DNA of 64,000 bases, from IMG/VR virus record IMGVR_UViG_3300009777_000113, positions 519-64,518 of that record; one strand, written 5' to 3'. This DNA comes from a virus. Within the stretch, counting starts at the first letter, position 1. Each line of letters opens with the position of its first letter. Positions 1 to 64,000 of the stretch are shown piece after piece. The translations under genes and the position numbers were made by a program. The notes below the pieces were generated by a model. The model had not been told where the DNA came from. It did no database searches and worked only from the letters and a program-made list of their open reading frames with translations.

Positions 1-1
1 A

Positions 2-925
2 GAGCACGAATTTAAATCAGGGCGCTACTTGAATCGCCTTGCCAATCACGACGAGGCAATCCTTAAGAAGATTCATGAGGCCATTGATGCTGAGAAAATC
101 GCTCGCTTGATCGAGGACCTGGGGCGAATTCCAGGCCCTGGTGAGATTTCAGAGCTGGCATTTTTAGGAAAAAGAAAATTCAAAGATTTTATTGAGTCGA
201 CGGTTTTACCATCAATCGACAAAGACCTATTTGAATCAAGTCGTGAGAGAATCAGGCAAGATATTCTACAGGCACTTGCAATGACTCGTATTGAAAACCG
301 AGCCTTTTTACCTCAGAGGGACCTATCTCTTGAGTTCCAACATACCCTGAAGGAAATGTTTGGTGAATATCGAGAGGCTTGTCGACTTTCTGAAGAAATG
401 CTCTTCCGCTTAGGTAAAGAGGGTGAAGTCTTAAAAGCTGCCAAGGCTTCCGTTGTCGGTAAGCTACTCCCCGAAGACCTTTATATTCATCGAAGTGCGG
501 TTGAATATATCCCAGGACTTTTGAAACTCATGCTCTCTCTTGGCGAAAGTATTGTTGGAAGGATCAATTCCGATTTGATCAAATTCAGTCTTCACGGAAA
601 GAGCATGAGCTTTCTTTTCTACGGCAATTTTGATGAGGATCCTCATCCTGCACTTCAAGGAAGCATTCGCGTGGACTTTCGCACTGGAAAAAACCAAGCA
701 CGAGATTATTCAAAATCTGAAAACCCTCCCGTTTTGCATCGGAAGGATACCTTCGTGCTCCCATCCTATGAACGCTTTGAAGAATTCAAAAAGCTCACCC
801 GGCAAGAGGAAGCAGCAGGTTTACTTGGTGGTTCAGGCATTGGTTTTCGCAAGCAGTGGGAAGAATTGTTGCAGCAGTCGGGTTATAGGCTCGACGGACA
901 CACTCTAAAGGCGATATCTTCGTAA
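2..925 (+). CDS. DNA phosphorothioation-associated putative methyltransferase, C-terminal part (5'-truncated)
   Basis: Motifs GKLLPEDLYIH, FDEDPHPAL, RDYSKSENPPVLHRKDTFV, LTRQEEAAGLL...IG..GH.L match my recollection of the TIGR04096-type family. The frame is open from position 2 (EHEFKSGRY-L), so the TTG at 29 is not the real start. Confidence 0.75.
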   Translation, partial: EHEFKSGRYLNRLANHDEAILKKIHEAIDAEKIARLIEDLGRIPGPGEISELAFLGKRKFKDFIESTVLPSIDKDLFESSRERIRQDILQALAMTRIENRAFLPQRDLSLEFQHTLKEMFGEYREACRLSEEMLFRLGKEGEVLKAAKASVVGKLLPEDLYIHRSAVEYIPGLLKLMLSLGESIVGRINSDLIKFSLHGKSMSFLFYGNFDEDPHPALQGSIRVDFRTGKNQARDYSKSENPPVLHRKDTFVLPSYERFEEFKKLTRQEEAAGLLGGSGIGFRKQWEELLQQSGYRLDGHTLKAISS

Positions 926-934
926 CAGAAACAA

Positions 935-1159
935 GTGAGGATGCAGTTGAGTAAAGAAAATAAACGAGAGCGATCCACAAAGACTTTTCTCGGAATGCCA
1001 ATGCGATGGAAGCGGGAGCAGATGTTTAAGAATTTTTGGAATTCTGACGATGATCGACTTTTTCCACCAAAATATTTTGGAATTGGCTGGGACTTAAACT
1101 TTCATGCTGTGTTTAAGAAAGCTGGGTTAATCAAAACCACTCCTTCTAAATCTGAATAA
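935..1159 (+). CDS. DUF5808-like small protein
   Basis: FWNSDDDRLFPPKYFGIGWDLNF matches the DUF5808 signature W-N-x-D-D-x-R-L-F-x-P-K-x-F-G-I-G-W-x-L-N-F. Confidence 0.65.
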   Translation: MRMQLSKENKRERSTKTFLGMPMRWKREQMFKNFWNSDDDRLFPPKYFGIGWDLNFHAVFKKAGLIKTTPSKSE

Positions 1160-1205
1160 CCTCCGAGTTTCTGAGGGCCTCATTAGACCCCCAAAAACTG
1201 GTCGA

Positions 1206-2033
1206 TTACATATACGCGGGTTTAAAAAAATCATACTCAGATCGATTTCTAAATGGCTGTGACGTCGCATAGATCATAGTGCTTTCGATAAAGGCATGGC
1301 CAAGTTGATTTTGAATCATGATCAGACTGGCACCACGATTGAGAAGATTGGTGGCTAGAGAGTGCCGAAGCAAATGTGGATACACTCTCCGCCCAATTCT
1401 TGCCCTAAGTGCCAACGTGCGAATCATTTTTCGAACGTCGCCTGGGGCAAGGGGATTGTTTTTTACGATGGTCGAAAATAAAAAATCATTTCTTTGTCTA
1501 GGATATTGCCTAAGATAATCAATCAGTGTTCTCGTGCATTCAGGCGAAATATTAACGATGCGATCCCTTTTGTTTTTACCTCCCAAGATTCTTATATGAT
1601 TAGAACCCAAATCAATATCATCGACTCTCAGACCACAAAGTTCTCTGTTGCGAATTCCAGAATAGGAAAGCAAGCAAATCACCGATTGTTCTCGGATATT
1701 TTTTGTAATTTGAATCAGTCTTGAAACCTCCGATTCCGAGAGGATGTCCTTAACGATTCTTCTTGGTTTGCGAGGCCGACCAATTCTGATTTCAACACCC
1801 TTGAGACTCGCATAATGTTCAATGGCGATACTTGTATTTACGATATGACTATAGCTGTATTGCTTTTCATGCATCCACAGAATGTGTTCATTGATCTGCC
1901 GTTTTCTCGGTGACAACTGCCCGATTCGTCTTAGGACAATCCGAATGCACCGACTGTACCCATCTACTGTTATCTTCGAGAGCCCTCGCTCCACGACGAG
2001 ATATTCCTCAAATTTTCTAATATGGTTTTCCAT
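1206..2033 (-). CDS. int: Tyrosine recombinase/integrase (XerC/D-like)
   Basis: Catalytic R (SGIRNREL), K (GGKNKRDR), HxxR (HLLRHSLAT), LGH and Y (STMIYA); N-terminal core-binding domain. Confidence 0.93.
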   Translation of the reverse strand: MENHIRKFEEYLVVERGLSKITVDGYSRCIRIVLRRIGQLSPRKRQINEHILWMHEKQYSYSHIVNTSIAIEHYASLKGVEIRIGRPRKPRRIVKDILSESEVSRLIQITKNIREQSVICLLSYSGIRNRELCGLRVDDIDLGSNHIRILGGKNKRDRIVNISPECTRTLIDYLRQYPRQRNDFLFSTIVKNNPLAPGDVRKMIRTLALRARIGRRVYPHLLRHSLATNLLNRGASLIMIQNQLGHAFIESTMIYATSQPFRNRSEYDFFKPAYM

Positions 2034-2338
2034 GTCTCGATTCCTCCTTTATTTTGGTTGAAGCCTCTGAAAGAGGGGCTACCTAAAAAAAGAGGATAGA
2101 AGTGATCGACGAGAAAAATTCGAGAGGCTGGTCTCGCGGGGAATTCGAAAGAAGAGCAGAGAATATAAATTAAATCAAAAGTGGTTCATCAAACACACAT
2201 CTGGCAGTCCAAAAATTAATCCGAGTGAGGCACCCGTATTTCCTCATACGACGTTTTAAACGGTTTTTCAATAATATTCGGGCCTCGAAATTTTATGAAG
2301 GAGTCTTTTACTACAGCGTATTAAATGGCTGCAAAAAC

Positions 2339-2635
2339 TTATTTAATCACAAATTTAGTTTGAAGAACTTTGGCAATAGTCAAGAGAAGCTCCAGAGAAG
2401 GCCGCCCCCTTTGTTGCTCAAGGGACTGAAGAGTCGATGGCTCAATGTTCAGAGATTCGGCCAACTGTTCTTGGGTTAATTGCATGGCCCGCCGCCTCTT
2501 TCTGATTTTTTGGGCGATAGCGGCCACATCTTGTTTAACGGCGTCCCTATATTCTCTCGGCACTCGATCAAGTCTTCTATTTTTACTGGCGTTCTTCATC
2601 CTCCTATTGAATAAGGGGCTGGTTTTGTTTAACAC
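2339..2635 (-). CDS. XRE-family HTH transcriptional regulator
   Basis: IRKRRRAMQLTQEQLAESLNIEPSTLQSLEQQRGRPSLELL is a typical HTH_3 pattern. Confidence 0.85.
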   Translation of the reverse strand: MLNKTSPLFNRRMKNASKNRRLDRVPREYRDAVKQDVAAIAQKIRKRRRAMQLTQEQLAESLNIEPSTLQSLEQQRGRPSLELLLTIAKVLQTKFVIK

Positions 2636-2702
2636 TGGGGGAAACTACGAGTAGTATTAAAACTGTTAGTTTGGCCTATATTGAGTTGAAGTCACTAAAC
2701 TC

Positions 2703-3050
2703 ATGAAGCACAGCATCTCAGACTTCTTGGTGGGTGGAGTTATGAAGAACAATCATTTTGAAACATTGAGCAAGTATCTACATGAAAAAAGGGTCGCCAA
2801 GGAGATTACTCAGGGCAGTCTTGCCAGGGTGTTAGGCTATGCCTCCCCGCAGTTCATCTCCAATTGGGAGCGAGGATTGGCGAAGCCGCCCTTAAGCACT
2901 CTCAAGAAAATGATTAAAATTTTGGATCTCGACGTGGATGAACTCTTAACTCTTTTGATGAAAATAGAAGAGAAGCGCCTTCGAGAAATTATCTGTGGAG
3001 AAGCAAAAACCTCAACCCACAAAAAAAGAAGAACGAAAGGCAGCGGCTAG
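2703..3050 (+). CDS. XRE-family HTH transcriptional regulator (probable start ATG 2742)
   Basis: LHEKRVAKEITQGSLARVLGYASPQFISNWERGLAKPPL; divergent from the other XRE gene; GGAG SD before ATG 2742. Confidence 0.88.
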   Translation: MKHSISDFLVGGVMKNNHFETLSKYLHEKRVAKEITQGSLARVLGYASPQFISNWERGLAKPPLSTLKKMIKILDLDVDELLTLLMKIEEKRLREIICGEAKTSTHKKRRTKGSG

Positions 3051-3059
3051 GAGGCTCTC

Positions 3060-3317
3060 ATGCGTTCATACGAAGACTGGTTTAAAGAATTCATATCTGG
3101 AAAGACCGAAATTCCCACATCAGGATTGTCCGACAATCTCTCGGTGCATACGATACGAAGATTTTTAGAGGGGAAAAACAAAGTATGGAAAATTGCATTT
3201 ACATTTACAGGAAGGCTTGTCGTTCGCTCCGGCGAAATCGGTGCTGACGGCATCACCATTGAATGGGGTCAGTGGAACACTTTGCACGATGTCGAGGTGC
3301 CAAAGGCTCAAAGGTGA
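3060..3317 (+). CDS. Hypothetical protein
   Basis: SD AGGAGG precedes the ATG; co-directional with the XRE gene. Confidence 0.55.
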   Translation: MRSYEDWFKEFISGKTEIPTSGLSDNLSVHTIRRFLEGKNKVWKIAFTFTGRLVVRSGEIGADGITIEWGQWNTLHDVEVPKAQR

Positions 3318-3412
3318 TCCTAAAGAGAGGGGCTCAGTTTCACTCGCCACTTTTCCAACCATTGATCGGCAAAATAGTTTTTGGTATGCAACCGAAAATA
3401 CTTTGAATCGTC

Positions 3413-3688
3413 TTAGTTAAAATCTTCCGTCTTAACTGGAGATAAGTTTCCCCAACAAAAGCAAATCGAACCTTTGCCAGAGTCGGTTGGCTTCAAATTT
3501 TGAACTTCAGTTTTCAATTTATTTAGAGAGTCTGATTTGCTTTCGATCTCTCGGAACATCGCCGCCTTCATCAACTCAAAATCGGTATAAACTCGGCTAG
3601 GATCGTTTGAAGGATGGCTCTCAATAATTCCGAACTCAATGCCGTCCTCCGTAAAATCAAATGCCCATTGCATACTGCTAGTTTTCAC
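3413..3688 (-). CDS. Hypothetical phage protein
   Basis: Last gene of the leftward early operon; overlaps its neighbour. Confidence 0.5.
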   Translation of the reverse strand: MKTSSMQWAFDFTEDGIEFGIIESHPSNDPSRVYTDFELMKAAMFREIESKSDSLNKLKTEVQNLKPTDSGKGSICFCWGNLSPVKTEDFN

Positions 3689-3899
3689 GGGAAGTCTCAG
3701 CAGCGGCGGCCTCGGCTTCGCGTTTAGCCTTTGCCTCTCGGTCGAGTTCGCGGTTGTGCTCTTCGTAGCAAGGGAAGCAAACGCTATCGAGAATCGATTC
3801 GGGGCCGCTTAACTCTTCTTCCAACTCAAACTCTTGATCGCAAATGTCGCAAATTTTTTTAACCATATTTGAAGTCTCCTTTCTTGAAGTGACGGACAC
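3678..3899 (-). CDS. Small Zn-finger protein (CxxC...CxxC)
   Basis: CDICD...CFPCY followed by a charged helix; AAGGAG SD before an internal ATG. Confidence 0.55.
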   Translation of the reverse strand: MSVTSRKETSNMVKKICDICDQEFELEEELSGPESILDSVCFPCYEEHNRELDREAKAKREAEAAAAETSREN

Positions 3900-4714
3900 A
3901 TAGCTCCGGTGCGGCGTGATCGCAAGTCGATTTAATACAACGTAGTAAAACCCTATTTGAAAAAAATGCGGCGCGGATTTGAAAGGGGGATGCCACCGGA
4001 TAAAACGAAAATTTTCCCCATTTTCCGTGATAGGGGCGGGGGTGCATCCCTTTGATTTCTCTACAGAAGGCCCACTGAGGCTCGCCTCGTGCGTCTACTC
4101 GCCAACCTCGCGCCCGATAGTCGCCACGATCCGCGCACTTACCTTGCTCCACTGCGGGACTCTTTCATCTCGAAGCTATACGCATACTTAGTCTTAGGCT
4201 TGATGATGTCCGCAAATAGGTAAAAGCGGACGTACTACTTGCGCGACACCTTTGAGGAATCTGTGACGACTCTGTCGTTATGCCCTGAGCTGACCACCGA
4301 GTAGTCGATCTCTATTGGGACTTTTTTCGGGCTGCTCCAGAAAAAGACTCTCCCGGATAGGACGCCAGGTAACCCAACCTAACCCCTGTCCACGCAGCCT
4401 TCAACTCTAACACCCAAGTCTTAGCTACCTTAACCAACTGTAAAGGCTGACCTATTTACCCACTTTAATACGCCAGGCATTTTAGTTTTAATCCCTAACC
4501 ATAGTGTTGGTGTTAGCCCTGTCTTCCCCTATGAGCAGCGGTTACCGAGCGTTTTCTATCCGAACCAATATGGTCTTAACTCTAAACCTATTTAAGATTC
4601 TGGCAGATACCCAGACGTTCGGCCCGTTAGTATGCAGCAGCGCAACAGGAATCGCGTGGACAAGTTGGTGGATACCGGGAACAACTCTTCGCAATGTCAG
4701 GGCCGTGTTTGGCT

Positions 4715-4981
4715 TTATAGCGCCGTCTCTGGAAGCGAGGCGGATCGATCTACCGTTATCGACTTTGAAGCGTGAATTAGGGCGTCTGTGGCGGTTAGAA
4801 GTTGAATATTTGGGTCGGTCGAGAGGCGCTTCAACGCTTCGACTATCTCCTGGACTATGGCCCGTCGCTCCATCGGTAAATAGAAGTGTGTGCCATAGCC
4901 GTCGTTGTGGACGGAGACTCGCTGGCTACAGACTTCGCAGAGGCGCACTTGCATAAGGATCCTTTTAGAGAAGCAGTTCAA
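4715..4981 (-). CDS. Hypothetical protein with CxxC
   Basis: MQVRLCEVCSQ; co-directional with the early operon. Confidence 0.45.
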   Translation of the reverse strand: MNCFSKRILMQVRLCEVCSQRVSVHNDGYGTHFYLPMERRAIVQEIVEALKRLSTDPNIQLLTATDALIHASKSITVDRSASLPETAL

Positions 4982-5070
4982 TTAGACTAAGACTTAAGAA
5001 AACTAAAACCGTAAGACCGATTGATACTAAGACGTAGGCTGTGAGTCTTCCCCATTCAAACGGCGGCATT

Positions 5071-5271
5071 TCAGTAAAACCCTTCAAATAACATTTCGAC
5101 TCTTCCGCACTTCTTACAGGTTGAGTTGGGTTGCTTCTTAAGACCGCTCATCTCTGAGACCTCGATGGTCCTATCCGCTTTGACAAACCTTCCGCACTTT
5201 TCGCAGACCGGAACGAACGTCGCACCACTATCGTAAACGATGCGCCTCACGTTTTCATATTCATGGTTCAC
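5071..5271 (-). CDS. Small Zn-ribbon protein
   Basis: CEKCG...CKKCG. Confidence 0.6.
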   Translation of the reverse strand: MNHEYENVRRIVYDSGATFVPVCEKCGRFVKADRTIEVSEMSGLKKQPNSTCKKCGRVEMLFEGFY

Positions 5272-5274
5272 GCC

Positions 5275-5541
5275 TTAGCTCCGCATGTAACTGTTAACAA
5301 CTTCACGGATCCGTTCGAACGTGGCCTCGGCGTCTTGGATTCCATCTTCGGGGAGCATTCCTCCGGGCGCATTGTATCTTCGTTTGAGATCGCCCACGAG
5401 TTTTGGAAAGACTGATTCTAAGCGCACAAGGTTGTCGGTGTCGGCCTTTCTTACTGCAGCTGCAATCAAAGCATTGAACGGCAGGTCTTTCGCGGCCAGG
5501 TGTTTACTGATCTCGTAGTCGACCAAGTTTAGTTCGTCCAT
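5275..5541 (-). CDS. Conserved hypothetical phage protein
   Basis: SD and tight packing; FNALIAAAVRKADTDNL..L...FP..YNAPGG resembles a recurrent phage hypothetical protein. Confidence 0.65.
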   Translation of the reverse strand: MDELNLVDYEISKHLAAKDLPFNALIAAAVRKADTDNLVRLESVFPKLVGDLKRRYNAPGGMLPEDGIQDAEATFERIREVVNSYMRS

Positions 5542-5553
5542 TGTTTCCCCCTT

Positions 5554-6066
5554 TTAATATCCAGGTAAAAGTTTGATGTCTTGGCCAGTGCGGTAGGCTT
5601 CGGCCACTTGCGGTCCCGTGAGCTGTCCGATAGTCTTTCCACCGGGCATGACGATGTCGTAATAGAAAGCCTGTTCAACCGTTCTGATTCCAGAGTCAAC
5701 CGAGACGAGCTTTGCTTTTACATCCAAGACCAATGCTCGCCACCGTTGTCGATTCTCTCTCTTTGCTCCATCTTCACCCCAAACATAACGCTTTGGATGT
5801 CCTTCGCTTGAGCCTTTATGTGCGAGTGGAAGGGTGATGCGGACCATTCGGTCTTTCAATCGAAAGGCGACAAAGGCCATCTCTGGTGTTGCGCCGGAGA
5901 AGAACTGGTCCGCTCCATATTTTTGTACGAGGTTTCTGATTTCACTTTCCGAGCGGTCGGCGCTGACCGAAGTGTTTTGAGCGTATCGTTTCATCTCTCC
6001 TCCTTTTAAGAATCTTTTGAAAGTTCGATAGGGCAGAAGAAATCTTCCGGCATGATCCAAAGCCAA
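5554..6066 (-). CDS. Conserved hypothetical phage protein (probable start ATG ~5994)
   Basis: YAQNTSVS.DRS..EI...RQRWRAL.L.VKAKL..V.SGI.T.E..F is a recurrent phage family; GGAGG SD. Confidence 0.7.
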   Translation of the reverse strand: MALDHAGRFLLPYRTFKRFLKGGEMKRYAQNTSVSADRSESEIRNLVQKYGADQFFSGATPEMAFVAFRLKDRMVRITLPLAHKGSSEGHPKRYVWGEDGAKRENRQRWRALVLDVKAKLVSVDSGIRTVEQAFYYDIVMPGGKTIGQLTGPQVAEAYRTGQDIKLLPGY

Positions 6067-6428
6067 TAGATATTGGCCACGTCGATTAAGTTTCTTTGCT
6101 TTGGATAAACCTCTAAAGCTGTGGACTCTTCTCCAAAGACTTCGTTTTTGATTCGCTGGAGTTTGTTCCAGTCGTGTTCGGGGAGTTCGTCATTTCTTCG
6201 GATCATCACCCGTTTGACCATTCCCCACCCGCACGAGTGATTGAACACTTGGACGATGTAGATATTGTTTTGAAAGACTTGGTCAGGCAAACGGCCTTGG
6301 GCATTCCCATCGTTCAGACTCAAATGCTTTTTAATGGCCAAGTCGGTGACGTCATAGAACTCGTTCCAACCTTTCTTGGCCAGGCGTCTTCCTTCGGCCT
6401 TCGCAGCTCTCATCATTTCTCTGTTCAT
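6006..6428 (-). CDS. DUF7694-like phage protein
   Basis: IRRND...DW..LQRIKNEVFGEE..A.EVYP....L.D.AN.Y.LW motif. Confidence 0.65.
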   Translation of the reverse strand: MNREMMRAAKAEGRRLAKKGWNEFYDVTDLAIKKHLSLNDGNAQGRLPDQVFQNNIYIVQVFNHSCGWGMVKRVMIRRNDELPEHDWNKLQRIKNEVFGEESTALEVYPKQRNLIDVANIYWLWIMPEDFFCPIELSKDS

Positions 6429-6652
6429 GGCGCAACTCCTACGTTCTGGGTGAACTCTTCATAAACCCAAATGTTCTGTGATTCTGGAATTGGATCGGCG
6501 AGGAATATCTGCGGGCGCTCGCCGTCGTATTTTACTTTTTCAACCGCAAAGGCGCGTCCCGATAGGAGCAAGCCCATGATCACAGGGCATTTGATCCCTT
6601 GTTGTTTCAAATCCTCTTCCGTTGCTTTTATTCTTACATGCCGACACATCAA
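6425..6652 (-). CDS. Hypothetical phage protein
   Basis: SD GGGGGAG; ATGA overlap with the next gene. Confidence 0.55.
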   Translation of the reverse strand: MMCRHVRIKATEEDLKQQGIKCPVIMGLLLSGRAFAVEKVKYDGERPQIFLADPIPESQNIWVYEEFTQNVGVAP

Positions 6653-6665
6653 TCAAACTCCCCCT

Positions 6666-6893
6666 TCAAATGAAAAACTCTAATCTAATTTTGAGCAGAT
6701 ACCCTTGAGGCACCTTTCGTTTAATACTTCGTAGTAGGTCTTCAAGCTCGTGGCCCATTTCAAACACTGGATAAGTATCGAGCGTGACTTCATAAAGCGG
6801 TTTACCTTCAAACTCTCGCTCTTCAACTTTGACATCCCTCACCAGGCTACAGGCTCGTGCCGCGACGGTGATTTCGGCTTCGGCATTGGTCAT
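6666..6893 (-). CDS. Hypothetical phage protein (start set at ATG 6893)
   Basis: The ATG overlaps the stop of the upstream gene (ATGA); the longer ORF-track start at 6989 lies inside that gene. Confidence 0.55.
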   Translation of the reverse strand: MTNAEAEITVAARACSLVRDVKVEEREFEGKPLYEVTLDTYPVFEMGHELEDLLRSIKRKVPQGYLLKIRLEFFI

Positions 6894-7312
6894 TTGCGTT
6901 TCCCCTTTTTTTGAAAGAGCGATTTGATCTCCACCTTTTCTGGGCGCTCTTCTTTTTCCTTCCAGAAGGTGACTTTGCAATGTGGGCATTGAGTGACGAT
7001 GCTGCCTTGGAGTTTGACCCGACTGGTTTTAAGATTCTTTTTCGCCTTCGGATCGGTGATCTTTAAAAGATCCTCTTTTGAAAGTTGGCCTAGCATCTCT
7101 TTCTTGGCCGGACACTTATGAACAACTTGTGTGGCCGTGTTGGGAATTTTGTATTTGATCATCCGAACAACCGCGTGGCTCTCAACGATCAGAACTCGGT
7201 AGGTGACTTCATCGATCATGAACTCATCACCGATCTGCAATTCCCTTTTGAAATTGCGTTTGACCGGGTTTGCTTTCTTTCTGTCGAAGACATCAAAGAG
7301 TGTGTATTCCAT
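6890..7312 (-). CDS. Hypothetical protein with CPHC motif
   Basis: Tight operon packing; QCPHCK. Confidence 0.6.
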   Translation of the reverse strand: MEYTLFDVFDRKKANPVKRNFKRELQIGDEFMIDEVTYRVLIVESHAVVRMIKYKIPNTATQVVHKCPAKKEMLGQLSKEDLLKITDPKAKKNLKTSRVKLQGSIVTQCPHCKVTFWKEKEERPEKVEIKSLFQKKGKRK

Positions 7313-7836
7313 CAGTTCACCTTTGTTTGAACATTGACGAGCTTCATGCGTCTGCCATCAAGGGCCGCGTTGATGATGGTATTCAGCTGACCTGAGAAGG
7401 TGAGCCTATCGAAGAACTCCATCTCGTCTTTGGTAATTTTCTTTTTTACGAAGACCATGCTTCGAATGAGGTGTGAGTGTTTGAAAAGCTCTTTTACCGA
7501 TTTTCTACACTGAGCCACGATGAGTTTTATTTTGTCATCGCCCACGCCTGTGACTCCGGCGTAATCAAGCTCTAGCTTCACATAGTGCGCGGTGAGGTTC
7601 CATGTGAGGTCAGGCATTCCAACTTTATCGTAGGCTTGACCACAGAGGGAGCAGCACTTGTCTTTGTAGAAATTCTTTTTCTTTTCAAACCGCACCGCCT
7701 GGCGAACGATTACCTTTTGTGGGGCAACCATTCGCTCAAGCAAATCTTTGAAGGTGGGTTTCTCGTCGGGGTGAAAGCCAGTGCAGTAAAGGCACCACGG
7801 TATTCCATGTGTTGTTCGTTTGACTTCGATATTCAT
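7312..7836 (-). CDS. Hypothetical Zn-binding protein
   Basis: WCLYC and CCSLCG motifs; operon packing. Confidence 0.6.
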   Translation of the reverse strand: MNIEVKRTTHGIPWCLYCTGFHPDEKPTFKDLLERMVAPQKVIVRQAVRFEKKKNFYKDKCCSLCGQAYDKVGMPDLTWNLTAHYVKLELDYAGVTGVGDDKIKLIVAQCRKSVKELFKHSHLIRSMVFVKKKITKDEMEFFDRLTFSGQLNTIINAALDGRRMKLVNVQTKVN

Positions 7837-8336
7837 AGTTGTTCTCCAATCCGTTGTTTTATTTCCAGGTAGGGAATTTTTCTTAAGTCGTCCCAGAGAA
7901 AGATCCTAAACTTTGGGATTGAGACTAAGACCGTAGTGACTGCTTTGAGGTCGGCCCGCTTAAAGAGTTTCGTTTCACACATGCAGTAGACCTGATCAAA
8001 GTTCTTCGTGAAGATCAGGAGCGGGATACGGTTTGATTTTCTAGCGTCAGCCGTGCATTGATTCCACCAAGCGTTGATTTGTTTGTTGGGCTTTCCTCCC
8101 AAGAACGAACTTGAAAAGGACCAGCCTTCTTGGTGTTTCAGCTCCACACAGAAAATAAACTCCACCATGTCCTTTGGACTTTTAGGTGTGACGTCGCCGG
8201 TCTTGGCCCACCCACCAGACAGCGGTGTGCGTTTGCAAACGAAGCCACACCAATCGGAAAAATCCTTTGCGATGTGGCGTTCAAACCTTGAGCCCTTGCT
8301 GCGCGAGTTCTTGCGCTTTTTCTTAATTGGTTTCAT
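7833..8336 (-). CDS. PD-(D/E)xK endonuclease, putative Holliday-junction resolvase
   Basis: SRSKGSRFER, RTPLSGG, GDV, FCVELK, WWNQC...P.LIF. Confidence 0.75.
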   Translation of the reverse strand: MKPIKKKRKNSRSKGSRFERHIAKDFSDWCGFVCKRTPLSGGWAKTGDVTPKSPKDMVEFIFCVELKHQEGWSFSSSFLGGKPNKQINAWWNQCTADARKSNRIPLLIFTKNFDQVYCMCETKLFKRADLKAVTTVLVSIPKFRIFLWDDLRKIPYLEIKQRIGEQL

Positions 8337-9235
8337 TGGAGAATAACCCCCTCTCGTCGTGCCTTTGGCGGGCGCGTTTCTTTTGACAGGACAAAGATGT
8401 CTTTGATTTCGTTTTGTATCCCAAAGGTCGATGGATCATGTTCGGTGAACACGCCAACGCCTGGTTTTGTTCTTTCAAATTGGTAGTGCTTTAAAACTTC
8501 GTGCTTCTCTTCCTTGGTGAGCACTTCACCGACGCTGAAGAGGTATTTGTTTCTGTTTAAAATCTTTTGATCAAATGAGTTCAGTGGGAACTTGCGTCCG
8601 GTTTTTAATTTGTGTTGTATGAGTCGCTTGGCGCGATCACGGCCCAGGCGTTTGATACCCGTGACTGAGTACTGAGCATCGCCAACAATAGACTTCCAGA
8701 GCAGATAGTATTTCGGTGAAAAGCCTAAGATGAGTTCAGCCTCGATCTCCGAAATGATCAATCCGTCCTTTGGCTCCATCACTTGAAGGTCAGGATTTAG
8801 AATTTGGAAGTAGTCTTTGTTCGCTGAAACAATCAGCTTTGGCTTTTGCAAAATCTTTGAGAGGTAGCCGATAGCATCCTTGGATTCTATTCCAATGGGG
8901 GAGATCGACCTCACTGGACAATGGCTTAAGAAGTAAGTGGCAATCTCAATTTCATTTGCGAGAGCTTTCTTTTCTTTATCATCCCGGCGTTCATTTCTGA
9001 GCGAGCCGTATTTTGAATAGAACTCTTGCTTTGATTTCGAGAAGTGATCTCCAAACACCACGCAGATGGTTTGTGGTTGGAACTCCTTCATTGCGGATAC
9101 GATCAAAGAAAATAGGGCTTTAGCCGAAGAGAAGCGCTCTTGATTTGAGTAAAAGACAGGAACCATTACGCTTCTAGCGTCAATAAAGACGTGGTGGTAG
9201 TGAGACTTCATGTGCTCCCCCCGGATAAGGCCCAC
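8333..9235 (-). CDS. 5'-3' exonuclease (FEN/PolI-N) family protein with degenerate active site
   Basis: FID.RS, VVFGD, ESKD (vs EADD), SANKDYFQ (vs SGDKD..Q), VGDAQYSVTGIKRLG (vs GD.SDNIPG..GIG) H3TH region. Confidence 0.72.
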   Translation of the reverse strand: MGLIRGEHMKSHYHHVFIDARSVMVPVFYSNQERFSSAKALFSLIVSAMKEFQPQTICVVFGDHFSKSKQEFYSKYGSLRNERRDDKEKKALANEIEIATYFLSHCPVRSISPIGIESKDAIGYLSKILQKPKLIVSANKDYFQILNPDLQVMEPKDGLIISEIEAELILGFSPKYYLLWKSIVGDAQYSVTGIKRLGRDRAKRLIQHKLKTGRKFPLNSFDQKILNRNKYLFSVGEVLTKEEKHEVLKHYQFERTKPGVGVFTEHDPSTFGIQNEIKDIFVLSKETRPPKARREGVILQ

Positions 9236-10281
9236 GCAGGATAAAGATGTCTGCCCTCGATAGGAGCAAACCCTCTTCCGTCATCGGACGTGGTTCCTAA
9301 GATGAAATCGTCCTCATAACGATTCGTTTCAATATTGAATGCACACTTGGCGATATAGCGAGACACCGATCCATCGACTCTGAATTTCGCAACACGAATG
9401 AAGGTTGAGAACTTCTTTGGATCCACTGGCGCATCTCGGTCAGGGGAGAGCAGAATTGCTTTCGTGGCAATCTTTGTGATGTTCGATGTTCCGTGAAAGT
9501 CATCGATCTCAGGTGCCACGGTTCGAAACTTTTTATCTGCCTTCTTGATGTGAGCCACAAGAATGATTGGAAGATTTGAAAGGAGAGCCAAGTCACGAAT
9601 GCGTTTTACAATGTCCGTGACGGCTTTGTTTTCATTTGGCTCATCGGTGTCGAAATAGTTTAAGTGATCGACAATGACGAGGTCTGTTTCGTCTTTGAAA
9701 AGCATAAGGTGCCTTTGCAGGTCCTCGATCTTGAATTCTGTTTTTCGATAAATGGTTCTGAAAGTTTTAAAGCTCTTTTGAAAACGCTCATCGGCTTGTG
9801 CCTCGTAGGGAGCAAATGCTTCTCCAAGTTTATTGTGATACCAGTTGCGATAGTTGACGGAGCGGATGATGACCTTGTCGGGACGCTGGTCATGGAAGTA
9901 GGCTTGTGCAGCCAGTTTAAATTTAATGCGGCTTTCGATTTCACATTCTTCAGCCTCTAACGGAAAAAACAGAATGCGCTTTCCCTTCCATGCATTGAAG
10001 GCCCCAATGTGAGTTACGAGTTCTGTTTTGCCAGTACCTGTCGGTGCGCCAAGTATGATGAGATCGTTTCTGGCAATGCCTTCAAGAGCGCAATTTAAAA
10101 ACTTCACGCCAAAGTCGAGGAGATTATCGGCTCTGGTTTTACGAAGTTCCTTTTCCCTTTTTGATCGCTCTTCGACGGTGGGGATTTTCACCATCAGGCG
10201 CTCGTTTGCATCTATTTCCATAATTCTGGGAATTCCTCTTTCATGATTGAAACGACTTCGTTGTTTTGACGGCCATACCAT
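9208..10281 (-). CDS. DnaB-like (SF4) replicative helicase, C-terminal domain only
   Basis: Walker A GAPTGTGKT, VIVDHL, LVAHIKK, DFHGTSNITKIA, VAKFR. Confidence 0.85.
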   Translation of the reverse strand: MVWPSKQRSRFNHERGIPRIMEIDANERLMVKIPTVEERSKREKELRKTRADNLLDFGVKFLNCALEGIARNDLIILGAPTGTGKTELVTHIGAFNAWKGKRILFFPLEAEECEIESRIKFKLAAQAYFHDQRPDKVIIRSVNYRNWYHNKLGEAFAPYEAQADERFQKSFKTFRTIYRKTEFKIEDLQRHLMLFKDETDLVIVDHLNYFDTDEPNENKAVTDIVKRIRDLALLSNLPIILVAHIKKADKKFRTVAPEIDDFHGTSNITKIATKAILLSPDRDAPVDPKKFSTFIRVAKFRVDGSVSRYIAKCAFNIETNRYEDDFILGTTSDDGRGFAPIEGRHLYPAWALSGGST

Positions 10282-11135
10282 TTAAGCCAGGAGAAAATGG
10301 TTGGCCCCCCGCCATTAGGTGAACCGATGCGTTTGTTGGTATCGATCCAGCAGCTGGTGCCTTTGTTGTTAACGAAAATATTTAGATTGCCGCTGGAGAC
10401 TCTTTTGAATGAGTAGCTCTCACCGAACACATGACTCCCGCCAGAGAGTCGCTTGAGTGCTTCTTCAGAGTCGAGGTTGAAAACTTTCTCCCAGAGATTG
10501 TCGCCATGAACTTTGAAAACGGTTCGGAGTTCTTGTTTTGCAACGGCCTCTTTCTCTTTCGCCTTTGAAAGTTTAAAGGCATAAAACATATCGTCTTCGG
10601 AATATCTGCCTGGATTCCAATAAAGAACTTTCACGAGAAACGGATCCTTCGGGTTTTTCACATGAAAGAACCCAGGCACTCGAAGAAGGCGCGATACGTC
10701 TTTAGCTCTTGGATCGCCATCAAAAAAGGGAATGAGCCGATCAAGCACTATGGCTTCATAGGTGTCTTGTGTGGCGTTCTTTGCGTTCCAGTAAATGTGA
10801 AACCCATTTTTAGATTCGATGACGAGGTTTGGATAGAGCGGAACTTTTTTGAGAAGCTCCAATTGTTTTTCTTTTGAACCCTTGTCGATGTCGATAGCCC
10901 ATGCGGTGATCTGATGGAGGTTTTCTTTTTTCCTAGAGCCTTTGAAAAGCTGAACGGTGTGAAAGATCCCCCAGCCTGAATTGTTCCAACTCTCTGCCTC
11001 GTCTTCGACAATGGGAATGGCACCGGACTTTTGTTCTGAGTCGTGCATTCGGTACATGCTTCTGTGAAATCCAAACTTCTCCTCAATCACAGAATAGAGT
11101 CTTCTTTCGGGCTGCATGTGTTCTCCTTTCCGCAC
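10212..11135 (-). CDS. RepB-type (AEP-like) DNA primase
   Basis: WAIDID, PNLVIESKNGFHIYW, DPRAKDVSRLLRVPGFFHVK. Confidence 0.75.
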   Translation of the reverse strand: MRKGEHMQPERRLYSVIEEKFGFHRSMYRMHDSEQKSGAIPIVEDEAESWNNSGWGIFHTVQLFKGSRKKENLHQITAWAIDIDKGSKEKQLELLKKVPLYPNLVIESKNGFHIYWNAKNATQDTYEAIVLDRLIPFFDGDPRAKDVSRLLRVPGFFHVKNPKDPFLVKVLYWNPGRYSEDDMFYAFKLSKAKEKEAVAKQELRTVFKVHGDNLWEKVFNLDSEEALKRLSGGSHVFGESYSFKRVSSGNLNIFVNNKGTSCWIDTNKRIGSPNGGGPTIFSWLKWYGRQNNEVVSIMKEEFPELWK

Positions 11136-11989
11136 ACGATAATTTCTTTGTCTGCTGCGTGGCCATTGGGCTTAATCCAATCAACCCAGTAGGTTTTGCT
11201 CATGAAGTGTCCCCACGTCTTGATGAAGCTATTTTCAAAATCGAAGCGTTTTCGTTTTTCTGATTTGATGTGCTCGTCGTAATGGATGACGGCTGATTTA
11301 AGTTTGTCGTACTGCTCTTGCGTTCGGATCTGGGCTTTGCACTTCTGCATGCCAAGGGACTTCTTCATGTCCTTACCGCGTTTAGGAAAAAGTTTGTAAA
11401 GGGCTTCGAAGTCGAAGTGGACGCCATTGGATGGCGGATCCACCTGGGTGGGTGTGGGAGGCGTATGCCCGTTAGATCCGCCCGAATCCGCCTCGGCGGT
11501 ATTGGTCTTTTTATTTGGTATTATTATATTGGTATTATTGGAGGCTGATAATCGTACTAGGTCTGGTTCGATTATCGTACTAGAAGTAGGCTGTTTATCG
11601 TCCTGGTTCGAATTCTGACCTAGTTCGAATTCCGTACTAGGGGTAGTTCGATAATCATCCTGGATCGAATTCCGTACTAGTGCGATTATCGTACTAGGCA
11701 GAGTCCATCGATCCGGCGGGTTAATGTGATATTCGTTCGCCACCCCACCCGTGTGCCCCTTCCTAGTCACTTGAATGATGTTGCTCTGACAAAGCTCTCG
11801 AATTGCCAACCCGACCGTTGATCTTGATAAGCCCGTTTCTTGTCCAATTCTTGAATAACTTGGATGAGAAGGCGAGTAGGACGCAATCACACCATAAACA
11901 CGATAGGCACTGCAGGAGACAGAACTCCCCGCACGAGCTAGTTTATTAGGTGTCATGTGCCATCCTTTGTCGGCCTTCTTGGTCGCCAT
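11087..11989 (-). CDS. Phage replication initiator (N-terminal wHTH; lambda-O-like layout)
   Basis: AYRVYGVIASY..SHPSYSRIGQETGLSRSTVGLAIREL; low-complexity middle encoded by iterons; C-terminal FEALYKLFPK...K..A motif. Confidence 0.78.
   Translation of the reverse strand: MATKKADKGWHMTPNKLARAGSSVSCSAYRVYGVIASYSPSHPSYSRIGQETGLSRSTVGLAIRELCQSNIIQVTRKGHTGGVANEYHINPPDRWTLPSTIIALVRNSIQDDYRTTPSTEFELGQNSNQDDKQPTSSTIIEPDLVRLSASNNTNIIIPNKKTNTAEADSGGSNGHTPPTPTQVDPPSNGVHFDFEALYKLFPKRGKDMKKSLGMQKCKAQIRTQEQYDKLKSAVIHYDEHIKSEKRKRFDFENSFIKTWGHFMSKTYWVDWIKPNGHAADKEIIVCGKENTCSPKEDSIL
11548..11697. repeat. Iteron array (putative replication origin) inside the initiator gene
   Basis: CGTACTAG at 11553, 11576, 11633, 11673 and 11690, plus degenerate units (CGTCCTGG, TGACCTAG, CATCCTGG), mostly preceded by TCGAWT; AT-rich tract at ~11509-11540. 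Confidence 0.8.
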
Positions 11990-11992
11990 CGA

Positions 11993-12385
11993 TCACCCGT
12001 ATCTGCGCTTCAGATTGTTGTAGAACCGCATAAGTGAAGTGTGTTGGCGCTCCGACAAGGATCCGCGCTCCGTCCACGAATCGTAGAGGGACTCGACGAA
12101 ACTCAAAGCCTCAGTGTCTTCGAGCATCCCCAAGACGTAGTCGAAAATATCCTCGTACTCGGAATGACTGAACTGATCGCCGTTGCCTTTATGTCGGTGG
12201 ATAACTTTAGGATTCGAATAACTGTTCTGAATTACTTCGGACCAGCTGGTCTCCATTCTTTTTTGAACGGGACTCATCATGCAGAGGCTGCTGATGGTTT
12301 CGCGGTCGTCTTCTATTGTGGTGATCGATTGCGGTGCTGGTTTATCCAACTCCCCCTCTGTTAGTTTCATTGTTTTGGCATTCAT
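11993..12385 (-). CDS. Hypothetical phage protein
   Basis: Operon packing; C-terminal FVESLYDSW.ERGSLSERQ motif. Confidence 0.6.
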   Translation of the reverse strand: MNAKTMKLTEGELDKPAPQSITTIEDDRETISSLCMMSPVQKRMETSWSEVIQNSYSNPKVIHRHKGNGDQFSHSEYEDIFDYVLGMLEDTEALSFVESLYDSWTERGSLSERQHTSLMRFYNNLKRRYG

Positions 12386-13266
12386 TGACTCTCCTGTTGT
12401 GTTTGGCTTTGTTGCTCATGTGGAAATTTAAAAATATGTTTTCCATCCTTCGTCCTTGTTACTCGCACTCCCATGCAGTTCACTTTTGAATGAGGCATCA
12501 TCCCGATAATGCATTCTCGAATCTGTTTTTCATGGACCTTGTCGCCACGGTGATGGGCGTCCATAAGATGCGAAAATGCTTCAACACTAAAAGCGTCGGT
12601 CAATTCCAGCGTGTCGAGTTCAGTCAGTGGCGGCGGAGTTTTTGAAACCAAGAGCTGGCGAAATGCAAAAACCTTCTCCATGACTCTATTCACATAATCA
12701 CGGTCGAAGGTGATCTCCATTGTCTGCACACCATCTTCTTGGTCGTTGTAGACAGTGAAATCGCATTCTAAAAATCCACTAACAAATGACTGCTGACAAA
12801 GCTGCGGGATATGACGTTTAAGTAAGAACGCCGCAGGTATTTTGTGGGCTGCCGTAACGTGAATGGATTTTGGCGAGTTTCTAACCGCCATAAAACTATC
12901 CACGCCGACGTATTTGTTCTCCCAGAATCGTTCGATATCTAAATTAAGGCCATCAAACGAAGCTCTGATGAAACGGTGTTTTGAATGTTCACCGCATACG
13001 CCGCGCTTATACTCACGGTCGGTTTCTAATCCACTCATGGCATGCCCGCGAGCTTCAAAAACTCTGGACTTCTCCACGAGAAAATCGCTTATATGCCTTT
13101 TGCCGGATAGGACTTTGCCATAGACCTTTTCTTCAAAAAGCATTCTTGGCGAAGTGTATTTATCTACCCCACAAATTGCCGGAGCATCTGAAGCTCCCAG
13201 ACTTAAAGAGTCAGACCGCCACCTCTCCCATTCGGGAGAATTCTGTTTTACATTGATGATTTCCAT
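12382..13266 (-). CDS. YqaJ/lambda-exonuclease-family recombinase nuclease
   Basis: QNSPEW..WR..SLGASDAPAICGV.KY, FIRASFDGL, ENK.V, QLCQQ. Confidence 0.85.
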   Translation of the reverse strand: MEIINVKQNSPEWERWRSDSLSLGASDAPAICGVDKYTSPRMLFEEKVYGKVLSGKRHISDFLVEKSRVFEARGHAMSGLETDREYKRGVCGEHSKHRFIRASFDGLNLDIERFWENKYVGVDSFMAVRNSPKSIHVTAAHKIPAAFLLKRHIPQLCQQSFVSGFLECDFTVYNDQEDGVQTMEITFDRDYVNRVMEKVFAFRQLLVSKTPPPLTELDTLELTDAFSVEAFSHLMDAHHRGDKVHEKQIRECIIGMMPHSKVNCMGVRVTRTKDGKHIFKFPHEQQSQTQQESQ

Positions 13267-13283
13267 TCAACCCCGCTTATCGC

Positions 13284-13778
13284 TTATAAAAGCGGGTCCT
13301 GATCGTTCGGATCAGAAGTGTTCATTTCCTTACGCGCTTGCACCATCGAGCCACGCAAATCCCCCAGCTGACTTTTTAATGTTTGCGCTTCACCAGTTGA
13401 CGGTTTAGCGACACCCACTGCGTCGGGATCGTTGACCCAGCCGATTTTATTCTTCACTTTGCCGTTGTAGGACTCTTGAATGACTTCGATATCATAGAGA
13501 CCCTTTTCGTCGAGCTTGCCTGAGCCATAGTGATGATCGATCAAAACTGCCGGATCGTTGCCCTGAAGTTTTAGAATTGCTAAGAGCTGAAGCGCATATT
13601 TCTTACCGTTTTCAGTAAAGTATTTGTAGCAGGTGAGCTTTCGCTTCCCCAAGCCAGGCACATCAAACTCAAACATCACTTGGAGTTCGAGCGAGGTTTG
13701 CCCCTCACGCCTCACAATTCCGTAGTCCACAACTTTCCCCATGTATTTTCCAACGGGGATTAGATTTTTTTCGTTCAT
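13284..13778 (-). CDS. Putative phage ssDNA-binding protein (DUF669-like)
   Basis: IP.GKY.GKVVD...IEV..E.YNGKVKNKI OB-fold pattern, acidic tail, position between the ATPase and the exonuclease. Confidence 0.65.
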   Translation of the reverse strand: MNEKNLIPVGKYMGKVVDYGIVRREGQTSLELQVMFEFDVPGLGKRKLTCYKYFTENGKKYALQLLAILKLQGNDPAVLIDHHYGSGKLDEKGLYDIEVIQESYNGKVKNKIGWVNDPDAVGVAKPSTGEAQTLKSQLGDLRGSMVQARKEMNTSDPNDQDPLL

Positions 13779-13780
13779 AT

Positions 13781-14746
13781 CTATTCCTTCCTTTCTTCAA
13801 CAATGACGATCAGTTTTTCTTTAAGAGCGGAGAGCTTCTCGACATCGTCTCCGGCTTCTTCCAAACGCTTCTGTGCGGTTTGTTTTGTTTGTTCTTTTTT
13901 GATTCGCGTGAGGAGTCCGCCGATGGCCTGCTGCAAAGCCTCTGGACTTTCAGGTTCACCTTTGTCGACGGCCTCTTTGAAAGCGTCCCAAGCTAGGGGA
14001 AGGTGATAAGGTAATCCTAAGCGATTGCCCGCATCCCACTGAGGACTGTACTCGGTGTAAAGGATCCGCTTTCCCTTTCCCTCGATATGGGCCGAAGTGA
14101 CTTTGCCATTCTTGTCGCGCTCGATGAGCACTTCGCGTGTTGCAAAGAGAATCGCATCGGCGTGATAGCGAATAATGGATGCAACCTTCGGATGAAGTTG
14201 GAGCTTGTACTGTTTGTAAGCTCCACCCGCCACAATATCCTCTTCGGTCTTGATCTCACTATGGCCAACGAGAATGACTTCCATGTTTCGGGAGGAGCGA
14301 ATGTCTTTTAGCTGATCAAAGAGATCATCCCAAATATCCTGTGCGTAGGAGTGACCCTTTCCCCAGCCATAGTCCTCGATGTGGTTTACGGCGCGGCCTT
14401 TTTCATCCGTCGGGCGCTGAGCCAGGATGTCGTGCTCCACATAGGTGGCAAGCTTTTCAAGTCCATCGATCACAAAGGATTTGTAATCGTGTTTTCCGTT
14501 TCGAATGAACTTGAGGTGACTTAAAAGATCCGCGAACTTTTCTATGAACGGGAGCCTTGCTACATTGAGGTGTTTTGTTCCGCGCTCAATGTCGGCAAAG
14601 ATCGGGTGAGGAGCTTTTGCCGAGAAGCTCGACTTTCCTATTTTGGGTGTGCCGTGAAGCACGATGATACTCGGCTCCTTGATCACACCCCTTGAAATTT
14701 TAACCTCCGGCACGGGGCCGGGGGTCGTGGTCGTTGTCTCCATCAT
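13781..14746 (-). CDS. AAA_24 / Sak4-like ATPase (single-strand annealing recombinase)
   Basis: HGTPKIGKSSF, DIERGT, FVIDGLEKL, YGWGKG, ILVGH, AGNR. Confidence 0.85.
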   Translation of the reverse strand: MMETTTTTPGPVPEVKISRGVIKEPSIIVLHGTPKIGKSSFSAKAPHPIFADIERGTKHLNVARLPFIEKFADLLSHLKFIRNGKHDYKSFVIDGLEKLATYVEHDILAQRPTDEKGRAVNHIEDYGWGKGHSYAQDIWDDLFDQLKDIRSSRNMEVILVGHSEIKTEEDIVAGGAYKQYKLQLHPKVASIIRYHADAILFATREVLIERDKNGKVTSAHIEGKGKRILYTEYSPQWDAGNRLGLPYHLPLAWDAFKEAVDKGEPESPEALQQAIGGLLTRIKKEQTKQTAQKRLEEAGDDVEKLSALKEKLIVIVEERKE

Positions 14747-15663
14747 TTCTTTAACCCTCCTTTAAGAGCATTTTTAATCCAGCGTTGGATATCTTGTTTG
14801 GATCCGATGGCGGTGGGCTTTCGCGTGTAACCGAGAAGGCCCGGCATGATGAGAAGGTCGCGGTATTTAAGCCGCATGACGAGGTTCGGATCTTTTTTGA
14901 ATTTCGGAATTAAGCTCTCAAGTTTTTTCCGTCGGACTTCGCGTTCAGCATACTTTTCTGCGTGAGCGGTCATGGGCCGGTTGATGGGTTTCTTTGACAG
15001 AAAATGATTCCCCTTCTGCGCGGCCTTCTTTGGACCGCTGAGTGGTTCTTCATCTTCCTCGTCGAAATCATCTTCTTCGGAATCGTCTTCTTCAAAGTCG
15101 GAGTCTTCTTCCTCTGACGAATCATCCTCCTCGGACACCTCATCTTCCAATTCATGGTCTTCGGATTCCTCGGCATCTTCGTCTGCATCGTCTTCCTCGA
15201 TTTCGTCTACGTCGTTAGCCTCATCCTCTTCTTCGGTTTGATCTGGGTCGTCGCCCTCTTCTGCCAACAGGTCATCAGCGGAATCTTCTTCAGATTCGTC
15301 TTCGTCAAATTCATCGAGATTTGCGACGGGCTTTGTCTTTTTAGGAGCTGAATATTCAGGATCAAGATCGGAGAGGTCGTTTGCTTCCATTTCGGGTTCG
15401 ACAAAATCAAGGCTCTTGCCGCAGACCGGGCAATCTTTGAGCCCTAAGTGAACATTGCTCCCGCAGTTCGGGCATCCTCCCCACTGCTCGGACTCGTTTC
15501 CCATTCGTTGAATAACTTCTGTGACTCGCCCTCGATACTCTGCAAGTGGCACTGACCTTTTTGAAACTTCGAGTAGGAAATCAAGAAGACTAAACTTGTC
15601 TCCACCCGGAATTGGTACTTTGTGTTTCTTGCAAAAATCTCCGAGCCCTTTAACTGCGTTCAT
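14743..15663 (-). CDS. Zn-ribbon protein with long acidic tract
   Basis: CPNCG...CPVCG, then a ~100-aa D/E-rich region and a basic C-terminus; SD AAGGAGG. Confidence 0.75.
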   Translation of the reverse strand: MNAVKGLGDFCKKHKVPIPGGDKFSLLDFLLEVSKRSVPLAEYRGRVTEVIQRMGNESEQWGGCPNCGSNVHLGLKDCPVCGKSLDFVEPEMEANDLSDLDPEYSAPKKTKPVANLDEFDEDESEEDSADDLLAEEGDDPDQTEEEDEANDVDEIEEDDADEDAEESEDHELEDEVSEEDDSSEEEDSDFEEDDSEEDDFDEEDEEPLSGPKKAAQKGNHFLSKKPINRPMTAHAEKYAEREVRRKKLESLIPKFKKDPNLVMRLKYRDLLIMPGLLGYTRKPTAIGSKQDIQRWIKNALKGGLKK

Positions 15664-15676
15664 TGCGATACCTCCT

Positions 15677-15892
15677 TCAAATTGGTGTTAATAAAAAAAT
15701 TCCCAGAGCCAAACGATCCGAAGAGTTGGGCATTGGCACCCCACAATCCTGTATGGAGTACTCTTCCAAATCGCTGGCTCTGGGCGGGGATGGGGGATTG
15801 CTTTGTGGGTTAATTAAAGTCTTAATGTTTGTCTTAGTTTTAGTGTTAATTCCAAGACTAAGATTGTTGTTAACAACAAACGGTTTCTTCAT
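15677..15892 (-). CDS. Possible leader ORF (71 aa) spanning the stem-loop
   Basis: SD GAGGGG before ATG 15892; the stop TGA abuts the SD of the next gene; the product is low-complexity, so the call is uncertain. Confidence 0.3.
   Translation of the reverse strand: MKKPFVVNNNLSLGINTKTKTNIKTLINPQSNPPSPPRASDLEEYSIQDCGVPMPNSSDRLALGIFLLTPI
15691..15784 (-). terminator. Long stem-loop followed by U-tract (terminator/attenuator-like leader RNA)
   Basis: Minus strand CCCAGAGCCAGCGATTTGGAAGAGT...ACTCTTCGGATCGTTTGGCTCTGGG-AATTTTTTTATT; ~24-bp bulged stem. Confidence 0.65.
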
Positions 15893-16078
15893 TTCCCCTC
15901 TCACAATCTCCACCCCTTCAAGCCGAGCTTTGTAAATGACATCGAAAATTTATGTCAAATTACTAATTGCATTTTCTTCAAAAAAAGTGAGTTGAAGCTC
16001 CATTTCATGATGGATCTCCAATGCAAATCTCCATTGGTTTAGGTGAGCAATGGTCTTTTACAATGTTGTTTTCCATTG

Positions 16079-16285
16079 CTAAGACCCGCCACTTTTTCCG
16101 TTTAAGAGATCAAGAAGGGTTAAATCCCCATTCACTAAGATCCATGTTCCCTTCGGACTTAGCGTTTGGTTAACCGCTTGTAGGAGGTGATGAAGTTTGA
16201 GGTCCTCATTTAGCGAGAGCCACCGTTCGGGCAGCGCCTCTCGAATCAATGCGAATATTTTCTCGACTTCTTCTCTCTCGCTCAT
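16079..16285 (-). CDS. Hypothetical protein
   Basis: Preceded by SD AAGGA and the palindromic site at 16306. Confidence 0.6.
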   Translation of the reverse strand: MSEREEVEKIFALIREALPERWLSLNEDLKLHHLLQAVNQTLSPKGTWILVNGDLTLLDLLNGKSGGS

Positions 16286-16305
16286 CTCACTTATTCCTTA
16301 TCAAC

Positions 16306-16322
16306 GTGATACATTGTATCAC
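16306..16322 (-). promoter_or_regulatory. Palindromic operator/extended -10 site, copy 1
   Basis: GTGATACATTGTATCAC, 20 nt upstream of ATG 16285. Confidence 0.85.
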
Positions 16323-16508
16323 CTATAAACAAAAAAGTGAAAAGGGTAAAATTGAAAAAGTGAAATTTGAAATGTCGCGCAAGATCCCTACAGAGAAGCG
16401 CACGGCCTGCGAATTTCGCCTCATCTATATATAGAGAAGCGAAATCTTAGCGGGATTCTTAGTCTTAGTGTTTGATTTAAACCTAAAACAAAGATTTTGA
16501 CAGTCTTA

Positions 16509-16525
16509 GTGTTACATTGTATCAC
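16509..16525 (+). promoter_or_regulatory. Palindromic operator, copy 2 (upstream of the tandem-RHH gene)
   Basis: GTGTTACATTGTATCAC; TTGACA at 16497-16502 lies 17 nt before TATCAC; flanked by GTCTTAG/CTAAGAC. Confidence 0.8.
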
Positions 16526-16548
16526 TGTTCTAAGACCTGTATGGAGGA

Positions 16549-17016
16549 TTGAAAATGGCGAAACCAAAAAATGAAGATTGGGAATTGGGTGAGCAGTGGG
16601 AAAGTTTTCGAGTTAAGGAGAGCGATGATCTGATGGCTCTTCTTAGTGATGTTGAGGGAAATCGTGGAGAGTTCATTAGAAACGCTCTCCTCAAATTCTA
16701 TGAAGGAAAGTTGCTCATTGATTGCCCAACTTGTGAGGGCGATGGGCAGATTTACAGTGGCAGCGGTAAAGGTCAGGCCCCCTCTTCAAAAAAGAAAGGG
16801 AAGGACGGCAAGAGTAAAGTGTTCACTTTTAGGTCCGACAGCGGACTCCAAAAGGATCTTGCGAAAGCAAAAGACAAAGGCGAAACCATTAAGATGTCCC
16901 TTGCTGTAGCCCTATCCAAAGAGCACGTCTTAGAGTGCCCCACATGCAGAGGTGTTGGCCGTGTGATTGGCGGGCCAAAAATTAGAAAGGCGGTACTCGC
17001 AAGGTTTTCGGTCTAA
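16549..17016 (+). CDS. Putative transcription factor with tandem [RHH-CxxCxGxG]x2
   Basis: ESFRV..DL..LL....NRGEFIRNAL then CPTCEGDG; VFTFRSD..L.......GETIK..L then CPTCRGVG; SD GGAGG (start probably ATG 16555). Confidence 0.65.
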   Translation: MKMAKPKNEDWELGEQWESFRVKESDDLMALLSDVEGNRGEFIRNALLKFYEGKLLIDCPTCEGDGQIYSGSGKGQAPSSKKKGKDGKSKVFTFRSDSGLQKDLAKAKDKGETIKMSLAVALSKEHVLECPTCRGVGRVIGGPKIRKAVLARFSV

Positions 17017-17020
17017 AACC

Positions 17021-17248
17021 TTAATAATTCTTACGAGCGTGACTTGGGCAAGAACATACAGGCTTCGGTGGGAGTGGGATCTCCTTCATCGGATGGTCCT
17101 TTCCTTTACGACAGAAAGGACAGCGATACATCGAGCTTGTACCTTCAGCTTCATTCTTAACCCAAATTAACCCCTCATTTTCGCAGTATTTGCAGACAGT
17201 TTTTTGTTTAGCTTTCATTTTCATCATCTCAGTGTATGAGGCAAACAT
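17021..17248 (-). CDS. Small Cys-rich Zn-finger protein
   Basis: CKYC...CPFC...CSC; convergent with the tandem-RHH gene. Confidence 0.55.
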   Translation of the reverse strand: MFASYTEMMKMKAKQKTVCKYCENEGLIWVKNEAEGTSSMYRCPFCRKGKDHPMKEIPLPPKPVCSCPSHARKNY

Positions 17249-17624
17249 ACCTGTAAAAGTTGTGTCACCACCTTTTGCCGTCGTTTTTTAATAACAAATT
17301 AAGACGGGGCGCGTAGGCCAAGGCTCTGGTGGGTTGCCTAAAAACCTGTATTTTACCGAAATGGCAACTAAATGGCTTGGGATTAGATGCTGCGACAAAG
17401 GAAACTTGCAACGCAAGCACCACTCTTCAGTAGCTAAACAGGAATTTGTTGACTATTTAATTAAATAACTTTTGTTTAGCCTATTAAATCCAGTTACTTC
17501 ATTGAATCTAGGCTTAATGCGGATGGTTAAAGCGAAAGCAGTATCTGAATAGCTATTATATGTTTTGCCGTAAGGCAAGGCTTTAAAAGGATTTTATTAA
17601 CTTATCGCAAAGAAAGGAAATGGC

Positions 17625-17936
17625 ATGTCAATCCGCAAGCACTTACCGCCTCGTACAAAGGAAGGGTACACGAGCCTGCAGGTCAAAATGGAAACTGCAG
17701 TGGTCGATGAGGTGAAATCATTTATGAAAATCGATGGGATTTCCTGGAACGACCTGCTCACGGCCTGTTTTAGGAAATACCTTGAAGAGTCACGAGTTGT
17801 TCACGGGGACAAAGAAAAAGAAGAAACCGCACGGAACAAGATCAACTCAACACTTCTGGGCATCATCACTATTATCAGTCTTTGTGAAAGTCCAATACTT
17901 CAGGTTGTCTGCGATTTTAGTGACTACCTTTCTTAA
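17625..17936 (+). CDS. RHH (CopG/Arc-like) DNA-binding protein with hydrophobic C-terminus
   Basis: TSLQVKMETAVVDEVKSFMKIDGISWNDLLTACFRKYLEE; SD AAAGGAAA. Confidence 0.65.
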   Translation: MSIRKHLPPRTKEGYTSLQVKMETAVVDEVKSFMKIDGISWNDLLTACFRKYLEESRVVHGDKEKEETARNKINSTLLGIITIISLCESPILQVVCDFSDYLS

Positions 17937-18070
17937 GAAAATTGGACCTTACGAGGTTGGAAAAGCTTTGCACTTTTGTCAGGTCATGATGGGCCGAGAA
18001 CTGTCCGCCACATTATGCCCAGATTCTAATTAATTTCAATTTAAGTTTTGTTTACCGCTAGTTAAGATTT

Positions 18071-18751
18071 CTACAAACCGTTTTCAGTAAACTCGAAATG
18101 CATCGGATCTTTTCTCTTAAAATTTCCGCCCCAATAAAAACCTTCTGATTCAAAAATTTCAACGATCTCCGAATCCATGTCACCTTCTGCTCCAAGCGGA
18201 TTTGTCTTCGCATTGTGATCAACTGCAATTCCCCACGAGTGCATGGAAAGTTTCTTCGCTCCTCTCGTATAACGGAGATTGTAACAGCCATCAAACGAAT
18301 GGAGCTTGGCTGAAAGGTCCGCGTGAACAATTGCGCGATAGACACTCTGGAAAAAAGGAATCAAAAGTTTGTTGCACCAGAAGCCATTCTTTTCGTCCTT
18401 CTGGTAGGTAAAGACGTAGTTAAGTTCCGGTGGGGTTTCGCAAAAGCCGCCGTAAGCTTTCCAGTATCCACTATCCAGGGGATCGCCGAATACTTTGTAA
18501 AGTTCGTCTCTTGATCGAGGAACCACCAGTTCAGGAATGTGTGGACTGTTGTCTGGAAAAAGTTTTTCCCAGGTGATTGGGCCAACCACCCCATCGGCGT
18601 TGAGATGATTTGTGAGTTGAAATGCAACGACGGCCTCTTTGGTTTTGTTTCCGAAGATGCCGTCCACTTTGCCAATTGGAAATCCGAGAGTCTTCAGCGC
18701 CTGCTGAATATTTTTGACATCCTCTCCTCGTGTTCCAATTTTATAGATCAT
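18071..18751 (-). CDS. Endolysin: PG_binding_1 plus peptidase M15 domain
   Basis: GTRGEDVKNIQQALKTLGF..GKVDGIFG.KT..AV..FQ; SFDGCYN.R, LSMHSWGIAVD, DPMHFE. Confidence 0.92.
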   Translation of the reverse strand: MIYKIGTRGEDVKNIQQALKTLGFPIGKVDGIFGNKTKEAVVAFQLTNHLNADGVVGPITWEKLFPDNSPHIPELVVPRSRDELYKVFGDPLDSGYWKAYGGFCETPPELNYVFTYQKDEKNGFWCNKLLIPFFQSVYRAIVHADLSAKLHSFDGCYNLRYTRGAKKLSMHSWGIAVDHNAKTNPLGAEGDMDSEIVEIFESEGFYWGGNFKRKDPMHFEFTENGL

Positions 18752-18994
18752 CTACTTTTCAAATTCGGCAACCAATGCGGCCACAGCATTGAGCTTGGTT
18801 TTGATGTCGTTAAGAAGGGTCAGTGCGGTTGGCAAGTCAGTGGCATCAGGTTCCGTCACCTCAAGCCCCGCTTTGATAGCATCAAGCTCTGTTCGGGCGG
18901 CCTCGAACAATTCCTTATCGGACGCTTGATTGCTGTTTGAATGGCCTTCGGTTAAGCCCACACCATCGCGTGAGCCAATTTTAGGTTTTCCCAT
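18752..18994 (-). CDS. Hypothetical protein
   Basis: SD AAGGAG; abuts the endolysin. Confidence 0.6.
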   Translation of the reverse strand: MGKPKIGSRDGVGLTEGHSNSNQASDKELFEAARTELDAIKAGLEVTEPDATDLPTALTLLNDIKTKLNAVAALVAEFEK

Positions 18995-19006
18995 AGAGAA
19001 ATCTCC

Positions 19007-19303
19007 TTATTCGTTGAGGGACTCTTCGGCGTAATAGTGAAGCTCCTTGCCGCTGACCGCGAGTGCCGCCTTTACGGTAAAGCCCTCACTATCAAGTTCG
19101 ACATACGGGTTCACGGTGCCGTCACCATTTGCAGCTCTCACGAGTGCATCATTGGCTGGCATAGTGTCCAATTTGGTTGCTGAAATTCGGTCGGTGACGT
19201 TGTGGATTTCAACCTTGCGAGGCTTGAAACCCAGGACAATTTTTTTATCGGCACCGCTGCCAATAATTTTTCCCGACTTTGAAAAGGGTGCTTTGCTCGA
19301 CAT
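19007..19303 (-). CDS. Hypothetical beta-rich protein, possible virion component
   Basis: SD AAGGAG; G.I.GSG..K.I.LGFKP..V.I.N pattern. Confidence 0.6.
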   Translation of the reverse strand: MSSKAPFSKSGKIIGSGADKKIVLGFKPRKVEIHNVTDRISATKLDTMPANDALVRAANGDGTVNPYVELDSEGFTVKAALAVSGKELHYYAEESLNE

Positions 19304-19322
19304 GGTCTTTCTCCTTGTGATC

Positions 19323-19754
19323 TTAAGACGGAGGGTGTGCTCCGTTTGATTTCTGTGCCATTAAAAATTCAATGATTTGTCTCTCGGTGTTTTCAAGTGC
19401 GCCCTGGAGTTTGATCGTCTCTTGGGAGAGATCATTCAATTCCTTCATGATCCCGACGTAGATAGCCTTCATGGATCGCTGCTTTTCAATGTAGCTTTGT
19501 CTTGAAGACTCACGCATTTTAAGAAGCTGTAGGAGAACGGGATCGGTGATCTTGTTCTCGGAAAAACTTTTGATGAGATGGCTCAGGAGATTCTTTTCGT
19601 CATTGGTGAGATGGGATTTGTGGGACCGCTCTTCTGACAGGTTCTTAGCCTCTTTTTCAACCTCATCGACCTCTGCTTCAGTTGGAACGTCGTCCATCTT
19701 AGCTGATTTCACTTCGTCCATCGTGCGGTCGTATTTTTCCTTTGAGGTTTCCAA
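19323..19754 (-). CDS. Coiled-coil hypothetical protein
   Basis: TTG start with SD AAGGAG directly downstream of the palindromic site. Confidence 0.65.
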   Translation of the reverse strand: METSKEKYDRTMDEVKSAKMDDVPTEAEVDEVEKEAKNLSEERSHKSHLTNDEKNLLSHLIKSFSENKITDPVLLQLLKMRESSRQSYIEKQRSMKAIYVGIMKELNDLSQETIKLQGALENTERQIIEFLMAQKSNGAHPPS

Positions 19755-19771
19755 TGTGATCTCCTTATTTA

Positions 19772-19788
19772 GTGATACATTGTATCAC
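19772..19788 (-). promoter_or_regulatory. Palindromic operator/extended -10 site, copy 3
   Basis: GTGATACATTGTATCAC followed on the minus strand by TAAATAAGGAG. Confidence 0.85.
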
Positions 19789-19798
19789 ATTACAAAAG

Positions 19799-19984
19799 TC
19801 AGTCAAAGCTCTTTTCGATCTGGGAAAGGGAGAGGTAGTGAGTGCCGTGCTGAGTGCTCACATAGACAAATTCACCATCAATTTTTTTGATCACTCCTGG
19901 TTCCTGATTTAAATTCACAACTTCTTTGTTCTTGTTGAGAATCGGAGCCGTGACCTTCACTTGATCGTTAACGCTTAGTTCCAT
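19799..19984 (-). CDS. Small SH3/KOW-like protein
   Basis: V.D.VKV...G.IKKIDGEFVYV beta-barrel pattern. Confidence 0.5.
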   Translation of the reverse strand: MELSVNDQVKVTAPILNKNKEVVNLNQEPGVIKKIDGEFVYVSTQHGTHYLSLSQIEKSFD

Positions 19985-20395
19985 CTAAAAATCCATATCC
20001 AGCACAACAACTGTTGCGCTTCCTGCAAGTCCCCCAACGAGTGCGCCGATGACATAAGACTTTGATTGCTCTCCAGCGACTGCTCCCAATGCAGAGCCAA
20101 TAAGAATTCCTGCAGGCACCTTCACCCACCACTCTTGCCATAGGGCCTTGTTCTGAACCTTTGAATCCAGGAGTGTGGTGTTGAGTTCCTTTTGATTCTT
20201 GAGATCGATGCGATCAGCCTCGCACTGCTCAACGCCCTTTCTTAAATCCGACATTTTCTTAGCATTAAAACACCAGGCTTCGACTTGGGATTGTTCACCG
20301 GGCTTTAACTGAAAATATGATTTAGGAATCTCCGCCGCTTTTGTTGATAAACTCGTCAACAACATCAGCATCGGAAGTATTCTTATTTTTTTCAT
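19985..20395 (-). CDS. Exported membrane protein (lysis accessory/spanin-like candidate)
   Basis: N-terminal signal peptide, periplasmic helix with 2 Cys, C-terminal Gly-rich hydrophobic segments. Confidence 0.55.
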   Translation of the reverse strand: MKKIRILPMLMLLTSLSTKAAEIPKSYFQLKPGEQSQVEAWCFNAKKMSDLRKGVEQCEADRIDLKNQKELNTTLLDSKVQNKALWQEWWVKVPAGILIGSALGAVAGEQSKSYVIGALVGGLAGSATVVVLDMDF

Positions 20396-20567
20396 ATAGC
20401 TCCTTTTTCTCAGCCTCAGTTTTCAATTCTGTTTTGAGAGCCCGGTTTTCATTTTCCTTCTTATGAATGACACCCTTCAAATGGTGATAAACGGCAAGAG
20501 CAATGGTTGGAACATTGTCCTTAAAAAATCTGTAAACGATGTCGACGACCGATTTAAGCCAAGGCAT
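20322..20567 (-). CDS. Lysis-cassette protein (spanin-like candidate)
   Basis: Amphipathic N-terminus plus coiled coil; overlaps the downstream gene. Confidence 0.5.
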   Translation of the reverse strand: MPWLKSVVDIVYRFFKDNVPTIALAVYHHLKGVIHKKENENRALKTELKTEAEKKELYEKNKNTSDADVVDEFINKSGGDS

Positions 20568-20825
20568 TTATTTCGGGGGAGCTTCTTCAGGTGCTTTTGA
20601 AGAGGCTGGGTCTTTGTGTTGGGCATTACCTTGAAGCCAATCTATCGCTTTTGCGACAAACTCCGAAGCGGAGCCGAGCTTTTGAGCAAGTTCGTCGTCC
20701 CATGTGGCTTTCGTTTTTGTTGAGATCCAACGGAAGAGCTGGGCAAGCCCACCAAGTGCGACGTTGACGGCAATGAAGAGGGCAATCAAATCCCATTTTT
20801 CAAGTATCTGCTTGATAATTTCCAT
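20568..20825 (-). CDS. Putative holin
   Basis: 85 aa with TM segment LIALFIAVNVALGGLAQLF, a TKATWDD motif and a charged C-terminus. Confidence 0.6.
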   Translation of the reverse strand: MEIIKQILEKWDLIALFIAVNVALGGLAQLFRWISTKTKATWDDELAQKLGSASEFVAKAIDWLQGNAQHKDPASSKAPEEAPPK

Positions 20826-20842
20826 CTTGATCTCCTTTTATC

Positions 20843-20859
20843 GTGTTACATTGTATCAC
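20843..20859 (-). promoter_or_regulatory. Palindromic operator/extended -10 site, copy 4
   Basis: GTGTTACATTGTATCAC; the minus strand continues GATAAAAGGAGATCAAG-ATG. Confidence 0.85.
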
Positions 20860-20935
20860 GTTTCGGCATACAAAATAAAACCTTTAATTTTGGGGTAGGC
20901 TCCATTCAGTTGATTTGTGCGTCAGGCCATTGGTC

Positions 20936-21502
20936 TTAAGTGTTTTCATCGCCAGCTCCACCCTTTGAACCCTGTTTCTTCTCAGAAATGATGACCAGAT
21001 TCTCGCTTATGCGCCTTATCTCGGACTTCATACTGAGAATCTCTTCTCGATGTTGGTGCATGGCCTTTGCCCCCAAGCTAAGGCTATTGTGATGGGCCTC
21101 AACAGTTTTCTGCACTTCAGAGACGTGAGTGCAGAGGTTCTTCACCTGATTCGCAGTTTCATCGAACTGGTTTTTCAATTGGATGGCCTTACTGTTTACC
21201 TGCTCAAAGGCACCTTCGATTTGGATAGCCTTCTTGTGGATTTGAAAAAGTTCTTGATTCACTTTTCCTTCAAATCCAACCATTGCTTTCTTTATTTCGA
21301 GAGAGTCCTTCTTAATTTCCGAAGCTGTGGTTTCCATTTTATCGGCTGACGTCTTAACTTCCTTTGCGTGTTCATCGAGCTTTTCATTCACTGAGTCCTT
21401 GAACTGATCGTGACGATTTACAAATCGAACCAAAAACCACAGTGCCAGGGCTGTGGCGGCAGGTGCAATCCAGTAAGAAAAACTGACGAAGAACTCTTTC
21501 AT
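20936..21502 (-). CDS. Membrane-anchored coiled-coil protein
   Basis: N-terminal TM segment (WIAPAATALALWFLV) plus a long heptad region. Confidence 0.7.
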   Translation of the reverse strand: MKEFFVSFSYWIAPAATALALWFLVRFVNRHDQFKDSVNEKLDEHAKEVKTSADKMETTASEIKKDSLEIKKAMVGFEGKVNQELFQIHKKAIQIEGAFEQVNSKAIQLKNQFDETANQVKNLCTHVSEVQKTVEAHHNSLSLGAKAMHQHREEILSMKSEIRRISENLVIISEKKQGSKGGAGDENT

Positions 21503-21726
21503 GTGTCCGCTTTGAACTGTTCCAGTAAATCTTCTGCGGGCGCTAGGTCTCCAGGTTCATTTTCAAAGCGAAACTCGCAGTATGGAATATCTTCTGCAGC
21601 ATAAGCCGGTGGAATATAGTCAAAGGCTTCCAGAAAATTCTCTCCGTAGGCCGCCTTCAGTTGTGTATGAAGCTCCGACATAGTTTCGAATTTCAAATTG
21701 ATGTTATCAAATCGCTTTGCCCACAT
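21499..21726 (-). CDS. Small acidic protein, putative fibre assembly chaperone
   Basis: Follows a fibre-tip gene; SD AGGAGG. Confidence 0.5.
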   Translation of the reverse strand: MWAKRFDNINLKFETMSELHTQLKAAYGENFLEAFDYIPPAYAAEDIPYCEFRFENEPGDLAPAEDLLEQFKADT

Positions 21727-21736
21727 AGTTCCTCCT

Positions 21737-22279
21737 TTAAAAGATCGAAAACGCCATGATTCTTACTTTCTCAATTCTCAGAGTTAGGCCGCTTGTACCA
21801 CCGTTGATGCGAAAGCCATATTGCCTACGACCAGTTAGATCGCCGTCTTCGTAGTCGATGGTCCAAAGAGAGCTTGGCGGGAGCATGTTGCGACCAAAGG
21901 GGCCTGTTTGCGTTCCTGGTTGCCAGGTCGCACTTGTGAGATCGTTTGTTGGTGTACTGCCGTTTGTGCCTTTAGTCAGACGAAGTTCATAAAATCCCTG
22001 GCCCGTAGAGTTGGCGTCTCCCCCAATACCTCTCAATTGCGTGTCTGCCTTATCCACAACTAAGCCCACAAAGACAGGCCGCCCATTGTCTCCGGCGAAA
22101 TCAATAAATTGAACGGGAGAGAGCAACGCTCCGGTTGTCGTTTGTGTTCCAAGCCCCTGACTGAGTAAAATACTGGTGCCCCCTCCGACGGAAATACTTG
22201 AGGTGCCGATGACGGTAGTTCGCTTTTTCAGGAAAGTTGAATTTATCTCTTTAAGAAGAGCAGAATCGAAAATTCCCAT
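21737..22279 (-). CDS. Accessory tail fibre/receptor-binding protein
   Basis: Gly/Thr/Ser-rich beta protein within the fibre cluster. Confidence 0.55.
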   Translation of the reverse strand: MGIFDSALLKEINSTFLKKRTTVIGTSSISVGGGTSILLSQGLGTQTTTGALLSPVQFIDFAGDNGRPVFVGLVVDKADTQLRGIGGDANSTGQGFYELRLTKGTNGSTPTNDLTSATWQPGTQTGPFGRNMLPPSSLWTIDYEDGDLTGRRQYGFRINGGTSGLTLRIEKVRIMAFSIF

Positions 22280-23211
22280 TAAGCCTCCGTCACTATCCGA
22301 ATGTTGTTGTCTGTGCCGTTGTCCTCAATGACTTGAGAAGGAGCCATCCAACAATCTGCAAGTTGAATTTGGTTTGCGTTGAAAGTGAGTTTTCTGTTGA
22401 AGCGTAGTCCTCGAACGATAGATCGCTCTGAACCTGCTTGAAAGTTTAGGATACCTTCGATTTGTGAAGCATAGCCGGATCCTTCGATGCGGAGCCTTTT
22501 GGAAATGTTTACGCCAGTAGTGGTGCCAACAATTCTAAAAGCGGCCCATTCATCAAAGGTAGTTGCGAAAAATCCTGCGCCCTCAACATCGTCGAATAAA
22601 AAACCTTGTGTTTGAATTGGGCGGGCTGTGAAGAATGTCATTTGAGCGCCGCCAGTATCGAACACATTCTGCTTAGTAGAAAAAGCATAGGTTGTGGATG
22701 GTGTGAGAACAAAAGGTGAAGGAAGATTGAAGTTCGTAAATGTGTTGTAGTTCAAGGGATTGGGAAGTGCGCTAAAAAGGACGGCATTGGCTGAAGCAAT
22801 AAAGCCTCCAATACCACCAATAGGAAGTCCTCCAGATGTATTCCAGAGATCGACGACGATACCGGGAGTTCCTGTTATTGTTCCACTATTGCGACCGACG
22901 TTCAGCTGGAGATGAGTCATCGTTATTGGAAATGTTGGAGTCGTAAAAATATCCCCTCGACGTTCTCCTTGGTTATTGAACAACACCTGAGATCCCGTCT
23001 GTGGGCGTAGCTTCTGAACAATATTGAAAGAAACGACTTGGGCAGGTGTGAAGGTGTTCGCCAATATCAACATGGATTGACCATTGAACAAAGAGTCGTG
23101 CGCCACTTGGAGATCCGAGTGTGTTGCAAGCCCGGCAGATACTTGAGCGGGGGATCCCACTACGGCATCAAACTTTAAACTTTTAAAATCACTCTTTGGC
23201 AGTTTAGGCAA
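22279..23211 (-). CDS. Accessory RBP: split adaptor domain with inserted beta-sandwich
   Basis: N- and C-termini resemble the C-terminal domain of the 1942-aa fibre and ORF 25065-26084. Confidence 0.65.
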   Translation of the reverse strand: MPKLPKSDFKSLKFDAVVGSPAQVSAGLATHSDLQVAHDSLFNGQSMLILANTFTPAQVVSFNIVQKLRPQTGSQVLFNNQGERRGDIFTTPTFPITMTHLQLNVGRNSGTITGTPGIVVDLWNTSGGLPIGGIGGFIASANAVLFSALPNPLNYNTFTNFNLPSPFVLTPSTTYAFSTKQNVFDTGGAQMTFFTARPIQTQGFLFDDVEGAGFFATTFDEWAAFRIVGTTTGVNISKRLRIEGSGYASQIEGILNFQAGSERSIVRGLRFNRKLTFNANQIQLADCWMAPSQVIEDNGTDNNIRIVTEA

Positions 23212-23226
23212 TTGATCCTCCCATTC

Positions 23227-24099
23227 TTATCTCACCCGACCCAATAAAATAGGATCAAACACAGCGTTCAAATTGAGCGACCAGTTCATCTGCCCAGATG
23301 AGAGTGTAATGGTTGATGATGATTGAATGGCTGTGACAGTTACGGAGTCACACCAAACCTCTCCATATCCGGCATTCGCTTGGGCTCCGGCATTACCTGT
23401 CGCAAAGGTTACTGTACCTGTGGTCGCAAAACTTCCGTCATAAAATCTGGCCGTTCCAGAAGCTAGGACAGCACTTCCACCAGAGGGGTTATGCGTGAGT
23501 GTCCAGCCGTATCTTCCACCGTTGAATGGCAAGTTGCGACCTGAACCGCCACTCATTCCATAGACCGGATTAATCGTTGAGCTAAAGGACGTCACAGGTC
23601 CCGATGATCCGTCATAGCGGATCCCCGTCATGTTGCCGTTAGACGGATTCCAGAAATTAAGAATCGGTCCAACTTTTGAGAATCTTGCGATGTCATTCTG
23701 GCCACTTACAATATCCTGGCCATTTTTAAACAAACCCAGGTATCTCCACTTCGTAAAACCCGTAGGGCCTGGCTGTGAAATGGGGTGACGAGTAGTGGCC
23801 TTCAAGATGTAAGCTGTTCCTACACCGGGCACAGCATAGAGCGCATACCATTGGTTCGGAGCTTCTGCGCCAGTATCAAGCCCATTGTCACCAGTCCCGT
23901 TTGCAAAATCAAAAACGAGATTGCCTGATTGATAGAGAGCCCCATCATCTAAAATACCGCCAGTGCCAATTCCTATTTTTGATCCTGGCATCAACACTTG
24001 CGATACAGATTGGAACTGAAAGTCAGCAATTTGCTCACCCGTTAAGACAGCGAGTCTTGAGGCAATACTTGGATCGACTAAGTTGGTTTTAATTGCCAT
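23227..24099 (-). CDS. Accessory tail fibre/RBP
   Basis: GLDTGAEAPNQWYALYAV...PTGFTKWRYLG motif typical of phage fibre-shaft domains. Confidence 0.65.
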   Translation of the reverse strand: MAIKTNLVDPSIASRLAVLTGEQIADFQFQSVSQVLMPGSKIGIGTGGILDDGALYQSGNLVFDFANGTGDNGLDTGAEAPNQWYALYAVPGVGTAYILKATTRHPISQPGPTGFTKWRYLGLFKNGQDIVSGQNDIARFSKVGPILNFWNPSNGNMTGIRYDGSSGPVTSFSSTINPVYGMSGGSGRNLPFNGGRYGWTLTHNPSGGSAVLASGTARFYDGSFATTGTVTFATGNAGAQANAGYGEVWCDSVTVTAIQSSSTITLSSGQMNWSLNLNAVFDPILLGRVR

Positions 24100-24111
24100 A
24101 CATCTCTTTCC

Positions 24112-24582
24112 TTAAGGGTTTCCAAAATCAATAACCAATTGATCGATGTCCGCTTCCGACAAAGGTGCTCCAATAACGATCTTTCTTTGCTCTGCGGTTA
24201 GCTGATCCCAAGCGGAGTTGGCAGCGGCCACCCTTGCATTTTCAATTGAAATTGGTCTTGCAGCTGCGAGATTGATTTTTTCTTGTTGATCCTCCTCATC
24301 GAGCGAACTCCAAATTGACTCAAACAATGAATCCTCTTCGGTTAAGAGTTCTTGCCTAAAGCAGAATCTAATTTCACCTTCGTTGTCCGACTTGATCCAA
24401 CACCAATAGAGTGGAAGTGTCTCCACACCTGATCCATGATCAAAGGTGACGGGTCGATTGAAGCTGGCCGCAAGCTCTTTATCCAGATCGCCGAGGGATA
24501 GAGGAAAGGGAATTGCTTTCTGCTTTATAAATGGCGTGTCCATCTTAGAACTCCTCCCAAACAATGAAGGTGCAAGCCTCAA
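24112..24582 (-). CDS. Putative fibre assembly chaperone (start probably ATG ~24543)
   Basis: Acidic helical protein directly after a fibre-tip gene. Confidence 0.5.
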   Translation of the reverse strand: MRLAPSLFGRSSKMDTPFIKQKAIPFPLSLGDLDKELAASFNRPVTFDHGSGVETLPLYWCWIKSDNEGEIRFCFRQELLTEEDSLFESIWSSLDEEDQQEKINLAAARPISIENARVAAANSAWDQLTAEQRKIVIGAPLSEADIDQLVIDFGNP

Positions 24583-25063
24583 GACTTATCCCGCCTCCGG
24601 CTCCAGGCCCTCTAAACATGAGAGTAAAAGTATGCGAACCAGCTGGTACGGACTTCTTAATGAATAAACCGGGAGTACCAATACGCATCTGAATAGTTCC
24701 AGATCCGACTTGCGTTAGGTTGTATTCGGAAAGAGAGGGAACGTCTGTTTCATATCTAAGACCCAATCCCCAGGTCATTGCCGAGACTGAAGACATATTC
24801 GCCTGCACGTAGGCAAAACTGTTCGGAGATCCCAAGAATCCTGCATTTATAATCCCACCACGAGTGACCAAATCGATTGCTGAGTTTGGAACATCAATAA
24901 AGGAAGTTGCGTTTGTAGATTGACCGCCGACAAAACGACTTCCAACCTGTCCCACTTGCAATCCCGATTGACCAGCGGCGGGTCGAGATTTTTGTCGGAT
25001 AATTCCGTTTACGATTTCTAGAGTAAGATTGTCTGGGAGTGTCCCAACTGTAGTGAACAGCAT
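24545..25063 (-). CDS. Short fibre/jelly-roll tip protein
   Basis: STNATSFIDVP...VPAGSHTFTL fibre-tip pattern. Confidence 0.6.
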   Translation of the reverse strand: MLFTTVGTLPDNLTLEIVNGIIRQKSRPAAGQSGLQVGQVGSRFVGGQSTNATSFIDVPNSAIDLVTRGGIINAGFLGSPNSFAYVQANMSSVSAMTWGLGLRYETDVPSLSEYNLTQVGSGTIQMRIGTPGLFIKKSVPAGSHTFTLMFRGPGAGGGISLEACTFIVWEEF

Positions 25064-25064
25064 A

Positions 25065-26084
25065 TTAGGTTATCTCCGCTATAATGGCGGCGGTATCGAC
25101 GCCCTTATCAATAGGGGTTAGTCCTGTAGCATGCCAGCCAGTTAAGAAACTTTGGTTGCCAAGGATGTAGAGCTGGCCGCCATAGCGCATATTTTCAAAT
25201 CTTGATCGATTAGCTGAGAGAGTGATTGCAGTATTCATATTGGTATCAAAGCCAAGGCCGACCCAATTAAACCTTTTAGAAAAAAGATAACCTCCGGGAG
25301 AGGTCGTATTGATATTGTAATTAGTGAACTCAAAATTTCCACCGGCGGTCCACGAGAAGCCATCGGTGATACTGGTTACATATCCCATGCCTGGAATCAG
25401 TGTGGCTGGAGTTCTTCTTCCGACGACGAGGTTGCCGCCCCCAAAGTTAAGAATGAAGTCAAAAGCAAAAGCATAAGTTTTATTTGGATATAGGATTGTC
25501 GCAGGGAACGGGAATGTGTGTCTTACTCCAGTTACAGTGGGCATTGCTGGAGGTAAAAATGATGTCGACGTGGCAATTTTAGTAGTGGGAATGGTGCCGT
25601 TTGTTTCCCAAAGGGTCAGCATAATCTGAGCCGTCGCACTTACAATGCCGTTGTTTCTCACTTCGATGGCAATAGAATTCAGAATGCGAATTTGAGTTGG
25701 ATGAGAGAGAAAAAGTGTTCCGAATAGATTGTTGTTCTGATCCATCGATAAGTCAGAATTGGATGCTTCGGTTTTATCAAGATGAACAACCGAAGAAGAT
25801 CCAGGACCTGTGAATGTATTTCGTAGAACCAGAATGGAGGAACCTTCCAATAGAGTATCGTGTGCGACTTGAGGATTGCTAAAGTCGGCGGCACCAGAAG
25901 CTACATCAGCAGCGGACCCCAGGATGCCGTCAAACTTAATGGACTTACCAGCGGCAGCCACAAACTGGAGTAGCTCATCGCTCAGGTGCCGTTCCTGAAT
26001 GCTCTTATCAGGAATGACATTGTCGACCGAGACAGTCTTCTGTCTTACAGAACGGCCCTTGCCCAAATCAAAAATCTCTCTCAT
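25065..26084 (-). CDS. Accessory RBP: split adaptor domain with inserted beta-sandwich
   Basis: FDGILGSAADVASGAADFSNPQVAHD, paralogous to 22279-23211 and to the giant fibre C-terminus. Confidence 0.65.
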   Translation of the reverse strand: MREIFDLGKGRSVRQKTVSVDNVIPDKSIQERHLSDELLQFVAAAGKSIKFDGILGSAADVASGAADFSNPQVAHDTLLEGSSILVLRNTFTGPGSSSVVHLDKTEASNSDLSMDQNNNLFGTLFLSHPTQIRILNSIAIEVRNNGIVSATAQIMLTLWETNGTIPTTKIATSTSFLPPAMPTVTGVRHTFPFPATILYPNKTYAFAFDFILNFGGGNLVVGRRTPATLIPGMGYVTSITDGFSWTAGGNFEFTNYNINTTSPGGYLFSKRFNWVGLGFDTNMNTAITLSANRSRFENMRYGGQLYILGNQSFLTGWHATGLTPIDKGVDTAAIIAEIT

Positions 26085-26094
26085 CCATTACCCC

Positions 26095-29000
26095 TTAGTC
26101 GTCCGTGAACGAATACTGATTGTCCGTTCCATTATTCGTTACCGTGGACGCTGTCGTGATCCAATTGTCTATAGCGCGGTTCTTGTTGCCGTTGAAAATC
26201 ACGTTGCCCATTACTTTTAAATTCTTAAACAGATTCGCGTTGCCGTTTACTGTGAGTGCGCCGTTGATGACAGAACCATTTCCCTTTCCCTCAAGAAAAA
26301 GCTGACTCTTTGTCCACACGACGCTTCCTACAATTGTGGTTGCAAGTAGAAAAATCTTCCCCGGCACTGACATGAAATCGTGGGCTTGCTGTACGGAGCT
26401 AAAATCAGCTTTTCCTGCAGCGACGTCGAGTGCTGATCCCACAATCACATCGGCAAAAGCAGTGATCCTTATGGCGTTTTGATCTTTGGTGTCCTTCGTT
26501 CCCTGTCGTCTCAATGCATGGATACTGACGATGGAGGTTGTAAGATCCTCTGAGAATCGAATTCTATTTGTGCCAACCTCTCTGTAGAAGAGCGTTTTTA
26601 CGGGATCGAGTCCGGCATAATATCTGGGCACTTCGAGGCCCTCGACGATAACAGTAAGATCACCATTGGGTTTTCCGAGATTTACATTTGGAACGAATGA
26701 AAAACCGAGTTCGACTTCACTGACGTTTTGAGCAAGTGGCACATCAAAGACCGTGGAAATTCCTAAAATGCCGTTGGCGTTTGTACCGTCGCTGATAATG
26801 AATCCTGAATCGATGTATCCGCCGTTATTGAAGCCTTCGAGTTCGTAGATACTTGCTTTGTAATCCAGAAGATTTGCGGCAGTAACAACGAGATCATTAG
26901 TGGGACTGCAGAAAAAGACAAAAAAGCATCGCTCGTTATTTGTCGAAGTTGGGAATGCAATCTTCGGCAGAGTGCCGGAAGCAAGAGGACGTTCAAGTGG
27001 CTGTGAAAAAGTCGATGACAATGGTTGGCTTAGGTCAGCAACAAGACCGACACTTGAACCCGCAACGGCAATTCGGGCCGCTTGATCCAGATCAGGGAAC
27101 ATATCGTTTGGGGCGAGACTATCTTCATAGCGAACAATTGCTTCGGCTAGATCCCTTGGACCAAATATTTTAGAAAATGGTAAATTGTCGAGAAGCCCAG
27201 TGGGGTCACCTAAGTTGACAAGATCCTTTGTCCACACGGCTTGAGAAAACATGATGGGTGCAACAGTGAAGACCTGCGAGAAAGGTGTATCAATCACATA
27301 GTCTGTGGGACCTTGAACAATTGTGATCCTGCGAAACTCAGGATCGGTGATTTGCTCAAACTGCTCGTAAAAAAGAATACTTGTGCTGTCGAGCAGAGAC
27401 CATACGGAACCATTGTAATTATATTTTCCCTGACCGACTCCGCCGCTATCCTCAAGGATGCGAACAAGATTACCTGAAACAAACCCTGATAGATAAGTCG
27501 CATCACCCTCAAACACCAAGAACTTAGGACCACTCACAACTTTGTTTCCAATGGGAAAGTTGAAAGCTGTCACGCTCACTGTGAATGAAGATGCAGGGAT
27601 GGTGATAGACGCGATCACATCAAGCGGATTGGTGGAAGGAAGGCCGCCTACAGCCTCAACCAATTTAACAATGATATTTCCGACGGGGTTCCCACTTCGA
27701 AATCCTTTGATGACGAACTTATTGATCTTCTGGCCAGTGAAGTTAAAGTTCCAGGCAAGTGCTCTTTGCGCAACATTGTTGATGTCATCTCCGCCATTTT
27801 GAAACGTCTGGTTGACGGTTCGAATTACACCCGGCCAGTAGACAACGTCTCCAACTTGAAGTGTGAACGAAGGCACACCGCTTGGAACGATCTTGTGATC
27901 GCCGGGTACACCCTCGGTGAGTGTCGACATGCTTGGCGTAACAACATCTTGGCCCGGTACTCTTGGAACTTCAGCAGCAAAATTTGTCGTATGCTTAACG
28001 GTTCTGAAAAGCTGGAAGTCATCATAGGCCCCGGACATTGATTCCGTGGCATCGTGCTTAGATCCAAGCGACATTGTGCTGTTAAAGAAGAGGAAGTTTT
28101 GATCGCTCGTCAGATTAACTGCAGCTGATCCGATCAACAGTCCATTGACAAAAAAGCGTTGGACGTTGGTGACGTAATCATAATCGAATTCGATCTCGTA
28201 AGTTTGGCCATTCACTATTGCCGGAAAGTTGCCGAAATTTGTATTGAAAATATTGTTGCTGGAGTCAACCGAGGTTACTTGGACGATTCCAGTCGTCGCC
28301 AATAGTCTCAACGTAATTTCAGATTGGTTACCCGTGTCCTTGGCTCCAAACCAAGACTTATTGGTTCCAGGAAATCCGCTGAAGTCAGGTGTCCACTTGA
28401 AACGAATGGTTCCAATATCGTCATTAAGCCCTTGCCCGAAGTTTGCATATTGAGCACGACCGCCGCCTCCAGGAACATTAAGGCGGTTTGAGGAGATAGT
28501 CGCACCACCAGTTAAAACTCTCGCAGGAGCGCCAGCTGCAAAGTCTGCATTGGTCGAGGCATTGACGAACGTATCTCTGAAAGTTTCATCAACGACTGAA
28601 AGAACTCGCGGGATTTCACCCGCAAAGTTGGTGGTGTGCTGAATGGTCTTAAAGATTTGTAAATCATCGAACTGGAAGTTGCCTGAGAAGTTTCCGTTGC
28701 CATCAGATCCCAACACAAAGTTCGCACTGACTGTATAGCTGGCGCTTCGAGAAATGGTGCCCGTGTGAGTGGCACCCACTTGAACGCCGTTGACAAAAAG
28801 TCTTTGAGCGCCAGAAACGAAATCGTAACTAAATTCTACTTCGCATTCGACACCAGGGGTAACGCTAGGGATGCCAAAGTTTGAATTGATATTGGTAAAA
28901 CCGACGCTGTCGAATGCTTGATAAGTGAGTGCGCCGGAAGGTTGGCGCTGAAGCATTAGTGCGTTTTCTGCCGCAGGCTCTTTTGCTTCAAAGAGAACCT

Positions 29001-31923
29001 GAAATCCTCCAGGTGCATTCGGAATCCATTTAAATCTGATCGTTCCAACGCGGGGGTTGATGTTTCCATCAGGTCCCGCTGTAAATGCTTGAATTCGGGT
29101 GCCGCCCGAAGAGCCAGAAGTGGTGGTCAGTTTTCCGGGGTTGGCGGTAATATTGCCGCCGCCTAAGAAGAAAAAGCGTTCATCACCTTTTGAAATCAAT
29201 GCTTCGAGCAAAACACCCACGCCTGCAAAATCGCAGCGAAGGAGTTCAATGTTGTTGAACGGGTCAGGAACTGTTTTAACCAGAGTATTGAGGGAGACCA
29301 CAAGTTGCGGCTGATTGATCCCGCCTTCTGTGGTGCCAAATGTAATATTAAAACCTGCGGCTTCACTGCCGACGATGTTCAAAGACGAAGAGTCAATGGA
29401 CGACAATGCTTCCAGAAATCCGATCAACCCTGCAGCGTTGGTGCCCGCAGGAATGTTTGTCGTTTCATTCCCATCATGGCTGAGACGATAGAAGCCTCCC
29501 GTCGGAACCGCACTAAATATCAGGCGCTGAACTTCGTTGACTTGATTGATGATGGTAACGGATGCCGTTTTTGATTTGTCACACTGAAGGCGATATGCAC
29601 CATCAGTGTCGTGATTCGCATTAGTTAGAGGGTCGTTGACCTTTGATGTGGGGTCAGCAGGAGGAGTTGTGAGATCATCGGTGACCGCTGCTTCAAAACC
29701 GTCTTCTGGCTCAATCGGTGCTCCGCCACCTCCGCTTACTACTGGAGCGGGAGAGCCGCCACCCTTTGCTCCGAACCTTACGATATTTGATTCTGAGACA
29801 GGCAGGATTGTTCCGGCACCACCTGCACCGTTGTCTCGAACGACAAGAATGCCAATCGGTAAATTATCTCCGAGGTCTGGATCGTTGGCAGCTCCTTCCG
29901 TTGCACCATCATTTGTTGGCAATACAACAACGAGTTCATTGTTGTCGTCGAGACCAAGTCCGTATTTGAAGAAGCGATTGGGAGCAGAGGGTGTATAGGG
30001 AGTGAAGTTCGCTCCGCCTCCTGTTACCACGCCTGTTGCGAAGTTCGCGGTGCCTCCGGGATAAACAACGACCTCGCCATTATTTGTCAGAGCAAATTTA
30101 CTGGAATCAGCAGCGAGAATTTGTGCCGGATCAATAATTACAGCCGTGTTATTCGGATTGTTGGGCCGTACCTTTAAAAGCTTTCTTGATAAAGTTTCGT
30201 CGTAGGCTTCGTTGAGGCTGGCGTTGACGACGATAAGAGTGGTGTCCGCTTTCTTATAAGCTGCGCCAACTGCAGTTAGCTGATCACGGGCTGCCTTATG
30301 ATCTCCGAACTCATTCACCTCTGTAAGAATCTGTCCGCCATGCCTTGTAATCTTAAACGACTCGGCAAGATCATTGTTGTCTGAATCAAGATCAATAGAG
30401 AGAAGGCTTGATGGCAAAGATATATTTGTGCCGAAGAAATTTATATCTCCGTTTTGAAGAAGCTCGAAAAGGGTTTGGAGACCACCGTTTTTGGTGATTC
30501 TGAAAGTCTCCCCCACAGCGAGATTGTCGGTATCAAGATCAATATTGAAGATCGGATTTTTAGCTAGGATATTTCCGAACAACCATAGATTGCCCGACTC
30601 TAAAATTCGGAAAACTTCATTTAGGGGATCGGCGGAGTTGTTATAGAACTGATAACCATGTCCCGTGCCGTTGTTGTCACTGTCGATTAAGAAAATCATG
30701 TCAGTCAGCGATTGTAGTTTTGCATTTAGGGTGACTACATCGACGTTGATGTCATCACCTAAAGTTGAGCTACCTTTTATATTCTGATCGCCTTCGACGA
30801 TAATCGTAGATTGAAAGACAGAGTTAACGGCGGCAATATTTTGAAAGTAAGCGTTCCCGTGAGCGTCGATGAATGCAATAGGGTTTCCCAATGCATTTCT
30901 GAGTCGCCATTTAATCCCTTGGATTCCTGATCCTCCCGAAGAAGGGAAGAGGGTATGCACGACTGGAACGTCGGGAGAATCTTCGTCACTTGCATTAACC
31001 TGGGTGTCGAGTTGAACGCCAGGGACAATTTGCTTGGTAGTAATTCTCTCTGGCGTGATCAAAGTGTGAGTGCCGTCAACGGAACTATGCTCTTCAAAGA
31101 AAAGTGAAACAAGACTTGGGAAACTCACCGCATGATTGTTGACGTCGGTTTCATCAAAAGAACTTGGAGTGTTGCCAGGGCCTGCGCCGGTGACAATGCC
31201 CAGGAACAGAATATTGTTGTCGAGGCGCAGATCAGTGTTTCGTCGAACGGTTGGCCCTTTTAGAAATACCTGATAGTCCGAAGGGTCCGTTGAAATATTG
31301 CCGAGGGTTTGACCGAGAGCCGTGAGTGTCTCGATCTTGTTGTTCACTCCATCCCAAATCACGGTCAATTCTTCAAAAGCCTGGGCCTGATTCTGAGCCC
31401 GCTTAAGCCATACAACGGCCTTTCTGCCCGCATGACTGACACCAGGTTCGCAAACACTATCAATAATCAGAGTCAGGGTTTCATCACCGTCATCGTTGAC
31501 GGAGTTTGGGTCTGCGACTTCGCCAACTGATTCCTCTTTGAAAGTATATTTGATCTCACCCGTTCGGACGTTGATCTCTGTTTCGCGGGGAACATAGTTA
31601 AATCTGAGGCCAACGTAATAAGGAATCGCGAGCGCATTCTCAAAAGAAACAAGGTTTGCGTCGATGGGATCAAGGATCAGGTAGTTTCCTTTAGCGCCAT
31701 CGGTGCCTCGCAGTGGAGAGGAAATATCAAATGTCTCAGGTGCGGAGGCCGAAAGAATATTTGAGATAAGAATGTTCGGCTCAAAAACACCATTAACAGG
31801 AAATAGCTTAGTAAATACGTCGTGAGTTTTCTGTTCGAGAAAATCAAAGAAGTTCTCGGTGATCTGCTGCTGAGTCAGGAACTTTTTAAGGTATATGTCG
31901 ACTTTTCGATTACCTGTAGCCAT
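26095..31923 (-). CDS. Giant multidomain tail fibre/baseplate-anchored RBP (1942 aa) with two LamG-like domains
   Basis: Follows the baseplate wedge genes; DSDNN repeats; duplicated GTIRFKW.P...F.NG...DD.Q.F domains. Confidence 0.75.
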   Translation of the reverse strand: MATGNRKVDIYLKKFLTQQQITENFFDFLEQKTHDVFTKLFPVNGVFEPNILISNILSASAPETFDISSPLRGTDGAKGNYLILDPIDANLVSFENALAIPYYVGLRFNYVPRETEINVRTGEIKYTFKEESVGEVADPNSVNDDGDETLTLIIDSVCEPGVSHAGRKAVVWLKRAQNQAQAFEELTVIWDGVNNKIETLTALGQTLGNISTDPSDYQVFLKGPTVRRNTDLRLDNNILFLGIVTGAGPGNTPSSFDETDVNNHAVSFPSLVSLFFEEHSSVDGTHTLITPERITTKQIVPGVQLDTQVNASDEDSPDVPVVHTLFPSSGGSGIQGIKWRLRNALGNPIAFIDAHGNAYFQNIAAVNSVFQSTIIVEGDQNIKGSSTLGDDINVDVVTLNAKLQSLTDMIFLIDSDNNGTGHGYQFYNNSADPLNEVFRILESGNLWLFGNILAKNPIFNIDLDTDNLAVGETFRITKNGGLQTLFELLQNGDINFFGTNISLPSSLLSIDLDSDNNDLAESFKITRHGGQILTEVNEFGDHKAARDQLTAVGAAYKKADTTLIVVNASLNEAYDETLSRKLLKVRPNNPNNTAVIIDPAQILAADSSKFALTNNGEVVVYPGGTANFATGVVTGGGANFTPYTPSAPNRFFKYGLGLDDNNELVVVLPTNDGATEGAANDPDLGDNLPIGILVVRDNGAGGAGTILPVSESNIVRFGAKGGGSPAPVVSGGGGAPIEPEDGFEAAVTDDLTTPPADPTSKVNDPLTNANHDTDGAYRLQCDKSKTASVTIINQVNEVQRLIFSAVPTGGFYRLSHDGNETTNIPAGTNAAGLIGFLEALSSIDSSSLNIVGSEAAGFNITFGTTEGGINQPQLVVSLNTLVKTVPDPFNNIELLRCDFAGVGVLLEALISKGDERFFFLGGGNITANPGKLTTTSGSSGGTRIQAFTAGPDGNINPRVGTIRFKWIPNAPGGFQVLFEAKEPAAENALMLQRQPSGALTYQAFDSVGFTNINSNFGIPSVTPGVECEVEFSYDFVSGAQRLFVNGVQVGATHTGTISRSASYTVSANFVLGSDGNGNFSGNFQFDDLQIFKTIQHTTNFAGEIPRVLSVVDETFRDTFVNASTNADFAAGAPARVLTGGATISSNRLNVPGGGGRAQYANFGQGLNDDIGTIRFKWTPDFSGFPGTNKSWFGAKDTGNQSEITLRLLATTGIVQVTSVDSSNNIFNTNFGNFPAIVNGQTYEIEFDYDYVTNVQRFFVNGLLIGSAAVNLTSDQNFLFFNSTMSLGSKHDATESMSGAYDDFQLFRTVKHTTNFAAEVPRVPGQDVVTPSMSTLTEGVPGDHKIVPSGVPSFTLQVGDVVYWPGVIRTVNQTFQNGGDDINNVAQRALAWNFNFTGQKINKFVIKGFRSGNPVGNIIVKLVEAVGGLPSTNPLDVIASITIPASSFTVSVTAFNFPIGNKVVSGPKFLVFEGDATYLSGFVSGNLVRILEDSGGVGQGKYNYNGSVWSLLDSTSILFYEQFEQITDPEFRRITIVQGPTDYVIDTPFSQVFTVAPIMFSQAVWTKDLVNLGDPTGLLDNLPFSKIFGPRDLAEAIVRYEDSLAPNDMFPDLDQAARIAVAGSSVGLVADLSQPLSSTFSQPLERPLASGTLPKIAFPTSTNNERCFFVFFCSPTNDLVVTAANLLDYKASIYELEGFNNGGYIDSGFIISDGTNANGILGISTVFDVPLAQNVSEVELGFSFVPNVNLGKPNGDLTVIVEGLEVPRYYAGLDPVKTLFYREVGTNRIRFSEDLTTSIVSIHALRRQGTKDTKDQNAIRITAFADVIVGSALDVAAGKADFSSVQQAHDFMSVPGKIFLLATTIVGSVVWTKSQLFLEGKGNGSVINGALTVNGNANLFKNLKVMGNVIFNGNKNRAIDNWITTASTVTNNGTDNQYSFTDD

Positions 31924-31947
31924 TCTTTTGCTTTCCTAACAGTTTAT

Positions 31948-31964
31948 GTGATACATTGTATCAC
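31948..31964 (-). promoter_or_regulatory. Palindromic operator/extended -10 site, copy 5
   Basis: GTGATACATTGTATCAC, 24 nt upstream of ATG 31923. Confidence 0.85.
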
Positions 31965-31991
31965 CTTAAATATTTAAACTCACCCCAAAAC

Positions 31992-33836
31992 TCACAAATT
32001 AAACCCCGGCAGCACATGCCTCACATCAATTGGAAGTTGAAGCATCTCGATCTCTCCGGTTTGCATGGTCGTGCCAGCGGTGGTCTTAAATCCGAACTTC
32101 CCTTTTTCAAAACTTGCATCCCTCAATGAATGGACCCGATTGCTATCAAAATAGGTCTGAAGCAATGTGTCGTTAGAAAGGGAGTCAAAACTCGTTTGAA
32201 TCGTAAAGATGTAGGAGGCCTCCGGCACAATATCCACAGGGACAGGAGCGCCGATTTGGACAGAAATTCCTCCCACGGTCTTATGAAGTGAAAGCTGGCG
32301 GTTAACCGTGTCTGCCCGGTATTCGTAAAAGTTGTTCAGGTCTTGAACGAAAAAAAGAACAGAGAAAACTCCCCCGACAGGTAGAGTGTCATTTGCCTTT
32401 ACCTGGAGCACGATGTCCTTAAAGTCCTCATCTCCCAAAACGTCTGTGGCGACTATCGAGTTTGGGGCAATCTCCAGCTGCTTATCCACATTGACTAGGG
32501 AGCTTCCGGCAAGGTTTACGAAGCGCCCACTTCCACTACTGAAGTCTTCAAAGAAGCTAATGAAAATGGCATTTACTCTTTCAGAGCTTGGTCGCATCAG
32601 ATTCAAGATTCGAAGCATAAGAATCTTATTCAGATCCCCTTCATCGACAATGCGAACATCAGAGTAAAATTCATCGAGCTGCTCTTCGATGTATTCAATG
32701 AAACCTGTGATGGGAACAGTGAGTGTGGGTAGGTTTACGAGGTAAACGTCATTTAGCGAAACTCTTAGGTTGTCGATGTCTGCAAGCAGGTTATTCACAA
32801 TAACGCCAGAACCGCCAACCACGATTTGACCGCCATTGGTTAAATCTCCCAGTGGACCAAGTGGAACAATAGGTGTCGATTCCGCACCTCCATAGTAGAG
32901 TCTTGCACCTGCGCTACGATCAACGACAAGGGCTAAGTGTCTCGGCTGTCCGTCGTCAATATCAGCAATTGGAGCAAGAGTGTTACTCACCACATTCACT
33001 CCATCATTTAGGTGAAAGGAGATGGAGTTGGCTGCGGGATCGATGTTGATTTCAACACCCTTGCCAGAGAAATCTTTTTTATAGAAAACTGTCTTTGAGG
33101 TTTGTGAAGTATCAATTCGTAAAAATAGCTCGATAGTAAAATCGCCGCTTAGTTCATACTTTGACGTATTTGGAAGAGAGATCACCCCACCTTGAAGTTT
33201 TGCGTACTTGTGACTGCCTTGTGGAAATCCAGTCGGTGGAGTTTGAAAAAATCCAATCGGTCCACTTGAAGTCGCGTGATTAACTGTCAGACTTCTATCT
33301 TTCAGATTCCCTTCGAAAGTTAAAAGGCAAACGACATTGTTCGATGGGTCCTGGCTCGTCTCAACCCCTGGAACAGAAATGAGCCAAGAATCTTCACCCA
33401 GCTGCTCTTCACCGAATGCTTTCTCGCCAACTATAAGCCGAAAATCAAACCAGTTAAAAACTCGCACTGACTTTCCAGTGAAGATGCGAACAATATCTTG
33501 ATACCCAGGCTCAGTTCCTTTTTCATTCCAAATGGGAATTCCGACTGAGATCAGTTTTCTAAGATCCGCCTCGGTCAAATCTTGGGTGATATTGTTAAGC
33601 TCCTTAGTGAAGCCCACATGATCTTTCAAATAGACTAGAAGATCGGCCCTGGTCTTTGCCGGATTCTTAATATTCTTAAGCTCTTCACGTTTGGCTGAAA
33701 TCTGCTCGAAGATCGCCTGGGGGCCTGTTAAGAATCGCTCAAGAAAATTGTCTCCCTGCTCCACATCCAGAAGTCGAAGCGGTCGATGGAGGAAGGTGAA
33801 AACATCGTGCTGAAAGTTAGGGTCAATCTTCGCCAT
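31992..33836 (-). CDS. Baseplate wedge protein (P2 gpI-like N-terminus) with LamG domain
   Basis: L.YLKDHVGF...LRKLI......WNEKGT; LSGDFTIELFLR...RHLALV...DIDNLRVS. Confidence 0.75.
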   Translation of the reverse strand: MAKIDPNFQHDVFTFLHRPLRLLDVEQGDNFLERFLTGPQAIFEQISAKREELKNIKNPAKTRADLLVYLKDHVGFTKELNNITQDLTEADLRKLISVGIPIWNEKGTEPGYQDIVRIFTGKSVRVFNWFDFRLIVGEKAFGEEQLGEDSWLISVPGVETSQDPSNNVVCLLTFEGNLKDRSLTVNHATSSGPIGFFQTPPTGFPQGSHKYAKLQGGVISLPNTSKYELSGDFTIELFLRIDTSQTSKTVFYKKDFSGKGVEINIDPAANSISFHLNDGVNVVSNTLAPIADIDDGQPRHLALVVDRSAGARLYYGGAESTPIVPLGPLGDLTNGGQIVVGGSGVIVNNLLADIDNLRVSLNDVYLVNLPTLTVPITGFIEYIEEQLDEFYSDVRIVDEGDLNKILMLRILNLMRPSSERVNAIFISFFEDFSSGSGRFVNLAGSSLVNVDKQLEIAPNSIVATDVLGDEDFKDIVLQVKANDTLPVGGVFSVLFFVQDLNNFYEYRADTVNRQLSLHKTVGGISVQIGAPVPVDIVPEASYIFTIQTSFDSLSNDTLLQTYFDSNRVHSLRDASFEKGKFGFKTTAGTTMQTGEIEMLQLPIDVRHVLPGFNL

Positions 33837-33839
33837 ATT

Positions 33840-36290
33840 TTAAATCACCACAATGTTGATGTTACCCGCCAGTGGAAGCTCCCTGGTGGTGAGCTGAATG
33901 TCAGTTGCTGGTAGGTTCAAGATCACCTTCTTAATATTGATCGGATCCACATTAGTAATCTCCGCAATGATCGTGGACCTTGGAATCTCTGAAGCAAAAG
34001 CCCACCGTTTGGTTACACCGTCATTGAATGTCGCTTCTGGATTTAGCAAAGCAGAGACTGCGTTTTTAATAGTCTCTGCATTACCACCTGTGACAATGGC
34101 ATCAATGTTGATAATCCGTGGAGTGTAATTCACCACTGTGACTTCGTGATTCGACAAAATTGTGGGCTTGATTCCCTTTGGCTTATTGCCGTTAAAAAAA
34201 TCTCTCAGCTCTTCCCGTTGCGCTTCAGTTAGAAGGGCACCACCAGGGCCAACGACCACAAGCTCAATGGTTTTCACTCCGAAGGTTTCTTCGATGGCAA
34301 GGCCACGAGCTACAATCCGACTTCCTGTGCTTGCGATGAATTTTGTCGCAAGCTCTTCGAAATCAGTTCGAACTATGGCCTGGTTTCTTGTTCTGACTGT
34401 TGCAGGGCCTTCAATCTTGATCCTTGCAAAGTCCTCTGGAGTGGAGCCTTCTTTCACGTTGTAACCAATGGCCTGTCGTGGATTGAAAACACGGTTGACG
34501 AAGCTAATGGCACTCTTGTTCACAGTGACAGTGTTAGCTCCGACATTTCCGTCAATATCGGCACCGATGCGGTAAATGGCTCTGATGTTGTCAATGCCAG
34601 GAGACGGAATCTTGCCGCTCTTGCCATCACCAAAGCGAACTGTGGCGGTGTCATCACCTTTGATTTCAAGCTCGTAGTCTTTGGAAACTGATGTGGAGTT
34701 GAGAAAGTTTTCGACAAGGTTCCACTTTTGAAAGCCAGAGCCTTCGTTGACCTCAACAATTAAAGTGCCTTCAATGAGCGGCCTAAAGGTAAGAGTGAAT
34801 TCTTGCTTAGGAGCACCGTTCGAGCTACCAAGAGGATCTTCTGCTACTGTTTGGCCCTGAACAATCGGGACAAGTAAAAACTGTTTTCCCGTGTCGATTC
34901 GAATTTCATCGACGTTGGGATTTATGGGTGAGGCCACTTTCAACACGCGGAATCTCAGCCAATGTCCATTAACGGCGTTGATGCTGGTCTTGAGCCAGTT
35001 CTGTGATTGATTCTGAGGAAGAGAGTAAACGACTTTCCCGTCCTCCGAGAGGAGGCCGGACTCATCAGTTAGGTCACTCACTTCATTCCAGATTGTTCCA
35101 ACCACATAGGCTTGTTCATCTAGGTTTACGACTGCTTGGCCGAGTAAGCCCGTTGTTCGAATGATATTTTTTCCGCCCACGAACTGACTCACAACAGTTT
35201 CTGCTGCACCGGATGACGATAGAACCACTCGCACAACAGTGTTTCTTCGATCTTGAGTGCCAAGAAGGGTGGTCAACTCAAACTCAAGGTTAGAACCAAG
35301 GTTAATCACCACGTCGGGTTTCGCGTCTTCAAGGTTGCCGTCGTAAAATTCCCAAACGCCGTCAATACCACTTGCGGGGGTGTTTAAGATAAATTCAACC
35401 GTGTCCCACATGATATCCGCGTGGGCGATGTAGAGAATATCTCCGGCCTTCGGAGTGTCGTCGAAAAGATCAAAGAACACTCCCGGCGTTGAGGCGACAC
35501 CTGCGCGATTCAGACCAAATCCAGCGTTTCTTACATCGAAGTTTGGAGTCGGATTGTCCGACGCTGTTACAACAATTTGCTCTACACTTTGAGTGAGTGG
35601 GACTAGCGAAATGGTGTTCACGCCATCGTGAACAGCAAAGATTTTGTCTTTAATATTTTCGGAAACGGCACCGTTGATAGCGGTAACGAGATTGGAGAGA
35701 GTGGCCGGAATTGTAAGACCAGCGGTCCATTCCACTCCAAAGCGGAACTCAACTCCCGCAATAGTCACCTTGTCCAAAGGGTCAAAGACGTTTGAGAGGA
35801 TTTTTATCTTCCCTGCTGTAAAAGTGAAAACTGCTGTCGGCTTGTCAGTAGGGCTAATGGTAAAGCTGCTGTTGGTTTCAAAAATGATCTGAGGACTTTC
35901 CTCTGTTTCGACAGTTCCAAACTGCGAATTGAGTGGAACGATATTCGTTGGAACTGTGAAGACCTTTGAGAATTCCAATATCTCATCCGTTTGCGACGGT
36001 GTGGCTTGTCTAAGTTTCACGGCAATAAGACTTAGCTCTGATCTCACCGATTCAAGAAGCCGGGCGGTCGCAAAGAAAGACTCCGTGGCCTGAATATCTA
36101 AAAGGACGTTGTTAAGGTGTCCCACCAGGGCAAACGCACTTAAAAGTTGAATATAGGGTTCATGCTCATTTTCATCAGTGATCTCCGGCACGTTTTGCCG
36201 TTTGAACTGAATAAGCGCACGAAAAATTTCAGGATAGTAAAATCCTGAAAAATCAAAATCGGGTATTTGTATCTCTTTTGCCTCTGCCAT
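33840..36290 (-). CDS. Baseplate J/gp47-like wedge protein
   Basis: DFSGFY..I.....PE.TD, SSNGAPKQEF.L, ATVRFGDG..G.IP, A..R.DFE.LA. Confidence 0.85.
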   Translation of the reverse strand: MAEAKEIQIPDFDFSGFYYPEIFRALIQFKRQNVPEITDENEHEPYIQLLSAFALVGHLNNVLLDIQATESFFATARLLESVRSELSLIAVKLRQATPSQTDEILEFSKVFTVPTNIVPLNSQFGTVETEESPQIIFETNSSFTISPTDKPTAVFTFTAGKIKILSNVFDPLDKVTIAGVEFRFGVEWTAGLTIPATLSNLVTAINGAVSENIKDKIFAVHDGVNTISLVPLTQSVEQIVVTASDNPTPNFDVRNAGFGLNRAGVASTPGVFFDLFDDTPKAGDILYIAHADIMWDTVEFILNTPASGIDGVWEFYDGNLEDAKPDVVINLGSNLEFELTTLLGTQDRRNTVVRVVLSSSGAAETVVSQFVGGKNIIRTTGLLGQAVVNLDEQAYVVGTIWNEVSDLTDESGLLSEDGKVVYSLPQNQSQNWLKTSINAVNGHWLRFRVLKVASPINPNVDEIRIDTGKQFLLVPIVQGQTVAEDPLGSSNGAPKQEFTLTFRPLIEGTLIVEVNEGSGFQKWNLVENFLNSTSVSKDYELEIKGDDTATVRFGDGKSGKIPSPGIDNIRAIYRIGADIDGNVGANTVTVNKSAISFVNRVFNPRQAIGYNVKEGSTPEDFARIKIEGPATVRTRNQAIVRTDFEELATKFIASTGSRIVARGLAIEETFGVKTIELVVVGPGGALLTEAQREELRDFFNGNKPKGIKPTILSNHEVTVVNYTPRIINIDAIVTGGNAETIKNAVSALLNPEATFNDGVTKRWAFASEIPRSTIIAEITNVDPINIKKVILNLPATDIQLTTRELPLAGNINIVVI

Positions 36291-36293
36291 ATT

Positions 36294-36659
36294 TTACCTC
36301 GTAAACCTCGGCGAGAACTCCTCAACCTTGTTTGTTTCAATATCGATGTACTTGATGCTGACTTCGAGTTCGCCCTCAACGTCTTCCTTAAATGTGATTG
36401 GTTCATTGGGAATAAGAACGATTCGATCAGAGAGTTGACCGATAATTTTCTCAATTTCTCTTTGCACTTGTGCGCGAGTTGCGACGTCTTTAATTTTAAA
36501 AATCAGGTTTCCAATACCGAGTCTTTGAAATGGGTTATCGTCGCCACCTTCAGAAAGAGCCAGGAGCAGAATCTTTTTGTTCTGCTTAGAGCTGCTGGAT
36601 TCGACTGCGGCTCCCCCAGATTTATCGACGCCGACGGGGATCTTTAAGCCTGTGGCCAT
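36294..36659 (-). CDS. gp25/gpW-like baseplate protein
   Basis: GL.IP...D..G......I..LL....GDD.P...LG; position. Confidence 0.7.
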   Translation of the reverse strand: MATGLKIPVGVDKSGGAAVESSSSKQNKKILLLALSEGGDDNPFQRLGIGNLIFKIKDVATRAQVQREIEKIIGQLSDRIVLIPNEPITFKEDVEGELEVSIKYIDIETNKVEEFSPRFTR

Positions 36660-36838
36660 ATCTTCTCCAAAGTTCGTTTAATGAGCTTCACTCTCTGCCG
36701 AAATTGTCTCTTCACACACTTCGGACAAAAGAGAAGCTCCTCTCCTGCGTCGCTCTTCGCTTTACGAACGGCTTCCTGGGCTTTAATTCTTACGCCGCAG
36801 TGATAGCAATTTACGAACCTGACGCGCTCCTTATTCAT
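36644..36838 (-). CDS. Small Zn-finger protein in the baseplate cluster (start set at ATG 36838)
   Basis: CYHCG...CPKC; the ATG overlaps the upstream stop. Confidence 0.5.
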   Translation of the reverse strand: MNKERVRFVNCYHCGVRIKAQEAVRKAKSDAGEELLFCPKCVKRQFRQRVKLIKRTLEKIWPQA

Positions 36839-37527
36839 ACGATCATCCCATTTCCTTGAGACATTCCCGCACCTGATCCACTTCCAGGAGCAGCAACTCC
36901 CATGACCGAATCTCCTGTGAACATGGAACTCAAAAGCCAAATAGAAAATTGTTCGACGATGGTGTCCTCGATTGCCTGATTCAAAATGTGAAGCGATGCC
37001 TTGGGCAGATCAAAGGGAGAGCTTAGGCGAGATTCAATTTCAGATTTTATACTTGCTGGACTCGTGCCTGAACCCAAAGTTCCAATTGGCGCGGGTGGTG
37101 TCGCTCCTGTAGCATTAAAAGACCCAGGAGAGAGTGGTGTAGCCGTTGAACTTCCGAGGTAGGGAACTGCGCTAAAAACAAAACTTGTCGTCCAGAGATT
37201 GAATTTTTCTTTGAAGACGTCCTTTAGAACTCCGACATATTGTTCAAAGGCAGGAGCTGAGTAGGTGCTGACTGCGATTTCAAGGGGCGAGCCTTCAGTG
37301 ATTGTGCCGCCACCACCAGTCCCACTCCAGACACCAATGCCCAAACCTGTGACGTTATTCTTGCCTCCGGTGAGGCCCGATTGCCAGCTGCTCCACTGAG
37401 AGGCAAGTTGGCTCGACAGATCATTTAAGAACTGATTGAAACTCGAATGCCGTGGAGATTGAAACGGAGGAGTCAGCCTCCCGTCGATACCACTAAAAAT
37501 GACTGAACTGCTAGGCGCTGGCATCAT
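36835..37527 (-). CDS. Hypothetical baseplate/spike-associated protein
   Basis: Gly/Ser-rich; directly after the spike gene. Confidence 0.6.
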   Translation of the reverse strand: MMPAPSSSVIFSGIDGRLTPPFQSPRHSSFNQFLNDLSSQLASQWSSWQSGLTGGKNNVTGLGIGVWSGTGGGGTITEGSPLEIAVSTYSAPAFEQYVGVLKDVFKEKFNLWTTSFVFSAVPYLGSSTATPLSPGSFNATGATPPAPIGTLGSGTSPASIKSEIESRLSSPFDLPKASLHILNQAIEDTIVEQFSIWLLSSMFTGDSVMGVAAPGSGSGAGMSQGNGMIV

Positions 37528-38282
37528 TTGCTCGCTTTCACTGTGCTACTGCCCACCTGAATCGGAGCACCAGTAAAATCGCTGATTGCACTTGGCGTGG
37601 TAAGAACTTGTTCAAGAGCCCCACCGCCATCGATGTCGATCATGTTTCCTTTTACGGTGACTTTCCCTTGGGCGATCACCTTCGTTTCACCTTGAGCATT
37701 GATTTCGACATTGCCCGTGACGTTGATGACTTTTTTTCCACTGACTGTTTCTGTACAATCAGCGCCAATGTTTTGAACGAAGTTCGCGGCCACTTCGCTT
37801 ACTTTGTCTTTGATTATTTTTTCGATCCAGTTGCCGTCCTTATCCCACTGTAAGATCGTTCCGATCTTGTGAGAAAGCTGCACCAACTCTTCTCCTTCCT
37901 TATCGTCAAAAAGGAAAAGGTGACCACGGTTGGATTTCCAACCCATGCGTCTGGTGTAATTTATTTTGAATTCTTCAGCGATATCTGCGGCATTGCTATA
38001 AATCATGCAGCGCCAACGCGGTTCTGGGACCTCTACGTCTGCGGTATCAAAGGTTCCGTCATCAACCAAAATTTCAACTTCGATTTCGTCTCCGACTTGC
38101 GGAACAAAGAAAAGACCTGCGCCTTTGGTCGATGCAAATGGAAAGCAGGGAAGTGCTGGCTCTGGATACTCCCCATCAAATAAAGTCGGCGCGTTGAAAA
38201 ACACTCCTCCGCGTAGAGCAACGCCTAGATCGAGATCCGTGTTCCTGGTCACAATGGCGTTATGAATTTCTTTTTTTGCCAT
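37524..38282 (-). CDS. Baseplate central spike (gpV/gp5-like)
   Basis: OB-fold with FFVPQVGDEIEV, GHLFLFDDK.GEE.V.L.H..G and a beta-helix-like tail. Confidence 0.82.
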   Translation of the reverse strand: MAKKEIHNAIVTRNTDLDLGVALRGGVFFNAPTLFDGEYPEPALPCFPFASTKGAGLFFVPQVGDEIEVEILVDDGTFDTADVEVPEPRWRCMIYSNAADIAEEFKINYTRRMGWKSNRGHLFLFDDKEGEELVQLSHKIGTILQWDKDGNWIEKIIKDKVSEVAANFVQNIGADCTETVSGKKVINVTGNVEINAQGETKVIAQGKVTVKGNMIDIDGGGALEQVLTTPSAISDFTGAPIQVGSSTVKASK

Positions 38283-39724
38283 CAGTCCTCCTCTGCACTT
38301 ATCCCCGCAAGGCCAGGGAAATTAGTGATGGCCGGAGGTTTGGGACTTTTCACGCGCTCTTGCTTAAATTTCTGAATGCGCTCGTCGCTTTCACTGATGT
38401 TAAATGCGGGAGGAGCTTGCACAATAGAGTCTTCGATCACACGTCTGCAGGCAAATTCAGTGATATAAGGACTGTCCTTGCCCATTCTGTGTGTCACTTG
38501 GGTGAAATAATATTTCCCTGAAAGTTCGTTACCAATTCCTAAGAGATTGTGAACTTGTCGAGATTGAAGAACTTCTGTGCCAATGACAACACCTCGGCCA
38601 GTGACAAAGTGTTCCTTTTGTCTCTTAATGAACTCCTCAATGGCTTGTCTGATTTGAAATTCGTTTTTGAACCGCTTGTTCGGAGGAAACCTGAAACTTC
38701 TTCCGAAGGCTTTGAAGGCAACTGTCACGCCATCAGAGTTGATGGGCTTAGGAGAGAACGCCTTGGCTCCGAAACGTCTTTCTTGGAGTTCCTTAAGCTG
38801 CTTTTGCGAATCGCTATCTAGCCTCTTAAAGAACTCCATTTTAGCACCCGTGACTTCTTTGTCTTTGATCAGAAAGATTTCGAAGTCGCTACTTTGATCA
38901 TGGGCATCTAAGGTGGGTGAAAATGAAAGTAAAGTATTTCGGTAAGCTGCTTCGCCCTCATTATATACAAAGGAAAATACCTCCTTCTGCTTTGACAGCG
39001 CAGGAGGCTGAAAAAACAGAACAAACTTCTTTTGAAGAGAATCAAATTTTGAAAAGAGATCGTAGCCGTTGATGTCGGCGATCTTTTTCAAATATTCGTA
39101 GTCGCTGATTCCACGGGCTTGCACAGCGCGACTATGGACACCCTTGGTTTTTTTAATATTCTCGTAGGACCTCGGATCCTTCGTTGAAATCTCAAAGCCG
39201 TTTCGTGCCCCAATGATCGAAGCAATTTGACTGTCACGATAACCCTTGTATGAGACACCGCCCTTGGGTCTGCGACGAGCCGCCTGGTGGAGTAAATCAA
39301 AGCCCTCAACAATGAGAGAGGGAACTCCATCAGAAGGGAAGTCAGGAGTTTTCTTTACAAGCGAGGCTGCGCCAACGGTAAATAGGGAGTTTCCATAGCC
39401 CATTAAGACTTCGATGTAGTGGCCTTCGGCGAATAATTTTGAATCAATGAACGATAAGACCGATCTCTCACCATCAGAGTCGATTTGGTTTTGAAGTTTA
39501 ATTTCGAGCCTATCAAACTGGTCCGAGTTGTCTTCGTAAGTGACCTCAGAAATATAGCGCTTCACGTCTTCAGTGATCGTAAAGGGCTGTGCTCCACGGC
39601 CAGCGCGAACAATCAACTCAAAGGTGGGCGCATGAAAATCCCTTTCCACCTTCAAGTTAGAGGAGACTTGCTTTGAAGCCCCTGCGTTCATTGCGCCCGA
39701 ATTGATAAGTGATACGATCCCCAA
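38282..39724 (-). CDS. Baseplate hub / late-control gpD-like protein
   Basis: I.EV.YEDN..Q.D.L.I.L; SDYEYL..IA..NGY; G.GVV.G...L.GIG..LSGKYY...V.H. Confidence 0.8.
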   Translation of the reverse strand: MGIVSLINSGAMNAGASKQVSSNLKVERDFHAPTFELIVRAGRGAQPFTITEDVKRYISEVTYEDNSDQFDRLEIKLQNQIDSDGERSVLSFIDSKLFAEGHYIEVLMGYGNSLFTVGAASLVKKTPDFPSDGVPSLIVEGFDLLHQAARRRPKGGVSYKGYRDSQIASIIGARNGFEISTKDPRSYENIKKTKGVHSRAVQARGISDYEYLKKIADINGYDLFSKFDSLQKKFVLFFQPPALSKQKEVFSFVYNEGEAAYRNTLLSFSPTLDAHDQSSDFEIFLIKDKEVTGAKMEFFKRLDSDSQKQLKELQERRFGAKAFSPKPINSDGVTVAFKAFGRSFRFPPNKRFKNEFQIRQAIEEFIKRQKEHFVTGRGVVIGTEVLQSRQVHNLLGIGNELSGKYYFTQVTHRMGKDSPYITEFACRRVIEDSIVQAPPAFNISESDERIQKFKQERVKSPKPPAITNFPGLAGISAEED

Positions 39725-39736
39725 GTTCTAAATCTC

Positions 39737-40606
39737 CTATACAAAAATTGTCGTCGGACGGTTTCTCTCAAGAAGTTTCAATTCCCGAAGAGAAAGATTT
39801 TCCTGTGTGTTTCTTAGAGAAATGCTCTGTTGTGTAACTGGAATTTGAATGATCTCAGAGGGCTCAACGAGATTGACCTTGTCGCCTGCTTTAATGTTTG
39901 CAATATCGGGCTGTGAGCGACGTAAAATATCTCCTAAGAGGGCGTTCCCATACTCAAGGGCCGCAATCGATTCAAAAGTCTGACCCTGTTTAGCAGTAAC
40001 TACTCTTCCGATGGTGTGAAGGGATCCACCTGGAATATTGATCAAACGCTTTACCTGTTGGGCAATACCCACACCACCAACAACTACGCCTGCCGCAAAT
40101 TTAATTTGAGAAGCAAGCGAAGTCGCCGCATTGCCAACCGCTTTGTCTTCAATGACCTGAAGCTCTAAATCAACAATGGCTCCTCTGAGTGAACCATCGA
40201 TTCGAAGCTCGTCGTACCTGAGCCTCACGCCGCGCACAAAGCAGGTGAAGCTAATTTCAGTCCCTGCTGAAAACAGAAATTTCGGTGCGCGTTTCAGCGT
40301 GGAATCACGCCTTGCGAATGACTTAAGTAAATTAACCTGTTGCTTGATATTCTTGAAGCTGTTGGATGCCCACAGCCTCGTAGTGAAAGAAAATCTTTCG
40401 GCCTCGCCCCTGATCCACTGAAAGTCAGGAGAGCCTTTATTGACCGTCGTTGTCTCTCCAAGAAATGCTCCAACCGTCTCTTCCATTTCTTGAGCTAGAA
40501 ATTGGCCTTCAAATTCTTTTTCAAATCCGGCATCAATACCCGTGAGCTTCCAGGTCTTTCCTCCGAATCCAAACAACTCTCCGACAACGTCTAAAAAGCC
40601 CATCAT
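39737..40606 (-). CDS. Tube initiator/hub protein with C-terminal LysM-like (tail X) domain
   Basis: G.SPDFQW..GE...FSF; KQGQTFESIAALEYG...L...I...P. Confidence 0.7.
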   Translation of the reverse strand: MMGFLDVVGELFGFGGKTWKLTGIDAGFEKEFEGQFLAQEMEETVGAFLGETTTVNKGSPDFQWIRGEAERFSFTTRLWASNSFKNIKQQVNLLKSFARRDSTLKRAPKFLFSAGTEISFTCFVRGVRLRYDELRIDGSLRGAIVDLELQVIEDKAVGNAATSLASQIKFAAGVVVGGVGIAQQVKRLINIPGGSLHTIGRVVTAKQGQTFESIAALEYGNALLGDILRRSQPDIANIKAGDKVNLVEPSEIIQIPVTQQSISLRNTQENLSLRELKLLERNRPTTIFV

Positions 40607-42951
40607 CTCACCCCAAAGCTAAGGCCATTTTGAATGGACCGACGCTTAACCAAGGGATCTATGGCTCTACCATTCGCTTCGGAATTATCGATCATGGCGC
40701 GAGTTAAAATAATGTTGAGGTCTTTGCCTGAAATTTTCGTTTCAAGTTTTCCGTTCAAGACCACAGATTGCGAACCTCCGCCTTGAGCCGGTGCCTGGCG
40801 AGAACTTTTAAGTGCTTGAATGATCTCTTCGCTTGGAGGAGCCGAGATCGCTTTTTGTTTGATGCTCTCAGACTGCAGTTTCTGATTTTCTATTCCAGTT
40901 TGAAGGAATTCTGGCACAAGCTTTGTCGGTGTAGACTGCGGAGTTTCAAATCCTGCGGAGAACACGTTTTGAAGTTTGGCTCCCGATTCATCGCCTGCTG
41001 ACTCGGCCTCTTTTGCCTTCCCAAAGAACTTATCTTTAAGGCCGCCGAACATGCCGACCGTTCGTTCAAAGAGGCTCGGCCCTTTCAACAGGCCCACTTT
41101 CCTTAACAAGAAGTCGATACCGAACACCACCGCACCGATTGCGGCACCAATCGCAGCAATTTTAAGAGCTACGAGCCCAACTGGTCCCATGAGAGCCAAA
41201 ACGCCCACACGGAGAATCGACATCGCGGGACCTGCGATTGTGGACAGAAGAGAAAGCATTTTAGTAACGGTGAATAGTCCGCCCATGCTGAGAAGTCTTA
41301 AGGCACTGAAAGCAAATCCAGCAGTCGATCCTAAAATTGAAACACTTGCTGATACGAGGCTGAAGAGAGATGCGACACTTGAAATAATTGGGGCTATCAC
41401 AAGAAATCCAACTGAGATCGCGCCAATCACGGGACCGACAACGGCACCAACTACAAGAATCTTTGCGGCGAGTTTTCCAAACTCTTGCGCGGTCATTCCT
41501 GTTTCACCCAAGATGGGACGTAAGAAATTTTGAATCGTCGTGAAGGTTTCCCTGGCTGTAACTTTTAGCTCTTGAAGTCCTTGAATGAATCCTTGTGCAA
41601 ATTCTGTCGAAGCCTGAAGAAGTCCAGCAAACTGATTATTTTTTAAATCATCAAGAGCTTGTCCGGTGATTTGCTTTCCAGAAGCCGCTTGTTGAAAGCC
41701 TAGAGCGAATACAGAGAATAAGTCGCCAGCAGCACGAAGAGGCTGGCGCAGTTCTTTTGTGAACTGACTGCCCATCTCAATCGTCAAACTGTCGATAGCT
41801 CCACTAAGTTGCTCAACATCTCCTTTGAAGTTATCAAGCCGGATCCGCGCCATTTCTTTTGCAGTCCCTGCAGCTCCGGCAATTTGAAGCCTCATTGCAA
41901 CAAGTGTGGGGAGTGTTTTTCCCATTTCAACGGTGACATTGTCGCCGGTGACTTCAGCTCCTCGCTTGATGGCATCGAAATTTGCCTTCGAGATGGTTGT
42001 TGTCTCTAGGAGTTTTGATTGGAACGCACCAAAAGCAGTGGCTCCGCGAATACCGAATATTTCTGCGGCTTGCGCGGTTGCCTCAAGCGGATCTTTAGCT
42101 CCTTGAATGGCTTTTGAAGCGTTAGCCATAATGACTTCGAGTGGGAGAAGTTGTTTCACTCCATTGACTGTTCGAATCGTGGCTCGTTCCAGTCCATCCT
42201 TCCCTCCAAAGAGCGTGAGAGCTTCCTTCGATGGTTTTGCGAGTTGAAGGATTGCATTCTTTAACGCTGTACCTGCAAGACTTCCCTTAACGCCCGCATT
42301 GGCGAGAACGCCCACGGCAGATGCCGTTTCTTCAAGTGAAAGGCCCGCATTCTTGGCAATTGGGGCCACAAACTTCATCGCTTCTCCAAGTTCAAGGAAG
42401 TTTGTATTCGTCACTGCCGTTGTGAGAGCCAAAGTATCGGCGACTTTTATTGCGTCACTGGCCGGACGTCCGAATGCACCCAATTGACCAGCCACGATGT
42501 CAGCGGCCTCTGCCATGCTAACAGATGAAGATGCTGCAGCATCGAGGACACCTGGAAGAGCCGCGACAATTTGCTCGGCGGTGAATCCGGCTTGCGCTAA
42601 AAGCTCGGCTCCCTCTCCCGCCTGTTTTGCCGTAAAGACCGTTGTTGCTCCTAAGCGTTTAGTGACCTCTGTGATCTGCGCCATTTCATCATCATTGGCG
42701 AGCAGCACCGCTTTGACGTTTGACATTTGTTGTTCGAAATCCGCTGCAGTTTTCGTCGCAAAGGCAAGGCCCAGAGTCATCGGCGCACTGACAAGTCCAA
42801 TAGACTGGCCAGCTTTGGCAATTCCGCTTAAAGCTTTGTTGGCCTTAGAAACACTACTCTGAAGATTTTCAAATTTGGACTTCGTGCGCGTGAGCGCAGC
42901 TTCTGCCTGAGAGGAGCTAAATTTTAATATTGCGTTAAAATTAAAAGCCAT
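40603..42951 (-). CDS. Tape measure protein (TP901 family core)
   Basis: ADFEQQMS.V.A, T.FTA.QA.EG...LAQAGF, GVKGS.AGT.L; hydrophobic C-terminal half. Confidence 0.92.
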   Translation of the reverse strand: MAFNFNAILKFSSSQAEAALTRTKSKFENLQSSVSKANKALSGIAKAGQSIGLVSAPMTLGLAFATKTAADFEQQMSNVKAVLLANDDEMAQITEVTKRLGATTVFTAKQAGEGAELLAQAGFTAEQIVAALPGVLDAAASSSVSMAEAADIVAGQLGAFGRPASDAIKVADTLALTTAVTNTNFLELGEAMKFVAPIAKNAGLSLEETASAVGVLANAGVKGSLAGTALKNAILQLAKPSKEALTLFGGKDGLERATIRTVNGVKQLLPLEVIMANASKAIQGAKDPLEATAQAAEIFGIRGATAFGAFQSKLLETTTISKANFDAIKRGAEVTGDNVTVEMGKTLPTLVAMRLQIAGAAGTAKEMARIRLDNFKGDVEQLSGAIDSLTIEMGSQFTKELRQPLRAAGDLFSVFALGFQQAASGKQITGQALDDLKNNQFAGLLQASTEFAQGFIQGLQELKVTARETFTTIQNFLRPILGETGMTAQEFGKLAAKILVVGAVVGPVIGAISVGFLVIAPIISSVASLFSLVSASVSILGSTAGFAFSALRLLSMGGLFTVTKMLSLLSTIAGPAMSILRVGVLALMGPVGLVALKIAAIGAAIGAVVFGIDFLLRKVGLLKGPSLFERTVGMFGGLKDKFFGKAKEAESAGDESGAKLQNVFSAGFETPQSTPTKLVPEFLQTGIENQKLQSESIKQKAISAPPSEEIIQALKSSRQAPAQGGGSQSVVLNGKLETKISGKDLNIILTRAMIDNSEANGRAIDPLVKRRSIQNGLSFGVR

Positions 42952-42954
42952 CTG

Positions 42955-43194
42955 TTACGCACCTACATATTTTCTTCTGCTCGAACTTTGTCCTAAACCA
43001 TTTTTGACCTTCTCAATTTCGGCGTTTTCTCGTTCCTTCTGGGTTCTCAGTCGTTCAAGCATCCAAGTAAAATCTCGCCGTCTCATCCCCCTGATCTCCG
43101 AATATGTAAGGCCGCCATTCATGCCGTACATCAGATTGAAGATGCCCTCCCGTACATCGTCCCTTGGGATTACAGGGACGAAGAATCGAAAAAA
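42955..43194 (-). CDS. Tail chaperone extension (GT/E'-like), likely made by -1 frameshift
   Basis: Open -1 frame overlapping the chaperone end; slippery heptamer T TTT TTC. Confidence 0.6.
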   Translation of the reverse strand, partial: FFRFFVPVIPRDDVREGIFNLMYGMNGGLTYSEIRGMRRRDFTWMLERLRTQKERENAEIEKVKNGLGQSSSRRKYVGA

Positions 43195-44039
43195 TAGTTG
43201 TAGCTCCAGTCGATCACTCTGTACCACTCGGCCTTGCAGTGAACACAAGTGCCTTTCATGGCCATCAGAGGACCAGCATTATTTTGAGTGATCGCGCTTG
43301 AAATCTTCTCGATGTCGACCTTTTTTAATTTCTTGATCACGACGTCGAGGGGATAATTTTTTGTTTTATCTCCCTCTGCCTTCACTTCCACTTGAGTCAC
43401 ACTTGACCGGAAAAGGAGCTGCTTCATTTTGCCAGCGTTGTCTGCGACATCAGACGTCGCTCTCTCCATCGCATCCCATTTGGATACGTCGTAGTGAACG
43501 GCTTGCACCACATCACCATTTTCAAGGAGAATTGGCTTAATCAGATCGTAGACATGAACACGTTTGTGGGTTTCATCTTTTTGATGGACCTCAAGAGTTC
43601 TAAGATCCGCGATGAAGTCCTTATTGAGCTTCTTGCACGACGGGCACGTCACATCCATCTTTAAGTCGTAACCCAGCTCCTCCGTGCGGAGATAAATGAA
43701 CATATACATGACGTTTGGAAACTCAAGCTGGTTGAGCGTTAGCACCTTCTGCTCATGAGGTAAGGATTGAAAGTCCTGGCCGCAAAACTGATCAAGGAGT
43801 AAACCCATCATTTGGCTCACCAAACTTCCGATATTTTTCACCTTGGACTGAATATCGGAAATCTTCTCTTCAACCTCCATGTCCCATTCAATAAAACTAA
43901 AGGATTTGTCCTTTGGCTTTTGAATATTGAGCGTATTTGGAAGGATGGGAAGGTTGGGGCCGAGTTCATCAAGAGTGGTTATCTTGTAAAGCTCTGCATT
44001 TTTATTTTCTGTCATTTCGTTTCCTCCAATTAACGGCAA
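43170..44039 (-). CDS. Tail assembly chaperone (with CxxC motifs)
   Basis: Between tube and tape measure; CPSC and CVHC. Confidence 0.7.
   Translation of the reverse strand: MPLIGGNEMTENKNAELYKITTLDELGPNLPILPNTLNIQKPKDKSFSFIEWDMEVEEKISDIQSKVKNIGSLVSQMMGLLLDQFCGQDFQSLPHEQKVLTLNQLEFPNVMYMFIYLRTEELGYDLKMDVTCPSCKKLNKDFIADLRTLEVHQKDETHKRVHVYDLIKPILLENGDVVQAVHYDVSKWDAMERATSDVADNAGKMKQLLFRSSVTQVEVKAEGDKTKNYPLDVVIKKLKKVDIEKISSAITQNNAGPLMAMKGTCVHCKAEWYRVIDWSYNYFFDSSSL
43188..43194 (-). other. Predicted -1 ribosomal frameshift site TTTTTTC
   Basis: TAT TTT TTC in the chaperone frame, a few codons before its stop. Confidence 0.6.
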
Positions 44040-44073
44040 AAGCCATTTTGTTAGGAATTGTTAATTTCAATTT

Positions 44074-44517
44074 TTAAATCGGCTGAACACTATCTGCCGA
44101 AAATGTCCATTCAACGAGAGCGGGTTCGCCTTCGTTTGCATGGTCAAGATCGGGGGTTTTCTTTTTGGTAATCCAAAGACCTAAGATCGAATTTGAGGAC
44201 GCCACTTGCCCGTGAATATTTCTTTTGATGAGGGTTCCGACCTTTTTATAAGTCGGACTCACGGGGTCTTTTCCCTCTTGAAACCAGAACTCAAGCGCGG
44301 CTCGCTCTGCTGTGTGGTGCTCAAACGTCATTCCGGTAAACTCGACAGGCTTTCTGTTTCCACCGGAGGCTTTCGTGCGGTCGGGCAGATCAACCGACTC
44401 GTTTTCGACCTCAAACCCACTGAGCTTTGTAAATACAATCGGAGGAAGACCCACGATGATCAGCTCATAGTTATTAACTGGTATGTGGCCCGATTGAACC
44501 GTTCCCTGTAATGGCAT
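44074..44517 (-). CDS. Tail tube protein (T4 gp19-like)
   Basis: F.K.SG.EVE, E.WFQ, KVGTLI.R, P.LD......ALVEWTF. Confidence 0.85.
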   Translation of the reverse strand: MPLQGTVQSGHIPVNNYELIIVGLPPIVFTKLSGFEVENESVDLPDRTKASGGNRKPVEFTGMTFEHHTAERAALEFWFQEGKDPVSPTYKKVGTLIKRNIHGQVASSNSILGLWITKKKTPDLDHANEGEPALVEWTFSADSVQPI

Positions 44518-44533
44518 AAATTATTCTCCCTCG

Positions 44534-47179
44534 TTAAGCTTCAACACTTTCAGTAACTCCAAGCTCTGAGATCGTGATGATGAACCGTTTGACGGTATCA
44601 GCGATCCTGAGTCTCAGCTCTGCGTTCAGATCCCCTTGCGAGCGTGTAAGGTTCGTATTATTTTCGGCGTCGATTTTGATTTGGACCGCGTCAGCTAAGT
44701 CCTTTCCTCTAACAGCTCGTTTTGCAAACTCAGGTGTAAAGAACTGGATGAATGCTGAGTGAAGGAGTTTGTCACTTTGCTCATCGTTGATGGCAAAGAT
44801 GATGAAATCAAAGTTTTCAAGAAACACGTTTTCGACGTGCGAGAGATATTCCCTCTTGTGCTTGAACTTTCTGCCTCCAGAAAGACCGACGGTTTCATCA
44901 CCCCAAAGAATAAAGTTGCCGTCTTTGATTTTGATAATGTTGATGCCAATGGGATCAAGGAATTCTTCATTGATGGTTTTGCCTTCAAAGCCATCAGGCA
45001 GAGCCACGACGTTTGATAGGATCACATCGATCCCGGCTGCGGCCTTATGATAACCCTGAAAATCGTTTGCTACGCGAGCCTCGGCACCGTGGATCGCTCC
45101 TGTTTGGCTCGTAAGCTTTAGACCGTTTCCGTTCGGACTTAGAACCTTTGCAAAAGACGGCCATGTTACAACGGCGTAGTCGTTTCGTCCGATTTGATCA
45201 TTGATGAACTCTTCTGCGGCATCTTCGTTAACAATGCTCGCTGGAACTTCATAGCGATATTGCCAGTTCTGTGCTTCGGCAAGCTCTGCTCCCGCTTTTT
45301 GAACAGCAGATGAGGTAACACCTGGAGTGGCCAGTTTCACTAGTCCAAAGTTTCCACCGCGAAGTGATTTAAGAGGTGAGCTATCAGCATCGTAAGCACT
45401 CGTGTAGTGAACGTCGCTTATATTGGCGACTCCATCATACCCTTTGCCAAGCTCTTGAACGTATTCGACGCGGAAGTTGTCTCCGGCATCGGCATTTGCA
45501 GTCATGTTGGAGCCAGCTTTGACCGTAATGGCGTTCGCCGTGTTTGAAGTAATTTTGAATTTGATCCGACGATCCACTACGTCCGGGATGAGTACACCAC
45601 CTGCGAGCTTTCCAATCTCAAGGGGGTTGATTAAAATTGTAAGCGTGTCACCAAGGCCGAAGGTTTTCGTTGAATCCTTCGTTGTGTCGACGATCTTAAA
45701 ACCACTTCCGAAATCATTTGGTGAGACAAAGGCCACACCAGATGTGACGGTAAGACCCGTTAGGAACGGCATTTTTTGGCTCGAATAACTCCAGATTTGA
45801 TCAATACCACCAGCCAGAGTTGCTGCTCCCCAGGTGGGTTCAGTGGTTCCGGCAGAGACCGTCGCAATCGCGTTTCCGGCCAGGCCCGCCGTTTGTGCAA
45901 ATAGATTTAAGACAGAGGCTGAGAATTTTTCGGCAAAGACGATGTCCTTCAAAAGTGGATCTACGCTTACGTTGATGAATGCGAGAAGGTTCTCAAGAGA
46001 CGCTTCAGCATCTGCGCCAATGAGCACTTGTGATTCTGGGGTTACCACCACGGTTTTGAAAGTGATCACTTTGCCGTTGATGGTGACTGTATCTCCATCG
46101 GTTGGATTTGCGGCAAAAGTTAAAGCACCAGTTGCTCTTGCTCCGGCAGTCGTCACTTCTAAAGTGACTTCGTCTTGGATGACGGATCCGCCAGGAGTTA
46201 ATGGATCAACTTTCGCTTTGGCTCCATCTACAGATGAAACAACCTCGTCATGAATTTTCGCAGTCAATACGGTGTCGGTTAGAAGCAGGGATTTCCCAAA
46301 GACGTTCGCAGGGCGAATGTCGCTCGTAATGCTTCCGATGTGTTGGTCTACAACCTTGAGCAAGAATTCACTGCTTGAATCGTCATTGATGGATTTGGCA
46401 AAATATCGCGGAGAATTGGGATCAGAACTTAAATTGGGAAACTGTTTAACAAGGGTGGAAACTCCACCTTCGATGAGATAAATTTCAAGTCCCCACTCAT
46501 CAAGAGGATTGTCTTGGCCGTCTTTGATAAGAACGCCGACCGCAAGCCCATCATTTTGCAGTTCAACAGACATTAAAAGGTCAGGACTTCCATTGAGTTC
46601 TGCAACCAAGTCAATATCAGAGGGAACCGTTAGCACTCCGAGAGCGGTGTTTGAGAGAATGTCGAAGGATTTTCCTGGCACAGCATTGAATTTTACTTTA
46701 CCTCCGGCCAGCTCGTCCTTTTTCAAGTCGGCTGGAACAGTCAGAAGAGTAACTGTCGTGGGTGTTACAGAGGCGTAGTTATCAACAAGGAGTCGTTTCT
46801 TGCCAGCCCATCTTCCGCCGTTTCCGGCTTGAAATAACAAAGTTGAGGTTCGGGGATCGCGGCGATTTCTTAACTCCAGTTCAGATAGCTTTTCTGAACC
46901 ATCGGTGATGCGCTGAAGAAAGAGAGTGCCTCGGCCTTGACCAAGTCTGAAGAAATCAAATCCTGCATCGGGCACCAGTGATTCGGGGATAAAACTTCCA
47001 GCGCGAAATCTGAAATCTGTTGAGCTAAAGGTGGCGAAGGGTTTTCGGATCGGTCCTTTTTGTAAAATTCCGGTGTAGGCTGTTGATCCGAGTGCGCCTG
47101 GCACAATCGATTTCTGCGCCTCTTTTTCGACGATAACAACGCCTGCGCCGCGAGTTGGTCCAAATCTTCGTTCTGCCAT
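44534..47179 (-). CDS. Contractile tail sheath protein (881 aa, with insertions)
   Basis: GAGVVIVE, C-terminal GAIHG..AR.....G.HKAAAG, L.P.GIN.I, ILWG, FAIND. Confidence 0.92.
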   Translation of the reverse strand: MAERRFGPTRGAGVVIVEKEAQKSIVPGALGSTAYTGILQKGPIRKPFATFSSTDFRFRAGSFIPESLVPDAGFDFFRLGQGRGTLFLQRITDGSEKLSELELRNRRDPRTSTLLFQAGNGGRWAGKKRLLVDNYASVTPTTVTLLTVPADLKKDELAGGKVKFNAVPGKSFDILSNTALGVLTVPSDIDLVAELNGSPDLLMSVELQNDGLAVGVLIKDGQDNPLDEWGLEIYLIEGGVSTLVKQFPNLSSDPNSPRYFAKSINDDSSSEFLLKVVDQHIGSITSDIRPANVFGKSLLLTDTVLTAKIHDEVVSSVDGAKAKVDPLTPGGSVIQDEVTLEVTTAGARATGALTFAANPTDGDTVTINGKVITFKTVVVTPESQVLIGADAEASLENLLAFINVSVDPLLKDIVFAEKFSASVLNLFAQTAGLAGNAIATVSAGTTEPTWGAATLAGGIDQIWSYSSQKMPFLTGLTVTSGVAFVSPNDFGSGFKIVDTTKDSTKTFGLGDTLTILINPLEIGKLAGGVLIPDVVDRRIKFKITSNTANAITVKAGSNMTANADAGDNFRVEYVQELGKGYDGVANISDVHYTSAYDADSSPLKSLRGGNFGLVKLATPGVTSSAVQKAGAELAEAQNWQYRYEVPASIVNEDAAEEFINDQIGRNDYAVVTWPSFAKVLSPNGNGLKLTSQTGAIHGAEARVANDFQGYHKAAAGIDVILSNVVALPDGFEGKTINEEFLDPIGINIIKIKDGNFILWGDETVGLSGGRKFKHKREYLSHVENVFLENFDFIIFAINDEQSDKLLHSAFIQFFTPEFAKRAVRGKDLADAVQIKIDAENNTNLTRSQGDLNAELRLRIADTVKRFIITISELGVTESVEA

Positions 47180-47200
47180 ATTGATCTCCCTAACTCATGT

Positions 47201-47217
47201 GTGATACATTGTATCAC
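47201..47217 (-). promoter_or_regulatory. Palindromic operator/extended -10 site, copy 6
   Basis: GTGATACATTGTATCAC upstream of the sheath SD GGGAG. Confidence 0.85.
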
Positions 47218-47271
47218 GTTAGAATTTAAAAAACATGCAAATTCCTTACGTCTTCTATTCCATGCGATGTT

Positions 47272-48597
47272 TCATATCGTGATCGCAATTTTGACTCCCC
47301 CGTCTTTGATCAGTGGAATGTCCACGCTTGGCTTGTGAAAGAATTTGACCGCTAAAATGTCCACCGATCCCGTGGCAATGTTCGTGTCCGAGGCGTCTTG
47401 CGACCCTTCGGCCTCTCTCTTGGTCTTTGTCCGGCTGTTGTTGATTTTCTCGCCCACATCCAAGTCATAATCCGTATCCAGGCCGTAGGATTTCAGAGCG
47501 TGGTTGGCAGAAAAGAAGCTCGAAATGTCTTGGCTGAGACGCATCTGGTCTAGCTGAAGTCCTGTAAACACTGCGTAATTGATTCGGATTGTTTTCACCT
47601 CTGGTGAGAACTGAAGCACACCAGACAGGTTCGGAATATCCCTTACCAAGTCGCCTCCGTGGCCAACTGTATCTTGTGCCGTAAACCCAGCGCGATCTAT
47701 GGACTCGATTTCTTCAATCACCAGGCTAGGAAATGTGGCGGGTTCAAAATAATCCTGCCCCGTATTCACCATAATTTCCGGGACATATTCAAAAGTGACC
47801 TCAATGAGCTTTCCGGCAGGAACAGAGGCTTGAAATTGCACAGTGCCGGGCTCAAATGTAAATCCATCTTGTCTCAAAGTCCCAGGCGTATAGATGTCGA
47901 AAAGATTCGTCACCCTCAGTTGATCGTCGGTGATATTATAGGCGCTTCGAATACCTGTGATGTTGTAACTCTTGTTTTCAAGAAGAGCCTTTAGATCAAC
48001 AGTGGTTCCAGCGACGGATATTGGAAAAACAATTTTTGAAGTCGAGCGAAACTCAGTATTCAATTTCCGAATGAAACTCTCATAAATAATGTCGTCCAAG
48101 TAATCGATGTCAAACTCGCCCAAGAGTTTTAGCGAAGTGATTCGTGGAGTAACCTGTGGATTGGTCGTTCGAAGATTAACAATGACTCCGACAGAGCGAC
48201 TGCCAACGGTCGAAATGGGAAAGGTTGAAATGTTCGCATTTAAATCCGGCTCACTCATCCAATCGGAGGCCGTCGCCACAGCCCATGCAGATCCATTCCA
48301 AAAATAATTGTTCGTAGGAGTCTTTAATTTAAATCCAACAAAAGTGCTTATGGGCAACTCGTCACCAATTTTTACCGCTTCAAACTTAAGCCACTTCAAA
48401 AGGGCATTGGGTGTTGTCAGAGAGGTTTCAACGCAGAGATCAGCATCCGTTGGGAAAAGACCAGAGGATGCCTTAAGCTCCAGGCGAGGAGTTCTTGGGT
48501 CTTCGGAGTTCAGGCGAATCTTTGTGTCATCAGAAAATACCAACGCACTTCTGATACGTTCGTCAAAAATGAAATTCTTAATAAGACGATTGATCAT
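47272..48597 (-). CDS. Tail completion/terminator protein with extra N-terminal domain
   Basis: Directly upstream of the sheath; FPSLVIE...LDQMRL. Confidence 0.6.
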   Translation of the reverse strand: MINRLIKNFIFDERIRSALVFSDDTKIRLNSEDPRTPRLELKASSGLFPTDADLCVETSLTTPNALLKWLKFEAVKIGDELPISTFVGFKLKTPTNNYFWNGSAWAVATASDWMSEPDLNANISTFPISTVGSRSVGVIVNLRTTNPQVTPRITSLKLLGEFDIDYLDDIIYESFIRKLNTEFRSTSKIVFPISVAGTTVDLKALLENKSYNITGIRSAYNITDDQLRVTNLFDIYTPGTLRQDGFTFEPGTVQFQASVPAGKLIEVTFEYVPEIMVNTGQDYFEPATFPSLVIEEIESIDRAGFTAQDTVGHGGDLVRDIPNLSGVLQFSPEVKTIRINYAVFTGLQLDQMRLSQDISSFFSANHALKSYGLDTDYDLDVGEKINNSRTKTKREAEGSQDASDTNIATGSVDILAVKFFHKPSVDIPLIKDGGVKIAITI

Positions 48598-49229
48598 CTA
48601 TCCCTCTGATCGCCATCTTTAGCTCCAGCTTTTTGAAACGCAGTTTCAAGGGCTTCTCTCCAGATTCTTTTTACCTTTTCTTGGTTGGAAGGATTCTTAA
48701 AAACAGACGACAAGAATTTTCTTGGTCTAACTCGAAATTTCGTTCTGCCTTTTCCAGTATTTTGATCAAACGCTCTAAGGGCCGATTTTGCTCGTCGTCC
48801 TCCGCGCTCTCTAAGGGCAAAGATAATTGCGGCTCGTACTTGTGGAGTGACGTCGATGGTGTAGCCTTCATGAAGAAGAAGGGCGATCTTTTGCATGTCG
48901 TGAGGAGGGCTTGCCACACCACCCGTGGATTTTCGACCCTTCATCACCCCAACTTCAGATTCAAAGCTATTTTTTAAAGTGAAACCGAGAGCATCAAACA
49001 GATTCTTCTCTTTCAAAAGGGGAATATCCCCTCGCGTGAGTGCCAAGGTCAGTGGGGAATTTGGCGTGTACCTTCGTCCTTTGATCGCTTCTTTTACTCT
49101 GGTGATTAAAAATAAAGAGGCTTTGATTGTGCCTCTTTTAATTTCACGTTCAATAATAGGAAGCGTAGATCCCGCTGTGAGAAATTTCAAAAATACATTT
49201 GTGTCCCCAGTAATCTCAATTGATCCCAT
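48594..49229 (-). CDS. Neck/tail-completion protein (HK97 gp10-like)
   Basis: NSPLT, GVM.G, LHEG..I, RPRKFL. Confidence 0.65.
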   Translation of the reverse strand: MGSIEITGDTNVFLKFLTAGSTLPIIEREIKRGTIKASLFLITRVKEAIKGRRYTPNSPLTLALTRGDIPLLKEKNLFDALGFTLKNSFESEVGVMKGRKSTGGVASPPHDMQKIALLLHEGYTIDVTPQVRAAIIFALRERGGRRAKSALRAFDQNTGKGRTKFRVRPRKFLSSVFKNPSNQEKVKRIWREALETAFQKAGAKDGDQRDR

Positions 49230-49654
49230 TATCCAACTGGCTCCCTATCGGAAAAGAAAACCCTAACAAACGCGAAGCCCGTGTCTGAAAAGTGCGAGGA
49301 CAAATCGCCGACGCTGTGGATGAAATAAAGAAGTTGTTTGAGCGGCTCACCGTGAATCTGCACAATGCGGTCGCCTCGGTTGATCTGTTTGCCTTGGGCT
49401 TTGAGATCACCCCTCTTTAGAATGACATATCCCTTCGCCTTCTCACTGGCTCCAAGCTGTGTGGTCTGCATATCTTGATCGAGATTCGCAAAGACGACCT
49501 GTGCTGGAATAGTGAATTGGTCCCGAACGACGTGATTGATGATTTCTCGTTTGCCACTGACTCCAGTAGAATAGGGAGTTTGAACCTTATTGATGGATTC
49601 AACCACAAGGTCGACGGGTTCGATCAAATCTGGATTTTTATTAAGACCCGCCAT
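49229..49654 (-). CDS. Head-closure (stopper) protein
   Basis: Position; I.RGDRIV.I.G pattern. Confidence 0.6.
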   Translation of the reverse strand: MAGLNKNPDLIEPVDLVVESINKVQTPYSTGVSGKREIINHVVRDQFTIPAQVVFANLDQDMQTTQLGASEKAKGYVILKRGDLKAQGKQINRGDRIVQIHGEPLKQLLYFIHSVGDLSSHFSDTGFAFVRVFFSDREPVG

Positions 49655-50652
49655 TACATGAGATCCTTTTCTCTAATTTCCCGAAAACTGCCGCCGATCA
49701 AAATTGGCCTTCGGTATTGGGATATAATTCGATTAAATCTCTCATTGGTGCTGGCCTGAAAAACTTGGGACTGACCCTTCGGTTCAAAAAACTCTTGCTC
49801 GTGAATATCAACTTTCATCCGCTTAAGGCTTCCAGTGGTTGGCTCTCCTGCCGCCTGAGCTTCAGGGTTTTCCACAGTTTCAATTACGTCGATCATTGTG
49901 GCCTCTTTAATTAAAAGAGGAGTGCTGCCATCAGCCTCTAGGAAACCAAAGTCGCCATCGATCTCTGTAAAAGTGTCCTTTAGAAACACACGATTGGTGA
50001 AAGCACCGGAAAATATATTATCCGTTCTGGTGTTGAGTTTAATCCTCGGATTCCACCTGTCGTCTTGAGGTTCGGTGCGACCCTTTAGAGCGAGAAAGTC
50101 ATTTAGCTTTCCCTCTATAAGTTCTTGTTCCGTACTGTTAATTTTGAGAAATCTAATCCCGATAATGGGTACATTCAAAAATAGAACTGGCGAATTATTG
50201 CCTTCAAATTGAAAAACGCCGGATCGCTTATTAAAAAATTGACCCGTCTCACGATCAACTCTCGCCATCGACAAACGAACAAGAGTTTCGCCCCTGTTTT
50301 TAGGCACCTCGTCTGAATGAAGAAGCTGTGCCGGGCCATTTTGAATTGGATTTTCAGCTCCGGTTTTCTGAAGACGGATGCGATCTGGAGTAGTTAAGAT
50401 TTCTTTAATGCAGTCGGTGTAACCTGCCTGCTCTATGACATCACCGATCTTGGGAGTCGGATCTCCACTTGCAACCGTGAAGTCGTAAAAGTCGCCAAGT
50501 GTATCTACGACTTTATTCGCAAGAGTGATCGCAGATACTTTGACCTTTGAGGATTTTCCTCGCGCAAGTTCTAAAAGAAGTTCACCGTAGGTGATGTAAG
50601 GCCCGATGTTATCCATTAGCCCCACCTTCTTAAGAGAAGTCTTGCCCGCCAC
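49654..50652 (-). CDS. Head-tail adaptor/connector protein
   Basis: YITY.EL, A..RVDR.TGQFF, F.G.NS..LFL; KRMKVD.HE.EF. Confidence 0.65.
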   Translation of the reverse strand: MAGKTSLKKVGLMDNIGPYITYGELLLELARGKSSKVKVSAITLANKVVDTLGDFYDFTVASGDPTPKIGDVIEQAGYTDCIKEILTTPDRIRLQKTGAENPIQNGPAQLLHSDEVPKNRGETLVRLSMARVDRETGQFFNKRSGVFQFEGNNSPVLFLNVPIIGIRFLKINSTEQELIEGKLNDFLALKGRTEPQDDRWNPRIKLNTRTDNIFSGAFTNRVFLKDTFTEIDGDFGFLEADGSTPLLIKEATMIDVIETVENPEAQAAGEPTTGSLKRMKVDIHEQEFFEPKGQSQVFQASTNERFNRIISQYRRPILIGGSFREIREKDLM

Positions 50653-52652
50653 AATGTAGCTTGAATACCACCACCAGAAGAGGCGTAGTCGAGATCGATA
50701 AAGTGGTTGCCTGCTGCCAGAGTAACAATGGCAAATCCAGACTGGGGCATACGCTGATCTGTCCCGCCAGGGCCTGCGCCGCCCGAATCCGCAGGATTCT
50801 CTCTGTGCTCCATGATTGTTTGAGCATTATTAGTTTGAACGCGAGCGAAGAAGTCCGTAGTTTCTGAGTCGTAACCCCACTCGTAATACCATTCGATTTT
50901 ATATTGTCCTCCAGCAAGACCATTTGCATTCAATGTGAGGCCCGTTTGGAAAGCAGCAGATGCCGTGGTCTGACTTGTATCGATGGCCGCCGAGTTCGCT
51001 TCAAAGATCGGGAAAGTATTATGGACGTGATCACTTCTTGCAAAACTGTTTGCCGATCCTTGTGCATTTGCATCCCCTGTATTTTGAGGCGCTGCCGTCG
51101 GAATATTGTGAGTATGGTCCGACTTAGCAAGGGATGGCGAAGAGCCAGCGGCGTTGGCTTGATCAGGCGTTTGCGTCGTTGCTGGTCCCGATGCGATGGC
51201 GTGGGTATGGTTGGATCGCGCAAAGCTGGGGTTTGACCCTTGAGCGTTCGGTGAGTTGGCATCAAGTCCTACAGCAGACGCCGTTGGAATATTGTGAACA
51301 TGGTCTGATTTAGCAAGTGAAGCAGCAACACCTAGAGTATTGGCCTGGTCAGGTGTCTGCGCTATAGGCAATCCCGACGCAATTGCATGAGTGTGATTTG
51401 ATCTCGCAAAACTCGGATTTGAGCCTTGAGCGTTCGGAGAGTTTGCGTCCAGTCCTACTGCAGATGCGGTCGGAATATTGTGTGTGTGATCTGCCTTTGC
51501 TAGTGATGTCGATGAACCTGGGGCATTTGCCTGATCAGGTGTTTGTGTCGAAGCAGGGCCAGAGGCAATCGCGTGAGTGTGATTTGACCTCGCAAAACTT
51601 GGATTGGAACCTTGAGCATTGGGAGAGTTCGCATCTAATCCAACCGCAGATGCCGTTGGAATATTATGTGTGTGGTCGGCTTTTGCAAATGACGGAGACG
51701 CGCCCGCAGCGTTGGCTTGATCTGGAGTTTGCGTTGAGGCAGGTCCCGAAGCCACTGCATGGGTGTGATTTGATCTTGCAAAGCTAGGGTTAGAACCTTG
51801 GGCGTTAGGTGAATTGGTATCGAGGCCCACGGCTGAAGCAGTTGGAATATTGTGCGTGTGATCTGCCTTGGCGACAGTATTTGCTATTCCAGCGGCATTG
51901 GCTTGATCCGGCGTTTGCGTTGAAGCCGGGCCAGTTGGAATCGGATCCGCACCTGCAGGCGCATGACGATTGCCGTGAGACTCAACGACTACACCGTTAT
52001 AAGTGCCGACGTTCGAAATATTGTGGCCTTGCCCATCGAGATCGCCTCCAAGCTCAGGCGTTGTATCATCAGAGAGATTCGCCATTGGACCGACGGGACC
52101 TTGGGGGCCAGTAATATTGGCGAAGAGACTCCATGTCGTTGGCGAATTCTTCTCGTAAAGATCGCCGTTTGATTTGTCGATGTAAAAATCTTGTTCTCTT
52201 CCAAGAGCGGGAGCGGGTGGTCCCGCGCCCTGAAACCAATCTGAACCATCAATGTTGGTAATGAGGTTCCAGACCGTCGGGGCCGTCTTCTCGTAAATGT
52301 CTCCTTCATCAATATCGATATAGAAATCCTGAATTCTGCCAAGCGCAGAATTGGGAGGACCGGAACCTTTAAACCAATCCGATCCATCGACATTGCCACG
52401 CAAAGTCCAAGTATTGAAATTAACCTTTTCGTAAAAATCGCCCACATCAGAGTCGAGATAAAAGTCACCTGTTCTCCCTAACGCTGGTGCAGGAATTCCG
52501 GCACCTGTATGCCATTTCGATCCAAGATTTGAAGTTGAAATCCATTCTAAAAGACCAGCGGCGTTCTTGATGGGAAAAGACTCATTCGAAGCAGGTAAAA
52601 ACCCCTTCGGAGGATGAAGTTCTGAGTCTGGTAGGTCCTTATGAATTGGCAT
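50616..52652 (-). CDS. Head/neck fibre with tandem repeats
   Basis: Three ~46-aa G.FY.D..G..YEK repeats, a short collagen-like GPQGPVGP, five 62-aa HxH repeats, jelly-roll tip. Confidence 0.75.
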   Translation of the reverse strand: MPIHKDLPDSELHPPKGFLPASNESFPIKNAAGLLEWISTSNLGSKWHTGAGIPAPALGRTGDFYLDSDVGDFYEKVNFNTWTLRGNVDGSDWFKGSGPPNSALGRIQDFYIDIDEGDIYEKTAPTVWNLITNIDGSDWFQGAGPPAPALGREQDFYIDKSNGDLYEKNSPTTWSLFANITGPQGPVGPMANLSDDTTPELGGDLDGQGHNISNVGTYNGVVVESHGNRHAPAGADPIPTGPASTQTPDQANAAGIANTVAKADHTHNIPTASAVGLDTNSPNAQGSNPSFARSNHTHAVASGPASTQTPDQANAAGASPSFAKADHTHNIPTASAVGLDANSPNAQGSNPSFARSNHTHAIASGPASTQTPDQANAPGSSTSLAKADHTHNIPTASAVGLDANSPNAQGSNPSFARSNHTHAIASGLPIAQTPDQANTLGVAASLAKSDHVHNIPTASAVGLDANSPNAQGSNPSFARSNHTHAIASGPATTQTPDQANAAGSSPSLAKSDHTHNIPTAAPQNTGDANAQGSANSFARSDHVHNTFPIFEANSAAIDTSQTTASAAFQTGLTLNANGLAGGQYKIEWYYEWGYDSETTDFFARVQTNNAQTIMEHRENPADSGGAGPGGTDQRMPQSGFAIVTLAAGNHFIDLDYASSGGGIQATLWRARLLLRRWG
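51020..51932 (-). repeat. Five 62-aa (186-bp) HxH tandem repeats
   Basis: Unit GPASTQTPDQANAAG....AKADHTHNIPTASAVGLDANSPNAQGSNPSFARSNHTHAIAS; the last copy is shortened. Confidence 0.9.
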
Positions 52653-52661
52653 AAGCTCCCA

Positions 52662-52823
52662 TCATGTTGAGTCAGTGATGAATTCCCCATCGGTTGTCGT
52701 CACGAACTGCATATCCGTCGTAGTGATCGCCTTCGTTGGTGAAGTTCCCAAAGCCTCAAGTGTTTCAATCGAAACCAAAGTCCTTAAAATTCTTCCGAGT
52801 TTGCCGTTTGAAAAGTACGACAT
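52662..52823 (-). CDS. Small 53-aa protein missed by the ORF track
   Basis: MSYFSNGKLGRILRTLVSIETLEALGTSPTKAITTTDMQFVTTTDGEFITDST; fills the gap with a TGA-G-ATG junction. Confidence 0.55.
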   Translation of the reverse strand: MSYFSNGKLGRILRTLVSIETLEALGTSPTKAITTTDMQFVTTTDGEFITDST

Positions 52824-52824
52824 C

Positions 52825-53106
52825 TCAGAGCCTCCACGCCCACACTCTCACGCTGGCATTTTGCGGAGAGCGAAGCCAAATTTTACCAACGCTCACCCCG
52901 TCTAAAACGAGCGGTGAATCGTCTTTAAGAAGTTCCCCGTGAAGAGACGGGCGCTTAAATGAAAGGTCCACTTGGGTGTCAGAATCATTTGAGACGATCA
53001 GCCGCGTGGCTTGAAATGGAATCTTGATCTGAGCTTCATCAGGAAACTCAGTTAGACCAATTTCAGATCGCTTGTAGAAAAAATTCTGACTTTCCATGTT
53101 CACCAC
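52825..53106 (-). CDS. Small beta protein (paralog of 53107-53391), possible virion decoration
   Basis: Shared NFFY...VRVWA. Confidence 0.6.
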   Translation of the reverse strand: MVNMESQNFFYKRSEIGLTEFPDEAQIKIPFQATRLIVSNDSDTQVDLSFKRPSLHGELLKDDSPLVLDGVSVGKIWLRSPQNASVRVWAWRL

Positions 53107-53391
53107 TTATTTAAATGCCCACACGCGCACTTCGGTCACCGCACCAGATGCTTGTTTCAAAGCAATCCGATTGGCCTCAAGACCTTCAAAGTTCACCAAT
53201 CCATCAGTAGGTTTTATGCGGCCATCGATGCGAGTGTCGTCTGCACCGTTAAGAACAAAATCAAGCTCACCGCCAACGACTGCGATCTTGATGTGCCTAG
53301 AGGAGAATTTGAAATCAAAGGCATTGTCTTTGTAATTCGCGGTCAGCGCCGTGAGTCGTTCGTAAAAGAAATTTCCTCTATTTGTGCTCAT
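53107..53391 (-). CDS. Small beta protein (paralog of 52825-53106)
   Basis: Shared NFFY...VRVWA. Confidence 0.6.
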   Translation of the reverse strand: MSTNRGNFFYERLTALTANYKDNAFDFKFSSRHIKIAVVGGELDFVLNGADDTRIDGRIKPTDGLVNFEGLEANRIALKQASGAVTEVRVWAFK

Positions 53392-53794
53392 TCAAAATCC
53401 CTCGATTCCGATAAACGTCTTTTGAAAACATCTGTTTTCCGACGAAACTCATTGTTGTTCTGGAGAGAATGGGGGGCTTAGGGTCTTCGTATGTGTAGAC
53501 AAGAAGTTCGAGTTTTACTTCGTCGGCATGAACGATAAGACGCTCGCCGAGTTTTCGCTCTGAACCATCTTTGGTGTTGAAAACACTTTCTGCATACACA
53601 TTCACTTTCCTAAAGTTCTTCGGGTATTGAAACGTGTGGAATTTCTTTTCGTGCAAGATTCCGATTCCGGTAATCCTGCTTTGAAAATCCTGAAGGGATG
53701 ACCACTCAAGCCATTGCTGGTAATCAGAGGCGCTATTGAGATCAAATGATAATACTTTTCCATCATTCAAATTCACCTTGATCACTGAAAACAC
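53378..53794 (-). CDS. Hypothetical protein
   Basis: Operon packing in the head region. Confidence 0.6.
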   Translation of the reverse strand: MFSVIKVNLNDGKVLSFDLNSASDYQQWLEWSSLQDFQSRITGIGILHEKKFHTFQYPKNFRKVNVYAESVFNTKDGSERKLGERLIVHADEVKLELLVYTYEDPKPPILSRTTMSFVGKQMFSKDVYRNRGILNEHK

Positions 53795-53810
53795 ACCCCT
53801 TCATTACCGT

Positions 53811-54164
53811 TTACACACCCTCAAAGCCTTTCCCTTTCTTCTTCCATTTTTTCTCGTAGTTAGAGGCTTCCTCTTGGACTTCCTCTCTTGGCTGTTCTTG
53901 GGCCACCTCGGACTTGTGAACCTCTGGAGCTTGAGGCTTCGGAGATTCTTTTCTTTCTCTCGGAGTGGGGGTCACCTTGAGAAGTTTGAAAATGTCGGCT
54001 CTCTTATCCTTTAGATAGGAAAGTTCAGCCGTCGTGATTTCAATAAGCCTTCGCGGATAAAGGTGAAGAGCGCCTTGAACGGACCTTTCACAGTCTTTCG
54101 GGAAGCCATCAATAAAGAGAGGGTGATCTCCTAAGAATTGAACCGATGTTTTTTGATTATGCAT
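53811..54164 (-). CDS. Hypothetical protein
   Basis: Operon packing; charged C-terminus. Confidence 0.55.
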   Translation of the reverse strand: MHNQKTSVQFLGDHPLFIDGFPKDCERSVQGALHLYPRRLIEITTAELSYLKDKRADIFKLLKVTPTPRERKESPKPQAPEVHKSEVAQEQPREEVQEEASNYEKKWKKKGKGFEGV

Positions 54165-54456
54165 TTACATCATCCTCGTGATCGCCCTCGTCATCCTCAT
54201 CATTATCGTGGTCTTCGTCCTCCGTCTTTTCGGGCAGCGTTCGCTTTACGAACTTTTTAGTGCCGCCATCGGAACTCTCTGACCGTCTAGGATCGGGTTG
54301 CGATGACGGGAGACGTTTCACGAGAAAATAGCCATTGGCTTCGAACTGTTTGATTAACTCCTCACCCTTAACGACCTGTGGAACATCTTTGAGCCAGGTT
54401 TTTTTGTTAAAGGTATAGGACTCACAGCCCCGCAGAATCACTCTTGCACTTGTCAT
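54157..54456 (-). CDS. Hypothetical protein with acidic tail
   Basis: SD AAGGAG; directly after the capsid gene. Confidence 0.6.
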   Translation of the reverse strand: MTSARVILRGCESYTFNKKTWLKDVPQVVKGEELIKQFEANGYFLVKRLPSSQPDPRRSESSDGGTKKFVKRTLPEKTEDEDHDNDEDDEGDHEDDVNA

Positions 54457-54486
54457 TTAAGAACTCCTTCTTGGTTTAAATTTCTA

Positions 54487-55701
54487 TTACGCAAGACCCA
54501 CGTTGATTCCGAGTACAACGGCGTCCGTCTCTTCGATCTCAACTGCTACGCGAGTTGTGATCGCAAACTCGGTGGTGCTTGCAAAAATGTTTCGGTCGCG
54601 CTCCATTCGGATGTCTCGGCCAAGACCCAAGATCAGGTTTCGATACTCGGTCAAAAAGATTTGGCTTTCTGCCAAGTAACTGATCTTCACATCCGAAGGA
54701 TCCGGGATCGCTCCGGCACCAACACGGGCAATTGTTCCAGCCGCATTGTTGAGAACATAGTCAACGCCATTCACAAACGGAGTGACTGGAGTCTTGGGGT
54801 TTTGGTTAACACTTTGGAGAACAACGAACTCGCTTCCAAGAACAATGTTCTTGCTCTTCAGACCCACAGCCGTCGCGCCCGACAAAGTCACATGCTCGGT
54901 CACAAGGGGAGTTTGTGGGAGCAGGGCGAGAGGCACTAACTCCACACCAAACGGCATGAGGTTGATTTCGCTTGTTGCGGCGCTATCACCCAAGCCTGTG
55001 GCGCGAGAGGCGAGGTTGTTTCGGAACAACTGCTCTGTGGTGTCTGAGCAGAAGAATTTGAGATTTCTTTTGTTGCGCTTAAATTTGCTCGGCATCTCCA
55101 CAATCATGTCGGAAAAGACTTGATGGGAGATATTCGTACCGTCGTGGTCGACGATATGGGTTGAGCCTGCTCGCTTCAACCAACCATTTTGAAGTTGAAG
55201 GTAGGTGTCCACAATAACTTCCGTTGCGGATCCACCTTCAAGAAGGTCACTTTCCAAACGAACGGGGCCGAGTTTATCGCCTTGAATGTAAAGCTCTTCA
55301 AGGTCATTTGAGAGCTGAGTGGCCATGAGGCGCATGATCGTATCTTCGATATTTTCGCCTTCAAGGTTCTCGGTCACAAATTCATCGGAAAGCTCCCAAG
55401 GCACCATGATTTCTTCAGGTTGAAGGGTAACTTTGCTCGTTTTGATCTTGCGACGGATGCCGGGATCAATAGCCTCTTTCTTTGGAACGGCGACGCGCTT
55501 ACCGACGCCGACTTTATCGATGTCGAGCTTGTCGTTTCTGAAACGCACAATTCGCGCTCGGTCCTTTAGGCCCGTCACGTCGACCACAAAGTCGATAAAC
55601 CGATCCGCCTGGGCGTCGTTCAGGCGGCCAGCAGCGGCGATTTCTGCCGTAGTGATGACCGCCTTTTCTAACAGCTCTTTATTTGTCAGTTTCGTACTCA
55701 T
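54487..55701 (-). CDS. Major capsid protein (HK97 fold) with inserted domain
   Basis: GRL...QADRFID.V, I.K..VG.R, ENLEG..IED.I, NGWLK, I.M...R. Confidence 0.9.
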   Translation of the reverse strand: MSTKLTNKELLEKAVITTAEIAAAGRLNDAQADRFIDFVVDVTGLKDRARIVRFRNDKLDIDKVGVGKRVAVPKKEAIDPGIRRKIKTSKVTLQPEEIMVPWELSDEFVTENLEGENIEDTIMRLMATQLSNDLEELYIQGDKLGPVRLESDLLEGGSATEVIVDTYLQLQNGWLKRAGSTHIVDHDGTNISHQVFSDMIVEMPSKFKRNKRNLKFFCSDTTEQLFRNNLASRATGLGDSAATSEINLMPFGVELVPLALLPQTPLVTEHVTLSGATAVGLKSKNIVLGSEFVVLQSVNQNPKTPVTPFVNGVDYVLNNAAGTIARVGAGAIPDPSDVKISYLAESQIFLTEYRNLILGLGRDIRMERDRNIFASTTEFAITTRVAVEIEETDAVVLGINVGLA

Positions 55702-55723
55702 TTTATATCTCCCTTTTCAAATA

Positions 55724-55740
55724 GTGTTACAATGTATCAC
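55724..55740 (-). promoter_or_regulatory. Palindromic operator site, copy 7
   Basis: GTGTTACAATGTATCAC upstream of the capsid SD GGGAG. Confidence 0.8.
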
Positions 55741-55741
55741 G

Positions 55742-57259
55742 TTACGAATTGGTTCTAGGCTTGTTTAAAAAAGCCTCGCGTCTTGAAATCTGCATCTTGA
55801 TGTCATCAAGACCAATAATGTCGGAGAAGACCGACTTCTGACTCTTGTCTTTGCCATCGCCATTGTCGCCACCCTCCTCATCATCACTGAGCGCGGCTGA
55901 TCCGCCCGCAGTGTTTTCGATTTCATTAAGCCGCTTTCCAATTGCTTCGATCTTGTTCGTTGACTCGTTCCTGACTGCTTCAACCGATGTTTCAAGGGAT
56001 TGAACACGACTGACTAAGCCTTCAGCTGCTTTGCTTAAATCTTTCTTGCCCTCTTTCTTTCCACCCATGACGGATCGAATAAGAGTCGACAATTTTTCTG
56101 AAATCTCTCGAAGAACCGTGAGCCTTTCTGTCGAAATCTTGGCCCCCACTTTCGAGATTTCTGCTTTGAAGGTGGAAATGGATTGCATCATCTCTGTTTG
56201 CTCCGGTGTAGGATTCGCTTCACCCTCACCAGTGCCTCCATCACCCGTAAGCATTGCAACCTGCTCTAAAGCCATCAAATTCAGCTCTACAATTTGGTTT
56301 AAGGCCCTTGCCGCCTCGTCGTGTAGAGAGAGCGATTGCTCCAGCATGGTTTTTAGTTCAGAAAATTGTTTTCGGATTTTCTCAAGCTCCTCTTTCATAT
56401 CGCCCCCTTCATGAGCTGATCCTTTTTCAAGTTCCTCTTTGAGATCATCGGGCAAGAGTTGATCAAGAGGATCTTCTGGATCAAATCCTGGGCTAATTCC
56501 AAGTTTCAATTCACGACGGATAATGCGTTCGTGAATAACAGCTTTGCTTTCTTCTTCTTTGTAACTGGAGGCGAGTTGTTTGAAGCGAACTTTTGAGTTT
56601 TTGGTTCGCTCAACAGTGTCGATGGGAAATTTTAGGTTTACCGGATCTGCATAGTCATCAAGACCAGCAGGGAAACCTGCGGGGAATGTGAGGGCTGCAT
56701 CGTCTCGCATTTCAATATCAAACTTGTCGGAGCGACCTTCGAGACTTTTCTTCAGGTCGTCCTTACTCATGCTGTCGCTAGGGACAAGTGCTTTTTCTGA
56801 TGTATCAAATTCCTGCGGGTAGGCCTTTTTGTACTCTTCAAAGCTGAATGCTCCCGCCAAGCATTGATCGAATACACCTTTATCCATACGATCAAAGGCG
56901 CAAGAGAAACAGACGCCACATTTAAGACCAATTTTCGGTTCGCTCCCGCCGTCGACCTTACAGAAATGACAAATGCCTTCTTCCGAGTGGTTCTTCTCAA
57001 CCGACGACTTCCAACTGATGCCCTTCTCAATGACTTGTCCAAAAGACTCAGATGGCTTTTTTCCATCGAGAGACTTGATAATAATGAACTCTTCACCGAT
57101 GGCGGGCTTATCGACTGGGCTAAATTCGTTGACGGTGAGGTTTACGATTCTTTTAACGCCCTTTTTGTCCTTAGCTTTTGACATATTATGCAGCCTCCCA
57201 ACTGATGCGGTTAAAATCAGGGGTGATTTGCATAGACTTGTGAACACCCTTTTCGTCAA
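55742..57259 (-). CDS. Scaffold/head-assembly protein (Cys cluster, DUF6582-like domain, coiled coil)
   Basis: L.VNEFSPVDKPA; CHFC..CGVCFSC; YADPVNLKFPIDT; C-terminal coiled coil. Confidence 0.7.
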   Translation of the reverse strand: MTKRVFTSLCKSPLILTASVGRLHNMSKAKDKKGVKRIVNLTVNEFSPVDKPAIGEEFIIIKSLDGKKPSESFGQVIEKGISWKSSVEKNHSEEGICHFCKVDGGSEPKIGLKCGVCFSCAFDRMDKGVFDQCLAGAFSFEEYKKAYPQEFDTSEKALVPSDSMSKDDLKKSLEGRSDKFDIEMRDDAALTFPAGFPAGLDDYADPVNLKFPIDTVERTKNSKVRFKQLASSYKEEESKAVIHERIIRRELKLGISPGFDPEDPLDQLLPDDLKEELEKGSAHEGGDMKEELEKIRKQFSELKTMLEQSLSLHDEAARALNQIVELNLMALEQVAMLTGDGGTGEGEANPTPEQTEMMQSISTFKAEISKVGAKISTERLTVLREISEKLSTLIRSVMGGKKEGKKDLSKAAEGLVSRVQSLETSVEAVRNESTNKIEAIGKRLNEIENTAGGSAALSDDEEGGDNGDGKDKSQKSVFSDIIGLDDIKMQISRREAFLNKPRTNS

Positions 57260-58649
57260 TCAGGCGGGCTTCACCACCAATGCTAAACCCTCGGATTTTT
57301 CCGGCTTTGATTAAATTCCATACCTCATCATCGAAAACCTTAACGGTGACCATCCAGGTTCCTTCGATGACTTGTCTTTTACTGAGTTCAAAACTGACAG
57401 GAACAATGTAGCTCTCGACAACTGCGATTTTCTTACTGAAGTCGACGTGCATGAAACCCTGGTCGGCACGAGAGTTAAGGCCGATCTTTGCTAAGAACTC
57501 AGGGTCCTTTTGAAAAGTAAGTTTGGTCATGTAATTGTGAGCCGCATTTTCAATCTCTTCACGGCTGACAATTTCATTTTGAAGATCGATTGTTTCAGGA
57601 ATCAGAAGCGGCCCCATAACAAGGCGCTTGTCTTCAACTTGTTTTAAGATCGGATAATCAAAACACTTTTCAACGAATTTCCTTTTCTCGGTAGTGGTTG
57701 AGAAGAGGGCCTTAATGCCCTCTAGCTTTCTGGCACACTCGGAGAGATCAAGCGATTGGATGACGTCTTGGGCAACTGATGTGGAGGTTGAAGAAGACGT
57801 GCTTTCAGATTCATTTACGGTCTTCGGTGTTTCAGTTAGGCGTTCTTCATTTGTAAGGAATCCGACTACTGCCTCAACACCCTCAGTAATGCGAATGCGT
57901 TGAAGGGTCGGTTCTTGAAAACGATCAGAGGAAAGGATTAAGAAAGTGAAGGCCCCGTCACGGTCTTCAATAGTCCGGCTTTGAAGGCTATGGTCCATCA
58001 CAAACCGCTGGGCCGCGCCCACGTCAGTGAAGCGCTCCTTTGAAAGAATAAGGGCTTGAATTCTTAGCCCATCTGACAGGCGTGACAAACTCTTAAGAAG
58101 ACAGCTTGTGACTGCCGCCTTTAAGACCTCATTGATTTCCGGTTGGTTGAGGCGTTTGATTGTGCCGAAATCGAGTTCAAGAGGTGGGGTCAGAGACTTT
58201 CTTATATTCAGATTGGAAAGACCCTTTGATTGCTTTGATGCCCGCTCAACTTCATCAATCAGCATTCCAGGCAGGATGGATACAAAACTCTGCTCACCAA
58301 CTTTTAGAAGGTGCGTGTGAAGACCGGAAAGTGTGGAGGCTTCAGATTGGATTTCATGGGCATGGGGAGATGAGCTTTGGGTTCTAAGATCGATTGTTCC
58401 GCGCTCTGTTTTGATGAGCACTTTGTGTTCATGGATTGGATTTTCTTCGGGCGCAGTGAGATTTTTCTCAATATCTACGGAGTGAGAGTGTGAACCGTCC
58501 AGCTCCGTCATTAAGAGACGGTCATTTACAAAGAAGATGTGCTTGTGAATACCATCAAGCGCAGTCTTTTCCTTTGTATGAAGTCGGTGAAGATGTATCC
58601 CGCCTTCACCCATGATTTTAGTTTTCGTTGCTGTCATCTCTTTTTCCAA
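57186..58649 (-). CDS. XkdF-like prohead protease with N-terminal His-repeat domain
   Basis: LVMGPLLIP...DLQ.E.VS.EEI..AA..Y, MH, VVESY, GTW, DDEVW..IK.GKI.GFSIGG; N-terminal HxH repeats. Confidence 0.8.
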   Translation of the reverse strand: MEKEMTATKTKIMGEGGIHLHRLHTKEKTALDGIHKHIFFVNDRLLMTELDGSHSHSVDIEKNLTAPEENPIHEHKVLIKTERGTIDLRTQSSSPHAHEIQSEASTLSGLHTHLLKVGEQSFVSILPGMLIDEVERASKQSKGLSNLNIRKSLTPPLELDFGTIKRLNQPEINEVLKAAVTSCLLKSLSRLSDGLRIQALILSKERFTDVGAAQRFVMDHSLQSRTIEDRDGAFTFLILSSDRFQEPTLQRIRITEGVEAVVGFLTNEERLTETPKTVNESESTSSSTSTSVAQDVIQSLDLSECARKLEGIKALFSTTTEKRKFVEKCFDYPILKQVEDKRLVMGPLLIPETIDLQNEIVSREEIENAAHNYMTKLTFQKDPEFLAKIGLNSRADQGFMHVDFSKKIAVVESYIVPVSFELSKRQVIEGTWMVTVKVFDDEVWNLIKAGKIRGFSIGGEARLIDEKGVHKSMQITPDFNRISWEAA

Positions 58650-58657
58650 CCGATATT

Positions 58658-58674
58658 GTGATACATTGTATCAC
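58658..58674 (-). promoter_or_regulatory. Palindromic operator/extended -10 site, copy 8
   Basis: GTGATACATTGTATCAC upstream of the protease gene. Confidence 0.85.
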
Positions 58675-58763
58675 GTTAGAATTGTAAACATAACTAAATT
58701 CGAAGTAGCAATCCAAATTGGGGGATCCTCCTGTTATGTCATGCCGTGCCAGAAACTCAGTTC

Positions 58764-59813
58764 TTAGCCAGGAATCAGTTCACTCCGACATCTAAAGTGG
58801 GCCGGAGGCACGATGGGCACACCATTTTCAGCGAGCATTTGGGATGCTTCATACGAACTAACGCGGTCCCCTCGACCAAGTCCGAACTCTGATAAGTCTT
58901 TTCGCCAAGGAAAGAGTTCTTTGACCGCGTCCGCTGATGTCTGTTCCAAAATTCGATTCTGCTGCGCCTTCACTAAATCAAGCGTGAAAACCCGCCCATT
59001 CATGGCAAGACATATTTCCGACGTGCGCTCATCTTCTACTGATGACCAAATAACCCTGGTTACTTCAGCCTCGTCCATCAAGTTGATCTGTCCAAAATTA
59101 CGAGCGCGAGTGACTGTGGTCGCCGATAGTCCATCAAAGTATGCTGAAGCCGCCAATTGCCCTTGGCTCCGAATTGTTTCTGGAACGGATTGCTCAAAAC
59201 CACCAAGTCGTCGGGACAATTGTTCCTTAAGAGCAATGCCAGCCTCCTTCTTGGGAAGGCCCCTATCGATGACATTGGTCCTTATCATTTCCGATATAAA
59301 GGTCTTATGATTATTGGAGTAGTGGTCGCTTACAGAAATGAGGTGCAGTTTTGAAAGCGCATCAACGATCAACTCGTCAGTGGAGCCGAAATCGGCCTTC
59401 AGAAGTTCTGATTTACTCATTCGCTTTTTTAGTTTGTGCTGATTTTGGAATCGTGTGCGGTTGAGTTTGTATATTTTCGCAACATCACTCTCCAGCCGTG
59501 ATCTGATTTTTTCATCGATCTCTGAAAGTATTGTTTCCAATCGTCTCTCAATTTTTCGTTGATCTGCCTCTTTTAGAGTTTCGCGTTGTACTCCATTTAC
59601 AAAGGAAACCACGCTTTCTATGGCGCGGCTCACGAGAAGATTCCATTCACGCATGACAAAGCGATTGAGCGCTTCTTCTACGCGGTTTATCTGCGCTCCG
59701 TCCTGATCGTCGGTCGCCTTTTCAATGATTTCTGACATGAGACCATAGAGTTTCTCCTTGGCCTCATAGTCCAGACTAACAGCATCCTTTAGACTCATGT
59801 GGTTTGGCTCCAT
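58764..59813 (-). CDS. Minor head protein (Mu gpF/SPP1 gp7-like)
   Basis: WSSVEDERTSEICLAMNG...PPAHFRCRS. Confidence 0.85.
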   Translation of the reverse strand: MEPNHMSLKDAVSLDYEAKEKLYGLMSEIIEKATDDQDGAQINRVEEALNRFVMREWNLLVSRAIESVVSFVNGVQRETLKEADQRKIERRLETILSEIDEKIRSRLESDVAKIYKLNRTRFQNQHKLKKRMSKSELLKADFGSTDELIVDALSKLHLISVSDHYSNNHKTFISEMIRTNVIDRGLPKKEAGIALKEQLSRRLGGFEQSVPETIRSQGQLAASAYFDGLSATTVTRARNFGQINLMDEAEVTRVIWSSVEDERTSEICLAMNGRVFTLDLVKAQQNRILEQTSADAVKELFPWRKDLSEFGLGRGDRVSSYEASQMLAENGVPIVPPAHFRCRSELIPG

Positions 59814-61560
59814 AGCTTTCTCGCATAAGTTCGTTTCCTAGTGCATCCCGAACTTGGCTGAGTTTCTCGATGTACTTTTGAGGCTTTTCAAAAATCTGTT
59901 CCAATAGATCATCCGGTGACGAACTCGTAATTGAATCGTCCTCAACCGACTCAGTTCCTGGGCGCTTAGGCACCTGGCCTTGGCCATCGAAGGTTCCATT
60001 TTGATTGGCCGTGCCCGCGCTGTGCATGAGTTTGGCGAGAGTGAAACTAAATGGAACGTCGGGGTCAAACCCCTCCGGCAGATTGCTAAAGTCAGGAAGA
60101 TCACGATTTAAAATATCTTCTAAGAGCATTCGGGCAATTCGTGGCGTCAGTGCCCCGGAACGCTCGGCCCCGGTGAGGATACGAACAAGGTCTTCATCAT
60201 TTGTGACATTTGGACTATTCGATTTGAAAACCCAGAAACAAATGCCTTGTGCGAGTAGGATTTTATTGATTTCGCGGTCGATCTCTTCGCGCTCTGGATT
60301 GTAAACATACTTTTCTGTTAGGGCCTCTGAGACTTGTGCTGTTGCGCGGTCATAGTTTTCAGAAGCCCCGACCAGAATCGGTGCAATTCTAAAATTGCGT
60401 CTGAGTTTCTTGGCGTTGTTTTCATCGTAGCTTTGCCAGAGCATATCTTGGTGTTGAGCGCGGGTAAGCGGCACGATCTCAATCTTGCTGCTGTTCGGAC
60501 TTGATAGACCATCGTGAGTAGATTCGCCCTCAAGAATAAGCCACTTGGAATAGTTGGAACTTCCTTTGATCTGCGTATCAACGAACTCTCGAATACGATC
60601 AACCGATCCTTGAGTAAGCATCCCACCGTTAGCGAGAATTGCGAACGAGGGGATATTGTTGTTCATGAGCGTAATGATGTTGGTTTCGTCGGCCTGTCGG
60701 GAGCCTTTAATAGAAATAATATTTCCCGTAAATCTAGGCATTCCGTAAGGAGTGGGACGTCTTGATTCAATCTTAAAGTGAAACAGCTCGTTAGCCCGAA
60801 ACTGAGGCTCAAGACTTTCAGCGACCTCTCCCGTGCGTTTATCTATAAGACGGGGATCTCCGAATTGCTTAAAGAATACTTTTTTTGTGCCAATGATCTG
60901 CACAAATCTTCTGAATCTCTTTTGAAAGAATTTGGTTCCAAGCGAGAAATCGTTTTTGACATAGTTCAATCCGGTACGGGTGATAACACGGTCAGTTTTA
61001 GTAATCCTGATCGTTGCTGCATTTATTCTGTTGATGGCTGAATACTTCTTGGGTTCCGTTAAACTAGGAACCAGCTCCCAGTACGCATTTCCTGTTAGCT
61101 CCTTTTCCTGTGTCGATTCACGTCGGAGTCTAACGAATGATTCTTCTGCGTTAGGGTAACTAAAGAAGTGATCTAAAAACTCCTCTTCCTCATCAATTTG
61201 CTTTTTGAAGGATTTTTTCTGCTCTTCGCTCATCGGCCTCAGTGTGAAACGATGGCCAAATCCATCAATTCCAACGGCCATTGCGTCACAGGTCTGCCGC
61301 AATTCAGTTGAAAACTCAGCAAGCACGGATAGCTCGCCAAGAGATAGTGGCGGGTCGATCACTTTATCCCTGATCCCAAGACTATCAATGTCGGCATCAA
61401 CCAGAGCTTGGCTATTTGACTTCTTAATGTCCAACGGATTGACGCTGATGACAGTGGCCTTAAGGATATGTCGATTGCCTTTTTCGTCTTCGACTTCAAC
61501 TCGCTTTGAGATTTTTTTTGTCGGCTTAATCTTGTCGGGGCTTCCTAGTATTTTTGTCAT
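59776..61560 (-). CDS. Portal protein
   Basis: Follows terL; ELTGNAYWE, KQFGDPR, YGMP, F.IAPILVG...YDRATA, LTPRIAR. Confidence 0.88.
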   Translation of the reverse strand: MTKILGSPDKIKPTKKISKRVEVEDEKGNRHILKATVISVNPLDIKKSNSQALVDADIDSLGIRDKVIDPPLSLGELSVLAEFSTELRQTCDAMAVGIDGFGHRFTLRPMSEEQKKSFKKQIDEEEEFLDHFFSYPNAEESFVRLRRESTQEKELTGNAYWELVPSLTEPKKYSAINRINAATIRITKTDRVITRTGLNYVKNDFSLGTKFFQKRFRRFVQIIGTKKVFFKQFGDPRLIDKRTGEVAESLEPQFRANELFHFKIESRRPTPYGMPRFTGNIISIKGSRQADETNIITLMNNNIPSFAILANGGMLTQGSVDRIREFVDTQIKGSSNYSKWLILEGESTHDGLSSPNSSKIEIVPLTRAQHQDMLWQSYDENNAKKLRRNFRIAPILVGASENYDRATAQVSEALTEKYVYNPEREEIDREINKILLAQGICFWVFKSNSPNVTNDEDLVRILTGAERSGALTPRIARMLLEDILNRDLPDFSNLPEGFDPDVPFSFTLAKLMHSAGTANQNGTFDGQGQVPKRPGTESVEDDSITSSSPDDLLEQIFEKPQKYIEKLSQVRDALGNELMRESYGAKPHESKGCC

Positions 61561-63093
61561 TTATAATAGTCCTGGTTCTGACGGGCGTTGTTTTTTCAGT
61601 CCTGCAAAGGCCACTGTGATCGCCAAATCCAAGGCATCAAAAAGGTCTTTGTACCGTCCGTCGGGAAACTTAAGTAAATGTTCAATGAGGTCTTGCATTT
61701 CTTCTTTCACATGCACTTGGCGACGCTCGAAAAAGGCCGAGAGTTTCCACGCTCTCGATACTTTGTCTTTTTCTGTGTAAACTGGAATGGCTCGTATAGA
61801 TTTAAATTCGTCATCTTGGGCAAGATCCTGAATGAAGGCGCGTTGATAACCATTGGCCTCAATGCCTACGCGAATCGGATCAAATCTGAAAAACTCCTCG
61901 GCAACGATCTGCTTTCTTTGGCCGAAGGTTGCGACAATATTGTGGTAGCTCAGGATGTAGATTTTCTTCGTCTCCATGTGAACGCCAATAGTCGCGTGTG
62001 CAAATCGATCCGCGTTCTTCGCTTGCTTCGAAGCAAGATCAACCCCCTGGTAAATCTTGAGTTCGTTGAGATCGACAGTTTTGTAATATCTGAACCACTC
62101 AAGTTTAAATATTTTCCCTTTCATCGCAGCGACGTCATTTTGATATTGGGTGTTGAAAATGATGGTCCCTAGAACCTTCCGTTTCTTCAGGAGAAACTTC
62201 ACGCTACACTTCTCTGGCCAAAGCGAGAGGTATCTCTCAGATTCTGGCGCTCTACTGTCCATGTTCGGCTTTTCAATGAGTGCAGGAATTGAAATGTAGT
62301 GCTGTCTAGTGACCTTGCCCTTGTGATCTTTCTGACAAAGCACATTTTCCATCAAGTATCCGTATAGATCGTCGGGATTGTATCGAGTGCCAATAACTGA
62401 CATCTCGCCGTGTGGTTCTAAACAAGGATCAAGGACCTTAAAGAACCAAGTGTGAATTTTTTCCCTTTGCGTTTCTGTGATGCTGTTGGATTCATCAATT
62501 AAGTCGTCAGCGATGATTACGTCATAGTGCTTTGAGGCAATGGCTCCGCCGATACCAATAGTCTCAATGGTATCTTCTTTGAAATCTGCAGTGCGGGCTC
62601 TTACCCGAATGCTGCCGTCATTCCAAGGTGATCCCTGTTGAACGCCGAAGACCTCAACCATTTTTGGTCGAAGAAGCTTTTGTTTGATTTCTGATAAAAA
62701 GCTGACAGCATTCGTGTCAGTTTTGGAAGCGATAAGAATCCTAATGTTCGGGTTCTGTAGGATCTTTAGAATACACCGAGCAATATTCAGACAGGTGCTT
62801 TTGCCGAAGCCACGAGGGGCGAGCGTTAAGTTCCAGAGTTGTCTTTTGTCGAGAGTGTTTGCGATAACGAAGGAGTTATTTTGAACAGCATCGAACATGA
62901 CCTCGTGAAAGTCTTTGATCTCGTAACCGAGCACTTCGGTCATAAGAAGATCAATTCGGCTTTCATTAAGTATGAGGTCCCTTAAAAATTCATTTTCAGT
63001 GGCCTTCTGCATTCTGAATTCAGTTACAGCTTCCTGGTGTTCTCTGAATCCTTGGAGTGCCGATGTGACTAGAGCCTTACTTGAAGTCACCAT
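61561..63093 (-). CDS. terL: Terminase large subunit
   Basis: LAPRGFGKST, HYDVIIADDL, IGTRY..DDLYG, QGVDLA, IEANGYQ, FPDG..KD.FDAL. Confidence 0.95.
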   Translation of the reverse strand: MVTSSKALVTSALQGFREHQEAVTEFRMQKATENEFLRDLILNESRIDLLMTEVLGYEIKDFHEVMFDAVQNNSFVIANTLDKRQLWNLTLAPRGFGKSTCLNIARCILKILQNPNIRILIASKTDTNAVSFLSEIKQKLLRPKMVEVFGVQQGSPWNDGSIRVRARTADFKEDTIETIGIGGAIASKHYDVIIADDLIDESNSITETQREKIHTWFFKVLDPCLEPHGEMSVIGTRYNPDDLYGYLMENVLCQKDHKGKVTRQHYISIPALIEKPNMDSRAPESERYLSLWPEKCSVKFLLKKRKVLGTIIFNTQYQNDVAAMKGKIFKLEWFRYYKTVDLNELKIYQGVDLASKQAKNADRFAHATIGVHMETKKIYILSYHNIVATFGQRKQIVAEEFFRFDPIRVGIEANGYQRAFIQDLAQDDEFKSIRAIPVYTEKDKVSRAWKLSAFFERRQVHVKEEMQDLIEHLLKFPDGRYKDLFDALDLAITVAFAGLKKQRPSEPGLL

Positions 63094-63096
63094 TAC

Positions 63097-63705
63097 TTAG
63101 GATCCCTTGCCGACAAATTTAGACTTCTTTTCTTCGGGGAGGATTATGACGTTGTCAGGGAGCTTTGCTCTCGTAGAGGGATCCATGTATTGGGCAATTT
63201 CTGACCGAATGGTGATTCGCCGAGATGCAATTTCCTTGAGCCTTAAAACTTCGCGTTGAATCTCAGATCGCACTTCTTCAGCAGTCATAGTGCTGAACGT
63301 GAGTTCACTGGTAAGCTTCAATTCTGAAGATGCTTTGGGAATCATGCCGAAGTCTTGAGCCATTTTGATGACAGAGTCGTAGGCTTCCTTTTTCTTCCAG
63401 ATGGCAGTCACCATCGTTTGGAGATTGCCCTGTTCTTTCGCAAGGCCGATGAGCGATTGAAGCTCTCTGATAACGTAGGTGATTTTAACCAAGTAATCCG
63501 AATAGTAAGAAAACGGATCGAGTTTCTGGAGAAGAGCTTTGTCGGAATCAAGAAGGTATCTTTTTACTTTGGCGAGTGTCGTCGGTTTAATATCAAGCTT
63601 GCGGGCAATTTCTTCATCCGTGTAGTTCGCGCCAATCAGTTTTTTCACGTCAGAGACGAGGTTGCGCTTCTTCTTATTAAGGGTTTCCGTTTTCTTGTTT
63701 TTCAT
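63097..63705 (-). CDS. terS: Terminase small subunit-like HTH protein (start set at ATG 63705)
   Basis: Directly upstream of terL; YTDEEIARKLDIKPTTL HTH; SD GGGG; the ORF-track start at 63741 runs through the operator. Confidence 0.65.
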   Translation of the reverse strand: MKNKKTETLNKKKRNLVSDVKKLIGANYTDEEIARKLDIKPTTLAKVKRYLLDSDKALLQKLDPFSYYSDYLVKITYVIRELQSLIGLAKEQGNLQTMVTAIWKKKEAYDSVIKMAQDFGMIPKASSELKLTSELTFSTMTAEEVRSEIQREVLRLKEIASRRITIRSEIAQYMDPSTRAKLPDNVIILPEEKKSKFVGKGS

Positions 63706-63721
63706 TTCCCATCCCTTTAAC

Positions 63722-63738
63722 GTGATACATTGTATCAC
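63722..63738 (-). promoter_or_regulatory. Palindromic operator/extended -10 site, copy 9
   Basis: GTGATACATTGTATCAC, 16 nt upstream of ATG 63705. Confidence 0.85.
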
Positions 63739-63789
63739 CAAAAGAAATGAGATTAAAGAACTTATCGGTCCAGCGATTCTCTCCCAGAA

Positions 63790-63999
63790 CTATTTTGCGA
63801 CGAATCTTGCGCCCTTACACCGTGGGCATGGTTTTCTACCCTCTAGTTCAATAGAGAGGACTTCCCTGACAAGATCGGAAAAGGGAGGATCCTTGCGCTC
63901 ATGTGCGTCTTCCAAATCCTCAATTCCCCGAAATCTTACGTTGGTTGTAATAACAGGGAGCGTCTTTTTGGTTTGATACCCTTTGCCATTACACTTTGG
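63790..63999 (-). CDS. 5'-truncated paralog of the tandem RHH-CxxCxG regulator (not in the ORF track)
   Basis: Manual translation: PKCNGKGYQTKKTLPVITTNVRFRGIEDLEDAHERKDPPFSDLVREVLSIELEGRKPCPRCKGARFVAK*. Confidence 0.65.
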   Translation of the reverse strand, partial: PKCNGKGYQTKKTLPVITTNVRFRGIEDLEDAHERKDPPFSDLVREVLSIELEGRKPCPRCKGARFVAK

Positions 64000-64000
64000 A

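Follow-up and report, generated by a model that had tools for sequence, protein, structure and literature searches.

The window, the whole 64,000-nt stretch of DNA analysed here, belongs to a temperate myovirus that is a prophage of a Bdellovibrio-like predator, and the host is a Bdellovibrionales bacterium. PHROG or Pfam matches support terL, portal, protease, major capsid, sheath, tape measure, baseplate and endolysin genes. The gene assignments of the initial annotation are thus broadly right; the labels 'holin' and 'terS' have position as their sole basis. Dispersed among these genes are nine copies of a 17-bp palindrome, GTGWTACAWTGTATCAC, all confirmed at the positions originally given, and a tenth lies beyond the end of the window (Table 1). 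The 143-aa gene that follows copy 3 heads a unit with the endolysin. Copy 2 lies in a switch region where a second motif, TAAGAC, is clustered, and these boxes are clustered at the equivalent place in a type-B relative.

Table 1. Motif copies and associated features (window coordinates except where stated; distances run from the motif end to the start codon)
Feature	Position	Strand	Description
First gene of replication operon	16079-16285	-	Heads the leftward operon; conserved 68-aa product
Motif copy 1	16306-16322	-	Perfect palindrome; 20 nt before ATG of the first replication-operon gene
TAAGAC/GTCTTA boxes (three)	16462, 16503, 16531 (region 16462-16536)	.	Switch region
Motif copy 2	16509-16525	.	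Minus strand GTGATACAATGTAACAC; 29 nt before RHH-Zn-1 ATG; flanked by TAAGAC boxes
RHH-Zn-1	16555-17016	+	153 aa; divergent from the lytic genes; candidate motif-binding regulator
Motif copy 3	19772-19788	-	Perfect palindrome; 17 nt before TTG start of 143-aa gene
Motif copy 4	20843-20859	-	Right arm TGTAACAC; 17 nt before ATG of 85-aa membrane protein, putative holin-like
Motif copy 5	31948-31964	-	Perfect palindrome; 24 nt before ATG of 1942-aa fibre-like protein
Motif copy 6	47201-47217	-	Perfect palindrome; 21 nt before tail sheath ATG
Motif copy 7	55724-55740	-	22 nt before major capsid ATG; sole TACATT copy
Motif copy 8	58658-58674	-	Perfect palindrome; 20 nt before prohead protease/scaffold ATG
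Motif copy 9	63722-63738	-	Perfect palindrome; 16 nt before ATG of small-terminase-like gene; terL and portal come next
RHH-Zn-2	63790-64000, gene continuing to 64119 past the window	-	109 aa; paralog of RHH-Zn-1; immediately upstream of terS; conserved in each motif-bearing relative checked
Motif copy 10	Genome C1:65959-65975 (window coordinate 65441, outside the window)		3 nt before ParB-N6-methylase ATG

The 17-bp motif has no match in 100 dinucleotide shuffles of the window (none is expected by chance), and since a scan with up to three mismatches adds no further copy in the window, degenerate sites are absent. Read on the minus strand, all ten copies have the form GTGATACA, followed by A (nine copies) or T (one), TGTA, T (six copies) or A (four), and CAC. 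All are intergenic, although the genome is at least 92% coding; the lytic block has 14 gaps of at least 20 bp, nine of which contain the motif. Isolated half-sites are not enriched (three observed vs. 8.7 expected). For the eight leftward genes of the window, the start codon follows the motif at 16–24 nt; the rightward regulator gene has 29 nt between the two, and the methylase gene 3 nt. The window copies are placed just upstream of start codons, as initially described. The sequence AATTC(G)TAAC, also reported before, is indeed present upstream of three sites. Two motif sites lie 3–4 nt from a start codon and have no Shine-Dalgarno sequence. No terminators were found directly upstream of the motif sites, and no T-run follows them in the window. 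None of the papers searched contains the motif strings. A tyrosine-recombinase core site was rejected by argument only, since it would have to be longer than 8-1-8 and ten of them would scramble the genome. A methylase target was rejected by inspection, there being no GANTC- or GATC-like word within the motif.

At the promoter level, all ten copies carry an extended -10 sequence on the minus strand, TGATACAAT or TGATACATT, with the TG (-15/-14) one base upstream of the hexamer; seven of the eight leftward sites read TGATACAAT, as first noted. The hexamer is TACAAT in nine copies and TACATT in one, and keeps A at -11 and T at -7. The capsid copy is off-consensus in relatives too, where TACCTT and TACACT are found. 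The -10 match is no independent proof of a promoter, because the hexamer bases also belong to the palindromic core. The motif overlaps the sole -10-like sequence available upstream of its genes. A further proposal of the initial annotation, that the asymmetric centre base tracks gene direction, fails at the one informative site: copy 2 (16509), which precedes a rightward gene, does not flip: its minus strand still gives TACAAT, and the strand of its own gene gives TACATT.

A -35 sequence is absent at eight of the ten sites. Copy 1 has a -35-like TTCACT 17 bp upstream of TACAAT, and copy 3 has a complete context consisting of TTGACT, a 16-bp spacer, TG and TACAAT. Type-B sites have neither TG nor -35, and promoters that lack such elements may need an activator. 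In a satellite-like element, the motif TACAAT is accompanied by a good -35 at 16 bp. Contig L141 has TTGACT-16-TACACT with the hexamer within the motif, and contigs L139 and L140 have the promoters TTGACT-16-TATTCT and TTGACA-17-TATGAT, whose spacer is taken up by the dyad. In every lineage examined, the element either overlaps the core of a sigma70-type promoter or lies next to one. Ordinary -35/-10 matches are depleted in the structural block (10 vs. 21.1 ± 4.7 expected). The sigma70 domains Sigma70_r2 and r4_2 have no match in the 67.5-kb record, nor was a phage RNA polymerase found, all large open reading frames being those of structural or replication proteins; the host polymerase must therefore be used. 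The phage may still encode a highly diverged gp55-like factor.

Related phages carry the variants GTGTTACAATGTAACAC, GGCATACAATGTATGCC, GTTTTACAYTGTAAAAC and GTAGTACAATGTACTAC, as well as the direct repeat GTATAACANTGTATAAC. These precede equivalent gene classes (terS, protease, capsid or sheath) as far as the contigs reach, and the sheath gene is preceded by a variant motif in all relatives checked there. The core ACANTGT is constant and the aligned -10 hexamer is nACAnT. The arms are lineage-specific; some have changed symmetrically, and others now form a direct repeat in which two 7-bp boxes stand 10 bp from each other. Because both arms change together, selection acts on the dyad itself by this sequence criterion. 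Types B to F have lost the TG, with dyad and core retained. The extended -10, although present in all ten copies here as the initial annotation held, is therefore a feature of the lineage and not a conserved function. In the ∼100-kb relatives the boxes are direct, convergent and divergent. A 106-kb relative has seven palindromic copies in long early control regions, and one palindromic copy there is centred ∼50 bp upstream of a consensus promoter and not over it. In distant relatives whose capsid is at most 56% identical, both the ACANTGT-core motif and the RHH-Zn-2 gene are absent within 10 kb.

The motif appears to be specific to these phages. In three host metagenome-assembled genomes (4.9, 5.4 and 2.7 Mb), it is absent outside prophages and one satellite-like element. 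The type-A motif in G006 and G007 is confined to prophages and a small integrative element with one site per copy, at the head of its recombinase operon, and the type-B motif in G008 is confined to the prophage. Because of this confinement, the motif is not a common host regulator box, an outcome that had been named as fatal to the proposal. In the host literature, a Bdellovibrio paper gives only a FliA-type consensus, TTAAG-N16-CCGATA, which is unrelated, and a paper on Bacteriovorax chromatin gives no promoter motif. A megablast search with 20 kb of the genome against INPHARED gave no matches to known phages, and the best terL tblastn match to known phages is <30% identical. The exact 17-mer is present at 11 loci in IMG/VR, about the number expected by chance. 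These loci are not relatives, since most are terminator-like hairpins flanked by A-/T-runs or GGG/CCC in unrelated AT-rich phages. The initial annotation is supported in that one phage-specific cis-element heads a regulator gene and the units for replication, packaging, head, tail, fibre and lysis.

RHH-Zn-1 and RHH-Zn-2 are the only conserved DNA-binding candidates. RHH-Zn-1 has two ribbon-helix-helix (RHH)-like units with a CxxCxGxG sequence after each; it is also conserved, with a single unit in the ∼100-kb relatives. RHH-Zn-2 adjoins terS in all five relatives searched, and the motif precedes its gene or operon in at least eight lineages (G000, G008, L133, L136, L140, L141, L143 and L144). 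The family comprises 77 clusters at 50% identity and has no Pfam model, and the two proteins gave no matches to Pfam RHH families. The AF2 model of RHH-Zn-2 has a pLDDT of 86.8. With VIA-align, more than 20 of 38 rows for residues 54–100 are RHH domains, omega being best, though the matches are weak (Z ≤3.5). Foldseek of RHH-Zn-2 against the PDB yielded nothing significant, and a profile search against the PDB gave pArc at E 0.32. A first, lower-confidence model matched relaxosome chains 9f0x_E and 9f0y_F, presumed to be TraY, at TM 0.5. Language-model neighbours of RHH-Zn-1 in the Atlas are CopG-family clusters (0.90–0.91), and a single-protein search for its relatives in IMG/VR found none. 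Among 13 lineages, RHH-Zn-2 identity does not track arm type (proteins 42% identical share arms and proteins 58% identical differ), and no reading residue or residue-level covariation with the arms was found.

As judged from sequence, the motif fits a promoter-embedded operator. Its centre, ACAATGT, would supply the host sigma70-type -10 hexamer TACAAT. Transcription is predicted to start from the palindrome's 3′ end, with the Shine-Dalgarno sequence directly after it, a position expected because TG precedes the hexamer in this lineage. Public RNA-type runs yield only short contigs of low depth. The boxes GTGWTAC and GTAWCAC would form the operator of a phage protein that binds as a dimer or pseudo-dimer; since their starts are 10 bp apart, the two 7-bp boxes would be on one face of the helix. 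The likeliest binder appears to be one or both RHH-Zn paralogs. Occupying about -16 to +1, the bound protein would keep RNA polymerase off the promoter and would for that reason most likely be a repressor. The overlap with the promoter core fits a repressor as well, because repressor operators lie there. RHH dimers read 7-bp boxes, direct or inverted, over promoters (omega; PMC9499535), and single-chain RHH pseudo-dimers exist (F TraY; bioRxiv 10.1101/2024.12.19.629322). Ten units would be gated together: the methylase with RHH-Zn-2, packaging, protease, capsid, tail, fibre, two lysis units, replication and RHH-Zn-1. The model as a whole, a promoter-operator for all lytic units with an RHH-Zn protein as likeliest reader and most likely a repressor, is considered to have a slightly better than even chance of being correct.

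A bolder version is put forward tentatively, as possible and not as probable. An undescribed single-chain RHH family, with two CxxCxGxG half-sites clamping the chain, would be the master switch of a Bdellovibrionota phage clade and act on every lytic -10. The operator arms would then constitute at least six immunity-like specificities, and satellites would have copied the helper operator so that their recombinase operon is released together with the lytic genes. Through the shared Cys4 site, the switch could respond to zinc or to redox state.

The absence of a -35 at most sites, together with the absence of TG in type-B relatives, raises the question of whether these are activator-dependent lytic promoters, i.e., weak -10-only promoters that fire when a box-bound phage factor recruits or remodels RNA polymerase. 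RHH-Zn-2 is a candidate for such an activator because in all relatives it lies directly upstream of terS, the position of the late activators RinA, ArpU and Alt. The satellite-like element, with the motif leading its recombinase operon, may be likened to P4, which carries helper-activated promoters. However, a protein situated at about -16 to +1, or in the spacer, normally blocks polymerase, and a start codon at 3–29 nt leaves no space for a promoter further downstream. The consensus -35/-10 sites in the satellite-like element, L139, L140 and L141 need no activator. In addition, the motif does not define a late class, because the replication operon and the regulator's own gene are also headed by it, and characterized RHH proteins are mostly repressors. 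Activation is thus rather unlikely.

With repression by an RHH-Zn protein as the preferred reading, the identity of the binder can also be questioned. Palindromes of 8+1+8 = 17 bp are classic operators of HTH dimers, and an Xre/CI-type HTH repressor or the conserved 68-aa replication-operon product might read the dyad, with RHH-Zn having another role. HTH_3/HTH_31 genes adjoin a small integrase gene in L143 and L144 and are also present in the window at 2339–3050, and the lack of residue-level covariation between RHH-Zn-2 and the arms is in keeping with a different reader. But homologs of the HTH and CI/Cro genes of the window are missing from the motif-bearing relatives G008, G009 and G005, where the integrase-like gene is not flanked by an HTH gene, and the direct-repeat sites are unsuited to a symmetric HTH dimer. 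A binder other than RHH-Zn is accordingly regarded as improbable.

The dispersed intergenic sites, the co-variation of motifs among relatives and the site before a regulator gene are features of cluster A mycobacteriophages (PMC6550527), and a bound repressor might act as a roadblock to incoming polymerases and silence the prophage, as L5 gp71 does, with the sites not being promoters. This is very unlikely, as the sites hold the sole consistent -10-like sequence upstream of the genes and several have a proper -35 at 16–17 bp. Moreover, the two sites 3–4 nt from a start codon have the appearance expected for near-leaderless transcripts, and stoperators are asymmetric and oriented whereas the sites here are palindromic. 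It is also highly improbable that the copies are ordinary strong host sigma70 promoters whose right arm is a by-product of cassette duplication and has no dedicated binder. The good extended -10 kept by all ten copies would agree with this, but relatives alter both arms symmetrically while TG is lost, all 17 bp are conserved, including -6 to +1, which is dispensable for a promoter, and isolated half-sites are not enriched. An RNA-level role, with a 7-bp hairpin in read-through transcripts serving processing, stability or translational control near the Shine-Dalgarno sequence, is suggested by the folding of the perfect copy (-5.9 kcal/mol) and by the hairpins that the same 17-mer forms in unrelated phages, but in four of the ten copies an A-A mismatch reduces this to -1.2 kcal/mol, T-runs are missing, and the role is effectively refuted because direct-repeat versions at corresponding sites of relatives cannot fold (-0.2).

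To our knowledge, there is next to no work on how the phages of predatory Bdellovibrionota regulate their genes. The present system offers a precise and readily testable regulon: it has ten near-identical sites and two candidate regulators, its natural variants show at least six specificities, and an element that is probably a satellite has the same operator. Confirmation would establish a new family of DNA-binding proteins, combining tandem RHH units with a zinc ribbon, and a compact case of whole-genome control from a single operator fused to a -10 box; it would also supply orthogonal pairs of operator and regulator. In metagenomes, the motif can serve in practice to find such prophages and their satellites.

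The arrangement differs from lambda-Q antitermination, which has one late promoter with a Q-binding element in place of ten sites; matches to the lambda Q fold are insignificant (E above 2, TM 0.27). Together with the lack of a Sigma70 domain match, this agrees with the initial distinction from Q-antitermination and from a phage sigma factor. Lpa-dependent late promoters of P1 have a -10 plus a conserved inverted repeat that replaces the -35. That repeat is an activator site centred near -22, upstream of the -10, whereas the dyad here is centred on the -10. P1 C1 operators, asymmetric 17-mers, are genome-wide dispersed sites for one regulator, and the conserved inverted repeats of phiC31 similarly constitute a genome-wide single-repressor system. 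The immI region of P22 encodes the RHH repressors Arc and Mnt, whose operators overlap Pant/Pmnt. It resembles the present case in having two paralogous phage RHH proteins, operators over the promoter core and a divergent control region; its operators bind two RHH dimers each. However, immI controls one small region and not every lytic operon, and Arc and Mnt lack zinc ribbons and form dimers or tetramers of separate chains.

Omega (ParB-pSM) of plasmid pSM19035 is an RHH repressor of WATCACW heptads (PMC9499535; PDB 1irq, 2bnw) and the best structural match, albeit weak (Z 3.5), of RHH-Zn-2 residues 54–103. Here too the boxes are 7 bp, direct or inverted, and overlap promoters, and TATCAC is common to the omega box and type A. 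Yet omega, a plasmid protein with no zinc motif, uses contiguous arrays of 7–10 boxes with a 7-bp period, compared with exactly two boxes and a 10-bp period. TraY of the F plasmid has both halves of an RHH dimer in one polypeptide, as proposed for RHH-Zn (bioRxiv 10.1101/2024.12.19.629322). It is a relaxosome accessory factor at oriT, lacks CxxCxGxG and has no detectable sequence relationship to RHH-Zn-2.

A close parallel in layout is mycobacteriophage L5 and its cluster A relatives, where one immunity repressor acts genome-wide through an operator and about 24–36 stoperators (PMC6550527; PMC9283540); a whole-genome regulon of this kind therefore has precedents. In both, sites lie in short intergenic gaps throughout the genome, ten across 50 kb in this phage, one precedes a regulator gene (RHH-Zn-1 here, autoregulation in cluster A), and the motif drifts among relatives. 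Stoperators are 13-bp, asymmetric and oriented and mostly act on elongation, not initiation, and their reader is a monomeric two-domain HTH protein. The sites described here number ten per genome and are 17-bp palindromes, or two-box repeats in relatives, fused to a -10, with an RHH-zinc protein as candidate reader. The layout resembles known phage-wide repressor systems, and the candidate protein family is undescribed.

The 17-bp palindrome, with its embedded -10 box (TACAAT), marks a real, strongly non-random and phage-specific promoter-operator regulon. The window spans bases 519–64518 of a 67.5-kb IMG/VR provirus record. A pattern search of the window with GTGWTACAWTGTATCAC returned precisely the nine copies listed in the initial annotation, and 100 dinucleotide-preserving shuffles gave no match. 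The motif-to-start distances and the AATTC(G)TAAC upstream of sites in that annotation are likewise borne out. No additional copy was found in the window with up to three mismatches, and the motif is therefore all-or-none. On the minus strand, the ten copies of the provirus all conform to GTGATACA, a centre base (A in nine, T in one), TGTA, a T (six copies) or A (four), and CAC. Coding sequence makes up at least 92% of the genome, yet every copy lies in a non-coding gap. The motif ends 16–24 nt from the start codons of the eight leftward genes within the window, 29 nt from that of the sole rightward gene and 3 nt from that of a methylase gene beyond the window. It is present in 9 of the 14 lytic block gaps of at least 20 bp, and in all structural-block gaps of at least 40 bp except the one preceding the gene for RHH-Zn-2, a candidate regulator. 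Isolated half-sites are not enriched (3 observed, ∼8.7 expected). The centre base had been proposed to track gene direction. An A is indeed favoured on the coding strand, at 8/9 leftward sites of the window's phage and 7/10 in the MAG G008 (the remaining three being C, C and T), but there is no flip at the rightward site 16509 or at the head of the G008 replication operon, and the relation is at best a bias. No description of the motif strings was found in the literature searched.

PHROG and Pfam scans recognised terL, portal, head-morphogenesis protein, prohead protease, major capsid protein, sheath, tape measure, baseplate wedge and M15 endolysin, as well as a replication block of AAA_24 protein, YqaJ exonuclease, DnaB-like helicase, primase-like protein, RusA and 5′-3′ exonuclease. 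All identified structural, lysis and replication genes are on the minus strand, and the left end carries an integrase and a divergent HTH_3 gene pair. Neither a sigma70 domain nor an RNA polymerase was found in the phage genome, and thus the host enzyme must be used. A short tyrosine-recombinase-like protein (175–196 aa) heads the methylase/RHH-Zn-2/terS block in all relatives (among them contigs L133, L136, L139, L143 and L144), ∼100-kb phages included. As its gene adjoins host genes in L144 and G008, it may be the phage's actual integrase. The 275-aa integrase and HTH pair are not kept in relatives. The word TAAGAC(T)/GTCTTA is also repeated, with clusters in several regions, and probably serves a different regulator as operator.

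Coordinates of features and carriers of motif variants (G, genomes or MAGs; L, contigs or loci; C, contig within one genome)
Feature	Location or carrier	Strand	Remarks
Tenth motif copy	C1:65959-65975		67.5-kb IMG/VR provirus record, outside window
RHH-Zn-1	16555-17016	plus	Two beta-alpha-alpha-like units, CxxCxGxG after each
RHH-Zn-2	63790-64119		109 aa; between methylase gene and terS
Tyrosine-recombinase-like gene	C1:66028-66618 (window 65510-66100)		Outside window
275-aa integrase and HTH pair	Window 1206-3050		
TAAGAC(T)/GTCTTA	Window 16462-16536		Divergent switch region
TAAGAC(T)/GTCTTA	3410-5139, 15819-16080, 65893-66218		Left-end small-gene region and around integrase-like gene; window coordinates, equal to genome coordinates minus 518
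TAAGAC(T)/GTCTTA	G008:C4:11598-11660		Five copies; equivalent switch region of type-B relative
Large terminase of distant relative	L139:2327-6112		1261 aa; Intein_splicing and LAGLIDADG homing-endonuclease domains
Satellite-like element motif sites	L030:7883-7899, L031:8073-8089, L032:2687-2703		One type-A copy per element; host MAGs G006 and G007
Satellite-like element operon			77-aa protein; 162-172-aa zinc-finger protein; 138-143-aa one in two of three copies (L031, L032)
Variant GTGTTACAATGTAACAC	G001 and L143		
Variant GGCATACAATGTATGCC	G008		
Variant GTTTTACAYTGTAAAAC	L133		
Variant GTAGTACAATGTACTAC	L144		
Variant ACCACAATGTGGT	L136		
Variant GTATAACANTGTATAAC	G009, G005, L021, L135		Direct repeat; three ∼100-kb phages and short contig L135

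The capsid protein is 98–99% identical to prophage genes of Bdellovibrionales/Pseudobdellovibrionaceae MAGs. The 4.9-Mb MAG G006 has ten motif copies in each of two prophages and one at each of two further places; the 5.4-Mb MAG G007 has ten in its prophage and one on a small contig. In the 2.7-Mb MAG G008, which carries a more distant prophage, all 12 copies of the local variant (type B; the window's version is type A) are within the prophage. A common host regulator box had been raised as a possible objection. The motif is restricted to prophages and one small integrative element in G006 and G007, and the G008 variant to the prophage; it is thus phage-specific and not such a box. The exact 17-mer GTGATACAATGTATCAC is also found as the stem-loop of terminator-like hairpins in unrelated AT-rich IMG/VR phages (L007, L009, L010, L012, L013, L015–L017), with A-runs/T-runs on the flanks or a GGG...CCC extension. 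Chance or convergent reuse seems the explanation here, and these occurrences give no sign of kinship to the present system.

At the three extra sites in G006 and G007, the motif stands at the front of a conserved operon encoding small zinc-finger proteins, whose last gene encodes a serine recombinase (577 aa) in one copy and a tyrosine integrase (390 aa) in another. Its promoter is complete (TTTACA/TGTACA-16-TG-TACAAT), with the -10 inside the motif. As the element is found only in genomes carrying the type-A prophage, it is possibly a satellite wired to its helper's regulator. The two G006 prophages (C1, 42.7–108 kb; C13, 49–115 kb), with capsids 98–99% identical to that of the window, each have the full ten-site set and an element copy 30–50 kb away.

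Comparison with relatives, located via the capsid protein or via RHH-Zn-2, supplies the decisive evidence. As far as their contigs extend, variant sites precede terS, protease, capsid and sheath. Between lineages the arms vary jointly and the core ACANTGT is invariant. The extended -10 of the initial annotation is present as TG-TACAAT in the window's lineage, but its TG is not constant across relatives. Since the arms change together, the dyad or two-box architecture is itself under selection. The complete 106-kb phage G009 (IMGVR_UViG_3300009788_000091) has 13 GTWWWAC-N3-GTWWWAC sites, compared with 0.1 expected. Its long early control regions contain seven of them, all perfect palindromes and often paired 37 bp apart; three are direct repeats ahead of terS, protease and capsid, and three, the sheath site among them, have mixed box orientation. 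G009 has terminal repeats and two element forms, GTATAACANTGTTATAC palindromes at 10.8–13.2 and 88.6–94.2 kb versus direct repeats 4–21 nt ahead of late genes at 41–63 kb. Its RHH-Zn-1, as in the other ∼100-kb phages, is a single-unit protein, a hint that each element form may be read by a different paralog.

In the window's phage, -35-like hexamers are found only at 19772 (TTGACT, 16 bp) and 16306 (TTCACT, 17 bp), and scores at the remaining sites are at background level. The distant family member L141 has TTGACT-16-TACACT, with the hexamer within the motif. L139 and L140 show TTGACT-16-TATTCT, TTGACT-16-TAATAT and TTGACA-17-TATGAT, where the dyad occupies the spacer and touches the -10. The element overlaps the promoter core in the satellite-like copies, L141, L139 and L140, and its geometry, judged from sequence, is that of a repressor operator. 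A model in which the motif promoters depend on an activator is unlikely; it keeps some weight because type-B sites, having neither TG nor -35, look too weak to fire unaided, but start codons only 3–29 nt away leave no space for a second promoter that the motif could activate from upstream. An RNA hairpin as the conserved function is ruled out, since folding is impossible for direct-repeat sites (-0.2 kcal/mol), while 4/10 sites of the window's phage have an A-A mismatch (-1.2 kcal/mol). Canonical -35/-10 matches in the structural block (window 44001–64000) number 10 versus 21.1 ± 4.7 in shuffled sequence, about half, in keeping with stray promoters being selected against.

The candidate binding proteins are the phage-encoded paralogs RHH-Zn-1 and RHH-Zn-2 (ribbon-helix-helix-like units plus CxxCxGxG zinc motif; linked to each other at E 9e-5 by profile comparison). 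No homologs of the window's HTH proteins were found in motif-bearing relatives, nor an HTH gene beside the integrase-like gene in G008, G009 or G005. RHH-Zn-2 adjoins terS in all five relatives searched, and RHH-Zn-1 was detected in four, the fifth being a fragment without that region. At least eight lineages (G000, G008, L133, L136, L140, L141, L143 and L144) have a motif copy ahead of the gene for RHH-Zn-2 or of the operon containing it. The RHH-Zn family lacks a Pfam model and is small: 1.84 billion proteins yield 77 clusters at 50% identity. A structure model of RHH-Zn-2 from 64 sequences has a pLDDT of 86.8, and an all-against-all structural search groups residues 54–100 with RHH domains; the omega repressor is at the top (Z 3.5, low in absolute terms), followed at low scores by CopA, TraM-N, AmrZ, NikR, RelB, DinJ, PutA and SvtR. 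Matches to the cysteine motifs, also low-scoring, come from the zinc ribbons of DnaJ CR-type and Anti-TRAP proteins. The RHH fold is tentatively assigned because this list is consistent and the neighbours of RHH-Zn-1 are of the CopG family. The omega repressor recognises promoter-overlapping 7-bp boxes whichever way they face (PMC9499535), and in F TraY a single chain forms a whole RHH dimer (bioRxiv 10.1101/2024.12.19.629322). It counts against a straightforward scheme that arm type does not follow the overall similarity of RHH-Zn-2 and that no reading residues could be assigned; Ser/Thr-x-Arg, which is invariant in strand 1, could read the invariant core instead.

As to mechanism, we lean towards repression via an RHH-zinc protein, which would silence the lytic units by occupying the promoter-overlapping motif. 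The regulon had been described as unlike known systems, which is overstated, as mycobacteriophage stoperators are a precedent for genome-wide control by one repressor, with a motif that drifts among relatives (PMC6550527; PMC9283540). Such drift is common to both systems. Further precedents are P22 Arc/Mnt, P1 C1/Lpa and the conserved inverted repeats of phiC31. The regulon, found in a group of phages and hosts that is unstudied, makes directly testable predictions; in kind, it is a version of an already known type of system.

Follow-up and report, generated by a model that had tools for sequence, protein, structure and literature searches.

Among the ribbon-helix-helix (RHH) proteins, Arc and Mnt of phage P22 bind symmetric operators of 17-21 bp that overlap promoters, two dimers or pseudo-dimers occupying each operator. 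The RHH regulator NikR needs bound metal for its activity, the nickel being held by His and Cys residues in a distinct ACT-like tetramerisation domain at the C-terminus. In the DnaJ Cys-rich domain and in anti-TRAP, two CxxCxGxG motifs together make up each zinc centre. To our knowledge, phage regulation in Bdellovibrionota is almost unstudied.

Acidianus filamentous virus 6 encodes AvtR (gp29), a regulator of ~12 kDa with two RHH motifs in tandem. It contacts DNA in monomeric form at eight places on the viral genome and represses its own gene, next to which another RHH protein is encoded (PMC5569661). The lysogeny repressor of Sulfolobus virus SSV1, F55, is also an RHH protein and recognises repeats in several early promoters as well as in its own (PMC5569661). 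TraY displays a complete RHH dimer fold within a single chain, its strands reading the major groove and its N-terminal extension contacting the minor groove (bioRxiv 10.1101/2024.12.19.629322). NMR, SEC-MALS and C61S/C64S mutants established that the TMEM106B motif VTCPTCQGTG forms a homodimer in which zinc bridges the chains, each supplying two Cys (PMC12894719).

The protein considered here, P0001, is encoded by a temperate phage of Bdellovibrio-like bacteria (Bdellovibrionota). Its open reading frame, 16549-17016 (+), had been called as a gene, and we confirmed the frame in the 64,000-nt stretch of phage DNA that was analysed (the window). The TTG at 16549, with which the gene had been taken to begin, is probably not the start: since GGAGG lies 6 nt before ATG 16555 and the N-termini of all homologues read MAKPKNEDW or MPKPKNEDW, ATG 16555 is the most likely initiation codon, giving 153 aa. 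The order of elements given by the initial annotation, namely unit 1, CPTCEGDG, a basic linker, unit 2 and CPTCRGVG, was found as described (Table 1). According to DSSP, unit 1 comprises a strand (residues 15-21) and two helices (25-31 and 37-48) before CPTCEGDG, and unit 2 a strand (87-93) and two helices (97-104 and 108-121) before CPTCRGVG. The two halves of the protein are homologous (BLASTP, residues 8-75 against 80-148, E=2e-7) and both align without gaps to single-unit relatives of 73-107 aa. The linker varies in length and sequence between relatives, and the C-terminal basic helix is a possible oligomerisation or DNA-contact element.

Table 1. Coordinates of the P0001 gene, its encoded elements and the associated DNA motifs in the window
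Feature	Coordinates	Strand	Basis or remark
CDS (incl. stop) of the 153-aa tandem RHH-like / zinc-knuckle protein P0001	16555..17016	+	ORF, ATG, homologues
Shine-Dalgarno GGAGG, 6 nt 5' of ATG	16544..16548	+	Sequence; GGAG aligned in relatives
RHH-like unit 1, residues 15-49, strand-helix-helix	16597..16701	+	DSSP, unit alignment, hhalign against RHH_1
Knuckle 1 CPTCEGDG, residues 57-64	16723..16746	+	C57, P58, C60 and G62 invariant
Lys-rich low-confidence linker, residues 69-88	16759..16818	+	pLDDT <50
RHH-like unit 2, residues 87-121	16813..16917	+	DSSP, hhalign; single-unit relatives align here
Knuckle 2 CPTCRGVG, residues 128-135	16936..16959	+	C128, P129, C131 and G133 invariant in 51 sequences
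C-terminal basic helix, residues 141-151	16975..17007	+	Helical in both models; GGPK.RK..LA conserved
Putative promoter TTGACA-17-TATCAC, overlapping palindrome copy 2	16497..16525	+	Sequence
(G)TCTTAG / CTAAGA(C) cluster around the gene's promoter	16445..16536		Copies at 16445, 16457, 16463, 16504, 16530
Divergent 68-codon ORF, first gene past palindrome copy 1	16079..16285	-	Conserved module partner
Second RHH-like gene	17625-17936		
Palindrome copy 1	16306..16322		Minus-strand TG-n-TACAAT, an extended -10 preceding the 68-codon ORF and replication operon
Palindrome copy 2, GTGTTACATTGTATCAC	16509-16525		Right arm is TATCAC
Palindrome copy 3	19772..19788		
Palindrome copy 4	20843..20859		
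Palindrome copy 5	31948..31964		
Palindrome copy 6	47201..47217		
Palindrome copy 7	55724..55740		
Palindrome copy 8	58658..58674		
Palindrome copy 9	63722..63738		Tenth copy beyond the window

That P0001 carries two RHH-like units in one chain, as had been proposed, is supported by its predicted secondary structure, by profile comparison and by fold matches. AlphaFold was run with 13 close homologues (pLDDT 47) and with 51 sequences (pLDDT 51), and the strand-helix-helix pattern appears twice in both models, though pLDDT is only 51 at best; pTM is 0.40 for the model of mean pLDDT 51, whose knuckle regions lie below 50. Genuine RHH_1 segments can be aligned with the unit consensus xFRxD..L..LL....NKSEFI..AL, and comparing ten of them with the unit profile by hhalign gives P=6.3e-5 (probability 64%, 36 columns). 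Pfam RHH_1 itself does not match P0001, reaching E ~0.13 in two relatives, under its cut-off, and a profile search of the PDB returned the RHH protein SvtR (2kel) at E=0.18.

When the model was compared exhaustively with the structures of 48,161 PDB chains, single-chain RHH proteins ranked at the top. The best match, 9f0x_E, has Z 7.0 over 87 residues, a value of ~7 being in the range typical of common arrangements and the model having a pLDDT of only 51; from the number of chains and their lengths, the relaxosome holding three TraY monomers, we infer that chain E is F-plasmid TraY. A permuted single-chain Arc (1u9p) comes second (Z 6.6, rmsd 2.5 Å, 74 residues), then AvtR (4hv0, Z 4.8), followed by VirC2, omega, TacA1, ParD2 and RelB; the best matches, all to single-chain RHH proteins, cover residues 11-126. 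Foldseek of the model against the PDB gave no hit at E<=0.001 (best E 0.8). In the ESM Atlas, shape and feature neighbours of P0001 belong to NikA-like, MobC, RHH_1 and CopG clusters. Given the low confidence of the model, we only infer that the units pair within the chain and are clamped by zinc.

P0001 has exactly four Cys, all invariant across the tandem family, within its pair of CxxCxGxG motifs. Its top PDB sequence match is TMEM106B 54-92 (E=1.3e-4), and Pfam TMEM106_N (PF21002) scores 29.2 bits over residues 34-69, against a cut-off of 24.5. The TMEM106B match involves only the knuckle and the stretch leading up to it, and P0001 does not show the layout of a TMEM106-type membrane protein, with its 153 aa, no further Pfam domain and the motif present twice. 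DnaJ_CXXCXGXG (PF00684) and the two Anti-TRAP models (PF15777 and NF058604) stay below their cut-offs (20.1/32.7, 19.7/32 and 17.5/65 bits, respectively), as does the match to RtpA. The earlier suggestion that two DnaJ-type knuckles could share one zinc is made plausible by TMEM106B 54-92, which does so across two chains. On these sequence grounds, P0001 would hold a zinc site, while the metal or redox sensitivity suggested along with it is speculative.

We found 13 homologues of P0001 at 70-93% identity, and the family extends to ~20 tandem and ~30 single-unit clusters; those examined share the locus position in related phages. In every phage relative examined, the tandem gene and the early operon occupy opposite strands and are transcribed divergently. 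The expectation that P0001 falls outside the characterised families is borne out: Pfam, NCBIfam and PHROGs contain no family that describes the protein as a whole, the latter two giving none above threshold. Nor did these three collections give any HTH or Peptidase_S24 match. A repressor of the lambda CI / LexA type, which combines a DNA-binding HTH with a self-cleaving S24 domain, was set aside as neither is found in P0001. A tblastn search against 50,697 GenBank phage records gave no match, and a search of IMG/VR for related loci no relative.

The putative operator is a 17-bp palindrome, GTG(A/T)TAC-AWT-GTA(A/T)CAC, with an invariant TACAWTGTA core. Allowing up to 3 mismatches, it occurs 9 times in the window, where 0.08 copies are expected, and 10 times in the whole record; the window copies sit 8-30 nt 5' of operon starts. 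At copy 1, a promoter scan calls TTCACT-17-TACAAT with TG on the minus strand. As to the promoter proposed for the P0001 gene, TTGACA (16497-16502) and TATCAC (16520-16525) are indeed present, 17 nt apart, and TATCAC forms the right arm of copy 2; as a -10 element it is weak, lacking the final conserved T, and the consensus scan misses the promoter for this reason. TTGAC and the palindrome are kept upstream of the tandem gene in relatives. A scan of IMG/VR for the 17-mer returned 39 stretches, about the number that we estimate by chance. Two of them stand apart from this background: the contig L046, treated below, and a related structural-module fragment, G402, which has four copies and, lacking the regulatory region, is uninformative on the co-occurrence of gene and palindrome.

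An orphan copy of the gene is instructive in this respect. Its product P0004, 76% identical to P0001, is encoded in a non-phage island of a 3-Mb Oligoflexia genome (G001), in which both upstream palindromes are kept (17/17 and 16/17) and are the sole two copies genome-wide, a retention that could partly reflect linkage since both are less than 300 bp away from it. With its centre left free, the 17-mer is found in 2 of 401 genomes of the phylum, twice at the gene in G001 and once in G242, so that the other 400 genomes hold one match, no more than chance would give, against 6 for a reversed control pattern. The flanks of the palindrome differ with the protein: relatives at least 70% identical have GTG(A/T)TAC, those encoding P0015 and P0027 (74% identical to each other) G(G/T)CATAC, and that encoding P0018 GTACTAC. 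Distant syntenic phages keep the TAC-N3-GTA core, with flanks specific to each clade, a co-variation that is statistically weak, given some five clades and the joint divergence of all phage genes. Co-occurrence in G001 and co-variation of the flanks make P0001 the best candidate for the palindrome binder, as the initial annotation had anticipated.

We propose that P0001 is a zinc-clamped tandem RHH immunity repressor acting on the palindromes, a proposal that we consider about equally likely to be right or wrong as a whole. Its two units would pair within the chain and form the two-stranded DNA-reading ribbon for which an ordinary RHH protein needs a dimer. Each unit would be followed by a short hairpin bearing its CPTCxGxG knuckle, and the knuckles would jointly hold one zinc by four Cys, a zinc ribbon split between units that would staple the pseudo-dimer on the face opposite the DNA; in single-unit relatives, the same site would form between two chains. 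On the 17-bp palindrome, two monomers might each occupy a 7-bp arm, the arm centres being 10 bp apart, or a single monomer might bind the invariant core. The palindrome includes the extended -10 (TG-n-TACAAT) of minus-strand operons, so that occupancy by P0001 would block RNA polymerase. In this way, about ten replication, lysis and structural promoters would be shut, together with that of P0001, which would therefore be a negatively autoregulated immunity (lysogeny-maintenance) repressor. What we observe is the gene, its repeat architecture, the invariant Cys, an RHH-type fold signal, and the palindromes with their placement and their co-occurrence with the gene; zinc binding, the clamp within the chain, palindrome binding and repression belong to the proposal.

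An extension of this proposal, which we regard as unlikely, is that the four-Cys zinc site serves as a prophage induction switch and not just as a staple. Oxidants or zinc starvation would free the metal, the pseudo-dimer would disassemble and the ten palindrome-guarded promoters would fire together. The prophage would thus sense redox or metal stress via its repressor, without RecA/LexA or an antirepressor, and in the single-unit relatives zinc-dependent dimers would operate likewise.

The phage encodes other candidate regulators and a second candidate operator type, the GTCTTAG repeats, which could be the true site of P0001. A divergent pair of XRE HTH genes adjoins the integrase, at 2339-2635 (-) and 2703-3050 (+), and could be the actual lysogeny switch. 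The 103-aa ORF matches RHH_1 (hhalign P=3e-4). A search of the phage's own record with the unit profile missed P0105, which was picked up only by direct comparison. The product of the 68-codon ORF has no recognisable fold; it is 48-79% identical among phages, and its C-terminal half is unalignable in the G001 island. A perfect 17-bp palindrome would equally suit an HTH dimer, while an asymmetric pseudo-dimer might favour the asymmetric GTCTTAG repeats that crowd the P0001 promoter.

Possible, and clearly less probable than not, is a division of roles in which P0001 has the proposed fold and zinc site and is a local autoregulator acting on GTCTTAG/CTAAGAC repeats at its own promoter and in a few early regions, the palindrome being read by the RHH-like 103-aa ORF product, an XRE HTH protein or the 68-aa ORF product. 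The repeats are clustered, 10 of the 14 window copies falling within 3410-5030 and 15831-16530, and arrays of them recur 5' of the tandem gene in every relative, distant ones included. TraY-like monomeric pseudo-dimers bind trains of asymmetric sites, direct and inverted, and palindromes of 14-18 bp are typical sites of XRE HTH dimers. Yet GTCTTAG is unchanged where the tandem protein is at 30-40% identity and its strand residues differ, whereas the palindrome flanks shift along with the protein; moreover, the count of the 7-mer is only ~2x that expected by chance (estimated at ~8 per 128 kb, both strands). The palindromes of G001 also persist in a genome where neither the 103-aa ORF nor P0105 was found and where XRE HTH proteins, at most 39% identical, are located elsewhere.

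It is improbable that the palindromes act by themselves, as self-sufficient extended -10 promoters or as hairpins in read-through RNA, with the target of P0001 elsewhere. TG-n-TACAAT is present on the minus strand of most copies, one of them called as a promoter by the scan, and a stem of 7 bp with a 3-nt loop can form. In an unrelated AT-rich contig (L046, 24% GC), the identical 17-mer lies within a repeated hairpin followed by a T-run. A promoter role, however, accounts for 9 of the 17 conserved positions while the mirror arm is equally conserved, and no U-tract follows the window copies. Transcripts initiated at the internal -10 would not contain the left arm, and the island of G001 keeps its copies with no operon downstream.

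We find it very improbable that P0001 does not bind DNA at all and is a knuckle protein of the DnaJ/anti-TRAP kind that binds another protein, for instance an antirepressor or a chaperone-like factor. Its sole database matches are indeed to zinc-knuckle families, TMEM106_N above and the others below cut-off, and a homologue carries the name 'DnaJ-class molecular chaperone' in one source. These matches, however, span the knuckle and the preceding helix alone, while the remainder of each unit resembles RHH in profile, fold and language-model features; the basic linker and tails and the regulator-like genomic position also argue for a DNA binder.

Finally, that the palindrome is a host SOS box, with host LexA holding the prophage and the tandem gene merely SOS-controlled, is hardly credible and largely rejected by the genome searches: the LexA motif of Bdellovibrio bacteriovorus is TTAC-N3-GTAA (PMC8565304), a core found in copies with T/A at positions 4 and 14 and in all L008 copies, and phage GIL01 is a reported precedent for LexA-held lysogeny, but the 17-mer is as rare in the phylum as reported above and absent upstream of lexA in G001, most window copies read ATAC...GTAT, and the flanks vary among phages of similar hosts.

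If the zinc-clamped repressor proposal is true, P0001 would represent a new RHH domain combination, with a zinc ribbon shared by two units or, in single-unit relatives, by two chains, and, for temperate phages of Bdellovibrionota, a novel kind of master repressor. A tandem RHH in one chain, which had been presented as a new architecture, is not new by itself, as TraY of the F plasmid, AvtR and VirC2 already have it; for an architecture joining RHH, zinc and CXXC, we found no description in the literature. The system is compact and lends itself to testing: it consists of a 153-aa protein, a 17-bp site and four Cys. The operator flanks, which differ between related phages, form a natural series in which the divergence of RHH specificity and of phage immunity can be followed. 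Should the protein depend on zinc or redox state, it would provide a direct mechanistic link from environmental stress to prophage induction.

Among the known systems closest to P0001, the metal site of NikR is not a knuckle and NikR is not a single-chain RHH protein. DnaJ carries four motifs in a contiguous 65-residue domain, whereas the two of P0001 are ~70 residues apart with a putative DNA-binding unit between them. TMEM106B (PDB 9gi8) shares a near-identical knuckle, (V/I)xCPTCxGxG, but is a eukaryotic lysosomal membrane protein in which the motif lies in a disordered tail, with no RHH or DNA binding. F55 differs as an archaeal homodimer with one RHH per chain, tandem repeat sites and no zinc motif. 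Arc and Mnt are likewise phage RHH proteins, and the engineered single-chain Arc is the second-best fold match; in contrast to P0001, their separate chains dimerise and tetramerise without zinc, and their control is exerted on the immunity I region and not on the entire lytic programme. AvtR resembles P0001 as a viral tandem RHH in one chain, also retrieved by fold; it is archaeal, has neither Cys knuckles nor zinc and is not detectably similar in sequence, and the inverted repeats that form its sites are imperfect and differ in sequence from the phage palindrome. TraY (9f0x chains E-G), a single-chain RHH and the top structural match, is a conjugation accessory protein without zinc knuckles that binds its direct and inverted asymmetric sites at oriT, whereas P0001 is a putative phage repressor.

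The open reading frame described by the initial annotation is present, and translation likely starts at ATG 16555 to give a 153-aa product (P0001), since GGAGG lies 6 nt upstream and all homologues begin with MAKPKNEDW or MPKPKNEDW. After an acidic N-terminus come a predicted strand (15-21), a pair of predicted helices (25-31 and 37-48) and a short strand leading into CPTCEGDG; past a Lys-rich linker the predicted pattern repeats, with a strand (87-93), two helices (97-104 and 108-121) and another short strand leading into CPTCRGVG, and the C-terminal helix is basic. The two halves are homologous to each other (E=2e-7). Both CxxCxGxG half-sites proposed initially are thus there, and their four cysteines are the only ones of the protein and invariant in the family.

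Pfam, PHROGs and NCBIfam hold no family for the body of P0001, which leaves it outside the characterised families they cover. The sole family matches concern the knuckles, with TMEM106_N above the cut-off and DnaJ_CXXCXGXG, Anti-TRAP and RtpA below theirs. The protein probably adopts a tandem ribbon-helix-helix (RHH) fold. Compared by hhalign with RHH_1, represented by ten genuine segments from genomes of the same phylum, the unit profile gave P=6.3e-5 over the whole strand-helix-helix. In an exhaustive comparison of the AlphaFold model (51-sequence alignment, pLDDT of only 51, pTM 0.40) with 48,161 PDB chains, single-chain RHH proteins lead: 9f0x_E (Z 7.0), which we infer to be TraY, permuted single-chain Arc (Z 6.6, rmsd 2.5 A over 74 residues) and AvtR (Z 4.8), then VirC2, DndE, omega, TacA1, ParD2 and RelB. 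Both features and shape place it in the ESM Atlas beside CopG, RHH_1, NikA-like and MobC clusters. The two RHH-like units are therefore backed by profile and fold matches, although model confidence is low and Foldseek gave no significant match for P0001.

The tandem form is rare: at E<=1e-3 it is found in only 14 of 1.84 billion representatives. Thirteen close clusters share 70-93% identity, and a profile search brings the tandem clusters to about 20; no relatives were found among GenBank phages or in IMG/VR. The exhaustive search also gave proteins of 73-107 aa matching one half only, with one strand-helix-helix unit and one CPTCxGxG, and the unit profile recovered about 30 such clusters. An alignment of both tandem halves with the single-unit proteins needs no gaps over some 50 residues (consensus xFRxD..L..LL....NKSEFI..AL......h.CPTCxGxG). 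One single-unit member, P0034 (L033:5920-5985), occupies the same genomic position in a different phage, where it is encoded on the plus strand with replication genes to one side and lysis genes to the other, and is preceded by the inverted repeat GTTATACT-N7-AGTATAAC. P0105, a 109-aa protein of the phage studied here, is probably a diverged, compacted paralogue: CPKCNGKG and CPRCKGAR surround one clear strand-helix-helix, the first unit is shortened, hhalign links the protein weakly to the unit profile (probability 63%), and all four cysteines are kept in a 43%-identical homologue of a related phage fragment (G402).

Among solved structures, the unit profile finds its best sequence match in TMEM106B 54-92 (9gi8, E=1.3e-4), with VTCPTCxGxG as the aligned segment. 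NMR, SEC-MALS, EDTA treatment, zinc titration and a C61S/C64S mutant establish that two chains join through this motif as a homodimer, each giving two cysteines to a single zinc (PMC12894719). The sharing of one metal by two such knuckles thus has a direct precedent from experiment. In a first AlphaFold run each P0001 knuckle lies in a beta-hairpin, like two halves of a zinc ribbon. From this precedent and these predicted hairpins, we propose a zinc ribbon that would take one half from each unit of a tandem protein and, in the single-unit proteins, one half from each of two chains. A putative zinc site in P0001 is rather probable; a regulatory role for it, by redox or metal, is pure conjecture and improbable.

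The IMG/VR provirus record measures 67.5 kb, most of it inside the window. Close homologues of P0001 are labelled by two sources as coming from Bdellovibrionales and Oligoflexia metagenome-assembled genomes. Every phage relative examined shares one layout: replication genes and a 68-codon ORF on one strand, then palindromes 1 and 2 with some 200-300 bp between them, the tandem gene on the opposite strand, and after it a small Zn-ribbon ORF, a 74-104-codon ORF and the endolysin. The XRE pair has a classical cI/cro-like arrangement. The 75-aa zinc-ribbon ORF (CxxC...CxxC) shows 39-69% identity in phage relatives. In the 103-aa ORF, the N-terminal 57 residues keep 50-59% identity across distant relatives, and hhalign matches them to RHH_1 (P=3e-4 over 40 columns); the C-terminal part varies, being hydrophobic in certain relatives and missing from others. 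The ORF is a candidate second DNA binder adjoining the target gene, as with gp29/gp30 of AFV6.

Features of the phage sequence (window positions)
Feature	Position	Strand	Remark
Integrase	1206-2033	minus	
Palindromes TTACTAC..GTATTAA and TTAATAC..GTAGTAA	2308-2324, 3932-3948		lysogeny-side region
XRE-type HTH genes	2339-2635, 2703-3050	minus, plus	divergent pair next to integrase
Small palindrome ACTACGAGTAGT	2644-2655		in spacer of XRE pair
GTCTTAG/CTAAGAC (TAAGAC) clusters	3410-3434, 4975-5035, 15819-15858, 16445-16536	both orientations	early and regulatory intergenic regions
Long replication/recombination block		minus	includes PDDEXK, 5'-3' exonuclease, DnaB-like, RepB primase, YqaJ, Sak4-like AAA_24
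Target ORF (P0001)	16549-17016	plus	
75-aa zinc-ribbon ORF	17021-17248	minus	convergent with target gene
103-aa ORF	17625-17936	plus	
M15 endolysin			after target gene, reading from left
Large structural operons		minus	after M15 endolysin
P0105 gene	63790-64000 and beyond (L018:312-638)	minus	between ParB-like N6 methylase and palindrome 9, ahead of terminase genes

The window contains 9 copies of the palindrome GTG(A/T)TAC-AWT-GTA(A/T)CAC, and the record 10, versus 0.08 expected. Of the nine window copies, eight stand a short way upstream of the ribosome-binding site of a minus-strand operon; on that strand most copies read TG-n-TACAAT, an extended -10. Copy 2 sits in the target gene's own promoter; TTGACA-17-TATCAC does overlap it as initially claimed, but the final T usual in a -10 is missing, and a consensus scan does not call this element. 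IMG/VR matches to the 17-mer are mostly chance, except for a related structural fragment devoid of the regulatory region and an unrelated AT-rich contig. The latter (L046, IMGVR_UViG_3300012956_001547, 24% GC) carries the identical 17-mer twice (7228-7244 and 7541-7557); there it is part of an intergenic repeat of some 70 nt, with A-runs and T-runs on its flanks as in a bidirectional terminator hairpin, and we take this as coincidental reuse. The two window palindromes with a TAC-N3-GTA core and A/T-rich flanks may represent weak sites or else another class of operator.

That P0001 binds the palindrome and represses is, in our assessment, an even bet. Its 76%-identical homologue P0004 lies in the Oligoflexia genome G001, on a non-phage island that also has integrases, a relaxase and a PIN gene. 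The island keeps both palindromes (17/17 and 16/17, same T variant) around an intergenic middle that is not alignable, and the 3-Mb genome has no further copies. This island (L005/L006/L007, contig C3:1-14186) contains a decayed 68-aa ORF, the two palindromes and the intact tandem gene, with two integrases, a relaxase fragment, the PIN gene, an APH-like gene and an NTase/HEPN pair; the orphan module may be an immunity gene retained from a lost prophage. G001 offers no good alternative binder: homologues of the 103-aa ORF and P0105 are not detectable, XRE relatives are distant and located elsewhere, and the 68-aa ORF homologue is not alignable in its C-terminal half. In distant relatives the core TAC-N3-GTA is kept and flanks vary by protein clade, a co-variation resting on few clades: GTG(A/T)TAC with proteins >=70% identical, G(G/T)CATAC with P0015 and P0027 (74% identical to each other), GTACTAC with P0018. 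Divergence across these phages is faster in the tandem protein (30-44%) than in its neighbours (~50%). Immunity repressors often diverge faster than neighbouring genes.

An asymmetric pseudo-dimer might instead read the GTCTTAG/CTAAGAC arrays, which stand at the tandem gene's promoter in all relatives, even those only 30% identical, and recur at 3410-5030 and 15819-15858. The real lysogeny switch could be the XRE pair that adjoins the integrase, and linkage could explain part of the palindrome retention in G001. Host LexA, raised because the palindrome resembles the B. bacteriovorus LexA box TTAC-N3-GTAA (PMC8565304), is largely removed by the count of the pattern with free centre in 400 other genomes of the phylum (1 occurrence, versus 6 for the reversed control) and by the absence of the palindrome from the G001 lexA promoter. 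P0001 keeps its initial place as prime candidate palindrome binder through the G001 retention and the flank co-variation, but with these rivals beside it.

RHH proteins serve as phage repressors in P22, with Arc and Mnt. F55 of SSV1 plays such a role in a virus (PMC5569661), and F TraY, the best structural match of P0001, is a monomer with the whole RHH dimer fold, three copies being found in the relaxosome complex (bioRxiv 10.1101/2024.12.19.629322). By analogy, AvtR of AFV6 appears the closest functional parallel: this viral single-chain tandem RHH protein has eight genomic sites, represses its own gene and has an RHH gene next door (PMC5569661), a likeness made striking by the RHH_1 match of our downstream 103-aa ORF. 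Zinc knuckles are present in none of AvtR, TraY, Arc, Mnt and F55, whereas P0001 has two, and a literature search on RHH, zinc and CXXC found no such architecture. The initial idea of a new architecture therefore has to be narrowed: single-chain tandem RHH proteins are already known through AvtR and TraY, and what is new is their combination with knuckles, together with a possible role as regulon-wide repressor.
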